Shown here: positions 1-64,000 of the stretch, piece by piece
How positions within the stretch are numbered: the stretch's first letter is position 1
How the letters are laid out: each line of letters begins with the position of its first letter
Source of the DNA: a virus
Taxonomy: Duplodnaviria > Caudoviricetes
IMG/VR virus record: IMGVR_UViG_3300048598_000287
Span: 96,001-160,000 of that record
Direction: 5' to 3' (one strand)
Length of the DNA: 64,000 bases
Notes under the pieces: generated by a model
What the model saw: the letters and a program-made list of their open reading frames with translations, nothing else
Told to the model about the DNA's origin: nothing
The model's database searches: none
Translations under genes and position numbers: made by a program

Positions 1-71
1 TTAAGAGATTCTATGATAAAACTCCTATACATAAGAGTTAGTCGAAATGCAATAAAATGCATATTGAGTTT

Positions 72-1370
72 TCAGGAATCCGGGACTCTAAGCACCGAAC
101 CATCCAGGCTGAACAATCCCTCTGACTTCCAGAAGAAGCCTTCGGTTTTGCTCAGTGAGGACAACATATCGCACCGGGGTAGATCGGGCAGAAGTTGCTC
201 ATGGTTCTTCGCCGCGTTAATGTCGGCGTCGATAGCCAGCCCGCAATGCGGACAGATGAACAGTTTACCCTTCCTAGATGCTTTACGTACCAGGCCGCAA
301 TCCGAACACCGTTGAGAACGATAAGCCGACGACTGCTGATTCACCTGGACCCCAAGCTCTTCAGTAATTCTTATCAGGCTATCTCTGATGACCGGATTTG
401 ACCAGTGAGACAATTTCCTACTGGTATTTCTACCATATCTTACATTCACTACATTTTCCAGCGCGATTTCCTTAACGCCGCGTAAATCCAAACGATTCAG
501 CGCATAATTCACATAGTTCTTCCGTTCAATCACAGCGCGGGCGAATGCGTGTGATCCACGTTCCTTCCTTGCCATCTTAGCGGCTATGGTATCCAGGTTG
601 ACGGAGATGATCCGTTCTGGCTGGTTTTTCTTAGGAGCCTTTATGACCAGGTCCGGAGTGACTGATCCGTTGGACAGTGACATGGTCGTCTTCAGCCCTT
701 GATCGGCGCCGATGCGCGTGCCTTCCGTTCGCTGGGGGACTTCCTTCTGCCATCTAAGCTGGACGCCGTGCTCGTCGATTAAATATCCGGAGCAGCGTTC
801 CCATGACCCGTCCGTGTATTTCTTCAGCATGGAATGCCTGCAGACGGGAATCCTGACGTGTTCTCGTCCAGTAGATTTGATCCTGACGTATCCGTAGAAC
901 TTTCCATCGGGTGTTTCGGCGAAATCCGCGCATTTAGAGCTGATCTCTATTCCCGCGTCACTTAAGTCAGGCTTCTTCGGCATCGATTCTTCTATCTTTG
1001 TCCAGAGCCGTTCGCTGTATTCGCCCTGTCCACATAGCCTGTCAAATACATATATCCGCGCCGACTGCTTGCCTAGCATTGATCTGAGCTTGCCGCTTAG
1101 CTGCGTAACCAGTGAACTGAGCATACGTCCGCTTAACCACGTGTCTACGTTGAACCGGTTGTAGTCCAGGTATTTAGGTAATGAGAGCTTGAATTTGCTT
1201 ACATTGAACTCATGCGTGCTCCCGTTTTCCATCCAGCGGTATCCGTTAATCCACAAGTCGTCGCAGATCAGCTGCATCACCCTGCGCCATTCAGACAGCA
1301 GGATGAGAGTCTCATCCTGCTTTCTTGCATTAGCGAACTTGAGTGTATGTTGTGTCGATCGGACAATCAT
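72..1370 (-). CDS. tnpB: TnpB/Cas12f-like RNA-guided RuvC nuclease, standalone (no tnpA in window)
   Basis: RuvC-I GADQG, RuvC-II IALENV, zinc ribbon CSDC...CPHC, RuvC-III DADINAAKN; all three catalytic acids present; visibly more GC-rich than flanks. Confidence 0.9.
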   Translation of the reverse strand: MIVRSTQHTLKFANARKQDETLILLSEWRRVMQLICDDLWINGYRWMENGSTHEFNVSKFKLSLPKYLDYNRFNVDTWLSGRMLSSLVTQLSGKLRSMLGKQSARIYVFDRLCGQGEYSERLWTKIEESMPKKPDLSDAGIEISSKCADFAETPDGKFYGYVRIKSTGREHVRIPVCRHSMLKKYTDGSWERCSGYLIDEHGVQLRWQKEVPQRTEGTRIGADQGLKTTMSLSNGSVTPDLVIKAPKKNQPERIISVNLDTIAAKMARKERGSHAFARAVIERKNYVNYALNRLDLRGVKEIALENVVNVRYGRNTSRKLSHWSNPVIRDSLIRITEELGVQVNQQSSAYRSQRCSDCGLVRKASRKGKLFICPHCGLAIDADINAAKNHEQLLPDLPRCDMLSSLSKTEGFFWKSEGLFSLDGSVLRVPDS

Positions 1371-1375
1371 ATTAA

Positions 1376-1384
1376 TAGTTTATA
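1376..1384 (-). promoter_or_regulatory. Putative late promoter TATAAACTA upstream of tnpB
   Basis: Same motif precedes sheath and other late genes; 5 nt upstream of the tnpB ATG. Confidence 0.6.
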
Positions 1385-1478
1385 TCCTGCCTATGTAAAT
1401 TATATCTTTATTAACTTACATTCTTATATATATATATTCCATTGATTTACTATATTTTCTGTATCATGTTATTAGACA

Positions 1479-1928
1479 TTGACAACTGTCCTTTCAAATT
1501 GTAAGGAATGCAATGGAGCGGACAATATTCTTAAGGAAGCATGCCGACGCCTTGGACTGACTCTAATAATTCCGGAAAAGAGAATATGGAACATTGAAGA
1601 TCTCATATGCGAATCCGATCTTGTAGTTGGCATAGGGCGTTCATTATATGATGCAATGTCATGCGGAAGATGCGTAATATCATGGGATAACAGATCGTAT
1701 AATGGAAATTTAGGTGATGGATATCTGAATAACGAAAATATAAGGCAATCCCTTGTGCATAATCTTTCTGGAAGAATAACTGGCCACCAATTTGATGTAG
1801 ACATGATGATCCATGAATTAGAAAAATATAATTCGGATGACGGAATATTTATGCGCCGGTTTGCTGAAGAAAATCTTGATATAACCCGATCGGTTGATAC
1901 CTATCTAAGATTATATAACGCAATGTGA
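1479..1928 (+). CDS. Glycosyltransferase (GT-B) C-terminal-domain-like protein, possibly truncated
   Basis: ESDLVVGIGRSLYDAMSCGRCVI resembles the GT4 donor-binding motif; TTG start two codons after an in-frame TAG. Confidence 0.6.
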   Translation: MTTVLSNCKECNGADNILKEACRRLGLTLIIPEKRIWNIEDLICESDLVVGIGRSLYDAMSCGRCVISWDNRSYNGNLGDGYLNNENIRQSLVHNLSGRITGHQFDVDMMIHELEKYNSDDGIFMRRFAEENLDITRSVDTYLRLYNAM

Positions 1929-1977
1929 TCTCACAAAAATATATTTTCATTATGCTATATATACAAAAGGTAACATT

Positions 1978-3498
1978 ATGGAATCAGAACCCAGTGTGCG
2001 AATCTATGTAGTAGGCTCATCGGATAGTGTATTTCATTGCCCGGATGACCCCTCGTATGTAAAATACTATACTGACGCCAATTATCAGAAGGACAACATA
2101 AATCAGGAAAACCATGTCATATGCGAACTTTCCGGACTATATTATCTATGGAAGAACGAATCAGCAGAAATTGTCGGACTTGAACATTACAGACGTATGT
2201 TTGAGGAAGATGAAACGCGCCTTTCCCTGGAACGGATAAATGAACTGCTTTCCGAAAATGACATTATAATATCCAAATATAGGTGGACCTCACCTAACCG
2301 GGAAACTCTTTCGCAGATACATATGGATCATCTCGACGACTATATAGCCATGTCAGATTCACTTCTTCCGGGCATAGAAAAATATATAGAATCCGAAATG
2401 GATTCATACGACATTGCGCAGGGCAACCGTTTCATATGTAGGAAGCAATTTATAAATGAGTATTGTGAATACATCTTCAGACTATATGGCATGATAAAGG
2501 AAAGGTTCACGATTAATCCCCGGGAATTCGGATATTACGCGGAATATACCTTCATGGCATACCTGAAATATAAAGGAATTAAATATCATGCCGTTGGATT
2601 CTCCGAATATTCAAAAACCGGAGATGACGTGTTTCATTACTCTGTTCCGGAAGAATATAAGAAGAATGCTATGATGCTGCTGACAGGATATAAGCCATAT
2701 CTGTATGATCTTGTTTTTGATCGAATCGAGAAATTCCTTCCTGATGATTTTGATCTGTACATAGTTACCGCCGGCGTTGGAAAACAGAAAAGGATCGAAG
2801 ATTTCGCCCAAAAAATGGATGCCGAATATATCATGTATCAGCAAAGCAATAATTCAGGAGAAGCCATGAATGCATGCGTGGCATCAATGGCGCAGGAAGG
2901 AAAGCATTATAAATATCTCCTGAAATGCGACGAGGACATATTCATTACTGAGCATTCAATAGAAACCATGGTGGAATGTTATGAAAAAGCGGAAACCGTC
3001 TGCATGCCTGGATTCATTGCTCCTCTTCTCAATGTAAATGGAAACTGCTATCAGAAAATACTTGCCGATTATGGAAAGACCGACGAATGGATTTCCAGGT
3101 TCGGAAAGATAAAATACGGAAACTGGAATGACTATATGGAAATCGAAGGGTCAGAATCTGCAGCGAGATTTATGTGGGGAGAAGATGGAATCATCCCGGG
3201 AATAGATAGCATGAACCGGGATTACCAGATAGATGGCGGAGATGATTTCATGTTCGCAAAAACAAGATATTCAATAGGAATGGTGCTGATGTCATTTCCT
3301 CTTTTCATTAAAAGAGGAATGTTCTCTGCATTTAACGGGCATGTTGATGATGAATATGCACTTAATTCACTGTTCGCACTTGGATATCCTCCAGTGATAT
3401 GCTGTAAGACGCTGTGCGGGCATTTTTCTTTCTTCGGACAGGTGAACGGTATGAAAACATTCCTAGATGAACATCCGGAAAACTTCTCTGTTAACTGA
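1978..3498 (+). CDS. DUF4422 (GT111-like) domain fused to a second GT-A-like domain
   Basis: DNINQEN..CELSGLYYLWKN..IVGLEHYRR..EYCEYIF..REFGYYAE; C-terminal half has LLKCDEDIF (DxD). Confidence 0.8.
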   Translation: MESEPSVRIYVVGSSDSVFHCPDDPSYVKYYTDANYQKDNINQENHVICELSGLYYLWKNESAEIVGLEHYRRMFEEDETRLSLERINELLSENDIIISKYRWTSPNRETLSQIHMDHLDDYIAMSDSLLPGIEKYIESEMDSYDIAQGNRFICRKQFINEYCEYIFRLYGMIKERFTINPREFGYYAEYTFMAYLKYKGIKYHAVGFSEYSKTGDDVFHYSVPEEYKKNAMMLLTGYKPYLYDLVFDRIEKFLPDDFDLYIVTAGVGKQKRIEDFAQKMDAEYIMYQQSNNSGEAMNACVASMAQEGKHYKYLLKCDEDIFITEHSIETMVECYEKAETVCMPGFIAPLLNVNGNCYQKILADYGKTDEWISRFGKIKYGNWNDYMEIEGSESAARFMWGEDGIIPGIDSMNRDYQIDGGDDFMFAKTRYSIGMVLMSFPLFIKRGMFSAFNGHVDDEYALNSLFALGYPPVICCKTLCGHFSFFGQVNGMKTFLDEHPENFSVN

Positions 3499-3526
3499 AA
3501 ACTTCGCGGGTTATCCGCGAGCTTTT
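3498..3526. terminator. Bidirectional intrinsic terminator
   Basis: AAAACTTCGCGG-GTTAT-CCGCGAGCTTTT between convergent genes. Confidence 0.65.
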
Positions 3527-3605
3527 GTAATTATCGTTAACTGCCCACACACCAAAGGATTCCATCGATGATGTTCGGTGGCATATTGCGGTCGGCTATT
3601 CTATG

Positions 3606-3884
3606 TCACTTATTGGCGGAGTCCTTTTTGGCATCAGAGGCTTCCCTGTTCAGACCTTTATAATATTTCATGCGTTCTGCCATAAATAATTCTTTCCATG
3701 CAAAATTAGTCACCTCTATGCTATTTCCATCAGAAAAAGAAATTGTTTTATCTCCATTCCCCTTGTCTTCCGGATCAACTGGAGAAACCATAGTAATCTG
3801 GTCTGGATTTATGTAAACAGGATATTCAAGGTTTTGTGCATATATTTTTCTTAGCATTTTTTCTCCTTTCTTCTTGCTCATCAT
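3606..3884 (-). CDS. Hypothetical protein (start may be 3857)
   Basis: ORF; VYINPDQITMV is typical of small phage beta proteins. Confidence 0.55.
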   Translation of the reverse strand: MMSKKKGEKMLRKIYAQNLEYPVYINPDQITMVSPVDPEDKGNGDKTISFSDGNSIEVTNFAWKELFMAERMKYYKGLNREASDAKKDSANK

Positions 3885-4047
3885 ACATGTATACCGCCAA
3901 TGTCGCCCACAGTATGGTCAATATTGCCAGAGTTTCAAGCAATATTACCAAATCGGCGCCTCCTGTTGCAAATCTTACAGAAACTATAGCCACACATATG
4001 GCAGTAGCCGCTGATCCGCACGATATCATTATATGTTTAGTTTTCAT
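3826..4047 (-). CDS. Small membrane protein
   Basis: Two hydrophobic segments; promoter immediately upstream. Confidence 0.55.
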   Translation of the reverse strand: MKTKHIMISCGSAATAICVAIVSVRFATGGADLVILLETLAILTILWATLAVYMYDEQEERRKNAKKNICTKP

Positions 4048-4054
4048 GTATGCA

Positions 4055-4083
4055 AATATACATTATTTAAAGTGCAACGGCAA
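4055..4083 (-). promoter_or_regulatory. Sigma70-type early promoter TTGCCG-N17-TATATT
   Basis: Exact 17-bp spacing; same architecture at 31366, 40359 and 58258. Confidence 0.55.
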
Positions 4084-4113
4084 TGGCCGCCAAAACATAT
4101 TTTGCCCGTGTTG

Positions 4114-4148
4114 AAAAAAGGGGGCTCCCTCTTGCACGAGGAAGCCCC
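4114..4148 (-). terminator. Intrinsic terminator
   Basis: GGGGCTTCCTC-GTGCAA-GAGGGAGCCCC followed by C and T6. Confidence 0.8.
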
Positions 4149-4227
4149 TGAATTCAATCCATTCGGGAGACTCAATGGAGAGCCAGATCCGTTGGAATTA
4201 TAGCGTTCATATTCGGTGAAATATTAT

Positions 4228-4300
4228 TAATATACATTTTTCTATGGCAAAATACATATCGCCAGGATAACTTTCTAAAGTTTTCTTCCACAAATCTTAT
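4228..4300 (-). mobile_element. IS200/IS605-type left-end remnant
   Basis: TTTAT|ATAAGATTTGTGGAAGAAAACT...CCATAGAAAAATGTATATTA; same two blocks and same spacing as the element at 54369-54621. Confidence 0.6.
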
Positions 4301-4308
4301 ATAAACTA
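4300..4308 (+). promoter_or_regulatory. Putative late promoter TATAAACTA
   Basis: Recurring motif 23 nt upstream of the 4332 ATG. Confidence 0.6.
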
Positions 4309-4331
4309 TTCAGATACATCACAGGAAATAT

Positions 4332-4571
4332 ATGAATCCACTATTCGAATACGTACAGTTTGTCGAGGGGCATAAAAATTCAAAGGGAGAAGCCGCCCCA
4401 TGGGTCATAAAATCTCACGAAACCGGAAAAATCCTGTCGTCTCATAAATCAGAAGGAGATGCCAAAGAACATCTGAAGCAGATGCACATATTCAAAGAAT
4501 CAGTATCAAAACTTAATCTGGAACCACTAGAAGAATCCGCTGTTATTGAACTGTATGAAACTTGTTTTTAA
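4332..4571 (+). CDS. Small late protein carrying the shared F-x-E-S...AV..L(Y/H)...F motif at its C-terminus
   Basis: FKESVSKLNLEPLEESAVIELYETCF; AGGA RBS. Confidence 0.7.
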   Translation: MNPLFEYVQFVEGHKNSKGEAAPWVIKSHETGKILSSHKSEGDAKEHLKQMHIFKESVSKLNLEPLEESAVIELYETCF

Positions 4572-4590
4572 ACATTGATTAATATATTGG

Positions 4591-5244
4591 TTAGTTCACC
4601 ATAGTCGGATCGCCTTTGTCCAGAAGCTTTTCCAGCTTTTTCTGCTTGTATTTACTATATGTTTCCCCTATCTCACATTCGTCGAATATACAATTACCTG
4701 AAATGTATTTCTTCATCCAGTCCGATATGTCCGTTTTGAATTGTTCAATAGGATATGTATGATCAAACAGAACTGAAATATATAGAGGATTATCACATCC
4801 TGCGCAGAGAAATTTAGCACGCGTAATGCTTTCACATGGGGTCATGATGTAAAAATATATTGGATTTTTCAGTACTCCGGAAATGAACGCGTTTATGCCT
4901 TCTATAGGAGAATAGCTGTCATCGCCAGTATCGAATATTATCCGTAGTTCACGGTCGAAATGGATCTCGCGCATTTTAGGATTGTCCTCGGTACAATCTT
5001 TCGTATGAATATTCATTTCATGTATAGTTTGCTCGATATTCTTGATCTCGTTCCTAATAGTTTCGCCATTAACTATCGCTTCGGTACTGGCGTTAATTCC
5101 ATGCGCGTGGCAGAATGGATTGATGCGTTCATATTCTTCAGTGAGCAGCTTGATGTAGCTTTTCTGAGTATCAACCAGTGATATATATTCTTTAATTAGT
5201 CCGGATTCGTTATCCATTTCATGACCTCGTGTTGTTTGAATCAT
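4591..5244 (-). CDS. Hypothetical protein
   Basis: 217-aa ORF, ATGA overlap with glf. Confidence 0.6.
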   Translation of the reverse strand: MIQTTRGHEMDNESGLIKEYISLVDTQKSYIKLLTEEYERINPFCHAHGINASTEAIVNGETIRNEIKNIEQTIHEMNIHTKDCTEDNPKMREIHFDRELRIIFDTGDDSYSPIEGINAFISGVLKNPIYFYIMTPCESITRAKFLCAGCDNPLYISVLFDHTYPIEQFKTDISDWMKKYISGNCIFDECEIGETYSKYKQKKLEKLLDKGDPTMVN

Positions 5245-6407
5245 TTTTCATCCATGTTCACTTCCATCGCTGCTTTTATAGCATCATCCATATCCAGGTA
5301 TTTATATAGCCCAAGCCGGCCTACGGGAATGATATTTTTAGGCAACGAATTCCTGATCATGTTATAAGTATTCGCACTATCCTGATTATTTATAGGATAG
5401 CATGGTTCGTCATCTTTTCCACATATACCTGAATATTCATATGAACGTACGGTGGATGGAATATCCAGGCATTCCGAATTAAAATACTTATGCTCTATCG
5501 CCCGGGTGTATGGGACATCGTTACCGGTATAATTAATTACCGCGCAGCCCTGAGTATCCGATAATATTTCTTCCCTGAACCTTACGGTACGGTAAGGAAG
5601 AGCCCGTTCATTATGGGATACGTTGTCCGAAACGATGTCATCCAATGCCCCTGAATAATAGATCAGGTCATATTTCTTGGCCATTTCAGGAAATTCTGAC
5701 ATATGGGCGCCGAATATGATTTCATGCCCTCCGAACATATTTGAAATCCATTCGGTATATCCTTCTTCCGGTATTCCCTGATATGTATCTCCGAAATAAT
5801 TATTGTCAAAGGTAAACCTAAGCGGAATACGGCGTATTATGCCAGGAGCAAGCCGGTCGCACGGCATTCCCCATTGTTTTTCCGTGTAGCCTTTGATGAG
5901 CGTTTCATATATAGTCGTTCCAACCATCTGGATGGCCGCTTCTTCAAGATTGCATGGCAAATCATTTTCTTTAGCCGGATCCTTATGGATACGATCATAT
6001 CGATATGATGCGATTTCGTCATGTATCCTGTACATAGCTTCGCTAGGTGTATTTACTCCATCAAATATACGGGAGAATGTGTTCATGTTGAATGGAAGAT
6101 TATATACTTTTCCTGAAAATATAGCGATGGGCTGATGTATATATGGTCTGAAATGTCCATATCGATTAGCAAAATCCCATATTGATTTGTCATATGTATG
6201 AAATATATGCGCGCCATATTTATGAACAGTTATCTTTCGGGAACTATCCGACGCGTCTATCCCTATTTTTTCTGTATAGCAATTTCCGCCTATCGTATTC
6301 CTGGCTTCTACAATTGTTATATCTCCAGGGAGAATTTTCTTATCTATTAACCTGGTATAAATGACTGCATTAGTAAGTCCGGCTCCGACAAGCAGTATTT
6401 TAGTCAT
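5241..6407 (-). CDS. glf: UDP-galactopyranose mutase
   Basis: VGAGLT FAD motif, IGGNCY, HKYGAHIFHT, YTEKQWG, YQGIP, EPCYP, GRLGLYKYLDMD; start taken at MTKILLVG. Confidence 0.95.
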   Translation of the reverse strand: MTKILLVGAGLTNAVIYTRLIDKKILPGDITIVEARNTIGGNCYTEKIGIDASDSSRKITVHKYGAHIFHTYDKSIWDFANRYGHFRPYIHQPIAIFSGKVYNLPFNMNTFSRIFDGVNTPSEAMYRIHDEIASYRYDRIHKDPAKENDLPCNLEEAAIQMVGTTIYETLIKGYTEKQWGMPCDRLAPGIIRRIPLRFTFDNNYFGDTYQGIPEEGYTEWISNMFGGHEIIFGAHMSEFPEMAKKYDLIYYSGALDDIVSDNVSHNERALPYRTVRFREEILSDTQGCAVINYTGNDVPYTRAIEHKYFNSECLDIPSTVRSYEYSGICGKDDEPCYPINNQDSANTYNMIRNSLPKNIIPVGRLGLYKYLDMDDAIKAAMEVNMDEK

Positions 6408-6741
6408 TTTTAGATCCTTTTTTAAGTTCCTGCAGTCTTTCGGCTCGGGCATGAAATTCGCCGATCCATTTCATTAGCCGTCTCACATTATTGTAATATG
6501 CCGGGACGTGCTCGACTTGCTGGAGCGCCCCAGTCTTCTTGTTAAACAGGATTGAAGAGACATATGAAAAATCAGTTTCCTTTGTATATGTAAGGTATGC
6601 TGACACGTCTCCGGTGAAATTCATTTCCGCCGTAGTTATCCCGTCTCCATCGTCTGAATGGATGGTCATATGCCGCGCGGAGCATATTTCTGAAAAAGCG
6701 TTCACGGACAATATTCCCACATATGTATGATAGTCAGTCAT
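6400..6741 (-). CDS. Hypothetical protein
   Basis: ORF packed between nrdG and glf. Confidence 0.55.
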   Translation of the reverse strand: MTDYHTYVGILSVNAFSEICSARHMTIHSDDGDGITTAEMNFTGDVSAYLTYTKETDFSYVSSILFNKKTGALQQVEHVPAYYNNVRRLMKWIGEFHARAERLQELKKGSKND

Positions 6742-6742
6742 T

Positions 6743-7327
6743 TCAGTTTCCTTTCTGCAATTGTTCTTTCACCTGTATGCTATGAATGACTGGAGTGCCA
6801 TTATCTAGACTGCATGGAACGTCGATTATCCTCTGATTAGATGAACCGCGATACATCAGGCCTATGTCCCGCTTTGCAAGAATGAACGGTCCGTCAACTA
6901 GGATGTCTATCAATGTAAGTGCCGTATATATGTTATTCCCGTCTTGCTTGCTTAGTTTAAGCAGCTCTTCAAAAATATATCCGGTGAACACCACCGTGTT
7001 CATGTTCCGTTTCTTTGCGGCATATAGAATGGGTATTATCTCATCTGTCCAGTAGAATGGCTCGCCTCCGCTTATAGTTATCCCGTCTATGATGGGATTT
7101 TCATCCATTCCGGATATTATATCCTTTACAGTAACAATCTTCCCGCCAGACTTATCATGAGTTTCAGGATTATGACATCCCGGGCAATGTCTGGTACATC
7201 CCTGCGTGAATATTACCATCCTTATTCCAGGGCCGTCTACGAATGATTCCTTTTCCATTCCGGCCATTCGTATAGATTTTCCTTCGCAATTCACAAGGGT
7301 TTTATAATTTCCAAGGGAATCGGTCAT
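6743..7327 (-). CDS. nrdG: Anaerobic ribonucleotide reductase activating protein (radical SAM)
   Basis: SFVDGPGIR..FTQGCTRHCPGCHNPET, ISGGEP, DILVDGPF, RGSSNQRIID. Confidence 0.95.
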   Translation of the reverse strand: MTDSLGNYKTLVNCEGKSIRMAGMEKESFVDGPGIRMVIFTQGCTRHCPGCHNPETHDKSGGKIVTVKDIISGMDENPIIDGITISGGEPFYWTDEIIPILYAAKKRNMNTVVFTGYIFEELLKLSKQDGNNIYTALTLIDILVDGPFILAKRDIGLMYRGSSNQRIIDVPCSLDNGTPVIHSIQVKEQLQKGN

Positions 7328-8019
7328 TTCAGACCTTCTTTTTCGGGATCATTGGCGATGAACTCGGCGGCATATGGAAGATCCATTGCCCATTTTATGA
7401 AATGCTGCATCGATGCGTCACGCCGGCCTGACCATTCGTTAAGCTTATGATTTTTACGCTGATTGACCATTGACCGTATGTTTTCATAATTCATCGTTAC
7501 CGTACGGGTCTGGAGCCATGATTCCGGAAGAAGGCGTATAAGTTCTTTCCAATATGTAAAGTCCTTGGTATCCAGATACTTAAGTCGCAGGGCTTCCAGA
7601 TTATTTATAGTACGTGTCCATATATCATCAATGGCAGACTTGTCCACCGAATTCGTTGCATAGCAATAGTCATCCATTTCAAAACAGCCCAAAGTTATTT
7701 TCGTAGTGGACAGCTTGTGCATCTTGGATGTTGAATTAGCCACGGTGCCTACTTTATAAGTATCAAATTCAGACCAGAAATACATGGGGGCAGTAATATC
7801 CATGCTGACGAAGATCTGGCGTAGAAATTTACGGTGCTCTGTACCGCTGCGGATGAGAGTCTTTGCCAGAGCCATGTCCAATGGGCCTATTAAAAATGTG
7901 TGAGTCTCATCCCACTTACTGTCGCTTTTATCCCATGAATTCATTGGATTACGCATTCCACGCAGAGCGCCATCAAAATTATATACCGATGTATGTTCAA
8001 AATTCATATCATTCCTCAT
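7324..8019 (-). CDS. ThyX/Thy1-like phage protein
   Basis: ALRGMRNP..SDS, HRKFLRQI..DITAP.YFW.EFDTYKVGT..STS.MH, LLPESWLQTRT..NY, HKLNEW. Confidence 0.7.
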   Translation of the reverse strand: MRNDMNFEHTSVYNFDGALRGMRNPMNSWDKSDSKWDETHTFLIGPLDMALAKTLIRSGTEHRKFLRQIFVSMDITAPMYFWSEFDTYKVGTVANSTSKMHKLSTTKITLGCFEMDDYCYATNSVDKSAIDDIWTRTINNLEALRLKYLDTKDFTYWKELIRLLPESWLQTRTVTMNYENIRSMVNQRKNHKLNEWSGRRDASMQHFIKWAMDLPYAAEFIANDPEKEGLK

Positions 8020-8521
8020 TAATTTTTCCGGACATTTTCAAAAAGTCGCGGAGTTTTCTGTTGCTTTCATTAAGATCAATGTATTGCCAGCTTTGCGGCC
8101 CATGTTTGCCAACCATATTGGAAAATTCATCCCCAGTAACCGGAATAACCCAATCTATTATCCAGGCATATAGCCGTTTACCGCGGGAATATTTTTTAAT
8201 GTCATCTTCCGGAACGCATCCATCGGCGATAAGCTCCTCCATAGAATTTCCGGGCTCCTGCGTTCCTGATGTATAATCAGTTGATGCCCTACTAAGAGAT
8301 TTAATTTCAGACGGACGTTTGCTATTATAGCAGTCAACAGTAAGGATGCGGGAGACCTTGGCTATTCCAGAAATACGTCCATCAGGCTTAGTGGAATATA
8401 GCATCACCATGTTATCCCAATCCTTACGGTTAGGCAAGGTTTTCCTCCATTCCACGGTCTTTTTTCCTGAAATGATAAGATTGGCATATTTAGCCTTTAT
8501 GCTGAGTAATACGGCAGGCAT
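8009..8521 (-). CDS. ASCH-domain protein
   Basis: LLSIKAKYANLIISGKKTVEWRK, YSTKP, PQSWQY; AGGAGA RBS before ATG 8521. Confidence 0.8.
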   Translation of the reverse strand: MPAVLLSIKAKYANLIISGKKTVEWRKTLPNRKDWDNMVMLYSTKPDGRISGIAKVSRILTVDCYNSKRPSEIKSLSRASTDYTSGTQEPGNSMEELIADGCVPEDDIKKYSRGKRLYAWIIDWVIPVTGDEFSNMVGKHGPQSWQYIDLNESNRKLRDFLKMSGKINEE

Positions 8522-8613
8522 GATATCTCCTATTTGATTCAATTCAAATATATATTTTGTATATAGAATTTGCACATTCGATGGTAAAAAATATATTTTT
8601 CTGATGGATTAAT

Positions 8614-10098
8614 GTGAAATATATGGAAGATATTGTAGTTGCCATTACGTCAAAAAAAGATAGATTAAAGAAATGCGGGAATACGGTGAAATCTATCATT
8701 AATAGCTATCCCGATATGAGAGTCTCGATCACGGTTCCTGAAGAAGATGAATGCGTCATGAAAAGGCTCATGTCCGATGGATATTTCGGATCCCCATCGG
8801 ATTCCGGGAGAATCACGGTAATATATAAAAATTCCCCGCCCAGTAAATATAATAGACTAATATGGACAATGCTCGTCAATCCTGATTCACTTATAATATC
8901 GGCAAGTGACAGCATGATATATCACCCCGGATTTTTCGATGGACTTCTTGATATGTATCATTCATATCCGGAAAGCATATGCCGAATGTCCGCCTGCGAT
9001 GTAAGGGTATCATTTAATGGAAAAGATTATTCATCGGAATCAGTTTCCCCGTATGAACTGGATCATCGGCATATAATAAAACTAACATATGGCCCAGGGA
9101 CTATCTATCCTCCGGCCAATAAAACTGGGTTCAGCGAGCAATGGCAGAAATTCTTTTCCGGCAATCTTATAAGAGAAAACTGTTCTGAAGACGCCTATAA
9201 TGGGATGATCGCCGAATCGTTAGGAATAAAAATACGGACGGTTAATAAAAATACTATAGTCAATGATCCAAGAGCGGAAAAGGCAATTCGTGAAGCATAT
9301 GGAAGAATTTTTCCACGTCCGGTGATAAGTCAGGAAAATGCCGATACCATAAATGAAGACATTTCAATAATGACGGTATCTGCGGAAGGTAATGCCATCC
9401 CTGCCATGGCTGCAATATCTCCCATTCGCATTAGATTCAATGTCAATTCTGTACATAGCGGTAAAAATATAGATGATAAAAATCAATGGATGTGCGAGCT
9501 TACCGGACTGTATTATATGTGGAAAAACTGGAATGCCGGCATAGTAGGTCTTGAGCATTATCGCAGGTTCTTTACCGAGGAAGGGAAAAGTTACTCTCCC
9601 CATGAGTACACTCTTCTGGATGCATTCCGGATAAAAGAAATCCTAAACACGCATGATTTCATCGTGACATGTCATCAGCATGCATATGGAAATCCCGCTT
9701 ATTTATATATGACAGAATCAGGAAATACGCAGAAATTTTCCGTATGGCTTGATTTTCTGAACGAAACCACTCCTGGATTCAAGCAGTTCTGCATGGATTA
9801 CTTAACTAGGTCAGGAACCTTGATCTGCTGTAATATGTTCATTGCCAAAAAAACTGAAGCAGACGAGTATTGCGAATGGCTTTTTGCCAATATGGAAAAT
9901 TTCTTTAAACAATATCCATTAAATGACATGCAGGCAAGAATAATGGGATACATGGCGGAATTCACGTTCGGCGCATGGCTCATGTTCACAGGTAAACGGC
10001 TGTATATATGCAATCACATCAGATTTGACAAAGCATGCATAAATCTTGACGAAGTTGAAAGGACTACCATCCACCGGAATATAATAAGGAGTAAATGA
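8614..10098 (+). CDS. GT-A-like N-terminal domain fused to DUF4422 (GT111-like)
   Basis: C-half: NIDDKN..CELTGLYYMWKN..IVGLEHYRRFF..CNMFI..EYCEWLF..RIMGYMAE. Confidence 0.8.
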   Translation: MKYMEDIVVAITSKKDRLKKCGNTVKSIINSYPDMRVSITVPEEDECVMKRLMSDGYFGSPSDSGRITVIYKNSPPSKYNRLIWTMLVNPDSLIISASDSMIYHPGFFDGLLDMYHSYPESICRMSACDVRVSFNGKDYSSESVSPYELDHRHIIKLTYGPGTIYPPANKTGFSEQWQKFFSGNLIRENCSEDAYNGMIAESLGIKIRTVNKNTIVNDPRAEKAIREAYGRIFPRPVISQENADTINEDISIMTVSAEGNAIPAMAAISPIRIRFNVNSVHSGKNIDDKNQWMCELTGLYYMWKNWNAGIVGLEHYRRFFTEEGKSYSPHEYTLLDAFRIKEILNTHDFIVTCHQHAYGNPAYLYMTESGNTQKFSVWLDFLNETTPGFKQFCMDYLTRSGTLICCNMFIAKKTEADEYCEWLFANMENFFKQYPLNDMQARIMGYMAEFTFGAWLMFTGKRLYICNHIRFDKACINLDEVERTTIHRNIIRSK

Positions 10099-10099
10099 A

Positions 10100-10771
10100 A
10101 TGGTCATACTTATATGCGGGACATCACCCACATTCAGCGCATTTGAAGTAAAACGCCCGAGGCTATATTTTAATCTAAATACCGGATATCTTCCTAGCGA
10201 TTATTATTGCGAATTAGGAGGAATGTTCAAGACATGGAAACAGATAAACACCGACATCGTTGGAATTGAACATTACCGCAGATTTTTCGTAGAAGAAAAT
10301 GTTCCGGCAGCAAATGTAATACTAGGTGAGTCGTCCATACGGAACATCCTAGAAAGATGCGACGTCATAATGACGGAAACAGCACTTCCTTCTGCTAATG
10401 TAATGACATGGATGGCAAAGGAAAAACATAATCTTAAAGAAAGCCGCCCCGATGTGGTAAAAACATTGCTGTTCTCATGGCTTATGTATCTTAGAGATAA
10501 TTATTCCGTTGAGTTCGTTGATTTCATGATGAACGAAATGCTGACATCTAACAAATACATGGGATGCAACATGTACATATCCAGGAAAGCGCTGTCCGAT
10601 AAGTATTGCGAATTTTTGTTTCCCATGCTTGAAGGATTTTCCATTGATAAAATGCATGGAAACATGGAACCCAGGCTTTTCGGATATCTGTCCGAATATG
10701 TCATGGGATACTGGATGAAATGGAATGAATACTCAATTCATCCAGTACGCAGAATGACCATTAACGCCTAG
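10100..10771 (+). CDS. DUF4422 (GT111-like) glycosyltransferase
   Basis: YCELGG..WK..IVGIEHYRRFF..CNMYI..YCEFLF..RLFGYLSE. Confidence 0.8.
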   Translation: MVILICGTSPTFSAFEVKRPRLYFNLNTGYLPSDYYCELGGMFKTWKQINTDIVGIEHYRRFFVEENVPAANVILGESSIRNILERCDVIMTETALPSANVMTWMAKEKHNLKESRPDVVKTLLFSWLMYLRDNYSVEFVDFMMNEMLTSNKYMGCNMYISRKALSDKYCEFLFPMLEGFSIDKMHGNMEPRLFGYLSEYVMGYWMKWNEYSIHPVRRMTINA

Positions 10772-11628
10772 CCTACTATCCATGGAATAAGATCTTTTTT
10801 AACCGCATCATATTCCTTGTCCCATATCTTTGTGACCTCGCTAGTTAAGCTTAGGTTATCCATCTTATACTTATGCGATACCTTCGGAGAGACGGAAAAG
10901 ACGTTTTCCTTTCCTATATTCGACATGGCCTCGAATGTATTGCTTTTCCCAGTCCTGGCAACCCAGTTATCCAGGATGTATTCTCCCCATTTCAACAGAC
11001 ACCTATTTCCATCGGTATCATCATTAGGAGTATCCATGGTGGTATTGAATGAAAGTATCCTGGGTTTCCACTCAGGATTATCCCGTTTGATGCCGGCTTC
11101 CAGCACCATTATGGGATCGTTTGACCACATACCTCCATCGCAATAATACTTTCCATCCTTTTCTAGCACGTCGAAATATGTAGGCGCCGATGCCGAGGAC
11201 AATACGGCGAACCATTTTTCTTCAGTATCGCCGATACCCCATACCTTTTCCACACTGTCCCCGTTCATGCAGGTAGTGGTGATGTAAACGGGTTTCTTCC
11301 AATCGTTCAGTTTTCCCGTTAGCTTGGTTTTAAGCATCTTTTTAAGATTGCTATTGTCATAAGTAGGGCATGACGGATTGATACGCTTATACCAGGGATA
11401 TTTAGTGAAAATCTTTTTTAGATTGTCGCTATATAGATAATATATCGCGGTCGCGGACATTCCTTCAGAAAGGCAGGCCGCTATTATTGCTCCCGTTGAT
11501 GTTCCGGAATATGCAACGGACATTCCTGAAAGTGATTTTCCTAAATCTGCTTCCAGTCTTGTCATGAACCAAAGCGGGCCAATTCCCAGTGCCCCTCCGC
11601 CATTTATTGATATAGCTAGATTTCCCAT
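10768..11628 (-). CDS. Patatin-like phospholipase
   Basis: INGGGALG, GTSTG nucleophile, SASAPTYF, DGG. Confidence 0.9.
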   Translation of the reverse strand: MGNLAISINGGGALGIGPLWFMTRLEADLGKSLSGMSVAYSGTSTGAIIAACLSEGMSATAIYYLYSDNLKKIFTKYPWYKRINPSCPTYDNSNLKKMLKTKLTGKLNDWKKPVYITTTCMNGDSVEKVWGIGDTEEKWFAVLSSASAPTYFDVLEKDGKYYCDGGMWSNDPIMVLEAGIKRDNPEWKPRILSFNTTMDTPNDDTDGNRCLLKWGEYILDNWVARTGKSNTFEAMSNIGKENVFSVSPKVSHKYKMDNLSLTSEVTKIWDKEYDAVKKDLIPWIVG

Positions 11629-11666
11629 GTTTTTATCCTTCCTAAAATTCCCTGCAATTCATATGT

Positions 11667-11744
11667 CAGTTTATATAAGATTTGCGGAAGAAAACTCCCG
11701 GAAGTCAATATGGAAGTTTTCTTCCCAAAATATTCTATAAACTA
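11667..11744. promoter_or_regulatory. Divergent late promoters (11667-11675 -, 11736-11744 +) enclosing two inward-facing IS left-end remnants
   Basis: CAGTTTAT|ATAAGATTTGCGGAAGAAAACTCCC ... GGAAGTTTTCTTCCCAAAATATTC-TATAAACTA. Confidence 0.6.
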
Positions 11745-11789
11745 TCACCAGCGTGGCTGGCTCACTCTCATTAATATAGAGGACCCTAT

Positions 11790-12614
11790 ATGGATATTGA
11801 ACGGAAGCTGTTTTCACCTACTCCGGAATGGATGCGGACCGTGTATGAAAAGTTCAACCGGATGTTTTTCGATAACGTCCTTCCCCATGATATAGACTTT
11901 GAGGTATCAAATACAACGAGCATGCTGGCTGACGCACGATACTGGTGCAACAGCAGACGGGCAAAAAATTGCACGATAAAAAATCATGGATTATATTTTG
12001 GATTATTCCGGATAAGAATATCAAAATATTATGACAACATGACTGAGCATGAAGCTGAAGAATTGATGGCGCACGAAATGATTCACATATATCAGTTTGC
12101 ATTCATAGACAAAAAAGAATGGAATTCACATGGAAGGCAATCCTCGCACGGATGGACGTTTACCGAATGGGTTGACAAGATTCGCCGGATAAGCGGAGGA
12201 AAGTGCATAGTCTCTCCTACATATGAACCGGTTGGATCATATCCAAAGCATACCATACGTGAACGCGAATATGAACTTGCCGAAAATAAGGCCGCCGATG
12301 AAATGGGCTTGGTGGTGTTCCCTACCGAACGGGATCCAAAAGATCCATATCATGTATGCTATAGAATATTCAAAAGCAAAGCCCTGTGTAATAAGGCCAA
12401 AAAATTTATAGAATCATCCTATAAAGATTGGAAACCTTTAGCTATATTTAAATCCGGCGAGAATCTGCATGGATATACATATTTCTTCTATGGTAAACCA
12501 AGAAAGAATGCATATAATGCAGGAAACTGGGAATCCGTAGATTATAGGGAACTTATAATGATGGATCGGTCAGGAGTAATAAAATTGAAACAGTTCCCAA
12601 AGGAGAAAAAATGA
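11790..12614 (+). CDS. SprT-like zinc metalloprotease
   Basis: YEKFNRMFF..LP, IRIS, LMAHEMIH, HGWTF. Confidence 0.8.
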   Translation: MDIERKLFSPTPEWMRTVYEKFNRMFFDNVLPHDIDFEVSNTTSMLADARYWCNSRRAKNCTIKNHGLYFGLFRIRISKYYDNMTEHEAEELMAHEMIHIYQFAFIDKKEWNSHGRQSSHGWTFTEWVDKIRRISGGKCIVSPTYEPVGSYPKHTIREREYELAENKAADEMGLVVFPTERDPKDPYHVCYRIFKSKALCNKAKKFIESSYKDWKPLAIFKSGENLHGYTYFFYGKPRKNAYNAGNWESVDYRELIMMDRSGVIKLKQFPKEKK

Positions 12615-12865
12615 ATCGGTTTTTAGAATCTCTGGAAGATATCCAGCTCGATGGAGATGCAAAGCAAGCGGTGGGAAAAATTTACCGGGCAATACAATCC
12701 CCGGAATACGATGATCTTGACATAGAAAAGGAGGCTTCTGAGCCTCCCAGTCTAGTTGAATTCGAAACACTTGGGTCAAATACTCCGGGAGTGACCGTGT
12801 CTGATGATGGACTGAAAATAACGCAGACCCTTCCTGATGGAACCGAAGTCATAACCGTTCAGTGA
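12611..12865 (+). CDS. Small acidic protein with the shared N-terminal motif
   Basis: FLESLEDIQLDGDAKQAVGKIYRAI. Confidence 0.65.
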   Translation: MNRFLESLEDIQLDGDAKQAVGKIYRAIQSPEYDDLDIEKEASEPPSLVEFETLGSNTPGVTVSDDGLKITQTLPDGTEVITVQ

Positions 12866-12866
12866 A

Positions 12867-13727
12867 TCAGCCTATCCGATCAAGCATTCCCGTATCTCTC
12901 ATCAACGGATCGTGTTCTATTTCGTCCTGTATCATCTGCCCGGCCTCTTCAGGAATGGATATGTCATCCGGATAATCATCAACGGTTCCTACTGTAAGCA
13001 TTGATGATGGATAGCCTTCTTCCTTCCCTGGATCACCAATTATTCCATTGGAAGAAACGATCACATCCTCATCCGGCTGTTCCCCACATTCGCATTCTGA
13101 ATCAGTTTCCTGGTCATCTTCCTCAGTTATCCGGCGCTCATCATTTTCTCCCATTGCCGACGCCATTAGGCTTTCCCATTCTGCTATCAGAGGAATAAGT
13201 TCAGTTATTGGATCGCATTCTGAACATGTGCCTTCTCCGGTGGACATGTCCTTTAGATAATCGACGGGTGTTTTCCCTGTGATATCTTTTTCATTCCATA
13301 CCGTTTCTTTTTCCATATCCCCTTCATTACCTGTTTTATATTCATATACGAGAGGATGTTCAAGTATGGACTTTAGAAGCCCATAATCGATCTGTTCAGT
13401 AGTTTTCCCTACCGCGTATTCGACAAGATTCATGAGTACGGTATCCCCGTATGAATTTTTAGCCGCTAGATATATGGGATTTATTTCCAGAAGCGCGCTC
13501 ACTCCATTATCCGCCCATTCATGCAGCATGGTAGTCCATTCTCCGTTTTCAGATGGACGTTTCACCATGAACTGCGCCGGATTCTGATATAGTTCCCGCA
13601 GATTTTCCCTGGATATGGAAGGAATGTCACGGTTGAATCCGCGCTGAATGCTTTCTATCATAGGAAGCCGGTCGGGAAACCGGTCCTTCATCGCGTTTAG
13701 TTCTAAATTGAATTTTCTCTTATCCAT
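12867..13727 (-). CDS. Ankyrin-repeat-like protein with acidic tail
   Basis: KNSYGDTVLMNL and KDITGKTPVDYL resemble ankyrin D/NxxGxTP/VL. Confidence 0.5.
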   Translation of the reverse strand: MDKRKFNLELNAMKDRFPDRLPMIESIQRGFNRDIPSISRENLRELYQNPAQFMVKRPSENGEWTTMLHEWADNGVSALLEINPIYLAAKNSYGDTVLMNLVEYAVGKTTEQIDYGLLKSILEHPLVYEYKTGNEGDMEKETVWNEKDITGKTPVDYLKDMSTGEGTCSECDPITELIPLIAEWESLMASAMGENDERRITEEDDQETDSECECGEQPDEDVIVSSNGIIGDPGKEEGYPSSMLTVGTVDDYPDDISIPEEAGQMIQDEIEHDPLMRDTGMLDRIG

Positions 13728-13747
13728 GAATACCTCGGGACAATGAA

Positions 13748-14125
13748 TTACGATACAAAAAGCGACACAGCCGAAGCGTAGTCAGCCGGACTCATGCCAG
13801 TTGCCTTTGCCGCATCTTCTATATCAGCATCTCCGGTAGATATCCCGTCATCCATCGTGTCAGTCGATTCATTGATCATAGGGGAATTTTCTTTTCCATT
13901 ATCTTCATTTCCGCCGCATTCGCATTTAACGTCGCCGGGAACACCATCATCGCATTTGCAATTGGTTTTGCCACATGGTTTTCCATCACATGTGCATTCT
14001 TCTCCAGAAAAATCACATTCCTGATCTTCAAAATATATACGGTGAAGCGCCTGGACCGCTTCGAACTGCGCCTTGCTGGTACATACCGACTTCAAATAGC
14101 TCTCAAACATATCGCTTGCTTTCAT
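13748..14125 (-). CDS. Cys/acid-rich late protein with the shared N-terminal motif
   Basis: FESYLKSVCTSKAQFEAVQALHRIYFE then CxC repeats; TATAAACTA at 14153-14161. Confidence 0.65.
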   Translation of the reverse strand: MKASDMFESYLKSVCTSKAQFEAVQALHRIYFEDQECDFSGEECTCDGKPCGKTNCKCDDGVPGDVKCECGGNEDNGKENSPMINESTDTMDDGISTGDADIEDAAKATGMSPADYASAVSLFVS

Positions 14126-14152
14126 ATGGATACATCCACATTAGTTTTAATA

Positions 14153-14161
14153 TAGTTTATA
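14153..14161 (-). promoter_or_regulatory. Putative late promoter TATAAACTA
   Basis: Recurring motif; no IS remnant attached here. Confidence 0.6.
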
Positions 14162-14190
14162 ATTCGAACGAATTAAACATATGGATACTG

Positions 14191-14865
14191 ATGAAGATAA
14201 TGGGCATAGATCCATCCGAACATTCCAGCGGACAGGTGATAATGGATTTGGATGATAAACTGGATATCAAGGAAATTCATTTTTATGGGTATAACAGTGC
14301 AAAGATAAGATGCATTCATACAGATAACATAGAAGTCACCCATCTTCCCACGGGATGGCATAAGATGTGTGTCATCCAGCGCAGAATGATCGCTATAGAT
14401 CTGCTGTTGTCGCATGTGAAAGATGTGCAGTTCATGTCTATCGAGGATTATGCATATGGCGCGTTAAAATCAAAGAAATGCCAGACAAACAGCATACTGC
14501 AGCTTGCAGAATTTTCAGGAACGCTTAAAACAGAGTTATACCGAAGGGGTATCGGGGTAATCGCCTATCCTATAGGATCCAACAAACTGTTTGCCACCGG
14601 AAATGGATCCGCAGGAAAGCCTGGAATGTGTAATGCAATGAAAGACATGCATCCTGACCTATTTCCAAAAGAATTCGAAGGAAACTATGATTCCCCGATA
14701 AATGACATGGTTGATGCCTTCTGGCTATGCGAAGTATTGAGAAATCATATAAAATATGACCGTGAACTTCCTATGGATGATGTAACCAAAGGATTGCTGG
14801 AATATACGTCTGGCGCTGGTAAATGCCTGGTAGGCACACGCATGGACATTATTAACCATGATTAA
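14191..14865 (+). CDS. RuvC-like Holliday junction resolvase
   Basis: MKIMGIDPS, IEDYAYG, LAEFSG.LK, KLFATGNGSAGK, DMVDAF. Confidence 0.8.
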   Translation: MKIMGIDPSEHSSGQVIMDLDDKLDIKEIHFYGYNSAKIRCIHTDNIEVTHLPTGWHKMCVIQRRMIAIDLLLSHVKDVQFMSIEDYAYGALKSKKCQTNSILQLAEFSGTLKTELYRRGIGVIAYPIGSNKLFATGNGSAGKPGMCNAMKDMHPDLFPKEFEGNYDSPINDMVDAFWLCEVLRNHIKYDRELPMDDVTKGLLEYTSGAGKCLVGTRMDIINHD

Positions 14866-16846
14866 TAGGATTATATAACTGGACGCCAATGCGTTTAGAG
14901 AACAATCCGCATGATTTTTTACCGGAATTATCATTCTTCTCGGGTCCTATGAAAATATAGTCCGGTGCCTTTATGTGCTCCTTTATAAGGGAAACCCATT
15001 TGGTGAATCCTATATCACTCATTTCATCAGGAGTTCCTTCCCAATGTTCGTATTTTTTACCGAACGGAGGGCACGCTATCACCGTTTTGTCCGTATGTAT
15101 AATTCCGGCAAGTACATCCCGTTCAGTCCATCCATACCATGAACAGAATAGCGGATTTATATCATATGCCTCGATTTTCCCATCAGGAGTAATCCCACGC
15201 GAAGTGAACCATTCTCTTACCCCTGAGACAATTCCGCCGAATCCTGACATAGGGCAATATACCCCGTTTGACAAATCCTTTCCGGACTGCTCTATTATTT
15301 TTAACAAATCCAGACTTCTTAACGCAGTAACTTTTGGCGCAATTTTAGCAATGGTGAAACGAGCAAGAACAAGTTTATCAATATCAGACTTTTCACCGCG
15401 GGCAAATTTTATAAGTTCAAATATATGATGCACGCAAAATGCCCGATATTTACCTGTTTCCAATGAATAATTCAGAATCTTAAGCATATTATTTACCGCA
15501 TTTCGTAATGTTGCCTTATCTTTCCATGCCGCATAAGGGGATTTATATCCAGGAACGAAACTTCTCCATATAGGATGCGCAGCCGGCCATTTATGAGTTC
15601 CTGGAAATGGGGACCCAATGCAATGATCCACTATAACGTCGGCGGTTACATTTATTTTGGCAATGAAATTTATCAATGTCTCACATAATTCGCCATCGAC
15701 AAGTTCCACGTTATTTTCCTTTATGCACAGTAATTTGGAATTTTCCTTAGTTTCTGGAATTGACATAAGATGAAGAAGATATGAATTTTTTATGTCTATT
15801 ATGCGGGTCCCAATCAAAAAATCAGGAAAATAAAAATGTTGCGTTCCATTGAAAAAATATTGAAACTTAATCTTAGGGTGATATTCAAATGATATTCCTA
15901 AATATTTAAGTATATTGTAAAATTTTACCTCATATAAAGAATCGAACGTTAGCCCATCAAATTTTACCTTATGCCATTTTCTGCTATTGAATTCTATTGT
16001 CTGAGAATACGATTTTACACCGAACCTTTCCATGTTGGTGCTTTGCATCTTTTGAATATTATGATAATACCGGTCACCATATTTCTTTTCGCATGTTGCG
16101 TACTGACCACGATCACGCATATCAGGAGAGGACCAATTATGAGGATAACCAAAACGAGCAATGCATGTATTTCTAATACGTTTCCTTATTTTTATCTTGT
16201 CTTCGTTATTAATATTGCGCAGTCCTGAAGATACTTTATCACGGTTTTCTTGAACATTCATTGCATTATTATCGGAATGTAATTTGCATAAACATTCACT
16301 GGATCCACACGTCATTTGAAATTTGAATGATTCAAATTTCCTTTTATTTCCACAATATGGGCACGAATGATCAGTCTTATCTATATATTTTTCAAAATAT
16401 GTCAAATGATCAACTTCAGGATGAACCTCAGATAGATGCTGACTAAGTTTATTGAGAGATTTATATCCCTTCCCGCATATTGAACATGTGAACTTATTCA
16501 TTTCAGCTGAATGTCTTACATAGTCTTCATATTTCTCAATGCTTCCATATTTTTTAATGTGCCGACGGGTTTCGGCATCCTTTGATGCCATAGATTTTCC
16601 ATACAATTTTCTCATGGTGTCATGCTGGAGCTTTCTTACGCATGATTCACTGCCGCATGTCTCCTTATATACGCCATGAGAAAATTCATTCTGCTTGCCG
16701 CAATATATACATACATGAGTACGTCCTGGTGCAACATACGTGTCATAATAGATTTTATAATCAATCTTATGAGTACGTTGCACATGATTTACAAGGCCCC
16801 CTAGGAGCGAATAGTCATTTCCGCATATTAAACATTTACATGGCAT
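14852..16846 (-). CDS. Homing-endonuclease-like protein (C2H2/CxxC zinc fingers + PD-(D/E)xK) with C-terminal methyltransferase-like domain
   Basis: CLICG..HVQRTH, CSICG..HLSEVH; STNMERFGV repeats; FDSLYE..YFPDF..IDIKN; VYCPMSGFGG and ACPPF. Confidence 0.65.
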   Translation of the reverse strand: MPCKCLICGNDYSLLGGLVNHVQRTHKIDYKIYYDTYVAPGRTHVCIYCGKQNEFSHGVYKETCGSESCVRKLQHDTMRKLYGKSMASKDAETRRHIKKYGSIEKYEDYVRHSAEMNKFTCSICGKGYKSLNKLSQHLSEVHPEVDHLTYFEKYIDKTDHSCPYCGNKRKFESFKFQMTCGSSECLCKLHSDNNAMNVQENRDKVSSGLRNINNEDKIKIRKRIRNTCIARFGYPHNWSSPDMRDRGQYATCEKKYGDRYYHNIQKMQSTNMERFGVKSYSQTIEFNSRKWHKVKFDGLTFDSLYEVKFYNILKYLGISFEYHPKIKFQYFFNGTQHFYFPDFLIGTRIIDIKNSYLLHLMSIPETKENSKLLCIKENNVELVDGELCETLINFIAKINVTADVIVDHCIGSPFPGTHKWPAAHPIWRSFVPGYKSPYAAWKDKATLRNAVNNMLKILNYSLETGKYRAFCVHHIFELIKFARGEKSDIDKLVLARFTIAKIAPKVTALRSLDLLKIIEQSGKDLSNGVYCPMSGFGGIVSGVREWFTSRGITPDGKIEAYDINPLFCSWYGWTERDVLAGIIHTDKTVIACPPFGKKYEHWEGTPDEMSDIGFTKWVSLIKEHIKAPDYIFIGPEKNDNSGKKSCGLFSKRIGVQLYNPINHG

Positions 16847-16898
16847 AGTCCAAATATACAAAAAAACAGAAGAAAACACATGGATTAGTTTATTTTTA

Positions 16899-19412
16899 TC
16901 AAATATTTACCCTATTTTTTAGCTCGTTCAGCTTTCCGTCATTCCAGCTTTTCGTAATTGATTTACGAGGAGACCCACTTAAATATCCTGTTATTCTTCT
17001 TACACGGACGATATAATTTTCATCAGTATTTCCGCACTTTGGGCAGGCACCGTTAATTACGCCATGGAAATGGCATACCTTACCAGTGTCATCCATATGT
17101 ACACACGTGTCGCTATCCATTGTCACGGTGAAATATCCTAGGTCATGTTCATACATATAATTCATGCATTTTTCCACCCCATCGATATTTTTGCTGAGGT
17201 CGCCATCTATCTTGTAATAGAATATATGACCTGCATTTGTCATTTCATGGAACGGCGCTTCCCACTTGACCTTGTTCTCCAGTGTTGTTTTTACATCGAA
17301 CGGAAGCATATGCGAATTAGTGTAGTATCCCTTTCCGAACAGTTGAAACATATCAACGTCCTTTAGCTTAGGATTCTTTTCGAACTGATGCTTGTCTATG
17401 TTGCAGAATCTTCCTGCCGTAGCCTCGGCAGGAGTGGCGAAACAGCTCCAGTTAAGATGAGTTTCCTTCTGTGTCTTTACACAGAAATTATATATACGTC
17501 TGACAATGTCTTCGCCAAGCGGTTTTATGGATTCATCAGTTCCCAATGTCTTACCGGTAAGCAGAAGTATGGTTTCATACAGTCCGATATACCCTATGCT
17601 AAGGGTTCCCTGCTTCAATATCTCGCCGATATGGTCATGAATATCATGCGGTTTATCATCCGAAGTAAGATACAGTCCCTGCTGCATGGTGAACGGGAAA
17701 TTTTCATACATTTTATTTGATATCAAGTTAAATCTATCAATAAGTGATTTCTTGACCGCGTCCAGCATGTAATCAAGCTTTTCATAAAATATTTTTATTC
17801 GTCCATCTTCGGAATCGGAGGCGATATGCGCCTCTATCGCAAGCTTTGGCAGATTAAGCGTATGAAAAGCCAGGTTTCCCCTGCCCACCGTCTGTTCCGG
17901 CCCGTTTATATTGCCTATTACTCTTGTACGGCATCCCATGGTAGATACGGTGCTTTCTGGAATTATACGTTGCAGTTTTCTCTTGCATATCTGCCAGTAT
18001 TTTCCATTGACATTAACTTCCCATCTTGGGTATGTATCGTTTTCATGTTCAATGGAAGAATACTTAGCCATATCATCTGATCCTATCTTCTTTACCATCG
18101 TATCAGGGGAAAGGATGAATTCGGCATTATACTCATATCTGATATATTGAGCGTTGAATTTATTATCTACGCCAACGGCATTAGGGTAAAATCTTCTGGC
18201 AAGGCAGATTATGGCTTCATGCCTTAGATCATAATTAGGATCATCCTTGAGATAAGACACTCCCCTCATATATTTGAATATGAGGATAGGAAAAATCGCG
18301 GTGAGTCCATCCCCAAGGCCAGCCATCTGAGCTTTTATAAGATTATGTGAAAGCATTCTTCCACAAATAGACGTGTCCAATCCGAAGTTCAGGCTGGAAA
18401 AAGGAACCTGGTTTCCTGATCTGCTTTGCAGGGAATTGAGATTATGAATTAAGCCTTCCATCGCCTGATATGTGTCATCATCCGTTTTTCTTACTGCGGC
18501 GATAACCTGAGCCTTTCCGTATTTCGCATACATATTACGCTGACCGTCATCCAGCGACACGCCGGACTTTTTAAGTTCAGCCTTAATCTTTTTCTTATGG
18601 GCTTCTTCGTCATACGTTTCGTCAAGGTCAGCATATTCAGGAAGAGTGTATCTTTCCTTAGCGGCCATTTCTCCGGCAAGATTATCAATGAAGCTCATGT
18701 TAACGAAAGGGGCAAGCTCGAAGTCGAGATTAGTCGAAGCTATTCCGCCGAACTGCTGATTTGACTGAAGCTGAAGAATCACCGCGGTTATCTGGGCGGC
18801 GGTCTTTATATTGCTTGGATTACGGATGAATCCTGTCCCGCTGTCGAATCCATGAGAAAGAAGCTTACTGATGGGTGCGAAAAGACAATTGAACGTAAGG
18901 TCATACATGTTCAGGTCATGAATATGCATATATCCTTTAGTATGAAGCTCCGCAGTCTTTCGGTCAATGATATTGAGAAGGTCATACACCTTATTCGTCT
19001 CGGAGGCGATCTTTGCATATGCCCCTGCGGGAGTATTTCCTGCCTCGTTAGCGTTATCACGGAGGATGTTCGAGGATTTGATATCAGATTCCTTGATTTC
19101 CTTGATTGTGCTTATTATCTTGCTCTTTGTGTCGCGTACCCGATTACGCTCATTCCTGTACAGGATGAAATTCTTAGCTACCTCTGGGTATCCTTTCATT
19201 AGGACCGCTTCCACGGTATCCTGTATATGCTCTACGCCTATATTGTTCTTTTCATAGGTTTCAAGAGATTCGCATACCTTATCGGTGAGTGATTCAAGAA
19301 TATCGTCATCGGCGATTTTTTGCGTTGCTGCAAAAGCGTTCTTTATAGCATTAAGTATTTTACTTGGGTTGAACTTCCTTCTTCTTCCATCTCTCTTAAT
19401 TACGTTCTTCAT
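16899..19412 (-). CDS. nrdD: Anaerobic (class III) ribonucleoside-triphosphate reductase with ATP cone
   Basis: VIKRDGR cone, HIHDL, QFGG, MGCRT, TPAE, YTNSH, RVRRITGYL glycyl-radical loop. Confidence 0.97.
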   Translation of the reverse strand: MKNVIKRDGRRRKFNPSKILNAIKNAFAATQKIADDDILESLTDKVCESLETYEKNNIGVEHIQDTVEAVLMKGYPEVAKNFILYRNERNRVRDTKSKIISTIKEIKESDIKSSNILRDNANEAGNTPAGAYAKIASETNKVYDLLNIIDRKTAELHTKGYMHIHDLNMYDLTFNCLFAPISKLLSHGFDSGTGFIRNPSNIKTAAQITAVILQLQSNQQFGGIASTNLDFELAPFVNMSFIDNLAGEMAAKERYTLPEYADLDETYDEEAHKKKIKAELKKSGVSLDDGQRNMYAKYGKAQVIAAVRKTDDDTYQAMEGLIHNLNSLQSRSGNQVPFSSLNFGLDTSICGRMLSHNLIKAQMAGLGDGLTAIFPILIFKYMRGVSYLKDDPNYDLRHEAIICLARRFYPNAVGVDNKFNAQYIRYEYNAEFILSPDTMVKKIGSDDMAKYSSIEHENDTYPRWEVNVNGKYWQICKRKLQRIIPESTVSTMGCRTRVIGNINGPEQTVGRGNLAFHTLNLPKLAIEAHIASDSEDGRIKIFYEKLDYMLDAVKKSLIDRFNLISNKMYENFPFTMQQGLYLTSDDKPHDIHDHIGEILKQGTLSIGYIGLYETILLLTGKTLGTDESIKPLGEDIVRRIYNFCVKTQKETHLNWSCFATPAEATAGRFCNIDKHQFEKNPKLKDVDMFQLFGKGYYTNSHMLPFDVKTTLENKVKWEAPFHEMTNAGHIFYYKIDGDLSKNIDGVEKCMNYMYEHDLGYFTVTMDSDTCVHMDDTGKVCHFHGVINGACPKCGNTDENYIVRVRRITGYLSGSPRKSITKSWNDGKLNELKNRVNI

Positions 19413-19497
19413 TATGTTTCCTTATTGTGCGATTAAGTTTATCTTCCGATATATGAGTATATCCGCTATTTTCCAAATATTAATTGATATTTTTAAA

Positions 19498-21099
19498 TTA
19501 CACGATGATTCCGGCCTGACCTCTATGAACATCCGAAGATTTGCCGTCGGATGGATGATCGAAATACCCGTTCTTAGTTTTCAGATTGGCATGCTGTATC
19601 GACGATATCCGGTCATCTATAGCAGCTTTCATGTCGGATATGAGCGTTTCCTGGTTCCCGTCTGAAAGATATATTAAATCATCTATGATTCCTGCTATGT
19701 GAGCATGGGTGAAATTATTAGCTATGCATTTGTTTATAACTTCGACAAGGCATTCATTTTTCAGAGATATGACGGAAGGCATTTCAATTCCGGCATTGTC
19801 ATATCGTTTCCGCATTATATCAAATACGACTTCCTTCGTCCTTGGATTATCTATATATATTATCTTGTCAGTCCTTCCAGGACGGGTAGTTATGGAAGAA
19901 TGAACCCGGGTAGGTTCATTTACCGTCATTATGGTTATCCCGCTATAAGCTGTACGGATATCCTTGCCATCCATGCATTCTATGAATGCCGACGTTTTCG
20001 CTGATTTTTCGCTTAAATTAAGTGCATCTATGTCATCGAATATGCATATTGACTTGGGAAAGAAATGAAGCGTTTTGAACACTTCGCGAATGGCGGAGGT
20101 CGTAAGGGAAGAAGAATCCACCCAGAATATGGGAATGTCAGTGAAATGTTCGACCATCTTCTGTATAGATGCCGTTTTCCCCGTTCCAGGATCTCCTATG
20201 AACATATACCCGCGATGCTTCCCTATGGAAAGGCATTTCTTCATTTCGCCAATTACCCCGTCCATGTCAAAGTTGTTTATCGCAAATGGAATAACGGTAC
20301 GGGGAATGGCCTGCATATCACCGAACGGATCAAGCTTTATATAATTTTGAGAAACATCTAAGCATTCCACATAATTCCGAAGCGCTATCATAATGATTGA
20401 TTGTGATATGTCGTGGATGACGTTTGCATCCATTTCATTTACTATGTCATCCTCAGTAACTTGGTAAGCTTTGAAGGCGATTACAAATTCTCCCTTAGAA
20501 GATGCCGCAGAAGTGACCTTATCGCTAGCATTGCTATTGAAATATACGCAACGGACAAAAAGTTCAGATCCCTTGAACACCTCTATGTCTCCATTATACT
20601 GAAGCACATAATTTACCCGTACATCAGTGTTTTTATCACTCCTATCGTATTCAATCTTCTTTATGGCAAAATTTCCACGGGATTCCAATGCACGTATATT
20701 TTCCGCAAAAAGACGGGTCACTTCTGAATTCAGTGCAAAATCACTTATATCAAGTTCATCCACATTATTTACAGGTAGGTATTTCATGATATAGTCGAAT
20801 TGTGTAGTTGCGATGAGATTCTTTTTGGTGAGCGTTCCCTCTATCTCCGATATGAACTTCGTTGATTTAAGGCAAATAAGGCCAAGATCACTGAGTTTAC
20901 GATATACACTTCCGGGAGAAGATGCCCGGTGAAGTATTTCGAATAGATCTGAAAGATTGCTGTTTATTTTCCCTGATATGTTGCCTGAATTACCATGCAG
21001 TACGCTTTTAATCCAGTCTATTTTTTCCAGTATTGTGTATCCGGCCCAGGTCTCGACCGGAGTAAAATCTATTTTAAACTGCTGCTTGTCCTTAGCCAT
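19498..21099 (-). CDS. AAA+ ATPase
   Basis: GDPGTGKT, IFDDID, TVN, RPGR. Confidence 0.85.
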   Translation of the reverse strand: MAKDKQQFKIDFTPVETWAGYTILEKIDWIKSVLHGNSGNISGKINSNLSDLFEILHRASSPGSVYRKLSDLGLICLKSTKFISEIEGTLTKKNLIATTQFDYIMKYLPVNNVDELDISDFALNSEVTRLFAENIRALESRGNFAIKKIEYDRSDKNTDVRVNYVLQYNGDIEVFKGSELFVRCVYFNSNASDKVTSAASSKGEFVIAFKAYQVTEDDIVNEMDANVIHDISQSIIMIALRNYVECLDVSQNYIKLDPFGDMQAIPRTVIPFAINNFDMDGVIGEMKKCLSIGKHRGYMFIGDPGTGKTASIQKMVEHFTDIPIFWVDSSSLTTSAIREVFKTLHFFPKSICIFDDIDALNLSEKSAKTSAFIECMDGKDIRTAYSGITIMTVNEPTRVHSSITTRPGRTDKIIYIDNPRTKEVVFDIMRKRYDNAGIEMPSVISLKNECLVEVINKCIANNFTHAHIAGIIDDLIYLSDGNQETLISDMKAAIDDRISSIQHANLKTKNGYFDHPSDGKSSDVHRGQAGIIV

Positions 21100-21119
21100 T
21101 GATTGCTCCGTAGAAAATT

Positions 21120-21470
21120 TTACTCTTCATCACCATCGGATTTCTCACCCTCTGTGTATTCATTTCCATCATCCGACTTCGTACCAGGTAGGTCATTTCC
21201 GTCAAACCGGACATTTACTTCACGGACGCATCCGAACCGGCACATGCGGTATACAATATATGCCATTCTATATACGATATACAATATAACTCCGGCAAGC
21301 ATGAACTTATATGCCCGTTCAAGCTTCTTTGAATCACCGAAAAAGTCCTTTACGGCTCCGAATATGCCCAAAAGGTCAAAAATTGAAGAAAATACTGATT
21401 TCATGGCAATCCTGTTAATGAGTTGCCTTAAATATACCTTTTTAACGGATGATTCCAAAGGGAATACCAT
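21120..21470 (-). CDS. Small membrane protein upstream of the AAA+ ATPase
   Basis: Hydrophobic FMLAGVILYIVY segment and acidic tail. Confidence 0.5.
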   Translation of the reverse strand: MVFPLESSVKKVYLRQLINRIAMKSVFSSIFDLLGIFGAVKDFFGDSKKLERAYKFMLAGVILYIVYRMAYIVYRMCRFGCVREVNVRFDGNDLPGTKSDDGNEYTEGEKSDGDEE

Positions 21471-21492
21471 TTTTTTCAAAAAAATGCACCCA

Positions 21493-21501
21493 TATAAACT
21501 T
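21493..21501 (+). promoter_or_regulatory. Putative late promoter TATAAACTT
   Basis: Motif upstream of the tail sheath gene. Confidence 0.6.
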
Positions 21502-21533
21502 TAGCATGAAGTGAACCAAGATATGAGGATATT

Positions 21534-24500
21534 ATGGCAACAAGAGGAAGTCCCGGAGTAGCGATAAAAATCGAGGATTATTCAGGGTATTCTTTCATAG
21601 ACAATCCGTCAGTTATAGGCGGAGTTGTTGGATTTTCTTCCCGCGGCGAATTTAACAAGATCATTAAAATAACTAACACGTCCGTTCAGGACACGGTGCT
21701 TGGGCTTGGATATAATCAGCCTAAGTACAACATGGGCATGTATGCCACCAGAGCCGTCCTTAATAACGGCGGGCATGTGCATTTCGTGCGTCCGTATGGA
21801 GAACAGGTAGACAAGACTGATTCATATCAGTCCGACCTTAAATCCGATGCGTTCGTTGTCGCATTTGACCGCGGAGCGTCGAGAAGCGATTACGTAGATA
21901 AATCAGGACTTGGAAACACGTCCCTTGACATACGGCATTTCGCTGCCACGCGATATGTGTCGGATGGATTCAGCGGATTCGGCGGAAAGCGGAAGATCAA
22001 CACCATCCAGGAAGCTATTTCCACGGGTTCTAACGTTGATTTTCAGCTCACCGCAGGTGAGGAATTCAATGAAGATGGAAAAGACAGCGATGTACGGTCA
22101 GACACCAATGCCGTCCTTTTCGCATTGGTAAATGCCGATCCTACTGCCTCCATACGTGCAGCAGATAAGTACACTGCTACGGTTAAGAAAAATTCCGTCG
22201 GCGTATCGGCAAACATCGTCACGCTGATATGCGATTCTGTCCCTTCATTCGAAGTCGGGGATATCATTTATTTCCCGACATCCGATTTCACTGAAGGAAA
22301 TGATTCCGCAGGGAAGGGGAAAACGGCGACGGTCACCAAGATATTGGATTTGACTGTCACCGCTGAATTCAGCGCACTGGATAACGGACTGGCCGACAAG
22401 TCTTCCGTTACATTCTACTGTAACAATGACGATACGACAACGGGAGTGGACTATCTTTCCGTAAAAACGGCGGTTGCCAACAGAGCTGTTAAAAAATATG
22501 GCGAAGCATCTATAAAAGATGTCAATGACATCAAGATGGGTGCTGCAATAGATTTCCTGAACACTGCTCATTCCACGCTAGCAACGCGAATATATGGACT
22601 TTCCACGACTGAAACCGTTACTCCGGCTGAAGTTAGTGGATCCACGGCAGAATTTACGTTCACTCCGGCAAATTCTGTATTGGAGCAGGGTGATGAGCTG
22701 ACGTTCACAATGGATACTATCCATAGTGTTACAGGAACAGTAACAGGATCATCATCGCCGTATACTGTAAGTACCGATCCTTCTATCGATCCGGCATTGA
22801 CCGTATCGTGTACTTACGGAACGCTAACGAGAAATATTGACGGAACCTACTCTCTTACAACGACAGAAACGCCAGCGTCTTCGATAACGCTTACGTATAC
22901 CGTTGAAGGCACCTTTACTGGAACAGTAAGTTCAATTACGACTTCCGATGTTGCTACAATCAGCATAACGGATTCCACCACTTACGCTGCCATAATGGCT
23001 GCCGGCGTTACAATAACCGGATATGAGATTACGTCCCTTGGAGATGATTCATATGACTCATCCGCTAAAATAGCAACGGTAGCAATTAATACTAACCGTC
23101 CCAAAATAGTTAATGCGCTGACTTTCAGCAATCCGTCTCTTGATGTTACAAGCAAGATCCTCACAGTTACATGCGATGGTGATATTGCAAGTAAACTAGA
23201 CAAGAATGACGCCGTGCTAGTTACAATAGGAGCAAGCACCGGCGAATATACTGGAATAACTGTGGCCACCCCAACAGCTGCAGGAACCAGAACGGTAACG
23301 GGAACTCAGGCATCTATACTTAACTCCGGAACTAGTAAGTATGATGTGACGGTTACTTTTACCTCCGCGATAACAGAACCTGGAGCAGTAGTAACAATAG
23401 GCGGGACAACTCTTACAAAAGAAACCAGCCTAGAATATACTTATGTATCGGATACAGCGGTTACTGGATCCGTTACTGCAACGGTGTCGTTTGAAACTTA
23501 TACGACGCTTACATTCACCGATGCCATATCCGGGGTTCCTTCGGCTATCAAGATAAGGGCAAGAGTCCAGGATGCTGATACAATATCCGTTGGTGATGTC
23601 ATAGAAACAGCCGCAAAGGATAAATATTACGTATCGGTGGTTACAGGATCCGGTGCAATAACACTTACCACATTGGCGGGTGCATCAATCGTAACGGAGA
23701 CCTCACTAGGTTCAACCGTGATTGATCTGACGGCAACGGTAGACAACATGCTTGCCGCATTCGAAAGCGAGGGCCTTGCAATAAACAGCTATGTCGGAGA
23801 GAATGCCACTGCGCTTACTGATCCGGCTGAAATAACAAAATATAACACCACGTCCACATTTGCAGTAAACGTTCCGGCAGGAACATCTACTAACTATTCG
23901 GTGGGAGACGTCGTCTTTTTCATGAAGAAAAAGGATAATTCCACGGATGACGGGACGTTCTCAATGGATGATATGTTCGAGGTGAAGTCAATCAATTCAT
24001 TCAAGGACATAGTGGTACTAAGCACATCTGGAGATGTTTCCGTAAAATTCGGATCCACCACCTCATGGAAGCTGGTAGACCTAACAGCGTCCAATGCAAC
24101 AATATGGGCATCTGGAACAGATGGACTGACTATAAGCATTCTCGGTGCATATAATCTCACCGTTCCGGCTAATGAACAGCTAGACGAATTCATTTCCAAT
24201 GATGACGTCATGTCGTTCACGTACACGGCGTATAACGACGGCATAATCCAGCGCACCGACAAGATAATGGTGAGCGATGACATAGGCATGTCATTCAACA
24301 ACATGGGGCTTGCCACGGTGAAGTATGAAGATGTTGATTTCAGCGGAACTTCGTCTCAGGTGTATGTGCTATCGGCAGAAGGAGATGCCATCGCCCGGAT
24401 GTATGTTTTCGTGACATATCATCTTAACGGCACCGATTATGAATTCGAAGGTACGATATCCCCATATGTGATGAATAAGACCACCAACCTCTATATCGGG

Positions 24501-25658
24501 TATGCTGCGGATTCCGCACTCACCGACACTGGAGTGAGGCTCCTTATAAATGATAGCGGAATACTGGACAACTTCCTCGTCAACAACGCATATGACCTTT
24601 CCCAGACGGTAAAGGACGGACATCTGGATTCAGTTACCACCATGCTCGCATATGATGAACGAGATCCGGCGATCATTTATGATGGAGTATGGAGCTATCT
24701 TCCTGCAAACAACAATGATACGGCGACGCTTTCCAATGCATGGAATCTGTTCCTTGACAAGGACGGCACCGACGTAAGCATGCTGATAGCGGCAGGGACT
24801 GACATATCCAATCTGTTCATGAAGAACAGAGAAACACTTAACGGAACGGTCATTTCCGCAATGCTGAATATATGTGAACTCAGAAAGGACTGCTTCGCGT
24901 TATTCGACGGCGTAGGAGAATCTAACATAGAGACTACTCTGAAGAAGATGATCGGCGCACAGGGATTCGGTATCAAGGGTCGCTGGGGAGCCATGTACGA
25001 CGGAAGAAACATATTCTATGACGGATATTACACTCTTATGAATGTGGAAATCGTCAAATCCATACTGCTGGCCTCCATAATAACCGCCAACGCGGCAAAC
25101 GGAATCTGGTGGCTTCCTCCGGCTGGCGAGACCAATGGGGTAATTCCTACCGAATGGGCGGTCACGGAGAAATATCCTAGATCATTCAAATATCCAGAAG
25201 ACACTACATCTGATATCGCTCGCCTGACATCCATACGGGTAAATCCGACTAGATACAATAGTCAAGGCATGTTCGTCTGGGGAGATTTCACGATGCAGAA
25301 GGAATCTTCCGCATTTGATCAGATACACGTCGCCATGCTAATCGCCGGCATCCATAAGATGGCCTACCATTATCTTGACAAGAAAGTATTCCAGCTAAAC
25401 ACGGCTACCCTCAGGACGAACATACAATCCGATCTTCAGGCTCAGCTGGACATGATCACCAAGTCAAACCCGGCGGGATTGTATTCCGGCGCTGTAATAT
25501 GCGACGACACCAACAATACTGCAGATATGATAGATAAGAATGAACTTCACGTAGATCTTAGGATTAAGCCGACGAAGACATCAAGATGGATCACCCTGAC
25601 CACAAAGGTGGAATCCACCGGAACGTCCAACACTCAAACCACTTCACTCTACGTGTAA
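21534..25658 (+). CDS. Tail sheath protein (gp18-like) with large internal insertion
   Basis: SPGVAIKIEDYS N-terminus; ELRKDCFA, WWLPPAGETNG, VWGDFT, ICDDTNNT..ID..L.VD..IKPTK C-terminus. Confidence 0.92.
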   Translation: MATRGSPGVAIKIEDYSGYSFIDNPSVIGGVVGFSSRGEFNKIIKITNTSVQDTVLGLGYNQPKYNMGMYATRAVLNNGGHVHFVRPYGEQVDKTDSYQSDLKSDAFVVAFDRGASRSDYVDKSGLGNTSLDIRHFAATRYVSDGFSGFGGKRKINTIQEAISTGSNVDFQLTAGEEFNEDGKDSDVRSDTNAVLFALVNADPTASIRAADKYTATVKKNSVGVSANIVTLICDSVPSFEVGDIIYFPTSDFTEGNDSAGKGKTATVTKILDLTVTAEFSALDNGLADKSSVTFYCNNDDTTTGVDYLSVKTAVANRAVKKYGEASIKDVNDIKMGAAIDFLNTAHSTLATRIYGLSTTETVTPAEVSGSTAEFTFTPANSVLEQGDELTFTMDTIHSVTGTVTGSSSPYTVSTDPSIDPALTVSCTYGTLTRNIDGTYSLTTTETPASSITLTYTVEGTFTGTVSSITTSDVATISITDSTTYAAIMAAGVTITGYEITSLGDDSYDSSAKIATVAINTNRPKIVNALTFSNPSLDVTSKILTVTCDGDIASKLDKNDAVLVTIGASTGEYTGITVATPTAAGTRTVTGTQASILNSGTSKYDVTVTFTSAITEPGAVVTIGGTTLTKETSLEYTYVSDTAVTGSVTATVSFETYTTLTFTDAISGVPSAIKIRARVQDADTISVGDVIETAAKDKYYVSVVTGSGAITLTTLAGASIVTETSLGSTVIDLTATVDNMLAAFESEGLAINSYVGENATALTDPAEITKYNTTSTFAVNVPAGTSTNYSVGDVVFFMKKKDNSTDDGTFSMDDMFEVKSINSFKDIVVLSTSGDVSVKFGSTTSWKLVDLTASNATIWASGTDGLTISILGAYNLTVPANEQLDEFISNDDVMSFTYTAYNDGIIQRTDKIMVSDDIGMSFNNMGLATVKYEDVDFSGTSSQVYVLSAEGDAIARMYVFVTYHLNGTDYEFEGTISPYVMNKTTNLYIGYAADSALTDTGVRLLINDSGILDNFLVNNAYDLSQTVKDGHLDSVTTMLAYDERDPAIIYDGVWSYLPANNNDTATLSNAWNLFLDKDGTDVSMLIAAGTDISNLFMKNRETLNGTVISAMLNICELRKDCFALFDGVGESNIETTLKKMIGAQGFGIKGRWGAMYDGRNIFYDGYYTLMNVEIVKSILLASIITANAANGIWWLPPAGETNGVIPTEWAVTEKYPRSFKYPEDTTSDIARLTSIRVNPTRYNSQGMFVWGDFTMQKESSAFDQIHVAMLIAGIHKMAYHYLDKKVFQLNTATLRTNIQSDLQAQLDMITKSNPAGLYSGAVICDDTNNTADMIDKNELHVDLRIKPTKTSRWITLTTKVESTGTSNTQTTSLYV

Positions 25659-25670
25659 TGGAGGAATTTT

Positions 25671-26396
25671 ATGGCAAGTAATAACACAATAGGCGATGAA
25701 GGAAAGAAAAAACTGTTCTTTGGCTCTGCCGTAGACAGCCTGGCCGATCCTTTCAGAACCACCAGATGGCGAATGCTCATTTCCACAAGTATTTTCAATG
25801 CTTTTGGTATGGATCTTCAAAATCACGATCAGTTCAATGTTCAGGACGGTGAATCGGAATTTGCACTATATGTGCAGGATCCTCCTGCATTGCCTTCCGT
25901 AGGACTGACTGATGCGGCATTACATTACATGGGATTCAACAAATGGTATGTTACCGGTCAAAACGGGCTAGATGGAGAATTCAATATCGGCGGCGTACTT
26001 ACCGAAGATATGGCTCCGCTGGAATCTATGCTTGAATGGAGAAACATGGTATACAACACCGGCGAGCTTACCAAGGCTAACCGCTCTGATGCAAATTATG
26101 ACACTAACAGAATAGCTCAGGATTCCAGCAATAAAATAAGCCTTGGCTTAGGTCAGCAGGCTAACTGGACAAATCCTACCGTTCAGCTTCTTAGAAACCA
26201 AACAGTGACAGTCGAGCTATACGATTGGATGTATGGAAACTGCATCCTTAGCATAACCTATATTAATGCCTGGCCAAAACAAGTGAGCATTCCATCTAAT
26301 CTTACTTATCAACAAGCGGACCTTGGAAAATGGAGTGCAAAATTCAGATACGACAGATTCACCATGTGGATTCCTGGCGGATATATATATAAGTAA
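25671..26396 (+). CDS. Tail tube protein (gp19-like)
   Basis: Follows sheath; DPFRTTRWRM, NAWPKQV, FRYD. Confidence 0.8.
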   Translation: MASNNTIGDEGKKKLFFGSAVDSLADPFRTTRWRMLISTSIFNAFGMDLQNHDQFNVQDGESEFALYVQDPPALPSVGLTDAALHYMGFNKWYVTGQNGLDGEFNIGGVLTEDMAPLESMLEWRNMVYNTGELTKANRSDANYDTNRIAQDSSNKISLGLGQQANWTNPTVQLLRNQTVTVELYDWMYGNCILSITYINAWPKQVSIPSNLTYQQADLGKWSAKFRYDRFTMWIPGGYIYK

Positions 26397-26413
26397 TTAT
26401 CTAGATTTATATG

Positions 26414-26440
26414 AAAAGGCGAGCATCAGCTCGCCTTTTT
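26414..26440. terminator. Bidirectional intrinsic terminator
   Basis: AAAAGGCGAGC-ATCA-GCTCGCCTTTTT. Confidence 0.85.
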
Positions 26441-26465
26441 CACATCCGCCGTATTTCAGTTTGCA

Positions 26466-26858
26466 TTATTTTAAGAAAGCCTTTCGACTACTTCTTCCTT
26501 CTGCGAGTAGCGTTATTTGCTTTGCCGTATTATAATCCAGATTATTACATTTCATGCATTCGGTGATTTTAGCACGGAGGGCATCCACACGCTTCCCTCG
26601 GGTAGGATTGTATTTAATATTAACTGACATTCCAGAAAGGCAGTCAAAGGCATGTGCCTGAAGTTTCTTAGACAGTCGGAAGAATGCTTCAGTATTCGTT
26701 TCGGTAAGCAATTCAGGAGCCAGGTGCGTATCGTTTTCCAATGCAACCTGAGCAAGATATGGTTCGAACGAAGATTCTTCATCCGGAGACATGTCAAGTC
26801 CGCGGGTGCGATTTTTTATGAATGATGCTATGGAGAAACTCATCCTAGCATCCCGCAT
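26466..26858 (-). CDS. Probable clamp-loader small subunit (gp62-like)
   Basis: Size and position directly downstream of the gp44-like gene; FEPYL motif. Confidence 0.45.
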   Translation of the reverse strand: MRDARMSFSIASFIKNRTRGLDMSPDEESSFEPYLAQVALENDTHLAPELLTETNTEAFFRLSKKLQAHAFDCLSGMSVNIKYNPTRGKRVDALRAKITECMKCNNLDYNTAKQITLLAEGRSSRKAFLK

Positions 26859-27853
26859 ACATGTAGAAGATCTATAGTCTTTGCCATATATGCATCAATC
26901 ACAGTTAGCGGATTTACCTGACGGTTTGACATGTCTTCATAATAGGCGGTCATCACGCTGAATTTAAGCCTTCCTGCAGGAGGAAGCTTCATGATAAACA
27001 TTTCGGCGAAACTATGGAAGAAACAATCGAAATCAACATATGTTTCCCGTACATATTCCCTAACTTTAATGTCATCTCCAGTAAGTACGATATTCATTAG
27101 GGTTTCTGTGAAATCAACGTTTGGTATTTTGACTTCTCCGTCAATGCTGCATTTATGCTCAAGGAAATTATTGAACAATGTATTTGTCATGAGCCGCATG
27201 TCAGGATAGCATTTTTGAACTATTTCTTTGACCGTATCCTTGTTTACTGTTCCGGAATACGGAGACGTTTCTGTTTCTGCTATGGAAAGCAATCTTACAT
27301 ACATGGCATTTTTCATTACCCGGTCATCAGACGAATAGTCAAAGCTTATAGGAAAACATCTGGATGTTATCGGTTCTGGAAGACGGTAAAATTCATTGCA
27401 TGTAAGAATGAACCGTATGGTACTTTCATTCTGTTCTATCAAGGTTTGCAGCTTACGATAAAAATCCGCCGGATTTCTTGGATGGTCGGCTTCATCTATG
27501 ACGACGAATCTAGGCTTGCCGTCAATCATCTTGGATGATGAAAAGTCTTCTATCTCGTCGAATACGTCACTCTGTGTCTTTGCCGAAAAAAATCTGAATG
27601 TAGTGCCTAGAGTATTGGGAAGCGCCATTGCCAAAGTGGTTTTTCCGGTTCCTGGCTTGCCTGAATATAGCACATAATGACCGAAGGCATTTAGCTTTAT
27701 TGCCGTATCGACAGTGGATCGGATGCTAGGAGGAAGTATCATGTCGGCAACCGTTGTTGGACGATATTTCTGAACCCATAGTGTAAATTCCTGCATCGAC
27801 GATGTCTGTTCACTGGAATCTGAAATGCCTTCTCCGGTAAATATATCAGTCAT
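26840..27853 (-). CDS. Sliding-clamp loader subunit (gp44/RFC-like)
   Basis: WVQKYRP, GKPGTGKT, VIDEAD, FILTCN, SRC, YPDMR. Confidence 0.92.
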   Translation of the reverse strand: MTDIFTGEGISDSSEQTSSMQEFTLWVQKYRPTTVADMILPPSIRSTVDTAIKLNAFGHYVLYSGKPGTGKTTLAMALPNTLGTTFRFFSAKTQSDVFDEIEDFSSSKMIDGKPRFVVIDEADHPRNPADFYRKLQTLIEQNESTIRFILTCNEFYRLPEPITSRCFPISFDYSSDDRVMKNAMYVRLLSIAETETSPYSGTVNKDTVKEIVQKCYPDMRLMTNTLFNNFLEHKCSIDGEVKIPNVDFTETLMNIVLTGDDIKVREYVRETYVDFDCFFHSFAEMFIMKLPPAGRLKFSVMTAYYEDMSNRQVNPLTVIDAYMAKTIDLLHVCGMLG

Positions 27854-28070
27854 TGATTTCTCCTTCTGCTAATTGTACTATAATTATTTTACTTGTTGGA
27901 ATAAGGTCAAGCAAGGTTCCGTTTCCCGTAGGTGCTTTCTGTATAATCTCTATGAAATCTTTTTTCCTTGCCATGGCGTCTTTGATGTATTGGTACATCT
28001 TCAATCCGCCATTAAATCGAAAAGGATCTGAAATTCCATCCATATATATAATTACGTCATCGATTGGCAT
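27846..28070 (-). CDS. Hypothetical protein
   Basis: ORF in operon. Confidence 0.55.
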   Translation of the reverse strand: MPIDDVIIYMDGISDPFRFNGGLKMYQYIKDAMARKKDFIEIIQKAPTGNGTLLDLIPTSKIIIVQLAEGEIND

Positions 28071-28744
28071 AATCCCTCTGATTTCATGAAATTAAGTAAA
28101 TCGGTAGGCTCGGATATGTCAGAATCAGTGATATACTCGGCCCCGTCATGTAATGAAAAAAGAGATGCGACCGCATGTAAAAACCCAATTCCTGAACCGA
28201 AATGAACCATCCTCTTTGATGTCCTTAGATAGGTCTCAAGCATATATGCGGAATGATTTTCTACTATGTCCACGGATTTTCCTTTATTACTAAGAACGGT
28301 AGCAATATCTGAAATATATGTTTTTTTCCCTATATTTGCAAGAATGATTTTATAATCTGATTTGCTTAACGCATCCACATACCTATCTATGTCAGATTCA
28401 TCCCGTATCCTTCCGAAGGACACGGTCTGATCTAGACGTCCAATCGAAGAAAAATCATGCCTGACTGGATATGTCGGATATTTACCCGAATGCCCGAAGG
28501 TAATTACATCATGTATGCCATATGTATCATAGCCAATGCCGTCATAATCGATGAATACCCGTCTGGCTGATCTACGGATTTCCTCTGAAGTTGACTGAAC
28601 GCCTTCTTCTCCATAAAAAAATACTTTTCCCCCGGTGCCTGAATAATAACGGATGTCATGATTAAACGCGGCAGCTGATGATGCCAAAATGTTATGCGAA
28701 GATTCGCTTTCGTTTATCATATTTTTTGAAAAGAATATGTTCAT
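28052..28744 (-). CDS. Hypothetical protein
   Basis: ORF with ATGA overlap to upstream GT. Confidence 0.6.
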   Translation of the reverse strand: MNIFFSKNMINESESSHNILASSAAAFNHDIRYYSGTGGKVFFYGEEGVQSTSEEIRRSARRVFIDYDGIGYDTYGIHDVITFGHSGKYPTYPVRHDFSSIGRLDQTVSFGRIRDESDIDRYVDALSKSDYKIILANIGKKTYISDIATVLSNKGKSVDIVENHSAYMLETYLRTSKRMVHFGSGIGFLHAVASLFSLHDGAEYITDSDISEPTDLLNFMKSEGLCQSMT

Positions 28745-29775
28745 TTAATTTCCGGACCTCCGCTAGACATGCAGTGGGTTTCTAAAAATGCATTCACGTC
28801 GGACAATACTGATTCATATATGGAATTTGGCGTTATATATTTTTTTATGAATGATTTTACATAATCCTGTCCGTCTTCCTCAAGTATTGTCTCCAGCACT
28901 TCAGTTATGGTAGGTGAGAAAGTCCTAAGAAAATATATGGATGTATCGATTTTAAGCGTAGTTCCGTCACCTATTTTTATCACGGCATATCCTTCCAGCC
29001 GATTTTCCGCGGAAAAAATTTCATACATTGTTTCCAAAGAAATGGTTCCGGCAATATATGATGAGAATTCTGAATCAGTCATCCGGCGTATGATGGAGCA
29101 ATATGCCCTGTTCTTAGTATATCGTTCCCCAGATAGATATGAAGCATCATTAGCCTTACGATGCCACATATGAAGAACCGTGCCCGTGGAACATCTAAGT
29201 TCTCTCAGGTTAAACTTTCGCCGCACCTTGAATATGAACGCATCATCTTCAGCTCCCCATCCTGAAAATTCCTCATCAAATCCGCCTACTGCGTCATATG
29301 TTGATTTGGAGAAACAATTTATGAGTCCGGACTGACGGGTTATAGGAATGTTAGAATTATATGCCATTTTTATGGCAGATGCAGAATGTCTGCATTTTAT
29401 CCTTGTTTCAGCTTCATTAAGATAGACGCAGTTAGAATATGGGAAAACCAGAGGGGCATCTTTTCCATGCCGTATAATATTGTCAATTATTTCCCCATCA
29501 ATCCATGAATCCGCATCTATCATTACATAAAGATCGTATTCTGGATGTTTATTGACTGCATTATTAAGCAGTGCAGTCTTATGAAAATTAGAATCAGGAA
29601 TGTCTATGGTATGATGAAATTTTACCCCGTTGACCGGAGTAAATCCATTCTGCTCTACAATGCAGATGTCTGCCCCGGAATTAACTATAATAAGCTGGTC
29701 TATCGAAGCGGTTAAATTTCGTATCCGGCATGCATCTCCGGCATAAAATGCATAAATGTAAAGAACCTTTTCCAT
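28741..29775 (-). CDS. GT2/GT7-like (galactosyltransferase C-terminal type) glycosyltransferase
   Basis: IVEQ, FHKTALLN, IDAD, GGFDEEFSGWGAEDD, HMWH. Confidence 0.85.
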   Translation of the reverse strand: MEKVLYIYAFYAGDACRIRNLTASIDQLIIVNSGADICIVEQNGFTPVNGVKFHHTIDIPDSNFHKTALLNNAVNKHPEYDLYVMIDADSWIDGEIIDNIIRHGKDAPLVFPYSNCVYLNEAETRIKCRHSASAIKMAYNSNIPITRQSGLINCFSKSTYDAVGGFDEEFSGWGAEDDAFIFKVRRKFNLRELRCSTGTVLHMWHRKANDASYLSGERYTKNRAYCSIIRRMTDSEFSSYIAGTISLETMYEIFSAENRLEGYAVIKIGDGTTLKIDTSIYFLRTFSPTITEVLETILEEDGQDYVKSFIKKYITPNSIYESVLSDVNAFLETHCMSSGGPEIK

Positions 29776-29779
29776 AGCG

Positions 29780-30565
29780 TTAATCGATGATTTTAAGTAT
29801 GTCTGATTCGTGTATGTTTGAAAACTCTAGTTCGTTTTTGAATGACCTAATTATATTCATCACTCGTTCCGTACTAGATGGATGGGTTTCATATCCGGTG
29901 TCGTCTCCTTCCATAAAGTATATTGCAAGAGTCATAAGAAGCATTCCATCAACGAACGAACTTCCTATGCCCGTCCCCTGAAGTATCGAGCATGCGAATA
30001 AATCAGCAGAGCGTTCGTCATTTCTGGAAATGTTATTATCACTTCGTTCAGAGTTATCCACATGCCCAAGGCATATGTGTCCGGTCTCATGCCCAATAAT
30101 GCCGGCGATGGACTTTACCGTAAGTTCCTTATACAGAGAAGCCATATTTTCGGAACTATACATTGGAAATTTAGCATAAAAATCCCGGATCCTTTCATAC
30201 TTAATGACTGAAAATACGGAATCACCATATTTGCCGCTGGCAATCATGTTATCGCATATCCAAGAAGCAGACTGCCTTACCAAGGATGCATTCTTTGAAT
30301 TTATATAATATCCAAATATGGGTGAATATATAGACAGCATCGTGCATAATCCTTCGAAACTATATACTGATGATATGCCGTCTTTTTTACCTGCAAATGA
30401 ATTAATAATGGGTTCGTCCATATAAGTATAATGAATATTTTTTACAATATTGCGATATGCTGCATTTTTATTGATATATCCAGATGACCGGCATATATTT
30501 ATTCCGTTGTCCACCATGGAGAATATGTCATATTTAGGGATTTTAACATTGTGCGAGTTTGACAT
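29780..30565 (-). CDS. M48-like zinc metallopeptidase
   Basis: INSFA, GHETGHICLGH, ERSAD, THPSSTER. Confidence 0.8.
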   Translation of the reverse strand: MSNSHNVKIPKYDIFSMVDNGINICRSSGYINKNAAYRNIVKNIHYTYMDEPIINSFAGKKDGISSVYSFEGLCTMLSIYSPIFGYYINSKNASLVRQSASWICDNMIASGKYGDSVFSVIKYERIRDFYAKFPMYSSENMASLYKELTVKSIAGIIGHETGHICLGHVDNSERSDNNISRNDERSADLFACSILQGTGIGSSFVDGMLLMTLAIYFMEGDDTGYETHPSSTERVMNIIRSFKNELEFSNIHESDILKIID

Positions 30566-31334
30566 TCTTTCCTCCTAATCTGATTTTTTCTCCGGATGAG
30601 AAAGCTTTCCATGCCGATTTCATTTTCCTACGCATTCTGGTTAGCACAAGGATGGCGGAGTCTTTGCAACATCCGCGCTGTTCAGAATATACTTCCATTG
30701 CAGACCGTATTGAATCTGTTGTTAAAATATAATTATACATGTCCCGCTCGTCATTAGAAAGAGTGCCCGCCACGCGGTCAGATATCTGTATCTTCCCCAT
30801 GATGTCGGCATCAAATGGTTCCGGAGACGATAGATATTCCACAATGTCACCGTCATCTTCTGAAATGGTCAATTCCGAATATGTTGCGCTTATGTGATGA
30901 GACGGCGTTATCTTTACAAGGCAGTCGTCATGTATATATTTTTTTATATATCCATTAAGGCATAATATCATGTAGCTATTGAATTTAGATCCTGAACCAG
31001 GGCAATAGTTACGTATCAATGAGGTGAAATTTATATACGGAAGATGCGTAAGGTCATTGGCATTTATAGAATATTTTTTCGCATATGCATTATACAGGCG
31101 TATTAGAAAAAGAGAATAATTGCCTATTATAGCATCGCGGTAAAGTCCCAAAAGCCGCAATTTTCCTGGGGAATCATTAGACGAAAGGCCCTTACATTTC
31201 AACACCATGAATTCTATCGCATCCCCGTCAGGAAAGGTCATTACTTTTCTCAACCCAGCTATTATACGTTTAGATTTTTCATAGGCATCTACCAATACTT
31301 TTTTATTTACATAGTCAGGGCTTTTATAAATCAT
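30543..31334 (-). CDS. Sigma70-family-like phage sigma factor
   Basis: NYCPGSGSKFNSYMILCLNGYIKKYI resembles region 2.3-2.4; C-terminal LSNDER..helix-turn-helix like region 4. Confidence 0.6.
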   Translation of the reverse strand: MIYKSPDYVNKKVLVDAYEKSKRIIAGLRKVMTFPDGDAIEFMVLKCKGLSSNDSPGKLRLLGLYRDAIIGNYSLFLIRLYNAYAKKYSINANDLTHLPYINFTSLIRNYCPGSGSKFNSYMILCLNGYIKKYIHDDCLVKITPSHHISATYSELTISEDDGDIVEYLSSPEPFDADIMGKIQISDRVAGTLSNDERDMYNYILTTDSIRSAMEVYSEQRGCCKDSAILVLTRMRRKMKSAWKAFSSGEKIRLGGKNVKLAQC

Positions 31335-31365
31335 TAAATCCTCGCAGATTCACGGTTGTCAAGAA

Positions 31366-31394
31366 AATATACATATTTTCTACATTTATTGCAA
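31366..31394 (-). promoter_or_regulatory. Sigma70-type promoter TTGCAA-N17-TATATT
   Basis: Exact spacing, upstream of the sigma-like gene. Confidence 0.55.
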
Positions 31395-31395
31395 G

Positions 31396-31487
31396 GTGAA
31401 CTACTCATCCGTTAGATGTGTGCTTCTTTTCGTTTCAACGGATCACCTATGTATTAAAGTCAGGGAGTTTTCTTCCGCAAATCTTAT
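31396..31487 (-). mobile_element. 92-bp non-autonomous IS200/IS605 derivative (PATE/MITE-like)
   Basis: TTTAT|ATAAGATTTGCGGAAGAAAACTCCCTGACTTTA...TTGAAACGAAAAGAAGC...GTAGTTCAC; both ends match the 54369-54621 element. Confidence 0.7.
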
Positions 31488-31640
31488 ATAAAAATAGAAG
31501 CCGGATGATTCCCGGCTTCTATTGTAAACTTTTTTTGATTCAATGATGCGGACCCGCAATCGTCGTCCGTTTTCGGTGTTCAAAATCCTGTCGGATCTCG
31601 CTTTCCTGGTTTCCTTGACCTGTTTATCTATGAATTTCAT
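31443..31640 (-). CDS. Small basic protein, ArfA-like candidate
   Basis: RKARS..G..RVRIIESKKVYNR; ORF runs through a terminator. Confidence 0.45.
   Translation of the reverse strand: MKFIDKQVKETRKARSDRILNTENGRRLRVRIIESKKVYNRSRESSGFYFYIRFAEENSLTLIHR
31490..31521 (-). terminator. Intrinsic terminator inside ORF 31443-31640
   Basis: TAGAAGCCGG-GAATCAT-CCGGCTTCTA followed by TTTTT. Confidence 0.7.
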
Positions 31641-31643
31641 ATG

Positions 31644-31979
31644 TCATCCTTGCAATATGCTGTCTTTAAGTAAATCCATTACCGATGCGACATCTTTGTC
31701 CGAAGGAGCCTCTATGGCTTTCGGCTCAGGATCATGGTGACCGCATTCTCCTTTTTTACCAAACATAGCAATAGAATCGATTTCTTCCAATGGGGAAAAT
31801 TCATATGAATGCTGCTGTTTAAAGTTCTCTATCGTGGCAAGAATGCTGTTATATCCATATTCAGGGATATTTACCACCCGGCGGTTAAATTCTTCAACAT
31901 TGTTCGTCTGAGGGTATAACGCAGGATCCTTATCGCCATATCCTATGACATTTCCGGCAGATATCATATCAATGTCCAT
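31644..31979 (-). CDS. Hypothetical protein
   Basis: ORF in operon. Confidence 0.6.
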   Translation of the reverse strand: MDIDMISAGNVIGYGDKDPALYPQTNNVEEFNRRVVNIPEYGYNSILATIENFKQQHSYEFSPLEEIDSIAMFGKKGECGHHDPEPKAIEAPSDKDVASVMDLLKDSILQG

Positions 31980-31983
31980 GTTG

Positions 31984-32499
31984 TCATTCCTTTTCGACGA
32001 TCTTCGTCAGAAGCCTTATTATCGTATCTAGTTTATCGGATATATCAGATGGAATTCTCTCAATAGGGGTTTCCTGAGTGCTTTCCTCCCGGTCGGATTC
32101 ATTGAAATTTCCTGCCTTCTTCATGTCATATATAGTTTTTCTGACCAGATTTTCAAATCCTTTAAGAGCCGTCTCAAATGACACATTCATTGCCGATATT
32201 GTCTTTCCTGATATTGTGTATTCCGCAGATATGGGCTTTCCGAGATATATCTTACGTGTTTCCGCATATAGATGGCAATCGGATATCATAGGGCATATGT
32301 CATACGCATCGTCCATAGTTTCTGAAATTCCCCCGACCAAGCATTCTATTTTCAAAATCCAGTTGATATATGGAAATTTCATGACCGCCGATCCCGTATG
32401 TCCATCTATCATTTTTACATCGACATCAGAAACGTCAATGTTCACACAGTAAGAAAAGAACTGGATTATCTTAGCTTTACATTTTTCTAGCGTTTCCAT
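31984..32499 (-). CDS. Hypothetical protein
   Basis: ORF in operon. Confidence 0.6.
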   Translation of the reverse strand: METLEKCKAKIIQFFSYCVNIDVSDVDVKMIDGHTGSAVMKFPYINWILKIECLVGGISETMDDAYDICPMISDCHLYAETRKIYLGKPISAEYTISGKTISAMNVSFETALKGFENLVRKTIYDMKKAGNFNESDREESTQETPIERIPSDISDKLDTIIRLLTKIVEKE

Positions 32500-32774
32500 A
32501 CATCATTCCTTAATTTTAGAAAAAACAATATCAATATGAAAGAACATCCGGCAGCATAGTTAAAATACAATGGAATCTGATATATTCCGAATTTAACATT
32601 GGTATATATTACATATCCAGCGGAAAATACGTTTCCTATTATGGAAAGTATTAGGAAGCACATTGATATGTCTTTCGTAGATCTAGTCCTAACTGCTTTC
32701 ACAACCTGAGGAAGAGAGCATATGGCAAACGATGCCGAACCTATTATACCTATTATGGAAGCGGCGCAATCCAT
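32487..32774 (-). CDS. PQ-loop / SemiSWEET-like small transporter
   Basis: Three TM helices, SLPQVVKAVRTRSTKDIS. Confidence 0.8.
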   Translation of the reverse strand: MDCAASIIGIIGSASFAICSLPQVVKAVRTRSTKDISMCFLILSIIGNVFSAGYVIYTNVKFGIYQIPLYFNYAAGCSFILILFFLKLRNDVWKR

Positions 32775-32781
32775 AATATCC

Positions 32782-33036
32782 TCATAGAAACTGTCTTATA
32801 TACGGGTTAGAACATATCACGGATACGGATAGTTTCTTGCTATGAAGTTTGACCGTCTGCCTATGCCGGGTTCTTTTCTTTTCCTGGGCTTTTTCCATGG
32901 AGAAATTAGTGGAAGCTTCCGTATTCTTAATCATATTAGGCGAATTACTTTCATCCTGAGCAGAAAACGTATTCTGCTTGTCCTGAATAGAATCCTGTCC
33001 GTCTTCCTTTAATTCATTTTTTATTTTCTTTACCAT
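32782..33036 (-). CDS. Hypothetical protein
   Basis: ORF with AGAGGA RBS. Confidence 0.5.
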   Translation of the reverse strand: MVKKIKNELKEDGQDSIQDKQNTFSAQDESNSPNMIKNTEASTNFSMEKAQEKKRTRHRQTVKLHSKKLSVSVICSNPYIRQFL

Positions 33037-33069
33037 ATGGTCCTCTATGCTTAAAATATATTTTGCAAA

Positions 33070-33870
33070 TTAATTAGACAAGTCGGTCATCATGTATGGG
33101 GGCGCTGATTCTTTCCGGAGATCTTCCATTTTTTTATCATACACCTCTTTCCATGTCGTATAAATAGTGGATCCGTTTACCGTTCCGCCGCCAGGAAGAG
33201 TGATCGTATCTTTCATCAGGATCAATCCGAGCTGCATTCCAGCCCTGGCCACCGCCATGTCCTGAAACAGCGGGTTTGCGAAAATCTCACTCTGCTTTTC
33301 TTTAAGATATACCCGAGCAATGGCATTGCGGTTGGACCTAGGAGTAGGATATATCCTCATCTTGTGCTCAACGGGGTGAAGCTTTATATTATATACGGTT
33401 CCTACGAGCTTCTTGACATCCTGCAAATACCTAAGTGCGCCTGAATACGTTATAAGATCAAACTGTCCTAGGCCTCCAAGACCGGCACCCCCGACACCCA
33501 TGAGGGATTCCCCTGGACCTACGTCCCATGCCATCATAGGAGAAAATGTATTCCCATAGCTAGGAACAAGATCAACCACAGCAAAGACGTTATCAGGAAC
33601 ACGGTATTCCACTATTCCTCGCTGAAGATGAATCACCATGTAATCATTATATGACGCTTCATCCTGATTATACCTGTAAAAATATGCCAGAGTATCATCT
33701 ATAGCCATGGCTATATGGCCTAGCCCGTTTCTATTTTCCACTTCCATCTCTATCTCAGTGGCCGGATATCCAAGACGGGCCTTTATTTTTTCCGCCATGT
33801 CATCTCTAGTCATGAACGTGCTGATTGTAGGAAGATCGAAATCTGATCTATTTTGCGATTCATTCATCAT
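33070..33870 (-). CDS. Neck protein (gp13-like)
   Basis: IKARLGYP..EIE and TLPGGGTVNG match T4 gp13-type motifs. Confidence 0.8.
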   Translation of the reverse strand: MMNESQNRSDFDLPTISTFMTRDDMAEKIKARLGYPATEIEMEVENRNGLGHIAMAIDDTLAYFYRYNQDEASYNDYMVIHLQRGIVEYRVPDNVFAVVDLVPSYGNTFSPMMAWDVGPGESLMGVGGAGLGGLGQFDLITYSGALRYLQDVKKLVGTVYNIKLHPVEHKMRIYPTPRSNRNAIARVYLKEKQSEIFANPLFQDMAVARAGMQLGLILMKDTITLPGGGTVNGSTIYTTWKEVYDKKMEDLRKESAPPYMMTDLSN

Positions 33871-34388
33871 GACCAGTCTCCCCCATGCGAATAAATATCC
33901 TGATCTCCGGTGTTTAACGTTATGCCAAAAAGATAATTTCCGGTCTTTTTAGATGTCACGTTTAGTCTTCCTTCTATTCCCCCACTGGGTATCTGCTTTA
34001 TAGATATTCCGAAATCATCAGTACTGTTTATCCGTTCATTGGTTACACGGTATACGGCAGGGGTATAATACATGTCCAGATTTGAAAGAATGAATTCTTT
34101 TAGTGCATCCTTACTTTCGAATTTGCGTATTCTCCCATTTATAAGTTCGTTATGAAACCAATATGTATATCTGTTAACTGTATGCGAAGCCTTTCGGTAT
34201 AGTTTCTCTATTCCACGGTAAGTAAAAAATTCATCCGGATATGCATCGATGTAATAGATGTAATTTGCCTCGCGATGATGAAAGCATTCCTCGAACAGCG
34301 CCGAAACCGCCGAAGATTGCGCTTCAGTAAGGCCAAGACGGTCTATTGAATCGTAGAAAAGAACGGCTTGTTCAAGGAATCCGGTCAT
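33867..34388 (-). CDS. Late protein with the shared N-terminal motif
   Basis: FYDSIDRLGLTEAQSSAVSALFEECF. Confidence 0.65.
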   Translation of the reverse strand: MTGFLEQAVLFYDSIDRLGLTEAQSSAVSALFEECFHHREANYIYYIDAYPDEFFTYRGIEKLYRKASHTVNRYTYWFHNELINGRIRKFESKDALKEFILSNLDMYYTPAVYRVTNERINSTDDFGISIKQIPSGGIEGRLNVTSKKTGNYLFGITLNTGDQDIYSHGGDWS

Positions 34389-35008
34389 TAGCGGGCCTCG
34401 TCCTCGAAGAATCTGGCAAGATGATATTTTATGTTAGTAATTTCATCCAGCATGACATCTATGGAACTGTTAAGACCATACGTACGTTTATCGTCAAGCT
34501 TCTCCCTAAAATGAGTGAACTCTTCTAGATCCGAATGTATGGAAGCGGCGAAAGCATCGCGATCGGCGATGTCAACCACGCGTTTCCATAGATCCATGCT
34601 TATCTTCTCGTTGAACATGGATACATACGTTTCGGCGGTGCTGTCCCGCATTTTTCCGTATAGTTCATATGCCCGCTGGGAAAGTTCATGCAATGCCTTT
34701 GATTCTGCGTTCCAGTGATAATTCTGATATGAATTGCTCTTTGCTATAAGCAATTGCAGAACGGCTGTTATCAGCTGTTTGCAATCCGCATCATCGTTGA
34801 ATTTATCATCCGATAACTCGTCCGGATTTTTCCCTGGATTTTCTTCATGCGTTTCTTCAGAAGATTCTTCCTTGTCAGTTTCGGCAGCTACCGGCTTACC
34901 GGCAGCTTCATATATCGCTTTATGGATTTCAGAAACAGCCTGGATGGTGTTTCCATCTATACCTGCACGTTGTAATGATTCGGTAAAAATTTTATATGCG
35001 CTCTTCAT
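34388..35008 (-). CDS. Dps/ferritin-like protein with the shared N-terminal motif
   Basis: FTESLQRAGIDGNTIQAVSEIHKAIYE; NYHWN...LHE...D..AE four-helix-bundle motif. Confidence 0.7.
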   Translation of the reverse strand: MKSAYKIFTESLQRAGIDGNTIQAVSEIHKAIYEAAGKPVAAETDKEESSEETHEENPGKNPDELSDDKFNDDADCKQLITAVLQLLIAKSNSYQNYHWNAESKALHELSQRAYELYGKMRDSTAETYVSMFNEKISMDLWKRVVDIADRDAFAASIHSDLEEFTHFREKLDDKRTYGLNSSIDVMLDEITNIKYHLARFFEDEAR

Positions 35009-35034
35009 GTTATCCCTCGGATATCAACTATATC

Positions 35035-35043
35035 TAGTTTATA
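35035..35043 (-). promoter_or_regulatory. Putative late promoter TATAAACTA
   Basis: Upstream of the Dps-like/neck operon. Confidence 0.6.
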
Positions 35044-35208
35044 TGGCGAGGGAAATGCTATCAACCGTATGTCACTTCGTTCTTGGATAGTTTTTTCTTT
35101 CTAGACCGCATTTTACTATCAACATAGTTACTTAATTCCATGAAATCGGGAAAAAACATGTTGTCACAGTCCAGCATGCTGTTGGAAGTTTCTGCCGAAA
35201 TGTAAATC

Positions 35209-36471
35209 TTATGCTTTCTTAGGCTGCCTAAGTTGTACCGAGGAAATGAACGTAGAATACCGAAAGGGAAACGGCGTAACCGTTATACCTCCGCATTTAG
35301 GGCACGTATGTGCCACTTTAGTTACCGTTTTAAATGAACATGCAGCAAGTTCTCGCATCAGCAGAATGGAATCATCCTTAGATAGATTTGCGATGAATCG
35401 TATTCTATCGTCAAGGGTTTTGCAAGTGTCTATATCCATTACGATAGCCATGTTAAGAAGCGCTAGATATGGCTTTCCTAAAGTACCTCCACGGCTTTTT
35501 ATGACATCGCATTGTGCCTTATATGTATAATCATGTCTTCTACGACGGATATATGTTTTAAGTGTCCCGCCAGTTACTGTAATGGGATGATATCCGTATT
35601 CAGAATGAAGTTTAAGCACGTCTTCTGGATTATTATTGGTCAAGAATCTCATATTGCTGAAATCAATTTTATAATCCTTGTCTTTCACCTGGCATCCGCA
35701 TTGAGTGCAGGTGAATCCTCCCCATGTATATGGGTCTCCTGAAAAGGTCGATCCACGGAGATACTGGAGGATATACTGTTCATCCCCGGAAAGTATATCC
35801 ATTGGATCCGTTCCCCGAATTCGTCTGGAATATATCTCACTGAATGAATCCAGCTTATTATCATTATCCATGTTCTCTATAACTAGCATATCGATTAATT
35901 TAAGCGGCTGGACAGCTAACTTATCGGTATTAAATAGATTTTTTGAAGGAAGTTCATCCAAAGGAATGAAGCCTTCCCCTGCCTTTCCGGATGATGAATT
36001 ATAATCATGTATATCCAGGGGATTTGCCCCAATAACAGAGGCAATCGGATTTTTAGAAACTATCGCATCCCGGGTAGCATCGGCATTTCCTGCGGCATTC
36101 ATATATTTTTTAGCCAGCTCTTCCCCAGAAGTATAATGAATATCAGGTTTCACATATTCTGGCGGATCGCCCGATTTATTCTGATAGAACATTGCATCAT
36201 ATTGGTCAGGGGTAATCTTTTCGGATGGTTTGGCATTATCAGGGGATTGATTAAGGTCAGGATTAAACCAGCGGGGTTCTTCCTTTCCTGGCTCGATTGA
36301 AACCTTTTTTTCTATTGTAGTATTTCCATTGGATGGCATTACCGCAGGCATGTCATTTATTATATGATGCCTCTTAGGTGGTTGAATAATGACATCATCT
36401 ATTCCGGCTGCCTTGGCCTTTTTAATCTGAGCCATGGCATCCTTCACCATGTTAGCTGTATTATTAACCAT
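35209..36471 (-). CDS. Baseplate hub assembly protein (gp26/gp51-like)
   Basis: LPSK, GDEQYILQYLR, CTQC, CPKCG, PF end. Confidence 0.65.
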   Translation of the reverse strand: MVNNTANMVKDAMAQIKKAKAAGIDDVIIQPPKRHHIINDMPAVMPSNGNTTIEKKVSIEPGKEEPRWFNPDLNQSPDNAKPSEKITPDQYDAMFYQNKSGDPPEYVKPDIHYTSGEELAKKYMNAAGNADATRDAIVSKNPIASVIGANPLDIHDYNSSSGKAGEGFIPLDELPSKNLFNTDKLAVQPLKLIDMLVIENMDNDNKLDSFSEIYSRRIRGTDPMDILSGDEQYILQYLRGSTFSGDPYTWGGFTCTQCGCQVKDKDYKIDFSNMRFLTNNNPEDVLKLHSEYGYHPITVTGGTLKTYIRRRRHDYTYKAQCDVIKSRGGTLGKPYLALLNMAIVMDIDTCKTLDDRIRFIANLSKDDSILLMRELAACSFKTVTKVAHTCPKCGGITVTPFPFRYSTFISSVQLRQPKKA

Positions 36472-36474
36472 TCA

Positions 36475-36738
36475 TCATCTCCCGGCATAATATGAATATA
36501 TGTATCTATTTCCTTTATATTGTCGATCGTTTTTTAATATGATAGATATCCGTTCGGTTTCATCGGAATTAAGTTTATCCGCCGACTTCTTAGCATCTTC
36601 CATAGAAAATAACGCATCACCTTCGATGGTAGGTTGCATAATGGACATATCCATCATGTTCAGGTCCTTTTCATACCATTTCATGTCATATTTTATGACA
36701 TAAAAAATATGGATACCCTTATTAGGCATTTGATTCAT
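36475..36738 (-). CDS. Hypothetical protein
   Basis: ORF in operon. Confidence 0.5.
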   Translation of the reverse strand: MNQMPNKGIHIFYVIKYDMKWYEKDLNMMDMSIMQPTIEGDALFSMEDAKKSADKLNSDETERISIILKNDRQYKGNRYIYSYYAGR

Positions 36739-37984
36739 TTTCAGGAACGTCCGATGAGAACCGCTTCTTTATCATGTCCTTTCCTATAAGTACCGCAAAA
36801 AGTCTTGCCAGAGCTACCGCCTTGTCAGATATTTTGCCTTCTATGCAATTACGCTGGGAATTATACAATTCATTCCAGTTTACGGTGACACAATATTTCT
36901 TTACCATGTCATCTATGGCGTTATATGTAGTCTGAGGAGAAAAATCCGTTTTCGTTGCACAGCACATATGGGTCGATTCCGTAAACCATTTAGGGCTAAG
37001 GCATGCCAGCACGCAGGCCCCGGAAGCAACGGAAAGCATAGGGTCAGCGTCTCCGCTGGCAAGATCATAATAAAGACTATCAGAACTATATATTACGAAA
37101 TCATATTGTCCATCGCGTTCATCTAGATAAGTATGTGCGATATTTTTTGCACCGACGTTAGGAGAAGTATAATGCACAATATGACGTACATCGCCATTTG
37201 CCAGAAGCATCATCAGCTCATCGGGCAATTCAGATCCGGTGCATAGAGTGAACTTATATTTTTTGTGCTTTGCTATAACAAAATCGCATATATTCTTGCT
37301 TAAAACGGCACCTTTCACTAATATCTTAGGCTTGTCTAGAACTGATCCGACTGCCCTTGCCTTTATTTGAGTGTATACTGGATAGATATTGCATGGAACG
37401 GTGAACGGAACAACGACGACGTTAGAATATTGATCTTCGTTAACGAATCCGACATCCTTCAGTGCGAATTTAAGCTCTACCGAAGGCACAACTATGGTGT
37501 CTGCTAAAAGAAGAAGATCTTCTACGGAATAACATTCATATATAGACTTTGAACGACCGCCTATGCCTTCCCAGATAAGCTCATCAAGAATATAAATTAC
37601 TCGTAAGTTTATCTTACGGATGGAATCATTCCCGGAAAGATCGTTGCCATCTATTTTCTCGGATCCTATCGTATTATTGAAACTTCCGAGCTTCATTTTC
37701 TGCACGATATCGAACACTTCAGGATTCTTGATATTATCCAATACCACCACAGTTTCCCTGGTAGTGACAAGCTTAGAATATATATCTATGAACATTGATG
37801 AGCTAAGAGATATATAGTTGAATTTGCACAATGCGTCATAAAAGGGGCATATACGGGAAAAGTCTTCGTTGAACCGGCCACCGAAAAATCTAGAATCGCC
37901 ATCATTGACATGAATCACATCGATTTCGGCCTTAATCTTGATTTTTTCAGCTATAATCTTTTCACACAAATCAGTTGCCTTCAT
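36722..37984 (-). CDS. Hypothetical protein, possibly divergent GT-B fold
   Basis: VIYILDELIW...LLLADTIVVPSVELK resembles phage GT4-like proteins. Confidence 0.45.
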   Translation of the reverse strand: MKATDLCEKIIAEKIKIKAEIDVIHVNDGDSRFFGGRFNEDFSRICPFYDALCKFNYISLSSSMFIDIYSKLVTTRETVVVLDNIKNPEVFDIVQKMKLGSFNNTIGSEKIDGNDLSGNDSIRKINLRVIYILDELIWEGIGGRSKSIYECYSVEDLLLLADTIVVPSVELKFALKDVGFVNEDQYSNVVVVPFTVPCNIYPVYTQIKARAVGSVLDKPKILVKGAVLSKNICDFVIAKHKKYKFTLCTGSELPDELMMLLANGDVRHIVHYTSPNVGAKNIAHTYLDERDGQYDFVIYSSDSLYYDLASGDADPMLSVASGACVLACLSPKWFTESTHMCCATKTDFSPQTTYNAIDDMVKKYCVTVNWNELYNSQRNCIEGKISDKAVALARLFAVLIGKDMIKKRFSSDVPENESNA

Positions 37985-38034
37985 ATTATCCTTCGGTTGC
38001 GTTAAATATGTTTACTTTTCTAAAATATATTTTT

Positions 38035-39180
38035 TCACGATGCGTCATAATCCATAATCATAGAAATTATTGATTTTTTTACTTCAATTCCCTCTATAAT
38101 GGGGGGAGGGGTCTCTGCATTTTCCATGAACTTTTCAGCCACCTCTAGTTGAGTCATTCTAGTTATCTTTTCCGCTTCGGTATTGTCCGATGGAATTGTA
38201 ACGGTATCCTCTGCAGATGCTTTAATGATTGATCCATATGGCACCGTCCGTACGAAAAGAGGGGCTTTATCGTTCAATTTAGCCCGGAGAACCGCGGAAT
38301 CTTCAGCGGTCTTCGTGCTGTCACAGAAATATCTTACAATGGTGTTTTCCAATTGAGGAAGCGCATCAAGATCATCATAATCATTGACATCGATGAACCG
38401 TTCGCCAATAGTGTTTTCTATAAATTCATATGACATATCCTGGTTGAATATGTAAAATCCCGGGGCGTTTCCCATATGCGCGGCGGACATCTGGTATGGA
38501 GTTCCTAGATACAATATCTTGCTACTTCCAATTTTAGTTATAGATTTACAATGATAATGCCCGCTTATGACATATCCGCAGCATTCGGCAATTTCTGCCG
38601 GATCGAATCCTTCTTTAGATATATTGCTGCCTTCCATATTCATTCCCATGATGTCGAAATGACCAAAGAATACATTTTTATCCGCATCCGCTTTATTTTT
38701 AGCGGACGCCTTCATCATAGCCATAGCAGTCTTTTTGGTTTCCTCGGTTCCTAACCAAGGAAATAAAATCCATTTCCATCCATCGAACACCGGATATTCC
38801 ATGGGGGACATCACTACAGTTACGTTAGGAATGAAGTTTAGCATTTCTATCCCGCATACCGAATCATTATTCTCATATAGCATATCATGATTTCCGGGGA
38901 TAATGACTATGGTGAAGTCTTTCATCTTGTTAGAAAACATTTGAATAGCATAATGAATATCTTCCACGGATAGAGATTGCCGGTTATCAAAGATATCCCC
39001 GGCAAATAGAACGGTATGTATGTTTCTCCGTTTTAGTTCAGCGATGGCAAAGTCAAAGAACCGGTCACGCATCGTATTATGATGGGCAGTAACTATTCCA
39101 TTATGGTAAAGCGTATAGCCAAGATGAATGTCGCCGAATACGCCTATCTTATTTTCAGTTGCCAAATTCTGTTGTATCAT
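38035..39180 (-). CDS. Mre11/SbcD-like recombination nuclease (gp47-like)
   Basis: GDIHLG, AGDIFD, PGNHD, FGHF, SGHYH, YLGTPYQ. Confidence 0.9.
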   Translation of the reverse strand: MIQQNLATENKIGVFGDIHLGYTLYHNGIVTAHHNTMRDRFFDFAIAELKRRNIHTVLFAGDIFDNRQSLSVEDIHYAIQMFSNKMKDFTIVIIPGNHDMLYENNDSVCGIEMLNFIPNVTVVMSPMEYPVFDGWKWILFPWLGTEETKKTAMAMMKASAKNKADADKNVFFGHFDIMGMNMEGSNISKEGFDPAEIAECCGYVISGHYHCKSITKIGSSKILYLGTPYQMSAAHMGNAPGFYIFNQDMSYEFIENTIGERFIDVNDYDDLDALPQLENTIVRYFCDSTKTAEDSAVLRAKLNDKAPLFVRTVPYGSIIKASAEDTVTIPSDNTEAEKITRMTQLEVAEKFMENAETPPPIIEGIEVKKSIISMIMDYDAS

Positions 39181-39856
39181 GTCCGAGTTCCTTTTGATGT
39201 TGTTTGCTATCTTCTTCGGTAAAAAACGATATGAGCCGGTTCATTTCATCCGGGGTTTCCTCTATTATTCCATCTTCGGATAGAGCCTTCTTTTCATTAG
39301 CATCTTTCTGTATGGTTATGGCGCGGAGTTCTTCTTCCTGGCGAATCTTTATGGTAAGCTGGAATAGCTTGTCCAAGGTCCCAGTTACACTGGATATCAT
39401 AGATGCAACCGATGCCCACATTTTATCACTGATATCCACGGTAGGGTTTATCTGAACCTGCAGCTTATCAAGGAATGCCTTCGCTATATCATATAATTGA
39501 TGCGCCTGCTCCCGAATTTTCATTCTATCCATGTCAAGCATTTCCGGAGTTATCGGCCCGGATGATCCCGATAAGCTGTCCTGCAATTTTATCTGGGAAT
39601 GCCCGGCCTCCAACATCTGGGCATTTACTTTTATCCGGTTAACCATCTGCCGGCTTTCTTCCAGTCCTTCCTTGGTGGATCCCAGTGGAAGCTTAAGTTT
39701 TTCTTCCAATGCGGAGAAGACGTCTTTCTTGGGATCGTCATGCGGTGGGTATGCTTCTTTTTTATGAATATTCTTCTTATCATCACCGGAAGATGCATCC
39801 GAATCATCTGTCCATGGCATTTTCTGGTCCCATGGATTAAACGGCTGTTCACTCAT
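39155..39856 (-). CDS. Possible small terminase (gp16-like)
   Basis: Helical protein; MWASVASMISSVTGTLDKLFQL resembles the gp16 core; weak. Confidence 0.4.
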   Translation of the reverse strand: MSEQPFNPWDQKMPWTDDSDASSGDDKKNIHKKEAYPPHDDPKKDVFSALEEKLKLPLGSTKEGLEESRQMVNRIKVNAQMLEAGHSQIKLQDSLSGSSGPITPEMLDMDRMKIREQAHQLYDIAKAFLDKLQVQINPTVDISDKMWASVASMISSVTGTLDKLFQLTIKIRQEEELRAITIQKDANEKKALSEDGIIEETPDEMNRLISFFTEEDSKQHQKELGHDTTEFGN

Positions 39857-40329
39857 ATCAATCCCCTCTTGCCGGCTTCAATAGCAATTGTGTGCAGCTG
39901 GATTATTGTATCTATGTTTTTAGGATAATATCTTACCTGTTCGGCGAATGCCTTCAAATTCTCGATGTAATGTTTTTGTTTATTCAATGCGGTTTTCTGG
40001 GCGCTTATGCTGGATTCTCCATCAAGCATTAGATCAACTGAATCTTTGGTCTTTTCATATTTCAACCTCTGATTCATCATGGCATCAAATTTTTCCGCCC
40101 TTGCTTCCTTATATTTTCCTTCCATTTCATCATATTTAAGCTGTTCCTGAAAAACAAGCCCATTGGCCTCTATAAGGGCGTCGCCTATGTTATATGTGGC
40201 ATTATGTATCATTTTTTCGATGTCAAATTTTCCGCTATCATCTTTCGTCTCAAGTTTGGATTTCATCCATCGGCTAAGCTTCTTCACCGTGTCATTGTCT
40301 ATGAATTGTGGGAGATCACTCTGAACCAT
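39853..40329 (-). CDS. uvsY: Recombination mediator UvsY-like
   Basis: KTKDSVDLMLDGE...I..L......NIDTII....IEAG matches the UvsY C-half pattern. Confidence 0.65.
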   Translation of the reverse strand: MVQSDLPQFIDNDTVKKLSRWMKSKLETKDDSGKFDIEKMIHNATYNIGDALIEANGLVFQEQLKYDEMEGKYKEARAEKFDAMMNQRLKYEKTKDSVDLMLDGESSISAQKTALNKQKHYIENLKAFAEQVRYYPKNIDTIIQLHTIAIEAGKRGLI

Positions 40330-40358
40330 TATTCCTCGCGCATTGATTCCGATTATAA

Positions 40359-40387
40359 AATATACTTATTTAAGGCAGAAAAAGCAA
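40359..40387 (-). promoter_or_regulatory. Sigma70-type promoter TTGCTT-N17-TATATT
   Basis: Exact spacing upstream of uvsY. Confidence 0.5.
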
Positions 40388-40404
40388 GCGCTTGCGTTAA
40401 TTAA

Positions 40405-40830
40405 TCATTTGACTGCCTGGCCAAGTCTATCGGTCATATCCCCTCCCCGACGCCGGTCAAATATTATCTGAGAATCATTAAACCCGTTCGTATATGTGTA
40501 TGATGATATTGCGACTGCGCATGCCGCTCCGTAAAACTGGTAGAATTCATCCGAGGAAGAAAATTTGCTCACCATCGTTTTGCCATAACGGTCAAAATAT
40601 GCCTGAAATTCATCTTTGGTTAGCGGTTGGCCATTGATTATTATTTTCTTTCCGGTATACATCAAAGTGCAGAAAATAGACATCAGCACAGACATGTCGC
40701 GGATGACTGATTGATTCACAGAAGGAAATGCCCTTGATAGGATAATGGTAAGCACATTTACCTTTTCCTTTCCAACCGCAGCCTCGCCTTCTGTATATAT
40801 GGAATTAAGCGCCTTATCATCTGTATGCAT
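40405..40830 (-). CDS. Hypothetical late protein
   Basis: Preceded by TATAAACTC (40853-40861). Confidence 0.6.
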   Translation of the reverse strand: MHTDDKALNSIYTEGEAAVGKEKVNVLTIILSRAFPSVNQSVIRDMSVLMSIFCTLMYTGKKIIINGQPLTKDEFQAYFDRYGKTMVSKFSSSDEFYQFYGAACAVAISSYTYTNGFNDSQIIFDRRRGGDMTDRLGQAVK

Positions 40831-40860
40831 ATTACTATCCAGTAGTTTAATAGAGTTTAT

Positions 40861-40911
40861 ATAAGATTTGCGGAAGAAACCATCTGAACTTTAGCCAGGA
40901 AATGGGAATCC
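40861..40911 (+). mobile_element. IS200/IS605-type left-end remnant
   Basis: TTTAT|ATAAGATTTGCGGAAGAAACC...CTTTAGCCAGG. Confidence 0.6.
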
Positions 40912-40912
40912 A

Positions 40913-42562
40913 TTAATTTGACGCTTCAACCATTGCGCCAAGCTTGTGCTGTTCCTGCATTGCCTCTGGTGACTTTATGTAATCTATCGCATCCACATAT
41001 TTAGCCCTCATGTCATCGGTAAGACGTAGCTGCTCCTGCTCGGTAAGTATTTCGATTTCCTCATAATTACCATAATAGAACGTAGACTGCAGATAATATA
41101 TAGCCCAGTATAGCGCGGTCACGTGGTCATCATGCATTCCTCCGCTACCTCCCCATACATTGCTAGTCTTCTGCGTGAACGACATTAGTTCCATTATCGT
41201 CAATTTATCTTTTACCTGGATATATCCTCTCTGGACATACATTTTGAGAAGAACGACGACCTTGCTCTTCATAGTAGGCGTGGCCCAAAGCCCGCGGCAC
41301 ATATTATCAAAATTGATTATATTAGGATATTGGGCGACGGTAAAGAAATAGTTATACGCGCAGCTTCCCGGACCGTTGTATTCTATTATGAGATATGGAA
41401 ACTGATAAAAGCGCAACATGATGTTAGCTATATGGCAAAAGTCATTTATGCTTACCGTGTTGGAAGACATGGTAAATACCTGTTCGCATTTAATATTGCT
41501 TTTCGCGAGAAGTATGTGCAAAACATGAGAATCCTTTCGTATTCCGAACCCGGTATCAATAGATGCGACATATGAATATCCCCGCGATTCGACATTTTTC
41601 TCCGGCCATTTGAAGACGCGCATTGATATGTCGTTCGTTATTGACTTTAGATTCTCCGGCCATATAGATCCGTCAAACTTAAGAGGTTCCATCGCCTTAA
41701 GCTTTTCCAGACATCGGTAATCGATGAGCGTGATGCTGGATCCTATGAATTCGCATTCATATTCCTGGCGGAATCTCTGATCTCCGACCTTTTCTCGTTC
41801 TGCTGCTGCCCATTCTTCAGTATGGCTAGGCACCTGATTCCATATCACCGTGGATTTAATGTATCGGTTCTTTGCGCCATCCTTTTCGGCAACCTCTTCA
41901 TCGATGGCCTTGCACCACATGTCATAAAAATGGTTCATTCCCTTTGGGGTGGACGTTATGATACAACGGGTCGTGTTTCCGGACGATATGGCGGGAAACA
42001 CCGATGCCATGAATTCCTCGGCGAGGCCAGACCGTAGAATGGCGAACTCGTCAAGATATAGAAGATTGATAGCGAATCCGCGGATGTTATCCGGAGAGGA
42101 TGAGGATACTATTATTCTGCTGTTGTTTGACAGTTGAATGGATGTTTTGTTCCATAGTTTAACTCCGGGTTGAAGCCACATAGGGAGCTTACTATATGAG
42201 TCACGGAGCTGCTGCATCTGTTCCTTGGCAAGGGAAAGTTTGTTTCCTATCATGGCGACAAGCTGATCCTTATGGAAAATAACCCACCATAGGATAAATC
42301 CGCGCACTACGGTGGATTTTCCTACCTGTCTTGACCATTTGTTTATGTTGAACCTATATTTCAAGAACCTACGTATCGCACGTTCTTGAAAATCATATAG
42401 GGCGAATAGCTGAGATCCATGGTCCAGCGTATTTATATACACATAATGCCGGATGAAATATATCGGGTCAAGGGCGCATTTCTTAAGCTCCTTTAGCTGA
42501 GTCATGGTGACTCTGACAGGTTCGTTCGCGTCCCGTAATCCTAATATTCCGTTAAATGCCAT
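40913..42562 (-). CDS. terL: Terminase large subunit (gp17-like)
   Basis: DPIYFI, SRQVGKST, LYLDEFA, TSTPKGMNHFY, FRQEYECEF, HDDHV. Confidence 0.95.
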   Translation of the reverse strand: MAFNGILGLRDANEPVRVTMTQLKELKKCALDPIYFIRHYVYINTLDHGSQLFALYDFQERAIRRFLKYRFNINKWSRQVGKSTVVRGFILWWVIFHKDQLVAMIGNKLSLAKEQMQQLRDSYSKLPMWLQPGVKLWNKTSIQLSNNSRIIVSSSSPDNIRGFAINLLYLDEFAILRSGLAEEFMASVFPAISSGNTTRCIITSTPKGMNHFYDMWCKAIDEEVAEKDGAKNRYIKSTVIWNQVPSHTEEWAAAEREKVGDQRFRQEYECEFIGSSITLIDYRCLEKLKAMEPLKFDGSIWPENLKSITNDISMRVFKWPEKNVESRGYSYVASIDTGFGIRKDSHVLHILLAKSNIKCEQVFTMSSNTVSINDFCHIANIMLRFYQFPYLIIEYNGPGSCAYNYFFTVAQYPNIINFDNMCRGLWATPTMKSKVVVLLKMYVQRGYIQVKDKLTIMELMSFTQKTSNVWGGSGGMHDDHVTALYWAIYYLQSTFYYGNYEEIEILTEQEQLRLTDDMRAKYVDAIDYIKSPEAMQEQHKLGAMVEASN

Positions 42563-42564
42563 TA

Positions 42565-44196
42565 CTATTTACCTAATATGTATTTGTTATATTCAGCTTG
42601 CGTCATGTTATGCGCAGCCAGAGTTCCGTTATGCAACTTATTAAGACGGCGTCTTTCATCCGCCTTCTGTTGCAGTGCGGATATTTCATTGTGTGAACAC
42701 TGGAATGCGTAATCAGCATCTTCCGGAGAAAGTTTTTCCTTCTCTCCTGTAGTCGGATCCTTATACCACCCTCTCACCAGCATCCCCTTGACCGAATCAT
42801 CTCCCGAATTATACCATTTAGTTATAGTATCCTTCCCGAAAGACTTTACAGATGCCTGTGCCGATTCGGATGATGCATCATTGGATTTGCCTGGATTTCC
42901 TACCGATTTTCCTGCGACCGCATTAGCTGACGATGCTGTTAATTCGTTACCATAATCCTGCTGCCCATGAGTAATATCGTCGCCTCCAACTGAACCCAAT
43001 TCGCCCAATCTTGACTGACCTCTGGTATTAGGATTCATCGCCCGTTCGGCATATATTTTCCTGTCTTCCGGAACCATCAGGAAAGCCGGGGCCGGCATAT
43101 ATTTCATATATTCACTGTTTGGATCAGATAGCATCTTTTTAAGAAGCGCCTTCCCGTTTTCATTCACTGGATTATAATTTAGATCAAGACCGGTGTTAGC
43201 CGAAAAATATTTTCCGAACAATTGTTTGTCTGTTATGGTTGAGTTTCTGTCAAATCCCATGCTTGCATAATATTTATCTTTATCGATAACTTTTCCTGAC
43301 TTATCCTCTCCTTCCATTCCTAGCTGCGTGGAACTTTTTGACGCAAGCGTGGATGCGTCACTGATTCTAAGCTTAGCGGCAAAATCAGGAAGGAAATAAG
43401 TAGTGTAATAATATGATTTAAATTCTTCAAGCATTTCTTGTTTGGCTTTTTCCGTGTTTATATAAAACAGATCGGAATGTTCATCCCAGTACGTTTCGAA
43501 CTTTTTCATGAACTCATCGTTAGCCTTCTTGTTTATTACCGTCTTTCCCTGAGAATCCATGCCAATTGAATAATTAAAATATTCCTTTGGGTGAGATTTG
43601 GCCAGCACAGGATCCGTTATGTTAAGCTCGGAATCAAACCCGTAATTATTCTGCAAAGACTCCTGGGAATCTCGGGAGCCAACTCCGGACGCCCCGAAAT
43701 TTATGGGAAACTGCGTTGCAATCGCGTCCAATTTATCAAGAAGCGTTCCGGACGTAGCATTCATTATTCCGATGGCTTTATCAGCCGATGAAGAGATACT
43801 GGCACTTCCAGGAAAATTTTTCGCCACTTTATTGCTTATTGCATTTTGCGCGGTCTCCATTGCTGCCTGTTCTTCGGCCGCCTTTCCATATTCTTCATGC
43901 ATTTTATAAATTCCCCTGGCCACATCAACTAATCCCCATGCGATAGACGCTATATATAACACGGCTCCAATTCCAGGCACTCCGATCACGGCGCTTTTCT
44001 TTCCTATGAAGCAGCCGAGAACCATCAGTCCGACGCCCATTCCCATATTAAGCACACCGTCTGCGCTTTCCAGTTCAGGTGACGAATATATTTCCTTATG
44101 CAGGCTAATTATCGTGCCAACTGAATCTGGATCAAGCCCGTAAATATCTTTAAGGGAATTTTCGAACAGTATGTATTTTTCATTGTTTGATAACAT
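42565..44196 (-). CDS. Late protein with shared N-terminal motif and Gly-rich TM hairpin (candidate ejected protein)
   Basis: FENSLKDIYGLDPDSVGTIISLHKEIY; GMGVGLMVLGCFIG..GVPGIGAVLYIASIAWG. Confidence 0.6.
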   Translation of the reverse strand: MLSNNEKYILFENSLKDIYGLDPDSVGTIISLHKEIYSSPELESADGVLNMGMGVGLMVLGCFIGKKSAVIGVPGIGAVLYIASIAWGLVDVARGIYKMHEEYGKAAEEQAAMETAQNAISNKVAKNFPGSASISSSADKAIGIMNATSGTLLDKLDAIATQFPINFGASGVGSRDSQESLQNNYGFDSELNITDPVLAKSHPKEYFNYSIGMDSQGKTVINKKANDEFMKKFETYWDEHSDLFYINTEKAKQEMLEEFKSYYYTTYFLPDFAAKLRISDASTLASKSSTQLGMEGEDKSGKVIDKDKYYASMGFDRNSTITDKQLFGKYFSANTGLDLNYNPVNENGKALLKKMLSDPNSEYMKYMPAPAFLMVPEDRKIYAERAMNPNTRGQSRLGELGSVGGDDITHGQQDYGNELTASSANAVAGKSVGNPGKSNDASSESAQASVKSFGKDTITKWYNSGDDSVKGMLVRGWYKDPTTGEKEKLSPEDADYAFQCSHNEISALQQKADERRRLNKLHNGTLAAHNMTQAEYNKYILGK

Positions 44197-45298
44197 TATT
44201 CACCCCTCCTTTAAGGCTTAGCACGTATTTCACGAATTCTGCTATGACGGTGGCGGAAACTCCAGTATTTTTTAACTTTCCATCAATTACGCCATATAAT
44301 ACATCCGCGGTTGATTTGACCTCTTCTGAAGCACCAGGAATCACGGAAGACAATGCAGCGGCGGCTTCCTGTGATAATCCTGACGATTTTCCTATTGTTC
44401 CCAGATGCAGCCATCTTGTTCCAACATATAGGCCTTGCCCGAATCCGCTGAATTCAGCATCGGGAGCATTTTTCATTTCTTCCGGAAGACTAACCGAGGT
44501 GTCATTCATTTTAAGAAGTTTGCTTCCGGCGCATTCTCCAACAAAAGAATTGAATTCCTTCACGCCGTTTTCATCATGGCACCACATGGCTGGGCAAAGC
44601 TTACCGGTCACATTATAATGCATGTATATGTTTTTTTCATCGATGGAATATTTATCCATAAGCCATCGTACCAGTTTCTTTGTGTTTTCTTTCACTGCAT
44701 CGGTGAAATTCCAGTCATGTTCTTCCGGCTGTGGATGATCCACCTTTTTGGTTTTAGAACTACACATTTCTATCGATATTGAATTTTTATTCATTATTTT
44801 TCCATACATCGCTGCAAATCCGGATGCTTTCGGATTAGCCATCGTTTGCTTCTCAGATCCCACGGCCATGGCTTCCATATTGGCGGGATCAGGATTATAT
44901 TGATAAATCTCACTGTCATCGACGATAAAATCAGCGGCAGTATGCTGAAGTTCTCCATTTTTATCATTAGGGCTTCCTTTTGCGAAAAATCCAGCGACAG
45001 ACAACGCTGCACCGCTTCCTGATGACTGACTTGCCGTGTAATGAAGAACTATATATGATATTTTCCTGTTTGGCGCCGAAATTATTCCACTTGCTGATTT
45101 GTCTGAATTTACCTTAACATTGAATTCATCCCCAGATGATGCCATTTTATTGTTTTCATTCTTATCGGATCCGGAAGCGGTTTTATTATCATCGTCTGAA
45201 GCCTCCATAAGAGATCGATAGATCGATACAATGGCAGATTTACGTATTCCATCTATTGATGGATTATTTTCAATCGATTCTACGAAGATGTCTTTCAT
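44180..45298 (-). CDS. N-acetylmuramoyl-L-alanine amidase (Amidase_2) with shared N-terminal motif
   Basis: YIVLHYTA, ADFIVDD, SISIEMC, HYNVTGKLCP. Confidence 0.85.
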   Translation of the reverse strand: MKDIFVESIENNPSIDGIRKSAIVSIYRSLMEASDDDNKTASGSDKNENNKMASSGDEFNVKVNSDKSASGIISAPNRKISYIVLHYTASQSSGSGAALSVAGFFAKGSPNDKNGELQHTAADFIVDDSEIYQYNPDPANMEAMAVGSEKQTMANPKASGFAAMYGKIMNKNSISIEMCSSKTKKVDHPQPEEHDWNFTDAVKENTKKLVRWLMDKYSIDEKNIYMHYNVTGKLCPAMWCHDENGVKEFNSFVGECAGSKLLKMNDTSVSLPEEMKNAPDAEFSGFGQGLYVGTRWLHLGTIGKSSGLSQEAAAALSSVIPGASEEVKSTADVLYGVIDGKLKNTGVSATVIAEFVKYVLSLKGGVNNVIKQ

Positions 45299-45325
45299 GT
45301 GTGCGTTTATAGATATTTCAATAAC

Positions 45326-45384
45326 TAGTTTATATAAGATTTGAGGGATGCTGAAGTTTTCTTCTGCGAATCTTATATAAACTA
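45326..45384. promoter_or_regulatory. Divergent late promoters (45326-45334 -, 45376-45384 +) with inward-facing IS left-end remnants
   Basis: TAGTTTAT|ATAAGATTTG ... AAGTTTTCTTCTGCGAATCTTA-TATAAACTA. Confidence 0.6.
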
Positions 45385-45415
45385 CTTATGTAAACATGCA
45401 TTATAGGAACGAAAT

Positions 45416-46126
45416 ATGGACATGTTCAATTTGCCTACAGAAAAAGAACTTCTTGGAGAGGTGAAAGCACATCTGGAATCCAAGAAGCCAGTGAAAACCC
45501 TAGACGCCAATGATGTATTCCCATTCTGGAACGCGTCATCCGTCACTAACAGCGTGGACGAGATGCGCAAGCCAGGAAGAATGACCGTCATGAAAAATGA
45601 TAAGGTGGGATCGATAGGCCCAGTAAAGCAATCGTCTCTGGAACGCATCAAAGGCCATAAGACTACGGTAAGTGAAGCCAAAAAAGAGCCGGAAGTCAAG
45701 ATGGAAGGAACGTCGGGAACCCCGAAGTTCAAACCGGTTGTGGTTAATACCGACACTATCTATACGATTAAGGGATCTCCAGTCGGATCGATTAAACCGA
45801 TAAAGGCAGGCGAGTCCATATCGGCTAATGAAATGAAGACAATCATACGAAGCATTAAGGAAAATCGCATGCCTGACCGTGTAGGTATAGTTAAGCCACA
45901 GAAATCGCCTACTCTAAAGATTGGCGGAAAAAATGATTTCGGCGTCGTTACGAGTTCAAAGCCATTGAAAAATCCGGATCCAAAGGCATATGCGAAATAT
46001 GTCACAAAGGACCTTAAAAACAAAACGGATGAAAAATTGGTTGAACTAGGTAAGCCGGAATATCTCAAAGCTCCTAGCAAGGCCTCTGCCGACAGTCTTG
46101 TCGGATCGATAAAGACAAAGAAGTGA
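45416..46126 (+). CDS. Lys-rich late protein with repeated VG(S/I)(I/V)KP units
   Basis: KVGSIGPVK, PVGSIKPIK, RVGIVKPQK, LVGSIKTKK. Confidence 0.65.
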   Translation: MDMFNLPTEKELLGEVKAHLESKKPVKTLDANDVFPFWNASSVTNSVDEMRKPGRMTVMKNDKVGSIGPVKQSSLERIKGHKTTVSEAKKEPEVKMEGTSGTPKFKPVVVNTDTIYTIKGSPVGSIKPIKAGESISANEMKTIIRSIKENRMPDRVGIVKPQKSPTLKIGGKNDFGVVTSSKPLKNPDPKAYAKYVTKDLKNKTDEKLVELGKPEYLKAPSKASADSLVGSIKTKK

Positions 46127-46130
46127 ACAT

Positions 46131-46856
46131 ATGGCAGAATCGTCTTCACAGGCGTTTCCCACAACCAGGGAACTTAACCGCAATCTATGCAGGAACCCGG
46201 TGCCGGTGCACCAGGGATTCATTCGTTGCCGGATCGGAGATCTTCCCGTATCATATGATCCGAATTATGATGGGAAACATCCTGTGGATGACGTTACCAA
46301 AGCTCACACTGCACCTGCGCCAGAGGTCATTAATGCCAACATACAGTCATTCACTTTTCCTGGACTGGGATTATCGTATGCCGGAGAATATCATTATAAG
46401 TTCAGAACATTAATTCCTACCACAGAAGATAATGAATATTTGTACGACACGATAAGTGTGACAATGCTTGCCGACGATTACTATGAAAATTACTGGGCGA
46501 TAAACCGATATATGGAAACCATACAGAGTGGACAGACGGACGCGTATCCAATTCTTGATCATAATCATAGGGTATATGGATATAACCATCGGTACAGAAA
46601 CCGCCTCATGTGGATACCTTATATCGAATTCCATTTGGGTGATGACAGGGCACAGCAACACATGATAATCAGATATTACCGGTGTTCTCCGACATCACTC
46701 AGTTCACTTACCATAACTCCGGGAAGTGTTTCACCGGTGACGTTCTCGTTATCATTTAAATATCAGATAAGAAAGATCATACGCCTGCCTGATCCGAATA
46801 GCATACTGTCCGCCATATGTGTCGTCACTGGCGGGGAAACAAGTAATTCATATTAG
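46131..46856 (+). CDS. Tail completion/tube terminator (gp3-like)
   Basis: NIQSFTFPGL, YDTISVTMLADDYYENY..I..YM. Confidence 0.65.
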   Translation: MAESSSQAFPTTRELNRNLCRNPVPVHQGFIRCRIGDLPVSYDPNYDGKHPVDDVTKAHTAPAPEVINANIQSFTFPGLGLSYAGEYHYKFRTLIPTTEDNEYLYDTISVTMLADDYYENYWAINRYMETIQSGQTDAYPILDHNHRVYGYNHRYRNRLMWIPYIEFHLGDDRAQQHMIIRYYRCSPTSLSSLTITPGSVSPVTFSLSFKYQIRKIIRLPDPNSILSAICVVTGGETSNSY

Positions 46857-46864
46857 GGGGACAT

Positions 46865-47863
46865 ATGGCAAACACCAGGACTCAGTTCGATAATATACAG
46901 ACAATTTCTCCTATAATGCATGATCCAGATAAACCATCTGATACATATATCGGAAGTTTTCTTAAATATGCGTCCGGATTTACGGCAAACAAGTTTCACA
47001 TAGGATTGCGTGGAGAATACGTAGAAAAGGCACTCACTATAATGCAGAGAAATGCATCCACTGATAAATATACATCTGCGCCGAATCTTTTTCATCAGAC
47101 CGCCCAATTAAAAAGAGAATTCGGCGAATGGGTGAAATTTCATTGGAATAACAATGACCGGATGTTAAATATGTACTGGAATTGTGAATCGGTCACCCTT
47201 CCGGTTCCAACGCTGGACATGCTGACTATGAATTGCATAGATTCCGTAAAGGGCATGACTTTCTCCGTCCCGGGAAAAATTCCTGCTGGAAAGCTTTCAT
47301 TAAAAATCGTTGATAATTCATATCTCATGTGGTTTAATTTTTTCAATGCCCTGTTTAACGCGCAAATTTCGCCACTTGTATTACGTGCAAAATCCGGATT
47401 TCATAAGATTGACATAAATGTAGAGCTATTAGGAGGAAACGCGGCATATAACGATGACAATTCAGTTAAAATAACTGATCTAGACGTCCTCCAGGTATCA
47501 GAATATAATTCCGCGGTGATCATTTCAGCTCCTATAATAAATCCGGATAATTCCAAAGCGGATTTAGCTGGTTTCACCGTTGACTTTAACGTGCCTAACC
47601 CTCTTAATGGAACATTCAAAAGAAGTGATAGAGGAATGATGGACAATACGACGGTGTCATCAACTATGTTAAAGGCTACAAAAACCGGTATGGACTATGA
47701 CCCTGGGTTCTGGGAACGCACCAGAAATAACATGACACAGAATGCATTGAGCTATGAATCATTAAATGCAACGGAAGAAAAGGCATTCAATGAACGTATA
47801 GCTAAAAATGGCAATGGATTTCCATTTAATTCAGCAGATTATGGAAATACATCATTTGATTAA
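46865..47863 (+). CDS. Baseplate-tail tube initiator (gp54-like)
   Basis: Tube-fold motif CESVTLP; position in tail module. Confidence 0.5.
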   Translation: MANTRTQFDNIQTISPIMHDPDKPSDTYIGSFLKYASGFTANKFHIGLRGEYVEKALTIMQRNASTDKYTSAPNLFHQTAQLKREFGEWVKFHWNNNDRMLNMYWNCESVTLPVPTLDMLTMNCIDSVKGMTFSVPGKIPAGKLSLKIVDNSYLMWFNFFNALFNAQISPLVLRAKSGFHKIDINVELLGGNAAYNDDNSVKITDLDVLQVSEYNSAVIISAPIINPDNSKADLAGFTVDFNVPNPLNGTFKRSDRGMMDNTTVSSTMLKATKTGMDYDPGFWERTRNNMTQNALSYESLNATEEKAFNERIAKNGNGFPFNSADYGNTSFD

Positions 47864-48904
47864 TGTATTTATTTTCTGCTGAAGATTAAGGGTCTTGAAT
47901 TTTCCATATAAAGGAAGTATCCTGGAATAGGCATCATACACCCGAAGATTATTTTTTGTCATGGGTATCTCGGACATAGGAATGTCAGAAATTGCCTTTA
48001 TTCTTTCTGAATATAATTTACGGACATCACATCCATGTTTGCTTATTCCCCAGTAGTCAGACTTCGGAGTCCTTACAAAGCCATCATCTAATTCGCTTAC
48101 ATAGTCAGGATATTCAGTGACCGGCACTGAATTCATGATGCATCGGTCAAACATTCCATTTCTATATCCGAGATAATAATCGACCCGGTTATCCATAAAA
48201 GTCACGTATTCCCGCCGTCTGTTTGTAAGAATATCATAACATTCATCTTTATCGGCTTGATGCACCGATATATTGTTATCGTTAAGTATTTTTTGGCAGA
48301 TTTCATTATAACTTATCGTAGGTCGATACCATTTTTCAACGCCGTCGAAATCTATTTTATTAAGATTGAATTCATAGAGATACCCGTTAAGTGTAAGCTC
48401 GCTGGTTGAAATACCGGACCATCTGGTATTGCTTGTGTTTCGCACAATGCTATCGACGAACCATTTAGGCATGCATTGCTTATACATAGAAATCAATCTT
48501 GTCGGAGAATTTCCTTTATTCTGCAGAATTTCCTGCACTTTGCCATCGTGGTATCCATCGGATGCCGCCTTCCATTCATCCATGTCATCAAAACTAATCT
48601 TGCTAAGCGGGAATTGTATCAGCCCATTCTTGCTAGTCTTAAACGTTATATCATCATATGGAATATACATGTATTCGCAATCAGGAACCTCTTCGAATTT
48701 TAATTCCGGCAGGATTGCCGTTAGTCGTTTCGCATCATCAAGAGAAACATAATCATTATATTTGTCAAGCGGTTCTCCAAGTTTTCCTGTACTGTAAAAC
48801 GATACGTCATTTTCAGGATTCATCGCTATATTATGTGCTTCTATAACGGCGTCTATCGTATATCCTACTACTATTCTCTTTATGTTATGCTCTTTTAATT
48901 CCAT
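47852..48904 (-). CDS. Degenerate UDP-galactopyranose mutase-like protein
   Basis: Colinear with Glf (FPLS, TRWSG, YRP..SYNEI...IL, VDYYLGY..G) but GxG FAD motif lost. Confidence 0.5.
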   Translation of the reverse strand: MELKEHNIKRIVVGYTIDAVIEAHNIAMNPENDVSFYSTGKLGEPLDKYNDYVSLDDAKRLTAILPELKFEEVPDCEYMYIPYDDITFKTSKNGLIQFPLSKISFDDMDEWKAASDGYHDGKVQEILQNKGNSPTRLISMYKQCMPKWFVDSIVRNTSNTRWSGISTSELTLNGYLYEFNLNKIDFDGVEKWYRPTISYNEICQKILNDNNISVHQADKDECYDILTNRRREYVTFMDNRVDYYLGYRNGMFDRCIMNSVPVTEYPDYVSELDDGFVRTPKSDYWGISKHGCDVRKLYSERIKAISDIPMSEIPMTKNNLRVYDAYSRILPLYGKFKTLNLQQKINTLIK

Positions 48905-48907
48905 GAT

Positions 48908-49360
48908 TCATTTCTCCTTTGACATCGACATAGCTCGGTCAAGACCAATATTTTCCTGTATATACGAAAGAATATGCTTATTAAGCCATTTTACATCAGG
49001 AAGTCCAGTGAATATGTCAAATATCTTTCCATCCGGATCGCAGAATATATGCATTGGCTTGAGGGTAAATCCAAGATCGGTGTACACTTTGCATTTTTCC
49101 GGTTCAGGTTCCACTATTATCTTTACCATGGCGTTAGCGTTATCTAGAAGGCCTTTTTTATAAAACCAGTCGTTAATATCGGAGAGCGACGATTTACAGC
49201 GTGGGCAATCGGAATTCCCGTCATAAAAAATAAACATCCACATCAGTGTTCGGCAGGATGAATAATCTTTATACACCTCGTTTCCAAAATCAAGAAGACG
49301 TTTCGCTAATGGCTTATACAGCCCGACATCTATCTTATCTCCACAGCATAATTTACTCAT
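48908..49360 (-). CDS. Thioredoxin-fold protein
   Basis: FIFY....CPRC, KPMHIFCDPDGKI...G. Confidence 0.7.
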   Translation of the reverse strand: MSKLCCGDKIDVGLYKPLAKRLLDFGNEVYKDYSSCRTLMWMFIFYDGNSDCPRCKSSLSDINDWFYKKGLLDNANAMVKIIVEPEPEKCKVYTDLGFTLKPMHIFCDPDGKIFDIFTGLPDVKWLNKHILSYIQENIGLDRAMSMSKEK

Positions 49361-49398
49361 ATTACCGCATACCGTTCACCAAGGTAAAGTATATTTTT

Positions 49399-50709
49399 TC
49401 ATACGCTAGCGTTAATCCGCATGCCGTCCGGGAATTTTATCTTTTTCAGCTCGGCGGACACATCTTTAGGCCGTCCAGTCAGAAGATTAGCGGATCCTAT
49501 TGTGAATATGGAATGGAGGTCTTCATTTCCTGAATCCCTACCATATTCGTCTTTTCCATCCTTTATAAGAACCTTTTCCATGATCACATATTCATCGGAA
49601 TAGATTTCATCAGGAAGCCCGGCATCGTCGATCCTGTCTTTCTGCTTGCTATATACATACACAGACGATCCGACATCCGGACCTACGGTATTGGCAAGAG
49701 AAATAGTCATCTTTTTTCCTAATGTAGCTATGTATCTTCTGCGTATGACCGGAGCTATCTGATACATGTTATGCGTGTTAAGGGGATAGTCGCGTATAAG
49801 ATATGAATTTCCGAAAGAATATCCGGATGGACCGAAACAGTTCTCTATGTCGGATTGATTCGTATATCCTGCCCCCTTAAGCAGTTTGCCGAAACATTCA
49901 TTGTCGCATCGTCCGACATCCGGCTTATTGCCTTCAAAAGATGAGTACACTATGTTTGGAAACAAATCCTGCTTATTTTCGCCGGCATCATTGTATCTTG
50001 ATTCTCTATTGAAAAACCATGCCTTGTAATTAGACGTGCTGTCAAAATAGCTGGAATTTGAGCCGGTCTGATAAGCATCTTTATAATATGTGAACATCTG
50101 ATGAGGATAATATGTCTTTGATGTCCCTATGCTTGAAATTATAAAGTTACATTTATCGGTGGAAAATGTATAATATAGGTAATCTCCTTCCATGAAGGAA
50201 TGCTCCCCTATTTCTCCAAGTGACCCTTCCATAGTGCTCTTTATGCATACCCAGTTCATCTTGTCATTGCTGGAATTTGATGTTATTGTGTTTATCGGTT
50301 CCGGAATGCCGCTGGTTTTCATGATCTGAGTCATCACTTCCGGAGCGGTACCGTATTTCTGTACTGTACGTGTATTGTACATATCAAACGACCCTAGATG
50401 GTACAATACGTTCATATAGTAATTGTTCGTTCCAGGGATAGAAATGATCGGCGGCATGTTATCAACTATGAACGTAAGCGTGGTATCGTTCATGTACTTT
50501 GATCCAGTATGGTTCATTTTCATAAGGCCATATTCACCGCTATGAATTATAAATCCTGGGTCATTGTTGCACATTATCTGAAATGACCCATATGGAACCT
50601 GATTCATTGGTATTTTCATGGTGAATTTTCGTATAGACGCCTGGGTATATTCTCTCCCCATGAGGAATACGTCTATAGTTATGTTGTCTATTGAACTTGT
50701 ATCAAGCAT
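49399..50709 (-). CDS. Probable baseplate hub protein (gp27-like)
   Basis: Size, beta-rich character and position in baseplate operon; inference. Confidence 0.4.
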   Translation of the reverse strand: MLDTSSIDNITIDVFLMGREYTQASIRKFTMKIPMNQVPYGSFQIMCNNDPGFIIHSGEYGLMKMNHTGSKYMNDTTLTFIVDNMPPIISIPGTNNYYMNVLYHLGSFDMYNTRTVQKYGTAPEVMTQIMKTSGIPEPINTITSNSSNDKMNWVCIKSTMEGSLGEIGEHSFMEGDYLYYTFSTDKCNFIISSIGTSKTYYPHQMFTYYKDAYQTGSNSSYFDSTSNYKAWFFNRESRYNDAGENKQDLFPNIVYSSFEGNKPDVGRCDNECFGKLLKGAGYTNQSDIENCFGPSGYSFGNSYLIRDYPLNTHNMYQIAPVIRRRYIATLGKKMTISLANTVGPDVGSSVYVYSKQKDRIDDAGLPDEIYSDEYVIMEKVLIKDGKDEYGRDSGNEDLHSIFTIGSANLLTGRPKDVSAELKKIKFPDGMRINASV

Positions 50710-50725
50710 TGGTATCTCCGGTGAA

Positions 50726-51157
50726 TCATTTCATGTTTGGATCGTATTTTTCTATCCAGGTAAGCGCGCCCTGTAATGTAGGAAGAGACAATAGTCTCCC
50801 CTGCGTTACTTCACTGACTACCCCATTAAACAGATTATTATAATGGGTCCAGTATTCGGTAGTTATCTCCAATTCATCCATGGCATTTTTATATTCTGTC
50901 TCAAGCGCAGCATCCCGGTATCCTTTAAGATACAGCTCATTATATACGCTTTCGGATATTATCCGTACAGAATCCCGGCAAGGAAGCGGGTTCCTGATTC
51001 CATTGGCCGCGCATAGCGCCTTGCACATTCGGCTACTTCCAAGAGCACGTCTGGCTATTATGTCAGGCCTTCCCTGTTCATATCCATATACAGTGGTAAA
51101 ATCCTGTACTCCTTCTTTGTCATCTCTAAATCTTGGAAATTCCGATGTAGTTCCCAT
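50726..51157 (-). CDS. Baseplate wedge LysM-like protein (gp53-like)
   Basis: GRPDIIARRALGSS.....LCAANGIRNP. Confidence 0.7.
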   Translation of the reverse strand: MGTTSEFPRFRDDKEGVQDFTTVYGYEQGRPDIIARRALGSSRMCKALCAANGIRNPLPCRDSVRIISESVYNELYLKGYRDAALETEYKNAMDELEITTEYWTHYNNLFNGVVSEVTQGRLLSLPTLQGALTWIEKYDPNMK

Positions 51158-51172
51158 GGCATCCTCCTATTA

Positions 51173-52609
51173 TCAGCTTCCGCGTAAAGGATAAAATATA
51201 TTGTCCCCTATGAACCGGATGAAATCGTGATTTGGACCAGGGGTTAACCATGTCTCAAATCCTATCTTGGCAGACACCGTAATAGGAATATGTGCGCCAA
51301 GCCTATTGACGAAAAGTTCCTTTGACGATGATATAGTTATATCGGATATTACCAACGGCTCAATGTCAAGTATGTTTCCTACGGTGAGTCGCACCGGTTG
51401 CGGAACCAGAGTAACATTATATCCAAAAAAATCCTGCGCAGCAAAAAAAGTATCAAGAAGATTCGATACCACATCCGACGTGGCGGTAATGACATTGTTC
51501 TTCTGATTATTAGAAAATTTACCGGTTTTTGCTTCCTCCTGATTCTGTGTAATCTTATTTGAAAGCGGAGTCAATACATCATTAGCCCATGATCCTAATG
51601 TTCCGGCAAGACTGCCAGCGATAGAACTAGTCATTCCGGCAGCGGTATCTACGGCAGAAATATCATTCCCGCTAAGCGCCGTATTTTTAAGCTGACCGAT
51701 GCTTTCCGCGCTTGCCTTAGCGGAATCCGACAAAGCGCCTAATTCAGTAGTCATATCTCCTAGAGAATCAAACGATTGCATGGCAGCGCTGCTCGTGGCT
51801 TTAGCTAATCGTTTTCCTAACGTAGAGCTTTTATCTCTATATAAATCACGGACATAACCTATCTGTAAAAGCCTGTGCAATGAAAGCCGGAACAAATCTT
51901 CCTGCTCAGGCAAATACCATTGTATGGTTATTGATCGTTTGAAATCAAACTTAGAGCCATTGAATCCCTTCATTGTAGAACTTCCTGTGCTTGACGAGTC
52001 AAGTCCATACAATGACATTATCCCGGCGCCTTCCGATCCATTAGCCGCATTTTTTGAAGATCCGGGTGATAATGCCGACCCTATCATTCCCATGCCGCTA
52101 TGAAGTTTTCCTATTAATCCGCTTTGCTGATTCTGTGTAAATGCATTTATGGCAGAAAGAGCCCCTCCTACCGCCGCTCCGCCAGTAAAGCCATTGGCAT
52201 TTCCGGTTGCGGCTTCTCCGATGTTTGCGCCAAGAGGCATCAGAACGGCAGGAGATCCAAGCGCATTAAACGCGGCGGTTATGTTCTGTTCAGCAGTCTG
52301 TTCAGACCATGCATTTGTCAACCCAATGGTTAAATTTGTCAAATCATCCGGAGACATTATTCCATAAAACGGTTTGAACGGTTCAGAATTAAGCTGTTCA
52401 GCTATTCTGTATTTAAGCGCATCAACCGTGCGATGGATGGCTCCTAGATATGCCTGCCGTGCATGAAAGCCAAGCGGTTCTATACGTATCACGTTCGGAT
52501 ACAATTCCGAGGTAGAATTATGTACCGGTTCATTAGCGTCAGCCTTATGCGACGCCCGTGGCATATACCGGTTGCTATCAGTAAATGTTGCATCATTATC
52601 ACTTATCAT
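51173..52609 (-). CDS. Baseplate-tube cap (gp48-like)
   Basis: FKRSITIQWYLP, PQPVRLTVG, VISDITI, PITVS..I.F tube-like fold. Confidence 0.5.
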   Translation of the reverse strand: MISDNDATFTDSNRYMPRASHKADANEPVHNSTSELYPNVIRIEPLGFHARQAYLGAIHRTVDALKYRIAEQLNSEPFKPFYGIMSPDDLTNLTIGLTNAWSEQTAEQNITAAFNALGSPAVLMPLGANIGEAATGNANGFTGGAAVGGALSAINAFTQNQQSGLIGKLHSGMGMIGSALSPGSSKNAANGSEGAGIMSLYGLDSSSTGSSTMKGFNGSKFDFKRSITIQWYLPEQEDLFRLSLHRLLQIGYVRDLYRDKSSTLGKRLAKATSSAAMQSFDSLGDMTTELGALSDSAKASAESIGQLKNTALSGNDISAVDTAAGMTSSIAGSLAGTLGSWANDVLTPLSNKITQNQEEAKTGKFSNNQKNNVITATSDVVSNLLDTFFAAQDFFGYNVTLVPQPVRLTVGNILDIEPLVISDITISSSKELFVNRLGAHIPITVSAKIGFETWLTPGPNHDFIRFIGDNIFYPLRGS

Positions 52610-54261
52610 TAGTTACCTCTGCGCGTCATATCAGTTACCGCATCAAGATACTGAGCATCATATGCACGCCGTTCATTGCTATTTACTAGATGATCGGTAA
52701 CAGATTTACCTATCGCATCAGCCAATGCTTTTATGTCCGAATCCGATAGAGATGATTGCTGAAACATCTGAACGGTACTGTAATCCATTGGCATTTCCCT
52801 TTCCATATCTTCCTTTATGGTTCTTTCCTTATCATCGGGAATTTCTACATTGGGTTCTGGTTCATATAATCCATCCATGGTGGTATCAACATTAGTGCTG
52901 TCCGGCTCATTGTCGCCAATTATTTGCTCTTTAGAAGATGTATCTGGCATATTTGTGTCATAGTCTGATTTTTCTTGGAAATTCTGTATGCCGGGTCTAA
53001 TCTCTTCATCGACTTCATTATCGTCAATGATTGACGGAGGATTTACCTTATCCATGGCAATGTCATGATCCATATCCATCAAATCAGCCATATTGATAGC
53101 AGAATCGTTTTCTGTGGAATATGTTTCATCTGAGTTTACCGGAGACTCTTCTGAAACATCCTTAGGCTCATCAGTAAGGCTAGGTTCAATCTTATCAGCC
53201 TGTGCAGGAGAATTATCATCTTTAGGAAAGCCATCAGTCATTGCATCGGTCAATGCGGCTATTGAATCCTTTGATATATCTATCGGAGATGGAATGATAT
53301 CAGAAGGGTTATTCTCTTCTGTAGCCTCTTCTTCTTCAGTGGCAAACCCTTCCTGCACATCCGAATCAAGCGCAGAAGATAATCCATAAATAGAGTCGGA
53401 TACATTTTTTAGAGAATCTGTTATAGCATCATATTTTTTAGTGTAATCTATCGTTCTAGGAACAGCATATTCATTGTGTTCCTGCTCTGCCATAGGTTCC
53501 TTGTCATCGGATGTTTCATCGGGAATTTCCTTATCTGTGACAGGCTGGCCTATATTCTGCTCCGATATCTGAACCGGCACTGCGGAAGGAAGTTTCTCCA
53601 GGATTCCATTCTGCTTATCTATGGAAGTTATCATTCCATTCATTAGTGAAGAAAGTTTACCTAATTCATCATTCTGTTCGTATTCGTCATCGGAATGTTC
53701 GGGAAGATTCACATTTACTTTTACATCAGGAGGATTGATTAATTCACTTTTTTGATTAATTTCTTCCTGCATGTCATCATCAGGGGATTCATCATCTTCG
53801 GGAAGCGATTTTTCTATATCCTGCTCAGGAATAGTCAAATCCTTTATAGAGGATAAAAGTTCATTCTGCGTTTCTGATATATCTTTAAGAGTGATCCCTA
53901 TTTCTTCCCTGGATTCCGAATCATTGCCATTGTTCGCATCTGCCGCTGAATTTGACTCGTGTGATTTATTTTCATCGTCTTTATTGTTCTTGTATAAAGA
54001 ATATATACTATTCATGGAAGAATTAAGCTCGCTGTCATCCAGAGCACCGCCGAATCCGTCTATTATTCTATTTGCCAGCTCTTCATTTCCAGACTGTGAT
54101 TTTTCAAGATAATCATTAAGCGTATAGGAAGATTGCTCAGCAAAATCCTTCTTTTCAGTATTTACCTTTTCAGAAAATGCCGCAGCTAATTTATCGGCGA
54201 TAGTGACTATGTCATTGTCGCCGATGGTAGCAGGTGCTTTTGTCGTATTTGCTTCAGCCAT
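52609..54261 (-). CDS. Highly acidic low-complexity late protein (gp29/tape-measure position)
   Basis: Very D/E-rich 550 aa; first gene after TATAAACTA (54285-54293). Confidence 0.55.
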   Translation of the reverse strand: MAEANTTKAPATIGDNDIVTIADKLAAAFSEKVNTEKKDFAEQSSYTLNDYLEKSQSGNEELANRIIDGFGGALDDSELNSSMNSIYSLYKNNKDDENKSHESNSAADANNGNDSESREEIGITLKDISETQNELLSSIKDLTIPEQDIEKSLPEDDESPDDDMQEEINQKSELINPPDVKVNVNLPEHSDDEYEQNDELGKLSSLMNGMITSIDKQNGILEKLPSAVPVQISEQNIGQPVTDKEIPDETSDDKEPMAEQEHNEYAVPRTIDYTKKYDAITDSLKNVSDSIYGLSSALDSDVQEGFATEEEEATEENNPSDIIPSPIDISKDSIAALTDAMTDGFPKDDNSPAQADKIEPSLTDEPKDVSEESPVNSDETYSTENDSAINMADLMDMDHDIAMDKVNPPSIIDDNEVDEEIRPGIQNFQEKSDYDTNMPDTSSKEQIIGDNEPDSTNVDTTMDGLYEPEPNVEIPDDKERTIKEDMEREMPMDYSTVQMFQQSSLSDSDIKALADAIGKSVTDHLVNSNERRAYDAQYLDAVTDMTRRGN

Positions 54262-54290
54262 ATTCCGCCGGTAAATTCATTAACTAGTTT

Positions 54291-54339
54291 ATAATGCCGG
54301 CAAGATTTAATGTCGATATCATGAATGGAAATAGTTCGC
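54291..54339 (+). repeat. Second mini-element family copy
   Basis: ATAATGCCGGCAAGATTT...GGAAATAGTTCGC, similar to 60793-60838. Confidence 0.4.
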
Positions 54340-54349
54340 CATATTTGAG

Positions 54350-54520
54350 CCGCTTTTCTCAACCCTGTGTGAACCACTCCTGTCATAAATGGCAGGAGCT
54401 TCTTTTCGCTTCAATGGTGTCTACGTGCTGGTTTCATTTCTGAAGCCATCTAGAGGCAGTTACCTCGGCAGAGGACCGTTCAGGTCGCTCAGCTTTAGAT
54501 TAACGTGGAATGCCGTTCCA
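54350..54520 (-). ncRNA. Candidate orphan TnpB omega-RNA (scaffold plus flank-derived guide ACAGGGTTGAGAAAAGCG)
   Basis: Several hairpins ending in the right-end palindrome and TTCAC; boundaries approximate. Confidence 0.5.
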
Positions 54521-54621
54521 CAACTTTGATAGTTTTCAGCATCAATGATAATATATATTTTTCTATGGTGGAATTCTTCTCTCCATACTAACGCCCAGGC
54601 ATTTTCTTCCGCGAATCTTAT
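54369..54621 (-). mobile_element. Internally deleted IS605/IS1341-like element (left end, promoter, tnpB stub, omega-RNA/right end)
   Basis: TTTAT|ATAAGATTCGCGGAAGAAAA; ATG at 54542 MLKTIKV; ends TTGAAGCGAAAAGAAG-CTCCTGCCAT-TT-ATGACAGGAG-TGGTTCAC. Confidence 0.75.
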
Positions 54622-54629
54622 ATAAACTA
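54621..54629 (+). promoter_or_regulatory. Putative late promoter TATAAACTA
   Basis: Recurring motif upstream of 54667. Confidence 0.6.
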
Positions 54630-54666
54630 TTTTATATAATAATATGATTATCAGGCATATGACCGT

Positions 54667-56382
54667 ATGGCAAAGTGCATAACTGACGTAATATCTCCTA
54701 GGCAAGGCAATTCATCGACTGATGGTGATGACGCCATTCTTAGCAGCTTCACGGAAGCTGTTAACAAGGCAGCTAATTCAGTATATGATGCATCGTCTAA
54801 ACTGGAAGCCACGAATTGCACAAAGATAGTGTTTGACTGGTGCAAGGACACTATGGGAATAAACGCGTATACGGCAGTGGATGCGCTATCTAAAATGAAG
54901 TTCGGCATAAAACAATTCAATTCATATAATTATCCGGTAAATCTTAGCAAAATAAAGCTTTCCGATAATTTTTGCCAAATGCTAAGCACATGGATAGCAT
55001 GGATACAAGAATCAATCGATATATCGACCAAGGCTGCATTTGCCCTTTTCATTAAAATAGATGCTGCTCGAATGAGATTAGAAACCGCGACGCTTAATTT
55101 TAATACCGCCATATTAAAATGCCTGTCTGATATACTTTCTGATCTTAAAATATCCGCCGGCATAGGAGTTGATGTAGGCGTATCAGCGTCTCTTTCGTTT
55201 GACTGGGATGAACTATATCTGATAATGGTTGATTGTCCATGCTTTTGCAGAGCTATATCCTGTGTGACAGGATGCAACACGGATTCTTCCGGAAACGACA
55301 CTTCACGGGATCCTGATTATGTCATATCATGTCTTAAAAGCAAATTTTCAATAGGAACAGAACTAAACCTTGGAATAGGGCTTACCGGATCAATGAATGA
55401 TCTCCTGTTTGATTTTCTGTATAAGCTGTATATGGCAATCCAGACCGCCATAGAGATGACATTTGAACTCCTCATGCAGCCATTGCGGGCATTAATAAAG
55501 GCATTCGCCGATCTTCTTACACAGAAGTTTGACGTATCGCTATTCATAAAGACGCTCGGGAACTTTGAATGCTTCTTTAACTACAGCCTGGAATATAAGC
55601 ATAATAAAGAATTTTACGGAATGTCAATAATAGACATGATAAATACATTCAAGGGATGGACACAATGCTTCAATCATCTATGCCCGTCGCTTGCAAAGGA
55701 TGTGGAAGCTAAGTTAAAGGACATCAATGAAAGTCTTCGACTTAATGATTCTTTTTGGACAGGGGCGCTTGAAGCGGATCTGTATAGTATATGCATTGCC
55801 ACTAAACTTGGGTACGCCAGCTTTTCCAGTTATGAGATGAGGGAAATATACAGGGACAATCCAAAATCTAAGTTTGATTCCTTGCTATCTGAGCTAAAAG
55901 CTACAGGAATAAAGAACCTATGCACAGAATACAAAAGAAAAAATGCATATAAAAGGGTATCTCAAAGAAGTGCCACGGAAGATGCAATTTTATTTCGCAC
56001 TGCACCGGATAGAGAAAATGAAGTTAACGTAGGAGAAATTCCAATTTCTTCCAGCGAAGAAAAAAAATGCGTCACGATGGCGAAGAACCTCATCGATAAG
56101 ACCGTAAGCCCGTATTTCACAGAAAAATTTTATCAGCTTCTCCGGCTTCTTTCTGATTATGCAATGGATTCTGATACTGTAAATGATCTTACAAAAATAT
56201 TGGATAACAGCAGCAAAAAGACATATCCTGCAGGATTCAGTAAAAAATTCACCCCGTTCCCAGGAAACATAACGGGTAGAGAAGAACTTTCCGTATATCC
56301 GGATGACACCGAAGTGTCATATGAATTAACTGATGACTATGATGCCGCAGAAATAGAGGAGATCCTCGGCGCATATGCGTAG
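54667..56382 (+). CDS. Cys-rich hypothetical late protein
   Basis: 571-aa ORF, CPCFCRAISCVTGC. Confidence 0.7.
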   Translation: MAKCITDVISPRQGNSSTDGDDAILSSFTEAVNKAANSVYDASSKLEATNCTKIVFDWCKDTMGINAYTAVDALSKMKFGIKQFNSYNYPVNLSKIKLSDNFCQMLSTWIAWIQESIDISTKAAFALFIKIDAARMRLETATLNFNTAILKCLSDILSDLKISAGIGVDVGVSASLSFDWDELYLIMVDCPCFCRAISCVTGCNTDSSGNDTSRDPDYVISCLKSKFSIGTELNLGIGLTGSMNDLLFDFLYKLYMAIQTAIEMTFELLMQPLRALIKAFADLLTQKFDVSLFIKTLGNFECFFNYSLEYKHNKEFYGMSIIDMINTFKGWTQCFNHLCPSLAKDVEAKLKDINESLRLNDSFWTGALEADLYSICIATKLGYASFSSYEMREIYRDNPKSKFDSLLSELKATGIKNLCTEYKRKNAYKRVSQRSATEDAILFRTAPDRENEVNVGEIPISSSEEKKCVTMAKNLIDKTVSPYFTEKFYQLLRLLSDYAMDSDTVNDLTKILDNSSKKTYPAGFSKKFTPFPGNITGREELSVYPDDTEVSYELTDDYDAAEIEEILGAYA

Positions 56383-56391
56383 GATTAAATT

Positions 56392-56898
56392 ATGCTATAT
56401 GGAATGAATACAAAACATAGCAAATATTGCCTTCTGAATCCAGAAAAATATATGGAAAACCTTCCCGCTCCCGTATGTAAGTCTTCATGGGAAGAACGTG
56501 TATTTGAGGCAATGGATGGAAATGCATTCATTACAAAATGGGGATATGAACCGTTTGACATATATTATATGTCACCTAAATATCAAAAAATGAGCATATA
56601 TAAGCCAGACATATATTGCGAGTGCAAATCTCAAGAATCAGATAAACCAGCGCGATGGCTCATCGAGATAAAGCCTCATAAATTTTCGGTAATGCCCGAA
56701 TCCCCTCCGACCATAGTTGAATCGGCAACACCGGCTCAAGTAAAAAGGCATAACAAAAAAATGGCAAGATACTATGCCCAATGTGAAGAAGTTATGGTTA
56801 ATCAGGCTAAATGGTCGGCGGCCCGTAACTGGTGTTCAGACCGTGGCGTAAATTGGCTAGTGTTGACTGAAAAAAATGCTCCTGGCTCATTTATTTAA
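56392..56898 (+). CDS. Head completion nuclease (gp4-like, TnsA fold)
   Basis: NPEKY, KSSWE, WGYE...I.Y.SP, YKPD, IEIKP, NQAKW.AA..WC...G..W..LTE. Confidence 0.9.
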   Translation: MLYGMNTKHSKYCLLNPEKYMENLPAPVCKSSWEERVFEAMDGNAFITKWGYEPFDIYYMSPKYQKMSIYKPDIYCECKSQESDKPARWLIEIKPHKFSVMPESPPTIVESATPAQVKRHNKKMARYYAQCEEVMVNQAKWSAARNWCSDRGVNWLVLTEKNAPGSFI

Positions 56899-57104
56899 AA
56901 CCGAGGAGGTTCACTTTTGTTTAGATATAGAAGGCATGCGATTACCAATAGTATTACGCTTATGCCAATAGGAATCCAAAACGGGGCGAGAATCCATAGC
57001 CAGCTCCATGCAATTATATTGCATATTTTAAAAATAATGAATGCTACGCCAAGAAGGGCGCATATTAAAACTAGCTGGCTACCTAAATTTAATTGTGTAT
57101 TCAT
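56895..57104 (-). CDS. Small membrane protein
   Basis: FIIFKICNII.WSWLWILAPFWIP, a common phage TM family. Confidence 0.7.
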   Translation of the reverse strand: MNTQLNLGSQLVLICALLGVAFIIFKICNIIAWSWLWILAPFWIPIGISVILLVIACLLYLNKSEPPRF

Positions 57105-57163
57105 TTCAGTTCCTTGATGATAACTATCATTATTAAAATATATTTCACAAACTATAATGAATT

Positions 57164-57196
57164 AGAAAGGAGAATCCTAACCGGATTCTCCTTTCT
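57164..57196. terminator. 14-bp perfect hairpin, probable terminator
   Basis: AGAAAGGAGAATCC-TAACC-GGATTCTCCTTTCT just past the 57212 stop. Confidence 0.65.
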
Positions 57197-57211
57197 CCAT
57201 CACCAACAAGT

Positions 57212-57799
57212 TTAATTCTTACCTTCATTTTCATCAACTGTGACATCTTTAGTAAGATCCTCTCCAAGTATATCAGAAAACGAAATAGGAAACTGAATGA
57301 ACTGAGCAGTGGTCTTTTTCTTCTTTCTCGTCGGAAGGCCAAGCAGATGATCCGACTGAGCTTCGATTTCAATTTCTAACGGAGACTGTTCTTCAGGTTC
57401 ATCCTGATGTTCCTTTACCTTGAGATAGCTGCACCAGAATTTATTATCATCGGTATGCGGGGCCATTGAAAAAGTAAAGATATATTCTGCGCAGTCCCCG
57501 ATATCCTTATCTATCTTCTTTTTAACTGATACTGAAATAAGATCTGCCTTGAATTCAATCATGTCAAATGTCACGTTAAGTGCATATGGAGTGTCGAGCG
57601 TATATTTTGCCTGACCATATCCGGTTGAATTTACGAAGTTATATGCGCCGTCAAGCCCGGCATCCATTACTTGCATATCGTTAAGAATAGATTTTCCAGC
57701 CCCGCTTTCTTTAGCCGTTATGGAAAATTTGATAAACGGAACGCCATCCTTGATATCAGGACGGTATGATGTAAGATATCCATTAAATTTTTTTAGCAT
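57212..57799 (-). CDS. Hypothetical protein
   Basis: 195-aa ORF, GGGGA RBS. Confidence 0.65.
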   Translation of the reverse strand: MLKKFNGYLTSYRPDIKDGVPFIKFSITAKESGAGKSILNDMQVMDAGLDGAYNFVNSTGYGQAKYTLDTPYALNVTFDMIEFKADLISVSVKKKIDKDIGDCAEYIFTFSMAPHTDDNKFWCSYLKVKEHQDEPEEQSPLEIEIEAQSDHLLGLPTRKKKKTTAQFIQFPISFSDILGEDLTKDVTVDENEGKN

Positions 57800-57813
57800 A
57801 TTATTCCCCAGTA

Positions 57814-58221
57814 TTAGTACACGGTTACGGAAATAACCGTATCCCCGGAATGGTTAGTAAGTTCATCAATGGTATTATTAAGAACATGTTCCGCAGAAAA
57901 CGATAGCAGTTTAGCATTGTTAGTCCAGAATTGCTCCAGAGATCTAGCAATAGCGATACGCCTTCCTTCCTTACGATTATTAGCATCGCCTGGACGCTGA
58001 TAGCTTCGCCCGACATATAGGATACTCTGCAATACCTTTTCAGATTTTTTATGAGAGATAAGTTCGGATACAGCTTCGCATCTTCGTTCAGTCCATTCTG
58101 TGTAAACATCCTTTCCATTCTTCTTACTATGGGTCTGATGATCCTTTTCGGAATAGTATGTCGTGAGCTTCAGCGTAGCAAACAATGAATTGTCATGTCC
58201 GTTAATGTATTTGATAATCAT
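57814..58221 (-). CDS. Hypothetical early protein
   Basis: AAGGA RBS; VGRSYQRPGDANNRKEGRRIAIARS. Confidence 0.6.
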   Translation of the reverse strand: MIIKYINGHDNSLFATLKLTTYYSEKDHQTHSKKNGKDVYTEWTERRCEAVSELISHKKSEKVLQSILYVGRSYQRPGDANNRKEGRRIAIARSLEQFWTNNAKLLSFSAEHVLNNTIDELTNHSGDTVISVTVY

Positions 58222-58257
58222 GGTGATTCCTTTTATAATAGATGTTTGACATAGTTA

Positions 58258-58286
58258 AACATAGCATTTATTATTAAAATTGTCAA
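58258..58286 (-). promoter_or_regulatory. Sigma70-type promoter TTGACA-N17-TATGTT
   Basis: Consensus -35 and exact spacing. Confidence 0.65.
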
Positions 58287-58296
58287 TAGGGCATTA

Positions 58297-59412
58297 CTAT
58301 TTTTTTCTCTTTCCTTGAATTACAGTTTTCATACTTGACCAGACTGATTCGTTAGTATGCATGAGTTTTATTAGCCAATCAGGTTTGTCGGTTATCTTTA
58401 TGCATGGCTCTATGTAATCGACATACATCTTAGATGCCTGTTCGACGGGCATTCTGTCCATGAAATGGTATAGATTGCTTACTATATTTTTATTATATTC
58501 CGTCATATTTGGGTCAGACAGAAGCGATATGGCGGTCTGCATAATATTTCCGCACAATGCCGTCTGATATACGGTGAGCATCTTAGCTACTCTAGCTGCT
58601 GAGGCGGTGACCTTTGCCTGATTATTTTCAAGCAGAAAGTTTTGCGGATTAAACAGCCGTTTAGTGCACAGCCATGAGTAAAACGAATTCGCCTCTTCTG
58701 ATCCAAGCCATATTTCAGCATCTTTCTTTATTACTATAGGGTCATCCTTATAGCTGCCCATGTTAACGCCATTTATGTACATCTTGGAAAACGCTTCCCA
58801 AGACCGTGGATTTACCGTGTGGTCATCTTCATATGATTCTACATCCGTCATATCAAACAAATGACTATCATCAGCTTGATCTATGTAGCTAATTATATCT
58901 GGATGTATCCGATGAGTTGCAGCCCACGATAGCCATCCTGATTTATCCACATCAACGTAGAATCTGGCCAGTCTGCTGAAAAACGCCCTGTTGAGTTCAT
59001 CGACATCATTGCTAGCATATGCAGCAGAATTCATTGTGCATATCACCCTGGATCCTGCAGGAAGTTTTTTGCCAAGGAATTCCTGCTCTTCGGTGCATAG
59101 TTGCATGATTGCATTAATTATTTCTTTTTTAGGACGGTTTATCTCATCAAGAAGAAGTAACATTGGCGCTGTTCCAGAAAGCCAGTCAGGAATGGTATGA
59201 GAATGTACACCATTAACATCCCGAAGAAGTCCGGTTAGATCGCCGGTCTCTCCGTCTTCAGCACAGCGAAGCTTTACCAGTTTAAGACAAAGTTCCTTAG
59301 CAAGAGATATTGCAAATTGGGTCTTTCCTATTCCTGGCTGACCTATAAGAACACATGCGGTCTCAGGGGCCATCCGTTTTATCTGAGATTTAATGAATGA
59401 AAAACTAGACAT
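58297..59412 (-). CDS. MoxR/CobS-like AAA+ ATPase
   Basis: GQPGIGKT, GDLTGL, LLLDEINR, TMN, NPRSWE. Confidence 0.85.
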   Translation of the reverse strand: MSSFSFIKSQIKRMAPETACVLIGQPGIGKTQFAISLAKELCLKLVKLRCAEDGETGDLTGLLRDVNGVHSHTIPDWLSGTAPMLLLLDEINRPKKEIINAIMQLCTEEQEFLGKKLPAGSRVICTMNSAAYASNDVDELNRAFFSRLARFYVDVDKSGWLSWAATHRIHPDIISYIDQADDSHLFDMTDVESYEDDHTVNPRSWEAFSKMYINGVNMGSYKDDPIVIKKDAEIWLGSEEANSFYSWLCTKRLFNPQNFLLENNQAKVTASAARVAKMLTVYQTALCGNIMQTAISLLSDPNMTEYNKNIVSNLYHFMDRMPVEQASKMYVDYIEPCIKITDKPDWLIKLMHTNESVWSSMKTVIQGKRKK

Positions 59413-59421
59413 ATTTGTCCA

Positions 59422-60705
59422 TTAAAGCTTGAACAGGGTCTGATTTGTTATCTGCTTACCATCTGTAACGAATAGATAGCTTGCCGCCGGATATGCGCTA
59501 TGAAGCGTAGCCATGCTATATTCACCCGGCCCAACTATGGATGGCTGGAATATGATCGGGATGTTCTTTCCGGCAAGGAACCATTCACCTCCGATATGCC
59601 AATGACCCATTATGCAGACGTCCGCCACCTTTCCAGTAGCAGAATATATCATAAAATCTTTGAAATTATCGCGGGATACTGTTCCAAGCGGAGAGCAGAA
59701 TGCAGCTCCGCCCTTGTAAGCATCGCCATGCTCTATTTTCCATGTCTGCTCACCTATGTTGGCGAAAAGAACAGGAGAATCAGAAACGGTAACACTGACA
59801 TTTTCGCTGGCGTCAAAGGCCTCTTTTATGAAACAATAAAGAATGTATTCATAATTATTATACCCTTTATTTTTAGACTGCCATTTCTTTGTAGTCCGGG
59901 AATGATTTCCGACTACGCAATACAAATTCACCTGCTTGAAGTTCTTTGAAATGGATTTAATCGCGCCGACGAAAAATTTGAAATAATCTATCATCATTCG
60001 TGTGATCGGTCCGGCATTAGTTTCTACAAGTTCATCATGAATGTTTCCAGAGAAAATATCACCTAAAACGGGTATGTCGAGGATTCCACAGTCATGCTCT
60101 TTAGCCATCTCCAATGCCTTGGTAAATAGCTTTACGTGACGTTCCTTGGAAATTTCAGGATTGTATGCGTTTATGTTATTAATGGCCAGAGGATCTATCA
60201 CTTCTCCATAGTGAACGTCGGCGATCGGCATGACAAGATGATGATCACCGGTATTCATTTTCGTTATATTTATTGAAAATGTGTCAAAGGATACCTTATG
60301 TATCTCGTCTTTAAGCTCGCTCGCTATTTCGGCAGCCACATAGGAATTTACCCGAAGCCTATCATTTTCAGCTCTAAGTCCGGAAACTTGTTTGCGCAAA
60401 TAGCGATTTTCATTTTCAGTGACGTCATTAACAATTTCATGGTCATATTCGGAAATAGACGCCTTACTGGTATTTTCGCCGGCATGTTGTTTTGAAATAT
60501 ATCCATTATACCGTACAAGCATCCTGGAAATTCGCTTATTAAACGCGCCTCTAGTCAATGAGAATCCGGAAGATTTAATTTCACCGGCATAATTGTCCAT
60601 GATTTTCTGTTTATTACATCCATATTTTTTGCATATTTCCAAGATGCATATCTGATCTTGAGTAAGGGATTTAATAAATCCGCTATCTGAAATTGATTGC
60701 GTCAT
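59422..60705 (-). CDS. Calcineurin-like metallophosphoesterase with N-terminal helical domain
   Basis: ADVHYGE, LGDIFSG.IH, VGNHSR, EHGD, GHWH. Confidence 0.85.
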   Translation of the reverse strand: MTQSISDSGFIKSLTQDQICILEICKKYGCNKQKIMDNYAGEIKSSGFSLTRGAFNKRISRMLVRYNGYISKQHAGENTSKASISEYDHEIVNDVTENENRYLRKQVSGLRAENDRLRVNSYVAAEIASELKDEIHKVSFDTFSINITKMNTGDHHLVMPIADVHYGEVIDPLAINNINAYNPEISKERHVKLFTKALEMAKEHDCGILDIPVLGDIFSGNIHDELVETNAGPITRMMIDYFKFFVGAIKSISKNFKQVNLYCVVGNHSRTTKKWQSKNKGYNNYEYILYCFIKEAFDASENVSVTVSDSPVLFANIGEQTWKIEHGDAYKGGAAFCSPLGTVSRDNFKDFMIYSATGKVADVCIMGHWHIGGEWFLAGKNIPIIFQPSIVGPGEYSMATLHSAYPAASYLFVTDGKQITNQTLFKL

Positions 60706-60792
60706 AAATATAGGAATCCATGTAAATTTGGTATCTACTTTTAAATATATATTTTTTCTAGCCCATTATGATAACAGGGTGCGCTTATTTAT

Positions 60793-60838
60793 ATAATGCC
60801 CGGCAACGATTTCACCATTTATGGAGGAATTAGTTCAC
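60793..60838 (+). repeat. 46-bp IS200/IS605-like mini element (second family)
   Basis: TTTAT|ATAATGCCCGGCAACGATTTCACCATTTATGGAGGAATTAGTTCAC. Confidence 0.45.
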
Positions 60839-60840
60839 CG

Positions 60841-61044
60841 TCATATGCAAAATACCATACATGATACATTACATGTACTGCCACTTTTGGCAGCTTCAAT
60901 CTGGCTCTGCTGCTCGCCGATGCGGGTTTCAAGGGTGGCCACCCGCGAGTCGTCCGAGGAAATCCCGGTCTTCGCGGCTGCCAGCCCTCCTCCGGCTGCG
61001 GTTAAAAATGCGGTGAAAATCGCTATCGCGATCTTATAAGGCAT
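60841..61044 (-). CDS. Small TM/coiled-coil protein, probably a chimeric relic
   Basis: TM segment, coiled coil, then abrupt beta-strand end GSTCNVSCMVFCI. Confidence 0.4.
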   Translation of the reverse strand: MPYKIAIAIFTAFLTAAGGGLAAAKTGISSDDSRVATLETRIGEQQSQIEAAKSGSTCNVSCMVFCI

Positions 61045-61080
61045 GCGGATTTCAAGACTTTTACAATTCATAATGACTCC

Positions 61081-61422
61081 TTACAAAGTGAACATATATC
61101 CCATTATTAGCCCTGATGCCGTGTATGGGTAGGAAGTGTTGCCATTTAGGATTGCGCACCGGAACACGTCTCCGGTGGATAAAGTTTTAACGCACCTTGA
61201 GAAAGCGCTGCCATGGTCGGCATCCTTAAGTACAAAATAATCCGTGTCGCAGCGTTTCTCGCACTGGCCGATTCGGTATTCCAGCATATTGATCGCGCTG
61301 TTCCGTTCCTTGCGCGTTTCCTCGCGTTCATGCCGGATTGAAGAGTTCTCCGTATGGGCTTTAATATACGCAGTCAAAGCGCCCAGGCAGGCTATGATAG
61401 AAGTTGCTAATACAGGATCCAT
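61081..61422 (-). CDS. Chimeric ORF: holin-like TM/coiled coil joined to a fibre-tip-like C-terminus
   Basis: MDPVLATSIIACLGALTAYIK...CEKRCD then TDYFVL...GYMFTL. Confidence 0.45.
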   Translation of the reverse strand: MDPVLATSIIACLGALTAYIKAHTENSSIRHEREETRKERNSAINMLEYRIGQCEKRCDTDYFVLKDADHGSAFSRCVKTLSTGDVFRCAILNGNTSYPYTASGLIMGYMFTL

Positions 61423-61424
61423 AA

Positions 61425-62576
61425 TTATACCGCCGTAGTGAATGATACGGGGATATGAAATTCATAAGCAGTCCCCGCAGTGAAATTGCCGAAAGTAGTT
61501 GTCGCGGCAAAATTCATAAAAGAATTAGTGCCGTTATTATATATGTTGCAGAATACAGTGCTCTCTCCTGTAAAAAGAACAAATCCTCCGCCGGTCATAA
61601 GCCCGTGGCTAGAAGCTAGTTGTACTGCCAGGGTACTTTGATTTTTAGGAGAAATGCCGGTGCTTGTATAAGGGCCGGCTCCAGTTCCGAAATACCAGCC
61701 GGACGCGCTCTGCGGATTGAAAACTACGGTTCCTTCCAGTAGTCCGCAGAATCCGCACCGGGAGAGCTTGAAGCTGTTTATGACCGTGTACTTCTGTACG
61801 GAAGAATCTGATCCGTATATTAAGTACATCTGGAACAGTCCCGACGTACTGGATGCGTTGGTGGGGTGATTGTAGGTCCCGTTCCCGGTGCTCCATGCCA
61901 TATCCGCCGTTCTAGTGAACATCGTGGTTGACGCCGCGTATCCTATGGAATTGGCGGAATAGGCGTTTGGATCCACCAGGGAGCTTGCCGATGCCAGGGT
62001 CTGGCCTCCGGACGCGCTTATTACATTGTTCGTTATGGTTATGTTCGTTCCGGCGGTGAGCTTGTCCTGCTTCCCGGCGACAGCCGCTGTGAGTGTGTTG
62101 TCCGCGCTCTGCCGCGCGTTAACCTCCGTAGTGAGCGACGCGTTTAATGCGCCGTCCGCGGCCTCGCGGTTGGTTATTTCCGTGTTTATGCGGTCGGAAA
62201 GCGCCGTGTCCGCCGCAGTCCGGTTTTCCGTTTCTGTAGAAAGATTAGTGGCCAGCGTAGAAATGCGGTTGTTAATGGTCGTGTCCGCGGTAGACCTGTT
62301 GGATATTTCCGTCTGAAGGTCGGCAGCCGATACGGCCCCTATATTTTCCCTGGCGATAGATTGTTGCTCTGATGTTTTTGCTTGGGTTGTATATAATACA
62401 GATTGATTGAAAGCATCGGACATAACATATTTCTTTGTTACGGGCGTTCCTGTAGTCGATCCCCCTATATTATTGTCATTGATTGTAACTGGAACGGTAG
62501 CTTTGGTAATATCGATGTTTGCTATTTTTTCTTCAGCAAGTAGTGATAGCTTCTTGGTATTGAGAATCATGATCAT
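61425..62576 (-). CDS. Tail fibre / receptor-binding protein
   Basis: ARENIGA, repeated TE(I/V)xNRxxAD heptads, KQDKLTAGTNITITNNVISA, variable C-terminus. Confidence 0.8.
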   Translation of the reverse strand: MIMILNTKKLSLLAEEKIANIDITKATVPVTINDNNIGGSTTGTPVTKKYVMSDAFNQSVLYTTQAKTSEQQSIARENIGAVSAADLQTEISNRSTADTTINNRISTLATNLSTETENRTAADTALSDRINTEITNREAADGALNASLTTEVNARQSADNTLTAAVAGKQDKLTAGTNITITNNVISASGGQTLASASSLVDPNAYSANSIGYAASTTMFTRTADMAWSTGNGTYNHPTNASSTSGLFQMYLIYGSDSSVQKYTVINSFKLSRCGFCGLLEGTVVFNPQSASGWYFGTGAGPYTSTGISPKNQSTLAVQLASSHGLMTGGGFVLFTGESTVFCNIYNNGTNSFMNFAATTTFGNFTAGTAYEFHIPVSFTTAV

Positions 62577-64000
62577 CCTCCTAAAAGCAGATCACCGCTT
62601 TCAGTAGTTAAAAATTCGTTATTTTCAGAAGAAAGCACTAAGGTTGCATCTTCTACATTAGAATCATCAAACATTCCAAGCGTGGGGCTAGATATAGTTC
62701 CTCCCGTCCTGGATCCCATCGTCGGGATATCCGAACCGGGATATACGCTTCTTGCAGGTCGGCAATGCCATTTTACGGACCAGAAATTCACTTCAGGCGC
62801 ATAGTCCCCAGCCTTCTGGTTTCCATATGCTGTCATAGGTATCTTTATGCTTGAATAAAGATTATTGAACCGTCTAGCGCTGCCAAGGTCTATTTCAGCA
62901 TATCCATTTGGATTCAATGACAGATATTTTCCAAATGTAGCCACCGTCGTACCAGTTTCTGACCATGCAGAAGGGGTAAGTATATATGGAAGTGCAGCAT
63001 ATTCTCCGCTAAGGTTATTCTCTTGCTGTATTTTTTGCAGCAATCCTTGTACTTCACCTTGTGTAGGAAGCCTCCATCCTGACGGATATGTTACCGCGTC
63101 ATAGAAATAATAGCTTGACGCATCTATTCCATCTCCGTCATATCCGGTTGTAATCCATAACAGTGACTGCACAGAATTAAGATAATTATAGTATACCTTA
63201 TATTTTTTGGATGAATCAACGGCATCAGTTATTTCATTAGGCCTATCCAATGGGCTTCCTGGAGATTTAACCAGAATCACTGAATATGAAATGCCTTCTA
63301 CCCGATCAGTCACACGATACGAGAATTCTCCGCCGGAAAGAGTTATTGTAAACACTCTTTCCACATCGTTTTCCTTTATAAGAAACGATATTGTATTACC
63401 TGTTCCTCTGGCGGTTGCATTATATGCCGTCTCGGTGCGCAACGCTCCTGTAGATCCATATGGAAATGAGTTCATAAGAAAAGGTATGCATCCTTTGTTT
63501 ATTTCAAGCGCGGGTTGTGCTTCATACGGCATCCGCATTCCTTCCTTATATCCTGTTCCAAATCCGCATGGCATTACCCAAAGTGGCTGCGTCTCGCATA
63601 CTGCGGAATATACAGATGAAACAAATTTACCATCCACCATGCCAAGGCTTTTATCGACTCGGTTTGCCGCCGACTTAGGATTTGATATACCTACCGTGTA
63701 TGATTTTTCCATGGCGCCTAAAGTATCAGCACCATACATAGGCGTTAGATAATTAGTTGGATACTGATAGTAATCTTTTATAAGCCATCTTCCCTTATAT
63801 GCGGAAAATACCGCGGATATATGGATTCTGGTATATGATCCTGAGAATCGTTCCGACATATAAGTGGCAGATGCACTTTCCAGGGGAGAAGTGAATGATA
63901 CCGGAGTGGAAGCGACTGCGTCATCGGAGACCAGTTGATAAGTCATGTTATAATCTATTGCCGTGCCATCTCCTCCGGTGATCCCGGAATTAGATGCCAG
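62573..64000 (-). CDS. Tail-associated protein with FISUMP-like domain; 5' end beyond window
   Basis: YYFYDAV..PSGWRLPT..E...L; FLTTESGDLLL end; frame open to the window edge. Confidence 0.65.
   Translation of the reverse strand: MASNSGITGGDGTAIDYNMTYQLVSDDAVASTPVSFTSPLESASATYMSERFSGSYTRIHISAVFSAYKGRWLIKDYYQYPTNYLTPMYGADTLGAMEKSYTVGISNPKSAANRVDKSLGMVDGKFVSSVYSAVCETQPLWVMPCGFGTGYKEGMRMPYEAQPALEINKGCIPFLMNSFPYGSTGALRTETAYNATARGTGNTISFLIKENDVERVFTITLSGGEFSYRVTDRVEGISYSVILVKSPGSPLDRPNEITDAVDSSKKYKVYYNYLNSVQSLLWITTGYDGDGIDASSYYFYDAVTYPSGWRLPTQGEVQGLLQKIQQENNLSGEYAALPYILTPSAWSETGTTVATFGKYLSLNPNGYAEIDLGSARRFNNLYSSIKIPMTAYGNQKAGDYAPEVNFWSVKWHCRPARSVYPGSDIPTMGSRTGGTISSPTLGMFDDSNVEDATLVLSSENNEFLTTESGDLLLGG

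Follow-up and report, generated by a model that had tools for sequence, protein, structure and literature searches.

One leader is common to otherwise unrelated late proteins of a T4-like giant phage that has not been cultivated; this tag is probably a long form of the capsid targeting sequence (CTS) of T4, an assignment that draws on analogy. Seven carriers lie in the window, a 64,000-nt stretch covering positions 96,001 to 160,000 of IMG/VR record IMGVR_UViG_3300048598_000287 (Duplodnaviria; Caudoviricetes). The genome comprises 277 kb and is ~66% complete; its relatives G001 and G002 are complete genomes of 419 and 422 kb. Megablast found no match to the window among GenBank phages. The head genes identified by profile searches are T4-type: a PF07068 capsid protein, a PF07230 portal, a large terminase, and a PF03420 protease.

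A tag family in late-type genes

A preliminary description listed seven ORFs with a common motif, named here by their starts: 4332(+), 12611(+), 14125(-), 34388(-), 35008(-), 44196(-), and 45298(-). All seven exist, each with the quoted segment in place (a slash marks the junction after the terminal Glu):

4332..4571, + strand: 79-aa ORF; 53-aa N-terminal domain, then tag (nt 4491-4568) up to the stop codon
12611..12865, + strand: 84-aa ORF; tag at nt 12620-12697, without the terminal Glu
13748..14125, - strand: 125-aa ORF; tag at nt 14027-14107, ending IYFE; Cys-rich acidic cargo
33867..34388, - strand: 173-aa ORF; tag at nt 34281-34358, with LFE then ECF
34388..35008, - strand: 206-aa ORF; tag at nt 34907-34987, ending IYE/A; disordered acidic linker; predicted Dps-fold four-helix bundle
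42565..44196, - strand: 543-aa ORF; tag at nt 44086-44166; transmembrane (TM) hairpin at residues 45-95; large domain without a family
44180..45298, - strand: 372-aa ORF; tag at nt 45203-45286, ending LME/A; acidic linker; Amidase_2
40913..42562, - strand: T4-type large terminase, last gene of the unit that opens with two tagged genes

The motif lies 2-10 residues past the start Met in six of the seven. ORF 4332 has the sole C-terminal tag, as described earlier, with no cargo after it, and MAFFT reproduced the one-residue insertions reported for ORFs 44196 and 45298. When the original pattern was widened (the x4 gap to 4-5, with A/T and F/Y/M permitted), it matched five annotated ORFs and none in 300 within-protein shuffles of the proteome. 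Leave-one-out HMMs, searched against all 2842 stop-to-stop frames, regained four of the seven at E<0.05 (ORF 14125 was the weakest of the original set), and every one of them added further N-terminal carriers beyond the window. Together, the shuffles and HMMs rule out a chance or low-complexity artefact. Independently of the original pattern, all-against-all BLAST of N-terminal 50-mers placed the carriers in one component, into which a spurious link also merged an unrelated paralog family. The longest exact stretch common to the tag-coding DNAs is 11 nt; therefore the tags are not recent DNA repeats, and recombination boxes are excluded on the same ground.

The family proved real, but seven was too low a count: the genome has at least 17 carriers, and the tag is N-terminal in 16 of these 17. 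Matches number 22 in G001 and 24 in G002. For all 21 distinct G001 carriers examined, the tag is within ~10 residues of the inferred start Met, the start of one (L051) being uncertain. A search of 1.84e9 representative proteins gave only 29 matches, and in nearly all of them the tag starts at residues 1-10. The carriers are otherwise unrelated, with cargos from different Pfam families or from none.

Judged by sequence searches, the sister clade (G003), whose capsid protein is 70% identical, is without a comparable multi-member tag family. The A1 tag profile had no match in G003 at E<=0.1, de novo clustering of sister-clade N-termini gave no tag family, and an HMM seeded from the N-termini of the sister-clade Dps-like proteins gained no additional member. 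Weak N-terminal matches were all that appeared there (7 real versus 0 decoys).

The units of all seven window ORFs are headed by TATAAACTA, upholding an earlier promoter claim:

4300..4308, + strand: TATAAACTA, late-promoter-like motif, 32 nt ahead of the start of ORF 4332
11736..11744, + strand: TATAAACTA, heading the unit of 11790-12614 and 12611-12865
14153..14161, - strand: TATAAACTA, 36 nt ahead of the start of ORF 14125
35035..35043, - strand: TATAAACTA, heading the unit of ORF 35008 then ORF 34388
45326..45334, - strand: TATAAACTA, heading the unit of ORFs 45298 and 44196, then the large terminase gene
267640-268362 (genome positions): gp21-family prohead protease

The motif occurs 39 times in the genome, with 30 copies <=60 nt upstream of a same-strand start. 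The late-unit setting that had been described for the tagged genes is also supported, in that their late-promoter-like units adjoin head genes. Tagged genes, all in units that open with this motif, directly precede the protease gene and also occur downstream of the capsid gene and upstream of the terminase; ORF 44196 is followed directly, within its unit, by the large terminase gene. A proposed link to a head protease is supported by the presence of the gp21-family gene (Peptidase_S77; PF03420, 54 bits; phrog_207, E=8e-31). Downstream of it, at the gp22 position, a 316-aa gene without a family match is kept across the clade and is the scaffold candidate. Its [LIMC]-x-E sites are ~2.8-fold enriched, but a biased composition makes this weak evidence.

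Anatomy of the leader and its cargo

The leader spans 33-36 residues and is predicted to form a helix, a turn at K-L-G-L, and a second helix, both helices being amphipathic. In the AlphaFold2 (AF2) model of the Dps-fold ORF, helices at residues 4-14 and 19-36 flank the turn, residues 37-71 are disordered, and a confident bundle follows; the model thus agrees with the helical hairpin postulated previously and places a disordered linker between tag and cargo. Leaders usually end in [C/I/L]-[F/Y/M/L]-Glu, then a small or acidic residue, after which comes an acidic disordered linker. Glu occupies the last tag column in 12 of the 17 members in this genome and in a majority of the 21 G001 carriers, with C/I/L at P3 and F/Y/M/L at P2. 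About half of the members have a strict L/I at P3, which is often Cys. Of the five members (of 17) without a final-column Glu, three carry L-[F/Y]-E four residues before that column. Glu is at neither position in ORFs 12611 and 44196, and the latter has E-L-E five residues past the tag. In six Dps-like orthologs, which represent both clades, the tag-end E-A pair is invariant, and the linker varies from ~5 to ~90 residues. The conserved terminal Glu and this invariant junction suggest processing.

Tag net charge runs from -5 to +1 and there is no hydrophobic core. Sec, Tat, and SAR export signals are ruled out because the tags are acidic or neutral overall, with amphipathic helices in place of a basic N-region and hydrophobic core. 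The idea that the tag is consistently more conserved than its cargo was not upheld: ortholog pairs are mixed, with the tag higher in five and lower in the Nudix and protease-adjacent proteins.

The attached domains differ, as had been noted: Amidase_2 in ORF 45298 (E=6e-18), a modelled Dps fold in ORF 35008, a TM hairpin of two hydrophobic stretches in ORF 44196, and a Cys-rich domain in ORF 14125 (nine Cys; the G001 ortholog is L049). Foldseek comparison of the AF2 model of the Dps-like protein listed top matches that are all Dps-family or related ferritin-like proteins (TM ~0.7 by target), and a word-indexed homolog search with the same protein returned only itself. The cargo of ORF 34388 was assigned to no known family. 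ORF 12611 has a G001 ortholog of the same architecture. Across all carriers the cargo includes amidase, SLT, PG-binding, Nudix, Dps-fold, TM-hairpin, and Cys-rich types, and the tagged proteins reach 1346 aa; most cargos and neighbouring genes have no family in PHROGs and Pfam. That the tag is portable, as was claimed, is borne out by a tagged and an untagged Nudix paralog, which are 47% identical starting exactly past the tag and linker. The protease-adjacent protein is highly conserved and tagged, and has a tag-less ortholog in the sister clade; an atlas search with it recovered viral hypothetical clusters only.

Some proteins depart from the leader-plus-cargo arrangement. The N-terminal domain of ORF 4332 recurs in protein P0025, where the tag and then cargo follow it, and metagenomic protein P0015 consists of two tags and no cargo. 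A pure address label leaves the C-terminal tag of ORF 4332 and the cargo-less two-tag protein unexplained.

Relation to T4 and other packaging signals

The closest known system is the T4 CTS, which is present on diverse internal proteins (PMC3012670, PMC5694885). Like the tag, the CTS of IPI, IPII, IPIII, and Alt, removed by gp21, is an N-terminal leader common to unrelated proteins. The T4 leaders (MKTYQEFIAE/A in IPII and IPIII; MKTFKEF...ITE/A in IPI) end in hydrophobic-x-Glu, then a small residue, to which the ends of most tags are similar. The likeness extends to the gp21-family protease, gp20 portal, gp23 capsid protein, and gp17 terminase, and to the late-type genes. The T4 CTS has 10-19 residues; the tag, a predicted helix-turn-helix, exceeds it in length two- to threefold, and carriers number ~17-24 per genome versus roughly 4-5 in T4. 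Also unlike the T4 CTS are the frequent Cys at P3, the one C-terminal instance, and the tag-only proteins.

The tag HMM, run against the whole T4 genome, found nothing at E<=10, and nothing in gp20/21/22/23/24/67/68. With the T4 CTS showing no similarity to the tag in sequence, what connects the tag to T4 is analogy and genomic context only. The head-loading address proposed in the preliminary description is supported in part, by leader position, by the protease gene, and by an L-x-E site that the capsid protein keeps. The capsid site, F-L-P-E/S, aligns with F-L-T-E/A of T4 gp23, in which we take L-T-E/A to be the cleavage site. By eye only, a few members show a K-T-Y-x-x-F resemblance to the T4 CTS (MKTYQEFIAE). 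A likeness by eye also raised the possibility that the tag is a copy of the capsid-protein propeptide or of the scaffold N-terminus; this was rejected, hhalign against the N-termini of the clade's capsid proteins and scaffolds giving a probability of 0.1-0.2% in both cases. Complex prediction with scaffold, protease, and tag, run without controls, scored 0.00 against a mark of 0.32, a result that weighs on neither side.

Giant phages offer a second comparison. The SPN3US gp245 and phiKZ gp175 substrates include many internal or ejection proteins with N-terminal propeptides cut after x-x-Glu, and one SPN3US ejection protein, with a propeptide then a TM domain, resembles window ORF 42565-44196 (PMC5694885). 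However, these propeptides are mostly 111-254 residues, are not one motif over many unrelated proteins, and have A-x-E sites (PMC10052503), and the head lineage here is T4-like, not phiKZ-like. In P1, the N-terminal 30 residues of DarB suffice to encapsidate a reporter; by its published description this signal is N-terminal and near the tag in length, but the account concerns a single protein in a system loaded stepwise, whereas the tag is on more than 20 proteins (PMC9024508). The coat-binding helix-turn-helix of P22 scaffolding protein and the cargo-loading peptides of encapsulins are also short modules that tether cargo inside an HK97-fold shell, but they are usually C-terminal, and that of P22 is basic, whereas the present tags stand at the N-terminus and are acidic or neutral. 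Encapsulins typically hold ferritin-like or Dps-like cargo.

Possible roles of the leader

Most likely the leader is a capsid address. In that case the scaffolding core of the prohead would take up late-expressed tagged proteins, and the gp21-family protease would cut after the terminal Glu. The mature cargo would be kept in the head and exit with the DNA, delivering peptidoglycan hydrolases and binders, a Nudix hydrolase, Dps-fold and membrane-hairpin proteins, and many proteins of unfamiliar family. We infer all four steps: binding partner, cleavage, encapsidation, and ejection. A broader version, to which we give slightly less than an even chance, is that one 35-residue leader loads the whole packaged and injected set (22-24 proteins per genome in this ~420-kb megaphage clade), with the tag-only and tandem-tag proteins acting as adaptors or core cross-linkers.

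Those same two proteins, ORF 4332 and P0015, would also suit an assembly module, in which tags bundle together or on a multivalent hub and so give a very large head its internal core or inner body; the cargo would then be structural passengers, and cleavage might not occur. A 35-residue predicted amphipathic helix-turn-helix exceeds the length that a label needs, the highly conserved tagged protein beside the protease is at the T4 gp67/gp68 position, and capsids for 420 kb may need additional internal scaffolding. We consider this role unlikely, however, since the conserved terminal Glu and invariant E-A junction suggest processing, the long disordered linkers resemble tethers to free cargo, and amidase, SLT, and Nudix enzymes suit effectors better than lattice components.

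The enrichment of the cargo in peptidoglycan-active or -binding domains (Amidase_2, SLT, and PG_binding, in several members) raises two further possibilities. The leader could act outside the virion, by docking to a phage chaperone or regulator, by serving as a degron, or by localising or holding proteins in connection with cell-wall attack at lysis. This is quite unlikely: the tags do not resemble export signals, the Nudix and Dps-fold cargos are cytoplasmic types, the genes are within head modules (protease, capsid protein, terminase) and not near recognisable lysis genes, and ~22-24 carriers per genome is far above the needs of a lysis system. Cell-wall hydrolases are also commonly tail-associated, and four tagged genes follow a gp15-like tail sheath stabiliser gene in one unit, with a tagged SLT gene facing that gene; the target could thus be the tail lumen, baseplate hub, or neck instead of the head interior. 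That destination appears very improbable, because the tag usually ends in a putative protease-type site while tail assembly in T4-like phages does not depend on the prohead protease, a set of over 20 proteins of up to 1346 aa surpasses the capacity of a tail lumen, and other tagged genes flank those for capsid protein, protease, and terminase.

Returning to the capsid address, if one leader does load the whole set, it would represent a new, long type of targeting module with a use in protein packaging, and no phage would be known to have a larger repertoire for cargo delivery. Leaders of this kind may also have a part in building the internal core of very large heads, as the tag-only and tandem-tag proteins hint. 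Were the tag a capsid address, sequence alone would be enough to list the proteins that uncultivated megaphages inject, giving a direct route to first-strike effectors, among them cell-wall breachers, DNA-protecting proteins, and possible anti-defence proteins. The T4 CTS principle would then apply to sets of more than 20 proteins and not just to a handful of internal ones, through a longer, structured module whose ability to package foreign proteins could be tested.

A leader shared by unrelated late proteins

The preliminary description reported a common segment, here called the tag, on seven otherwise unrelated late ORFs, and all seven, with the segments it quoted, were found where it had placed them (by start and strand: 4332(+), 12611(+), 14125(-), 34388(-), 35008(-), 44196(-) and 45298(-)). 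Its pattern, slightly widened, matched five annotated ORFs; 300 proteome shuffles gave no match. Leave-one-out HMMs recovered four of the seven at E<0.05, with 14125, 45298 and 44196 weaker alone, and every one of these HMMs picked up further N-terminal carriers beyond the window. The source genome has 17 carriers; a profile (A1) built from 16 of them has 22 matches in G001 and 24 in G002, two related genomes of the same clade. In G001, all 21 distinct carriers examined have the tag no more than ~10 residues from the start Met as inferred, which for one of them is uncertain. Among 1.84 billion representative proteins there are 29 matches at E<0.001, including a few repeat artefacts, and nearly all begin at residues 1-10. 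These results bear out the initial observation and extend it: the tag is genuine and confined to a narrow clade. A literature search found no published description of it. The longest exact run common to the tag-coding DNAs is 11 nt, so the likeness is maintained at the protein level.

The tag is 33-36 residues long, with the consensus F-x-E-S-[I/V]-x-K-L-G-L-x6-A-[V/I]-x2-[L/I]-[H/Y/R]-x2-[C/I/L]-[F/Y/M/L]-E, then A, S, G, N, D or E. AF2 modelling of the 206-aa protein at window 34388-35008 predicts the tag as two helices, 4-14 and 19-36, with a turn between them (pLDDT ~70-77), followed by a disordered, acidic segment (37-71) and a confident four-helix bundle (72-205). Because their net charge is acidic or neutral, the tags were ruled out as export signals.

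Cargo, modularity and the sister clade

Attached to the tags are the following cargos:
Amidase_2
SLT
PG_binding
Nudix
Dps fold (bundle of the window 34388-35008 protein, by Foldseek)
TM hairpin
Cys-rich segment

For the Dps-fold bundle, every listed top Foldseek match is a Dps-family or related ferritin-like protein (TM ~0.7 by target, E ~3e-3), and Pfam has no family for most of the other cargos. One Nudix protein with a tag shows 47% identity to a paralog without it, from residues 48 and 2, respectively, so that similarity begins exactly after tag plus linker; the pair lies beyond the window, 1.4 kb apart (genome 201716-202297 and 203159-203608). ORF 4332 departs from the simple pattern, consisting of a 53-aa domain (window 4332-4490; K-G-E-x-A-x-W-V-I-K-S-H-E-T-G-K...) without a Pfam match, the tag and a stop codon. 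The same domain precedes tag and cargo in P0025, a 221-aa metagenomic protein. In another tagged metagenomic protein, P0021 (234 aa), the cargo resembles by eye the Fibrobacter succinogenes major paralogous domain, a possible hint of host range.

In the sister clade (G003-G005, with capsid proteins ~70% identical to that of the source genome), no comparable multi-member tag family was found. The ortholog of the protease-adjacent tagged protein there has no tag, in Dps-like orthologs the leader is retained in a shorter, diverged form that ends in E↓A (the arrow marks a known or candidate cut), and weak N-terminal matches number seven versus none in decoys. Six Dps-like orthologs, drawn from both clades, all retain the terminal E-A pair, the K, F and E in helix 1 and one Val in helix 2. 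Tag and Dps-fold cargo are joined by a linker of ~5 to ~90 residues; in the ortholog alignment (A3) this acidic stretch is ~5 residues in the sister clade, ~45 in G000, ~70 in G001 and ~90 in G002. Tag versus cargo conservation across orthologs is mixed. Separately, G003 encodes nine paralogs with N-terminal M-R-T-I-R-x-x-V-F-E-T-N-S-S-S-x-H, unrelated to the tag (175968-177820 and 318939-328278).

Head genes and a probable late promoter

The source, an IMG/VR virus record, is 277,197 bp (~66% complete by CheckV estimate), with the window at bases 96001-160000, for which no close relative was found among GenBank phages. Judged by sequence, its head genes are T4-type:
window 40913-42562, minus strand, T4-type large terminase
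genome 196919-198625, gp20 portal (PF07230)
genome 198773-200284, gp23 major capsid protein (PF07068, E=8e-65)
genome 267640-268362, gp21-family prohead protease (PF03420; phrog_207 E=8e-31)

After the protease gene, in the position of T4 gp22, is a conserved 316-aa helical protein, the scaffold candidate. Among the related records, G001 (419 kb) and G002 (422 kb) are complete genomes that have terminal repeats; their proteases are 73-76% and capsid proteins 88-89% identical to those of the source genome. The head module of the source genome is split, with portal and capsid protein (196919-200284) ~67 kb from protease and scaffold (267640-269314); in the sister clade all four are contiguous (L039, G003). 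An anaerobic ribonucleotide reductase, NrdD (window 16899-19412, minus strand), is 33-35% identical to enzymes of gut and Clostridioides phages, which suggests an anaerobic host. N-terminal clustering also revealed two large paralog families before the window (genome 8-58 kb and 80-85 kb), one of ~18 proteins with the N-terminus MAELTIEEARKIY and one of ~21 W-Y-D/YD-repeat proteins.

TATAAACTA occurs 39 times in the 277-kb genome, and 30 of these copies are followed within 60 nt, typically at 32-36 nt, by a same-strand start, often that of a structural gene. Its window sites are:
4300, 11736, 14161, 35043, 45334, 45376, 54293, 54621

As previously claimed, it heads the units of all seven ORFs; other units that it heads include portal, tail and other large structural genes. 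The T4 late promoter is TATAAATA, and TATAAACTA is likely a late promoter of this type in variant form. Tagged genes occur directly upstream of the protease gene, downstream of the capsid protein gene, upstream of the terminase gene and after a gp15-like tail sheath stabiliser gene.

Comparison with capsid-loading leaders

Diverse T4 internal proteins are alike only in having a capsid targeting sequence (CTS), which takes them into the scaffolding core before gp21 removes it (PMC3012670, PMC5694885). Read off the T4 genome, such leaders are MKTYQEFIAE↓A and MKTFKEF...ITE↓A. Elsewhere, P1 DarB has an N-terminal 30-residue signal (PMC9024508), and SPN3US ejection proteins have propeptides cut after A-x-E (PMC10052503). 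The tag end fits hydrophobic-x-Glu, although Cys is frequent at P3. BLASTP aligned F-L-P-E↓S of the capsid protein with F-L-T-E↓A of T4 gp23, which we take to be the gp21 maturation site, and [L/M]-x-E↓[S/A] is retained at this position in the sister clade. Sites of the hydrophobic-x-Glu type number 3.8 per 100 residues in the scaffold candidate versus 1.3 in the proteome, weak evidence because the composition of that protein is biased. Comparing the tag by profile with the N-termini of capsid protein and scaffold gave no match, nor was any sequence similarity between tag and T4 CTS detectable. Unlike the CTS, the leader runs to 33-36 residues, is structured by prediction and has 17-24 carriers per genome.

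A further difference from the CTS is that tag-only and tandem-tag proteins exist, such as P0015, an 83-aa metagenomic protein with two tandem tags and no cargo. That the tag is a self-assembling core module seems to us unlikely. We give slightly less credence to a docking or localisation signal acting outside the virion, and least to an address for another virion compartment. The capsid-loading interpretation offered in the preliminary description is plausible and consistent with the genomic context, though unproven; we infer for the tag a binding partner as well as cleavage, encapsidation and ejection. Our best reading, which we hold to be probable, is that the tag would be an analogue, in longer form, of T4's capsid targeting sequence.
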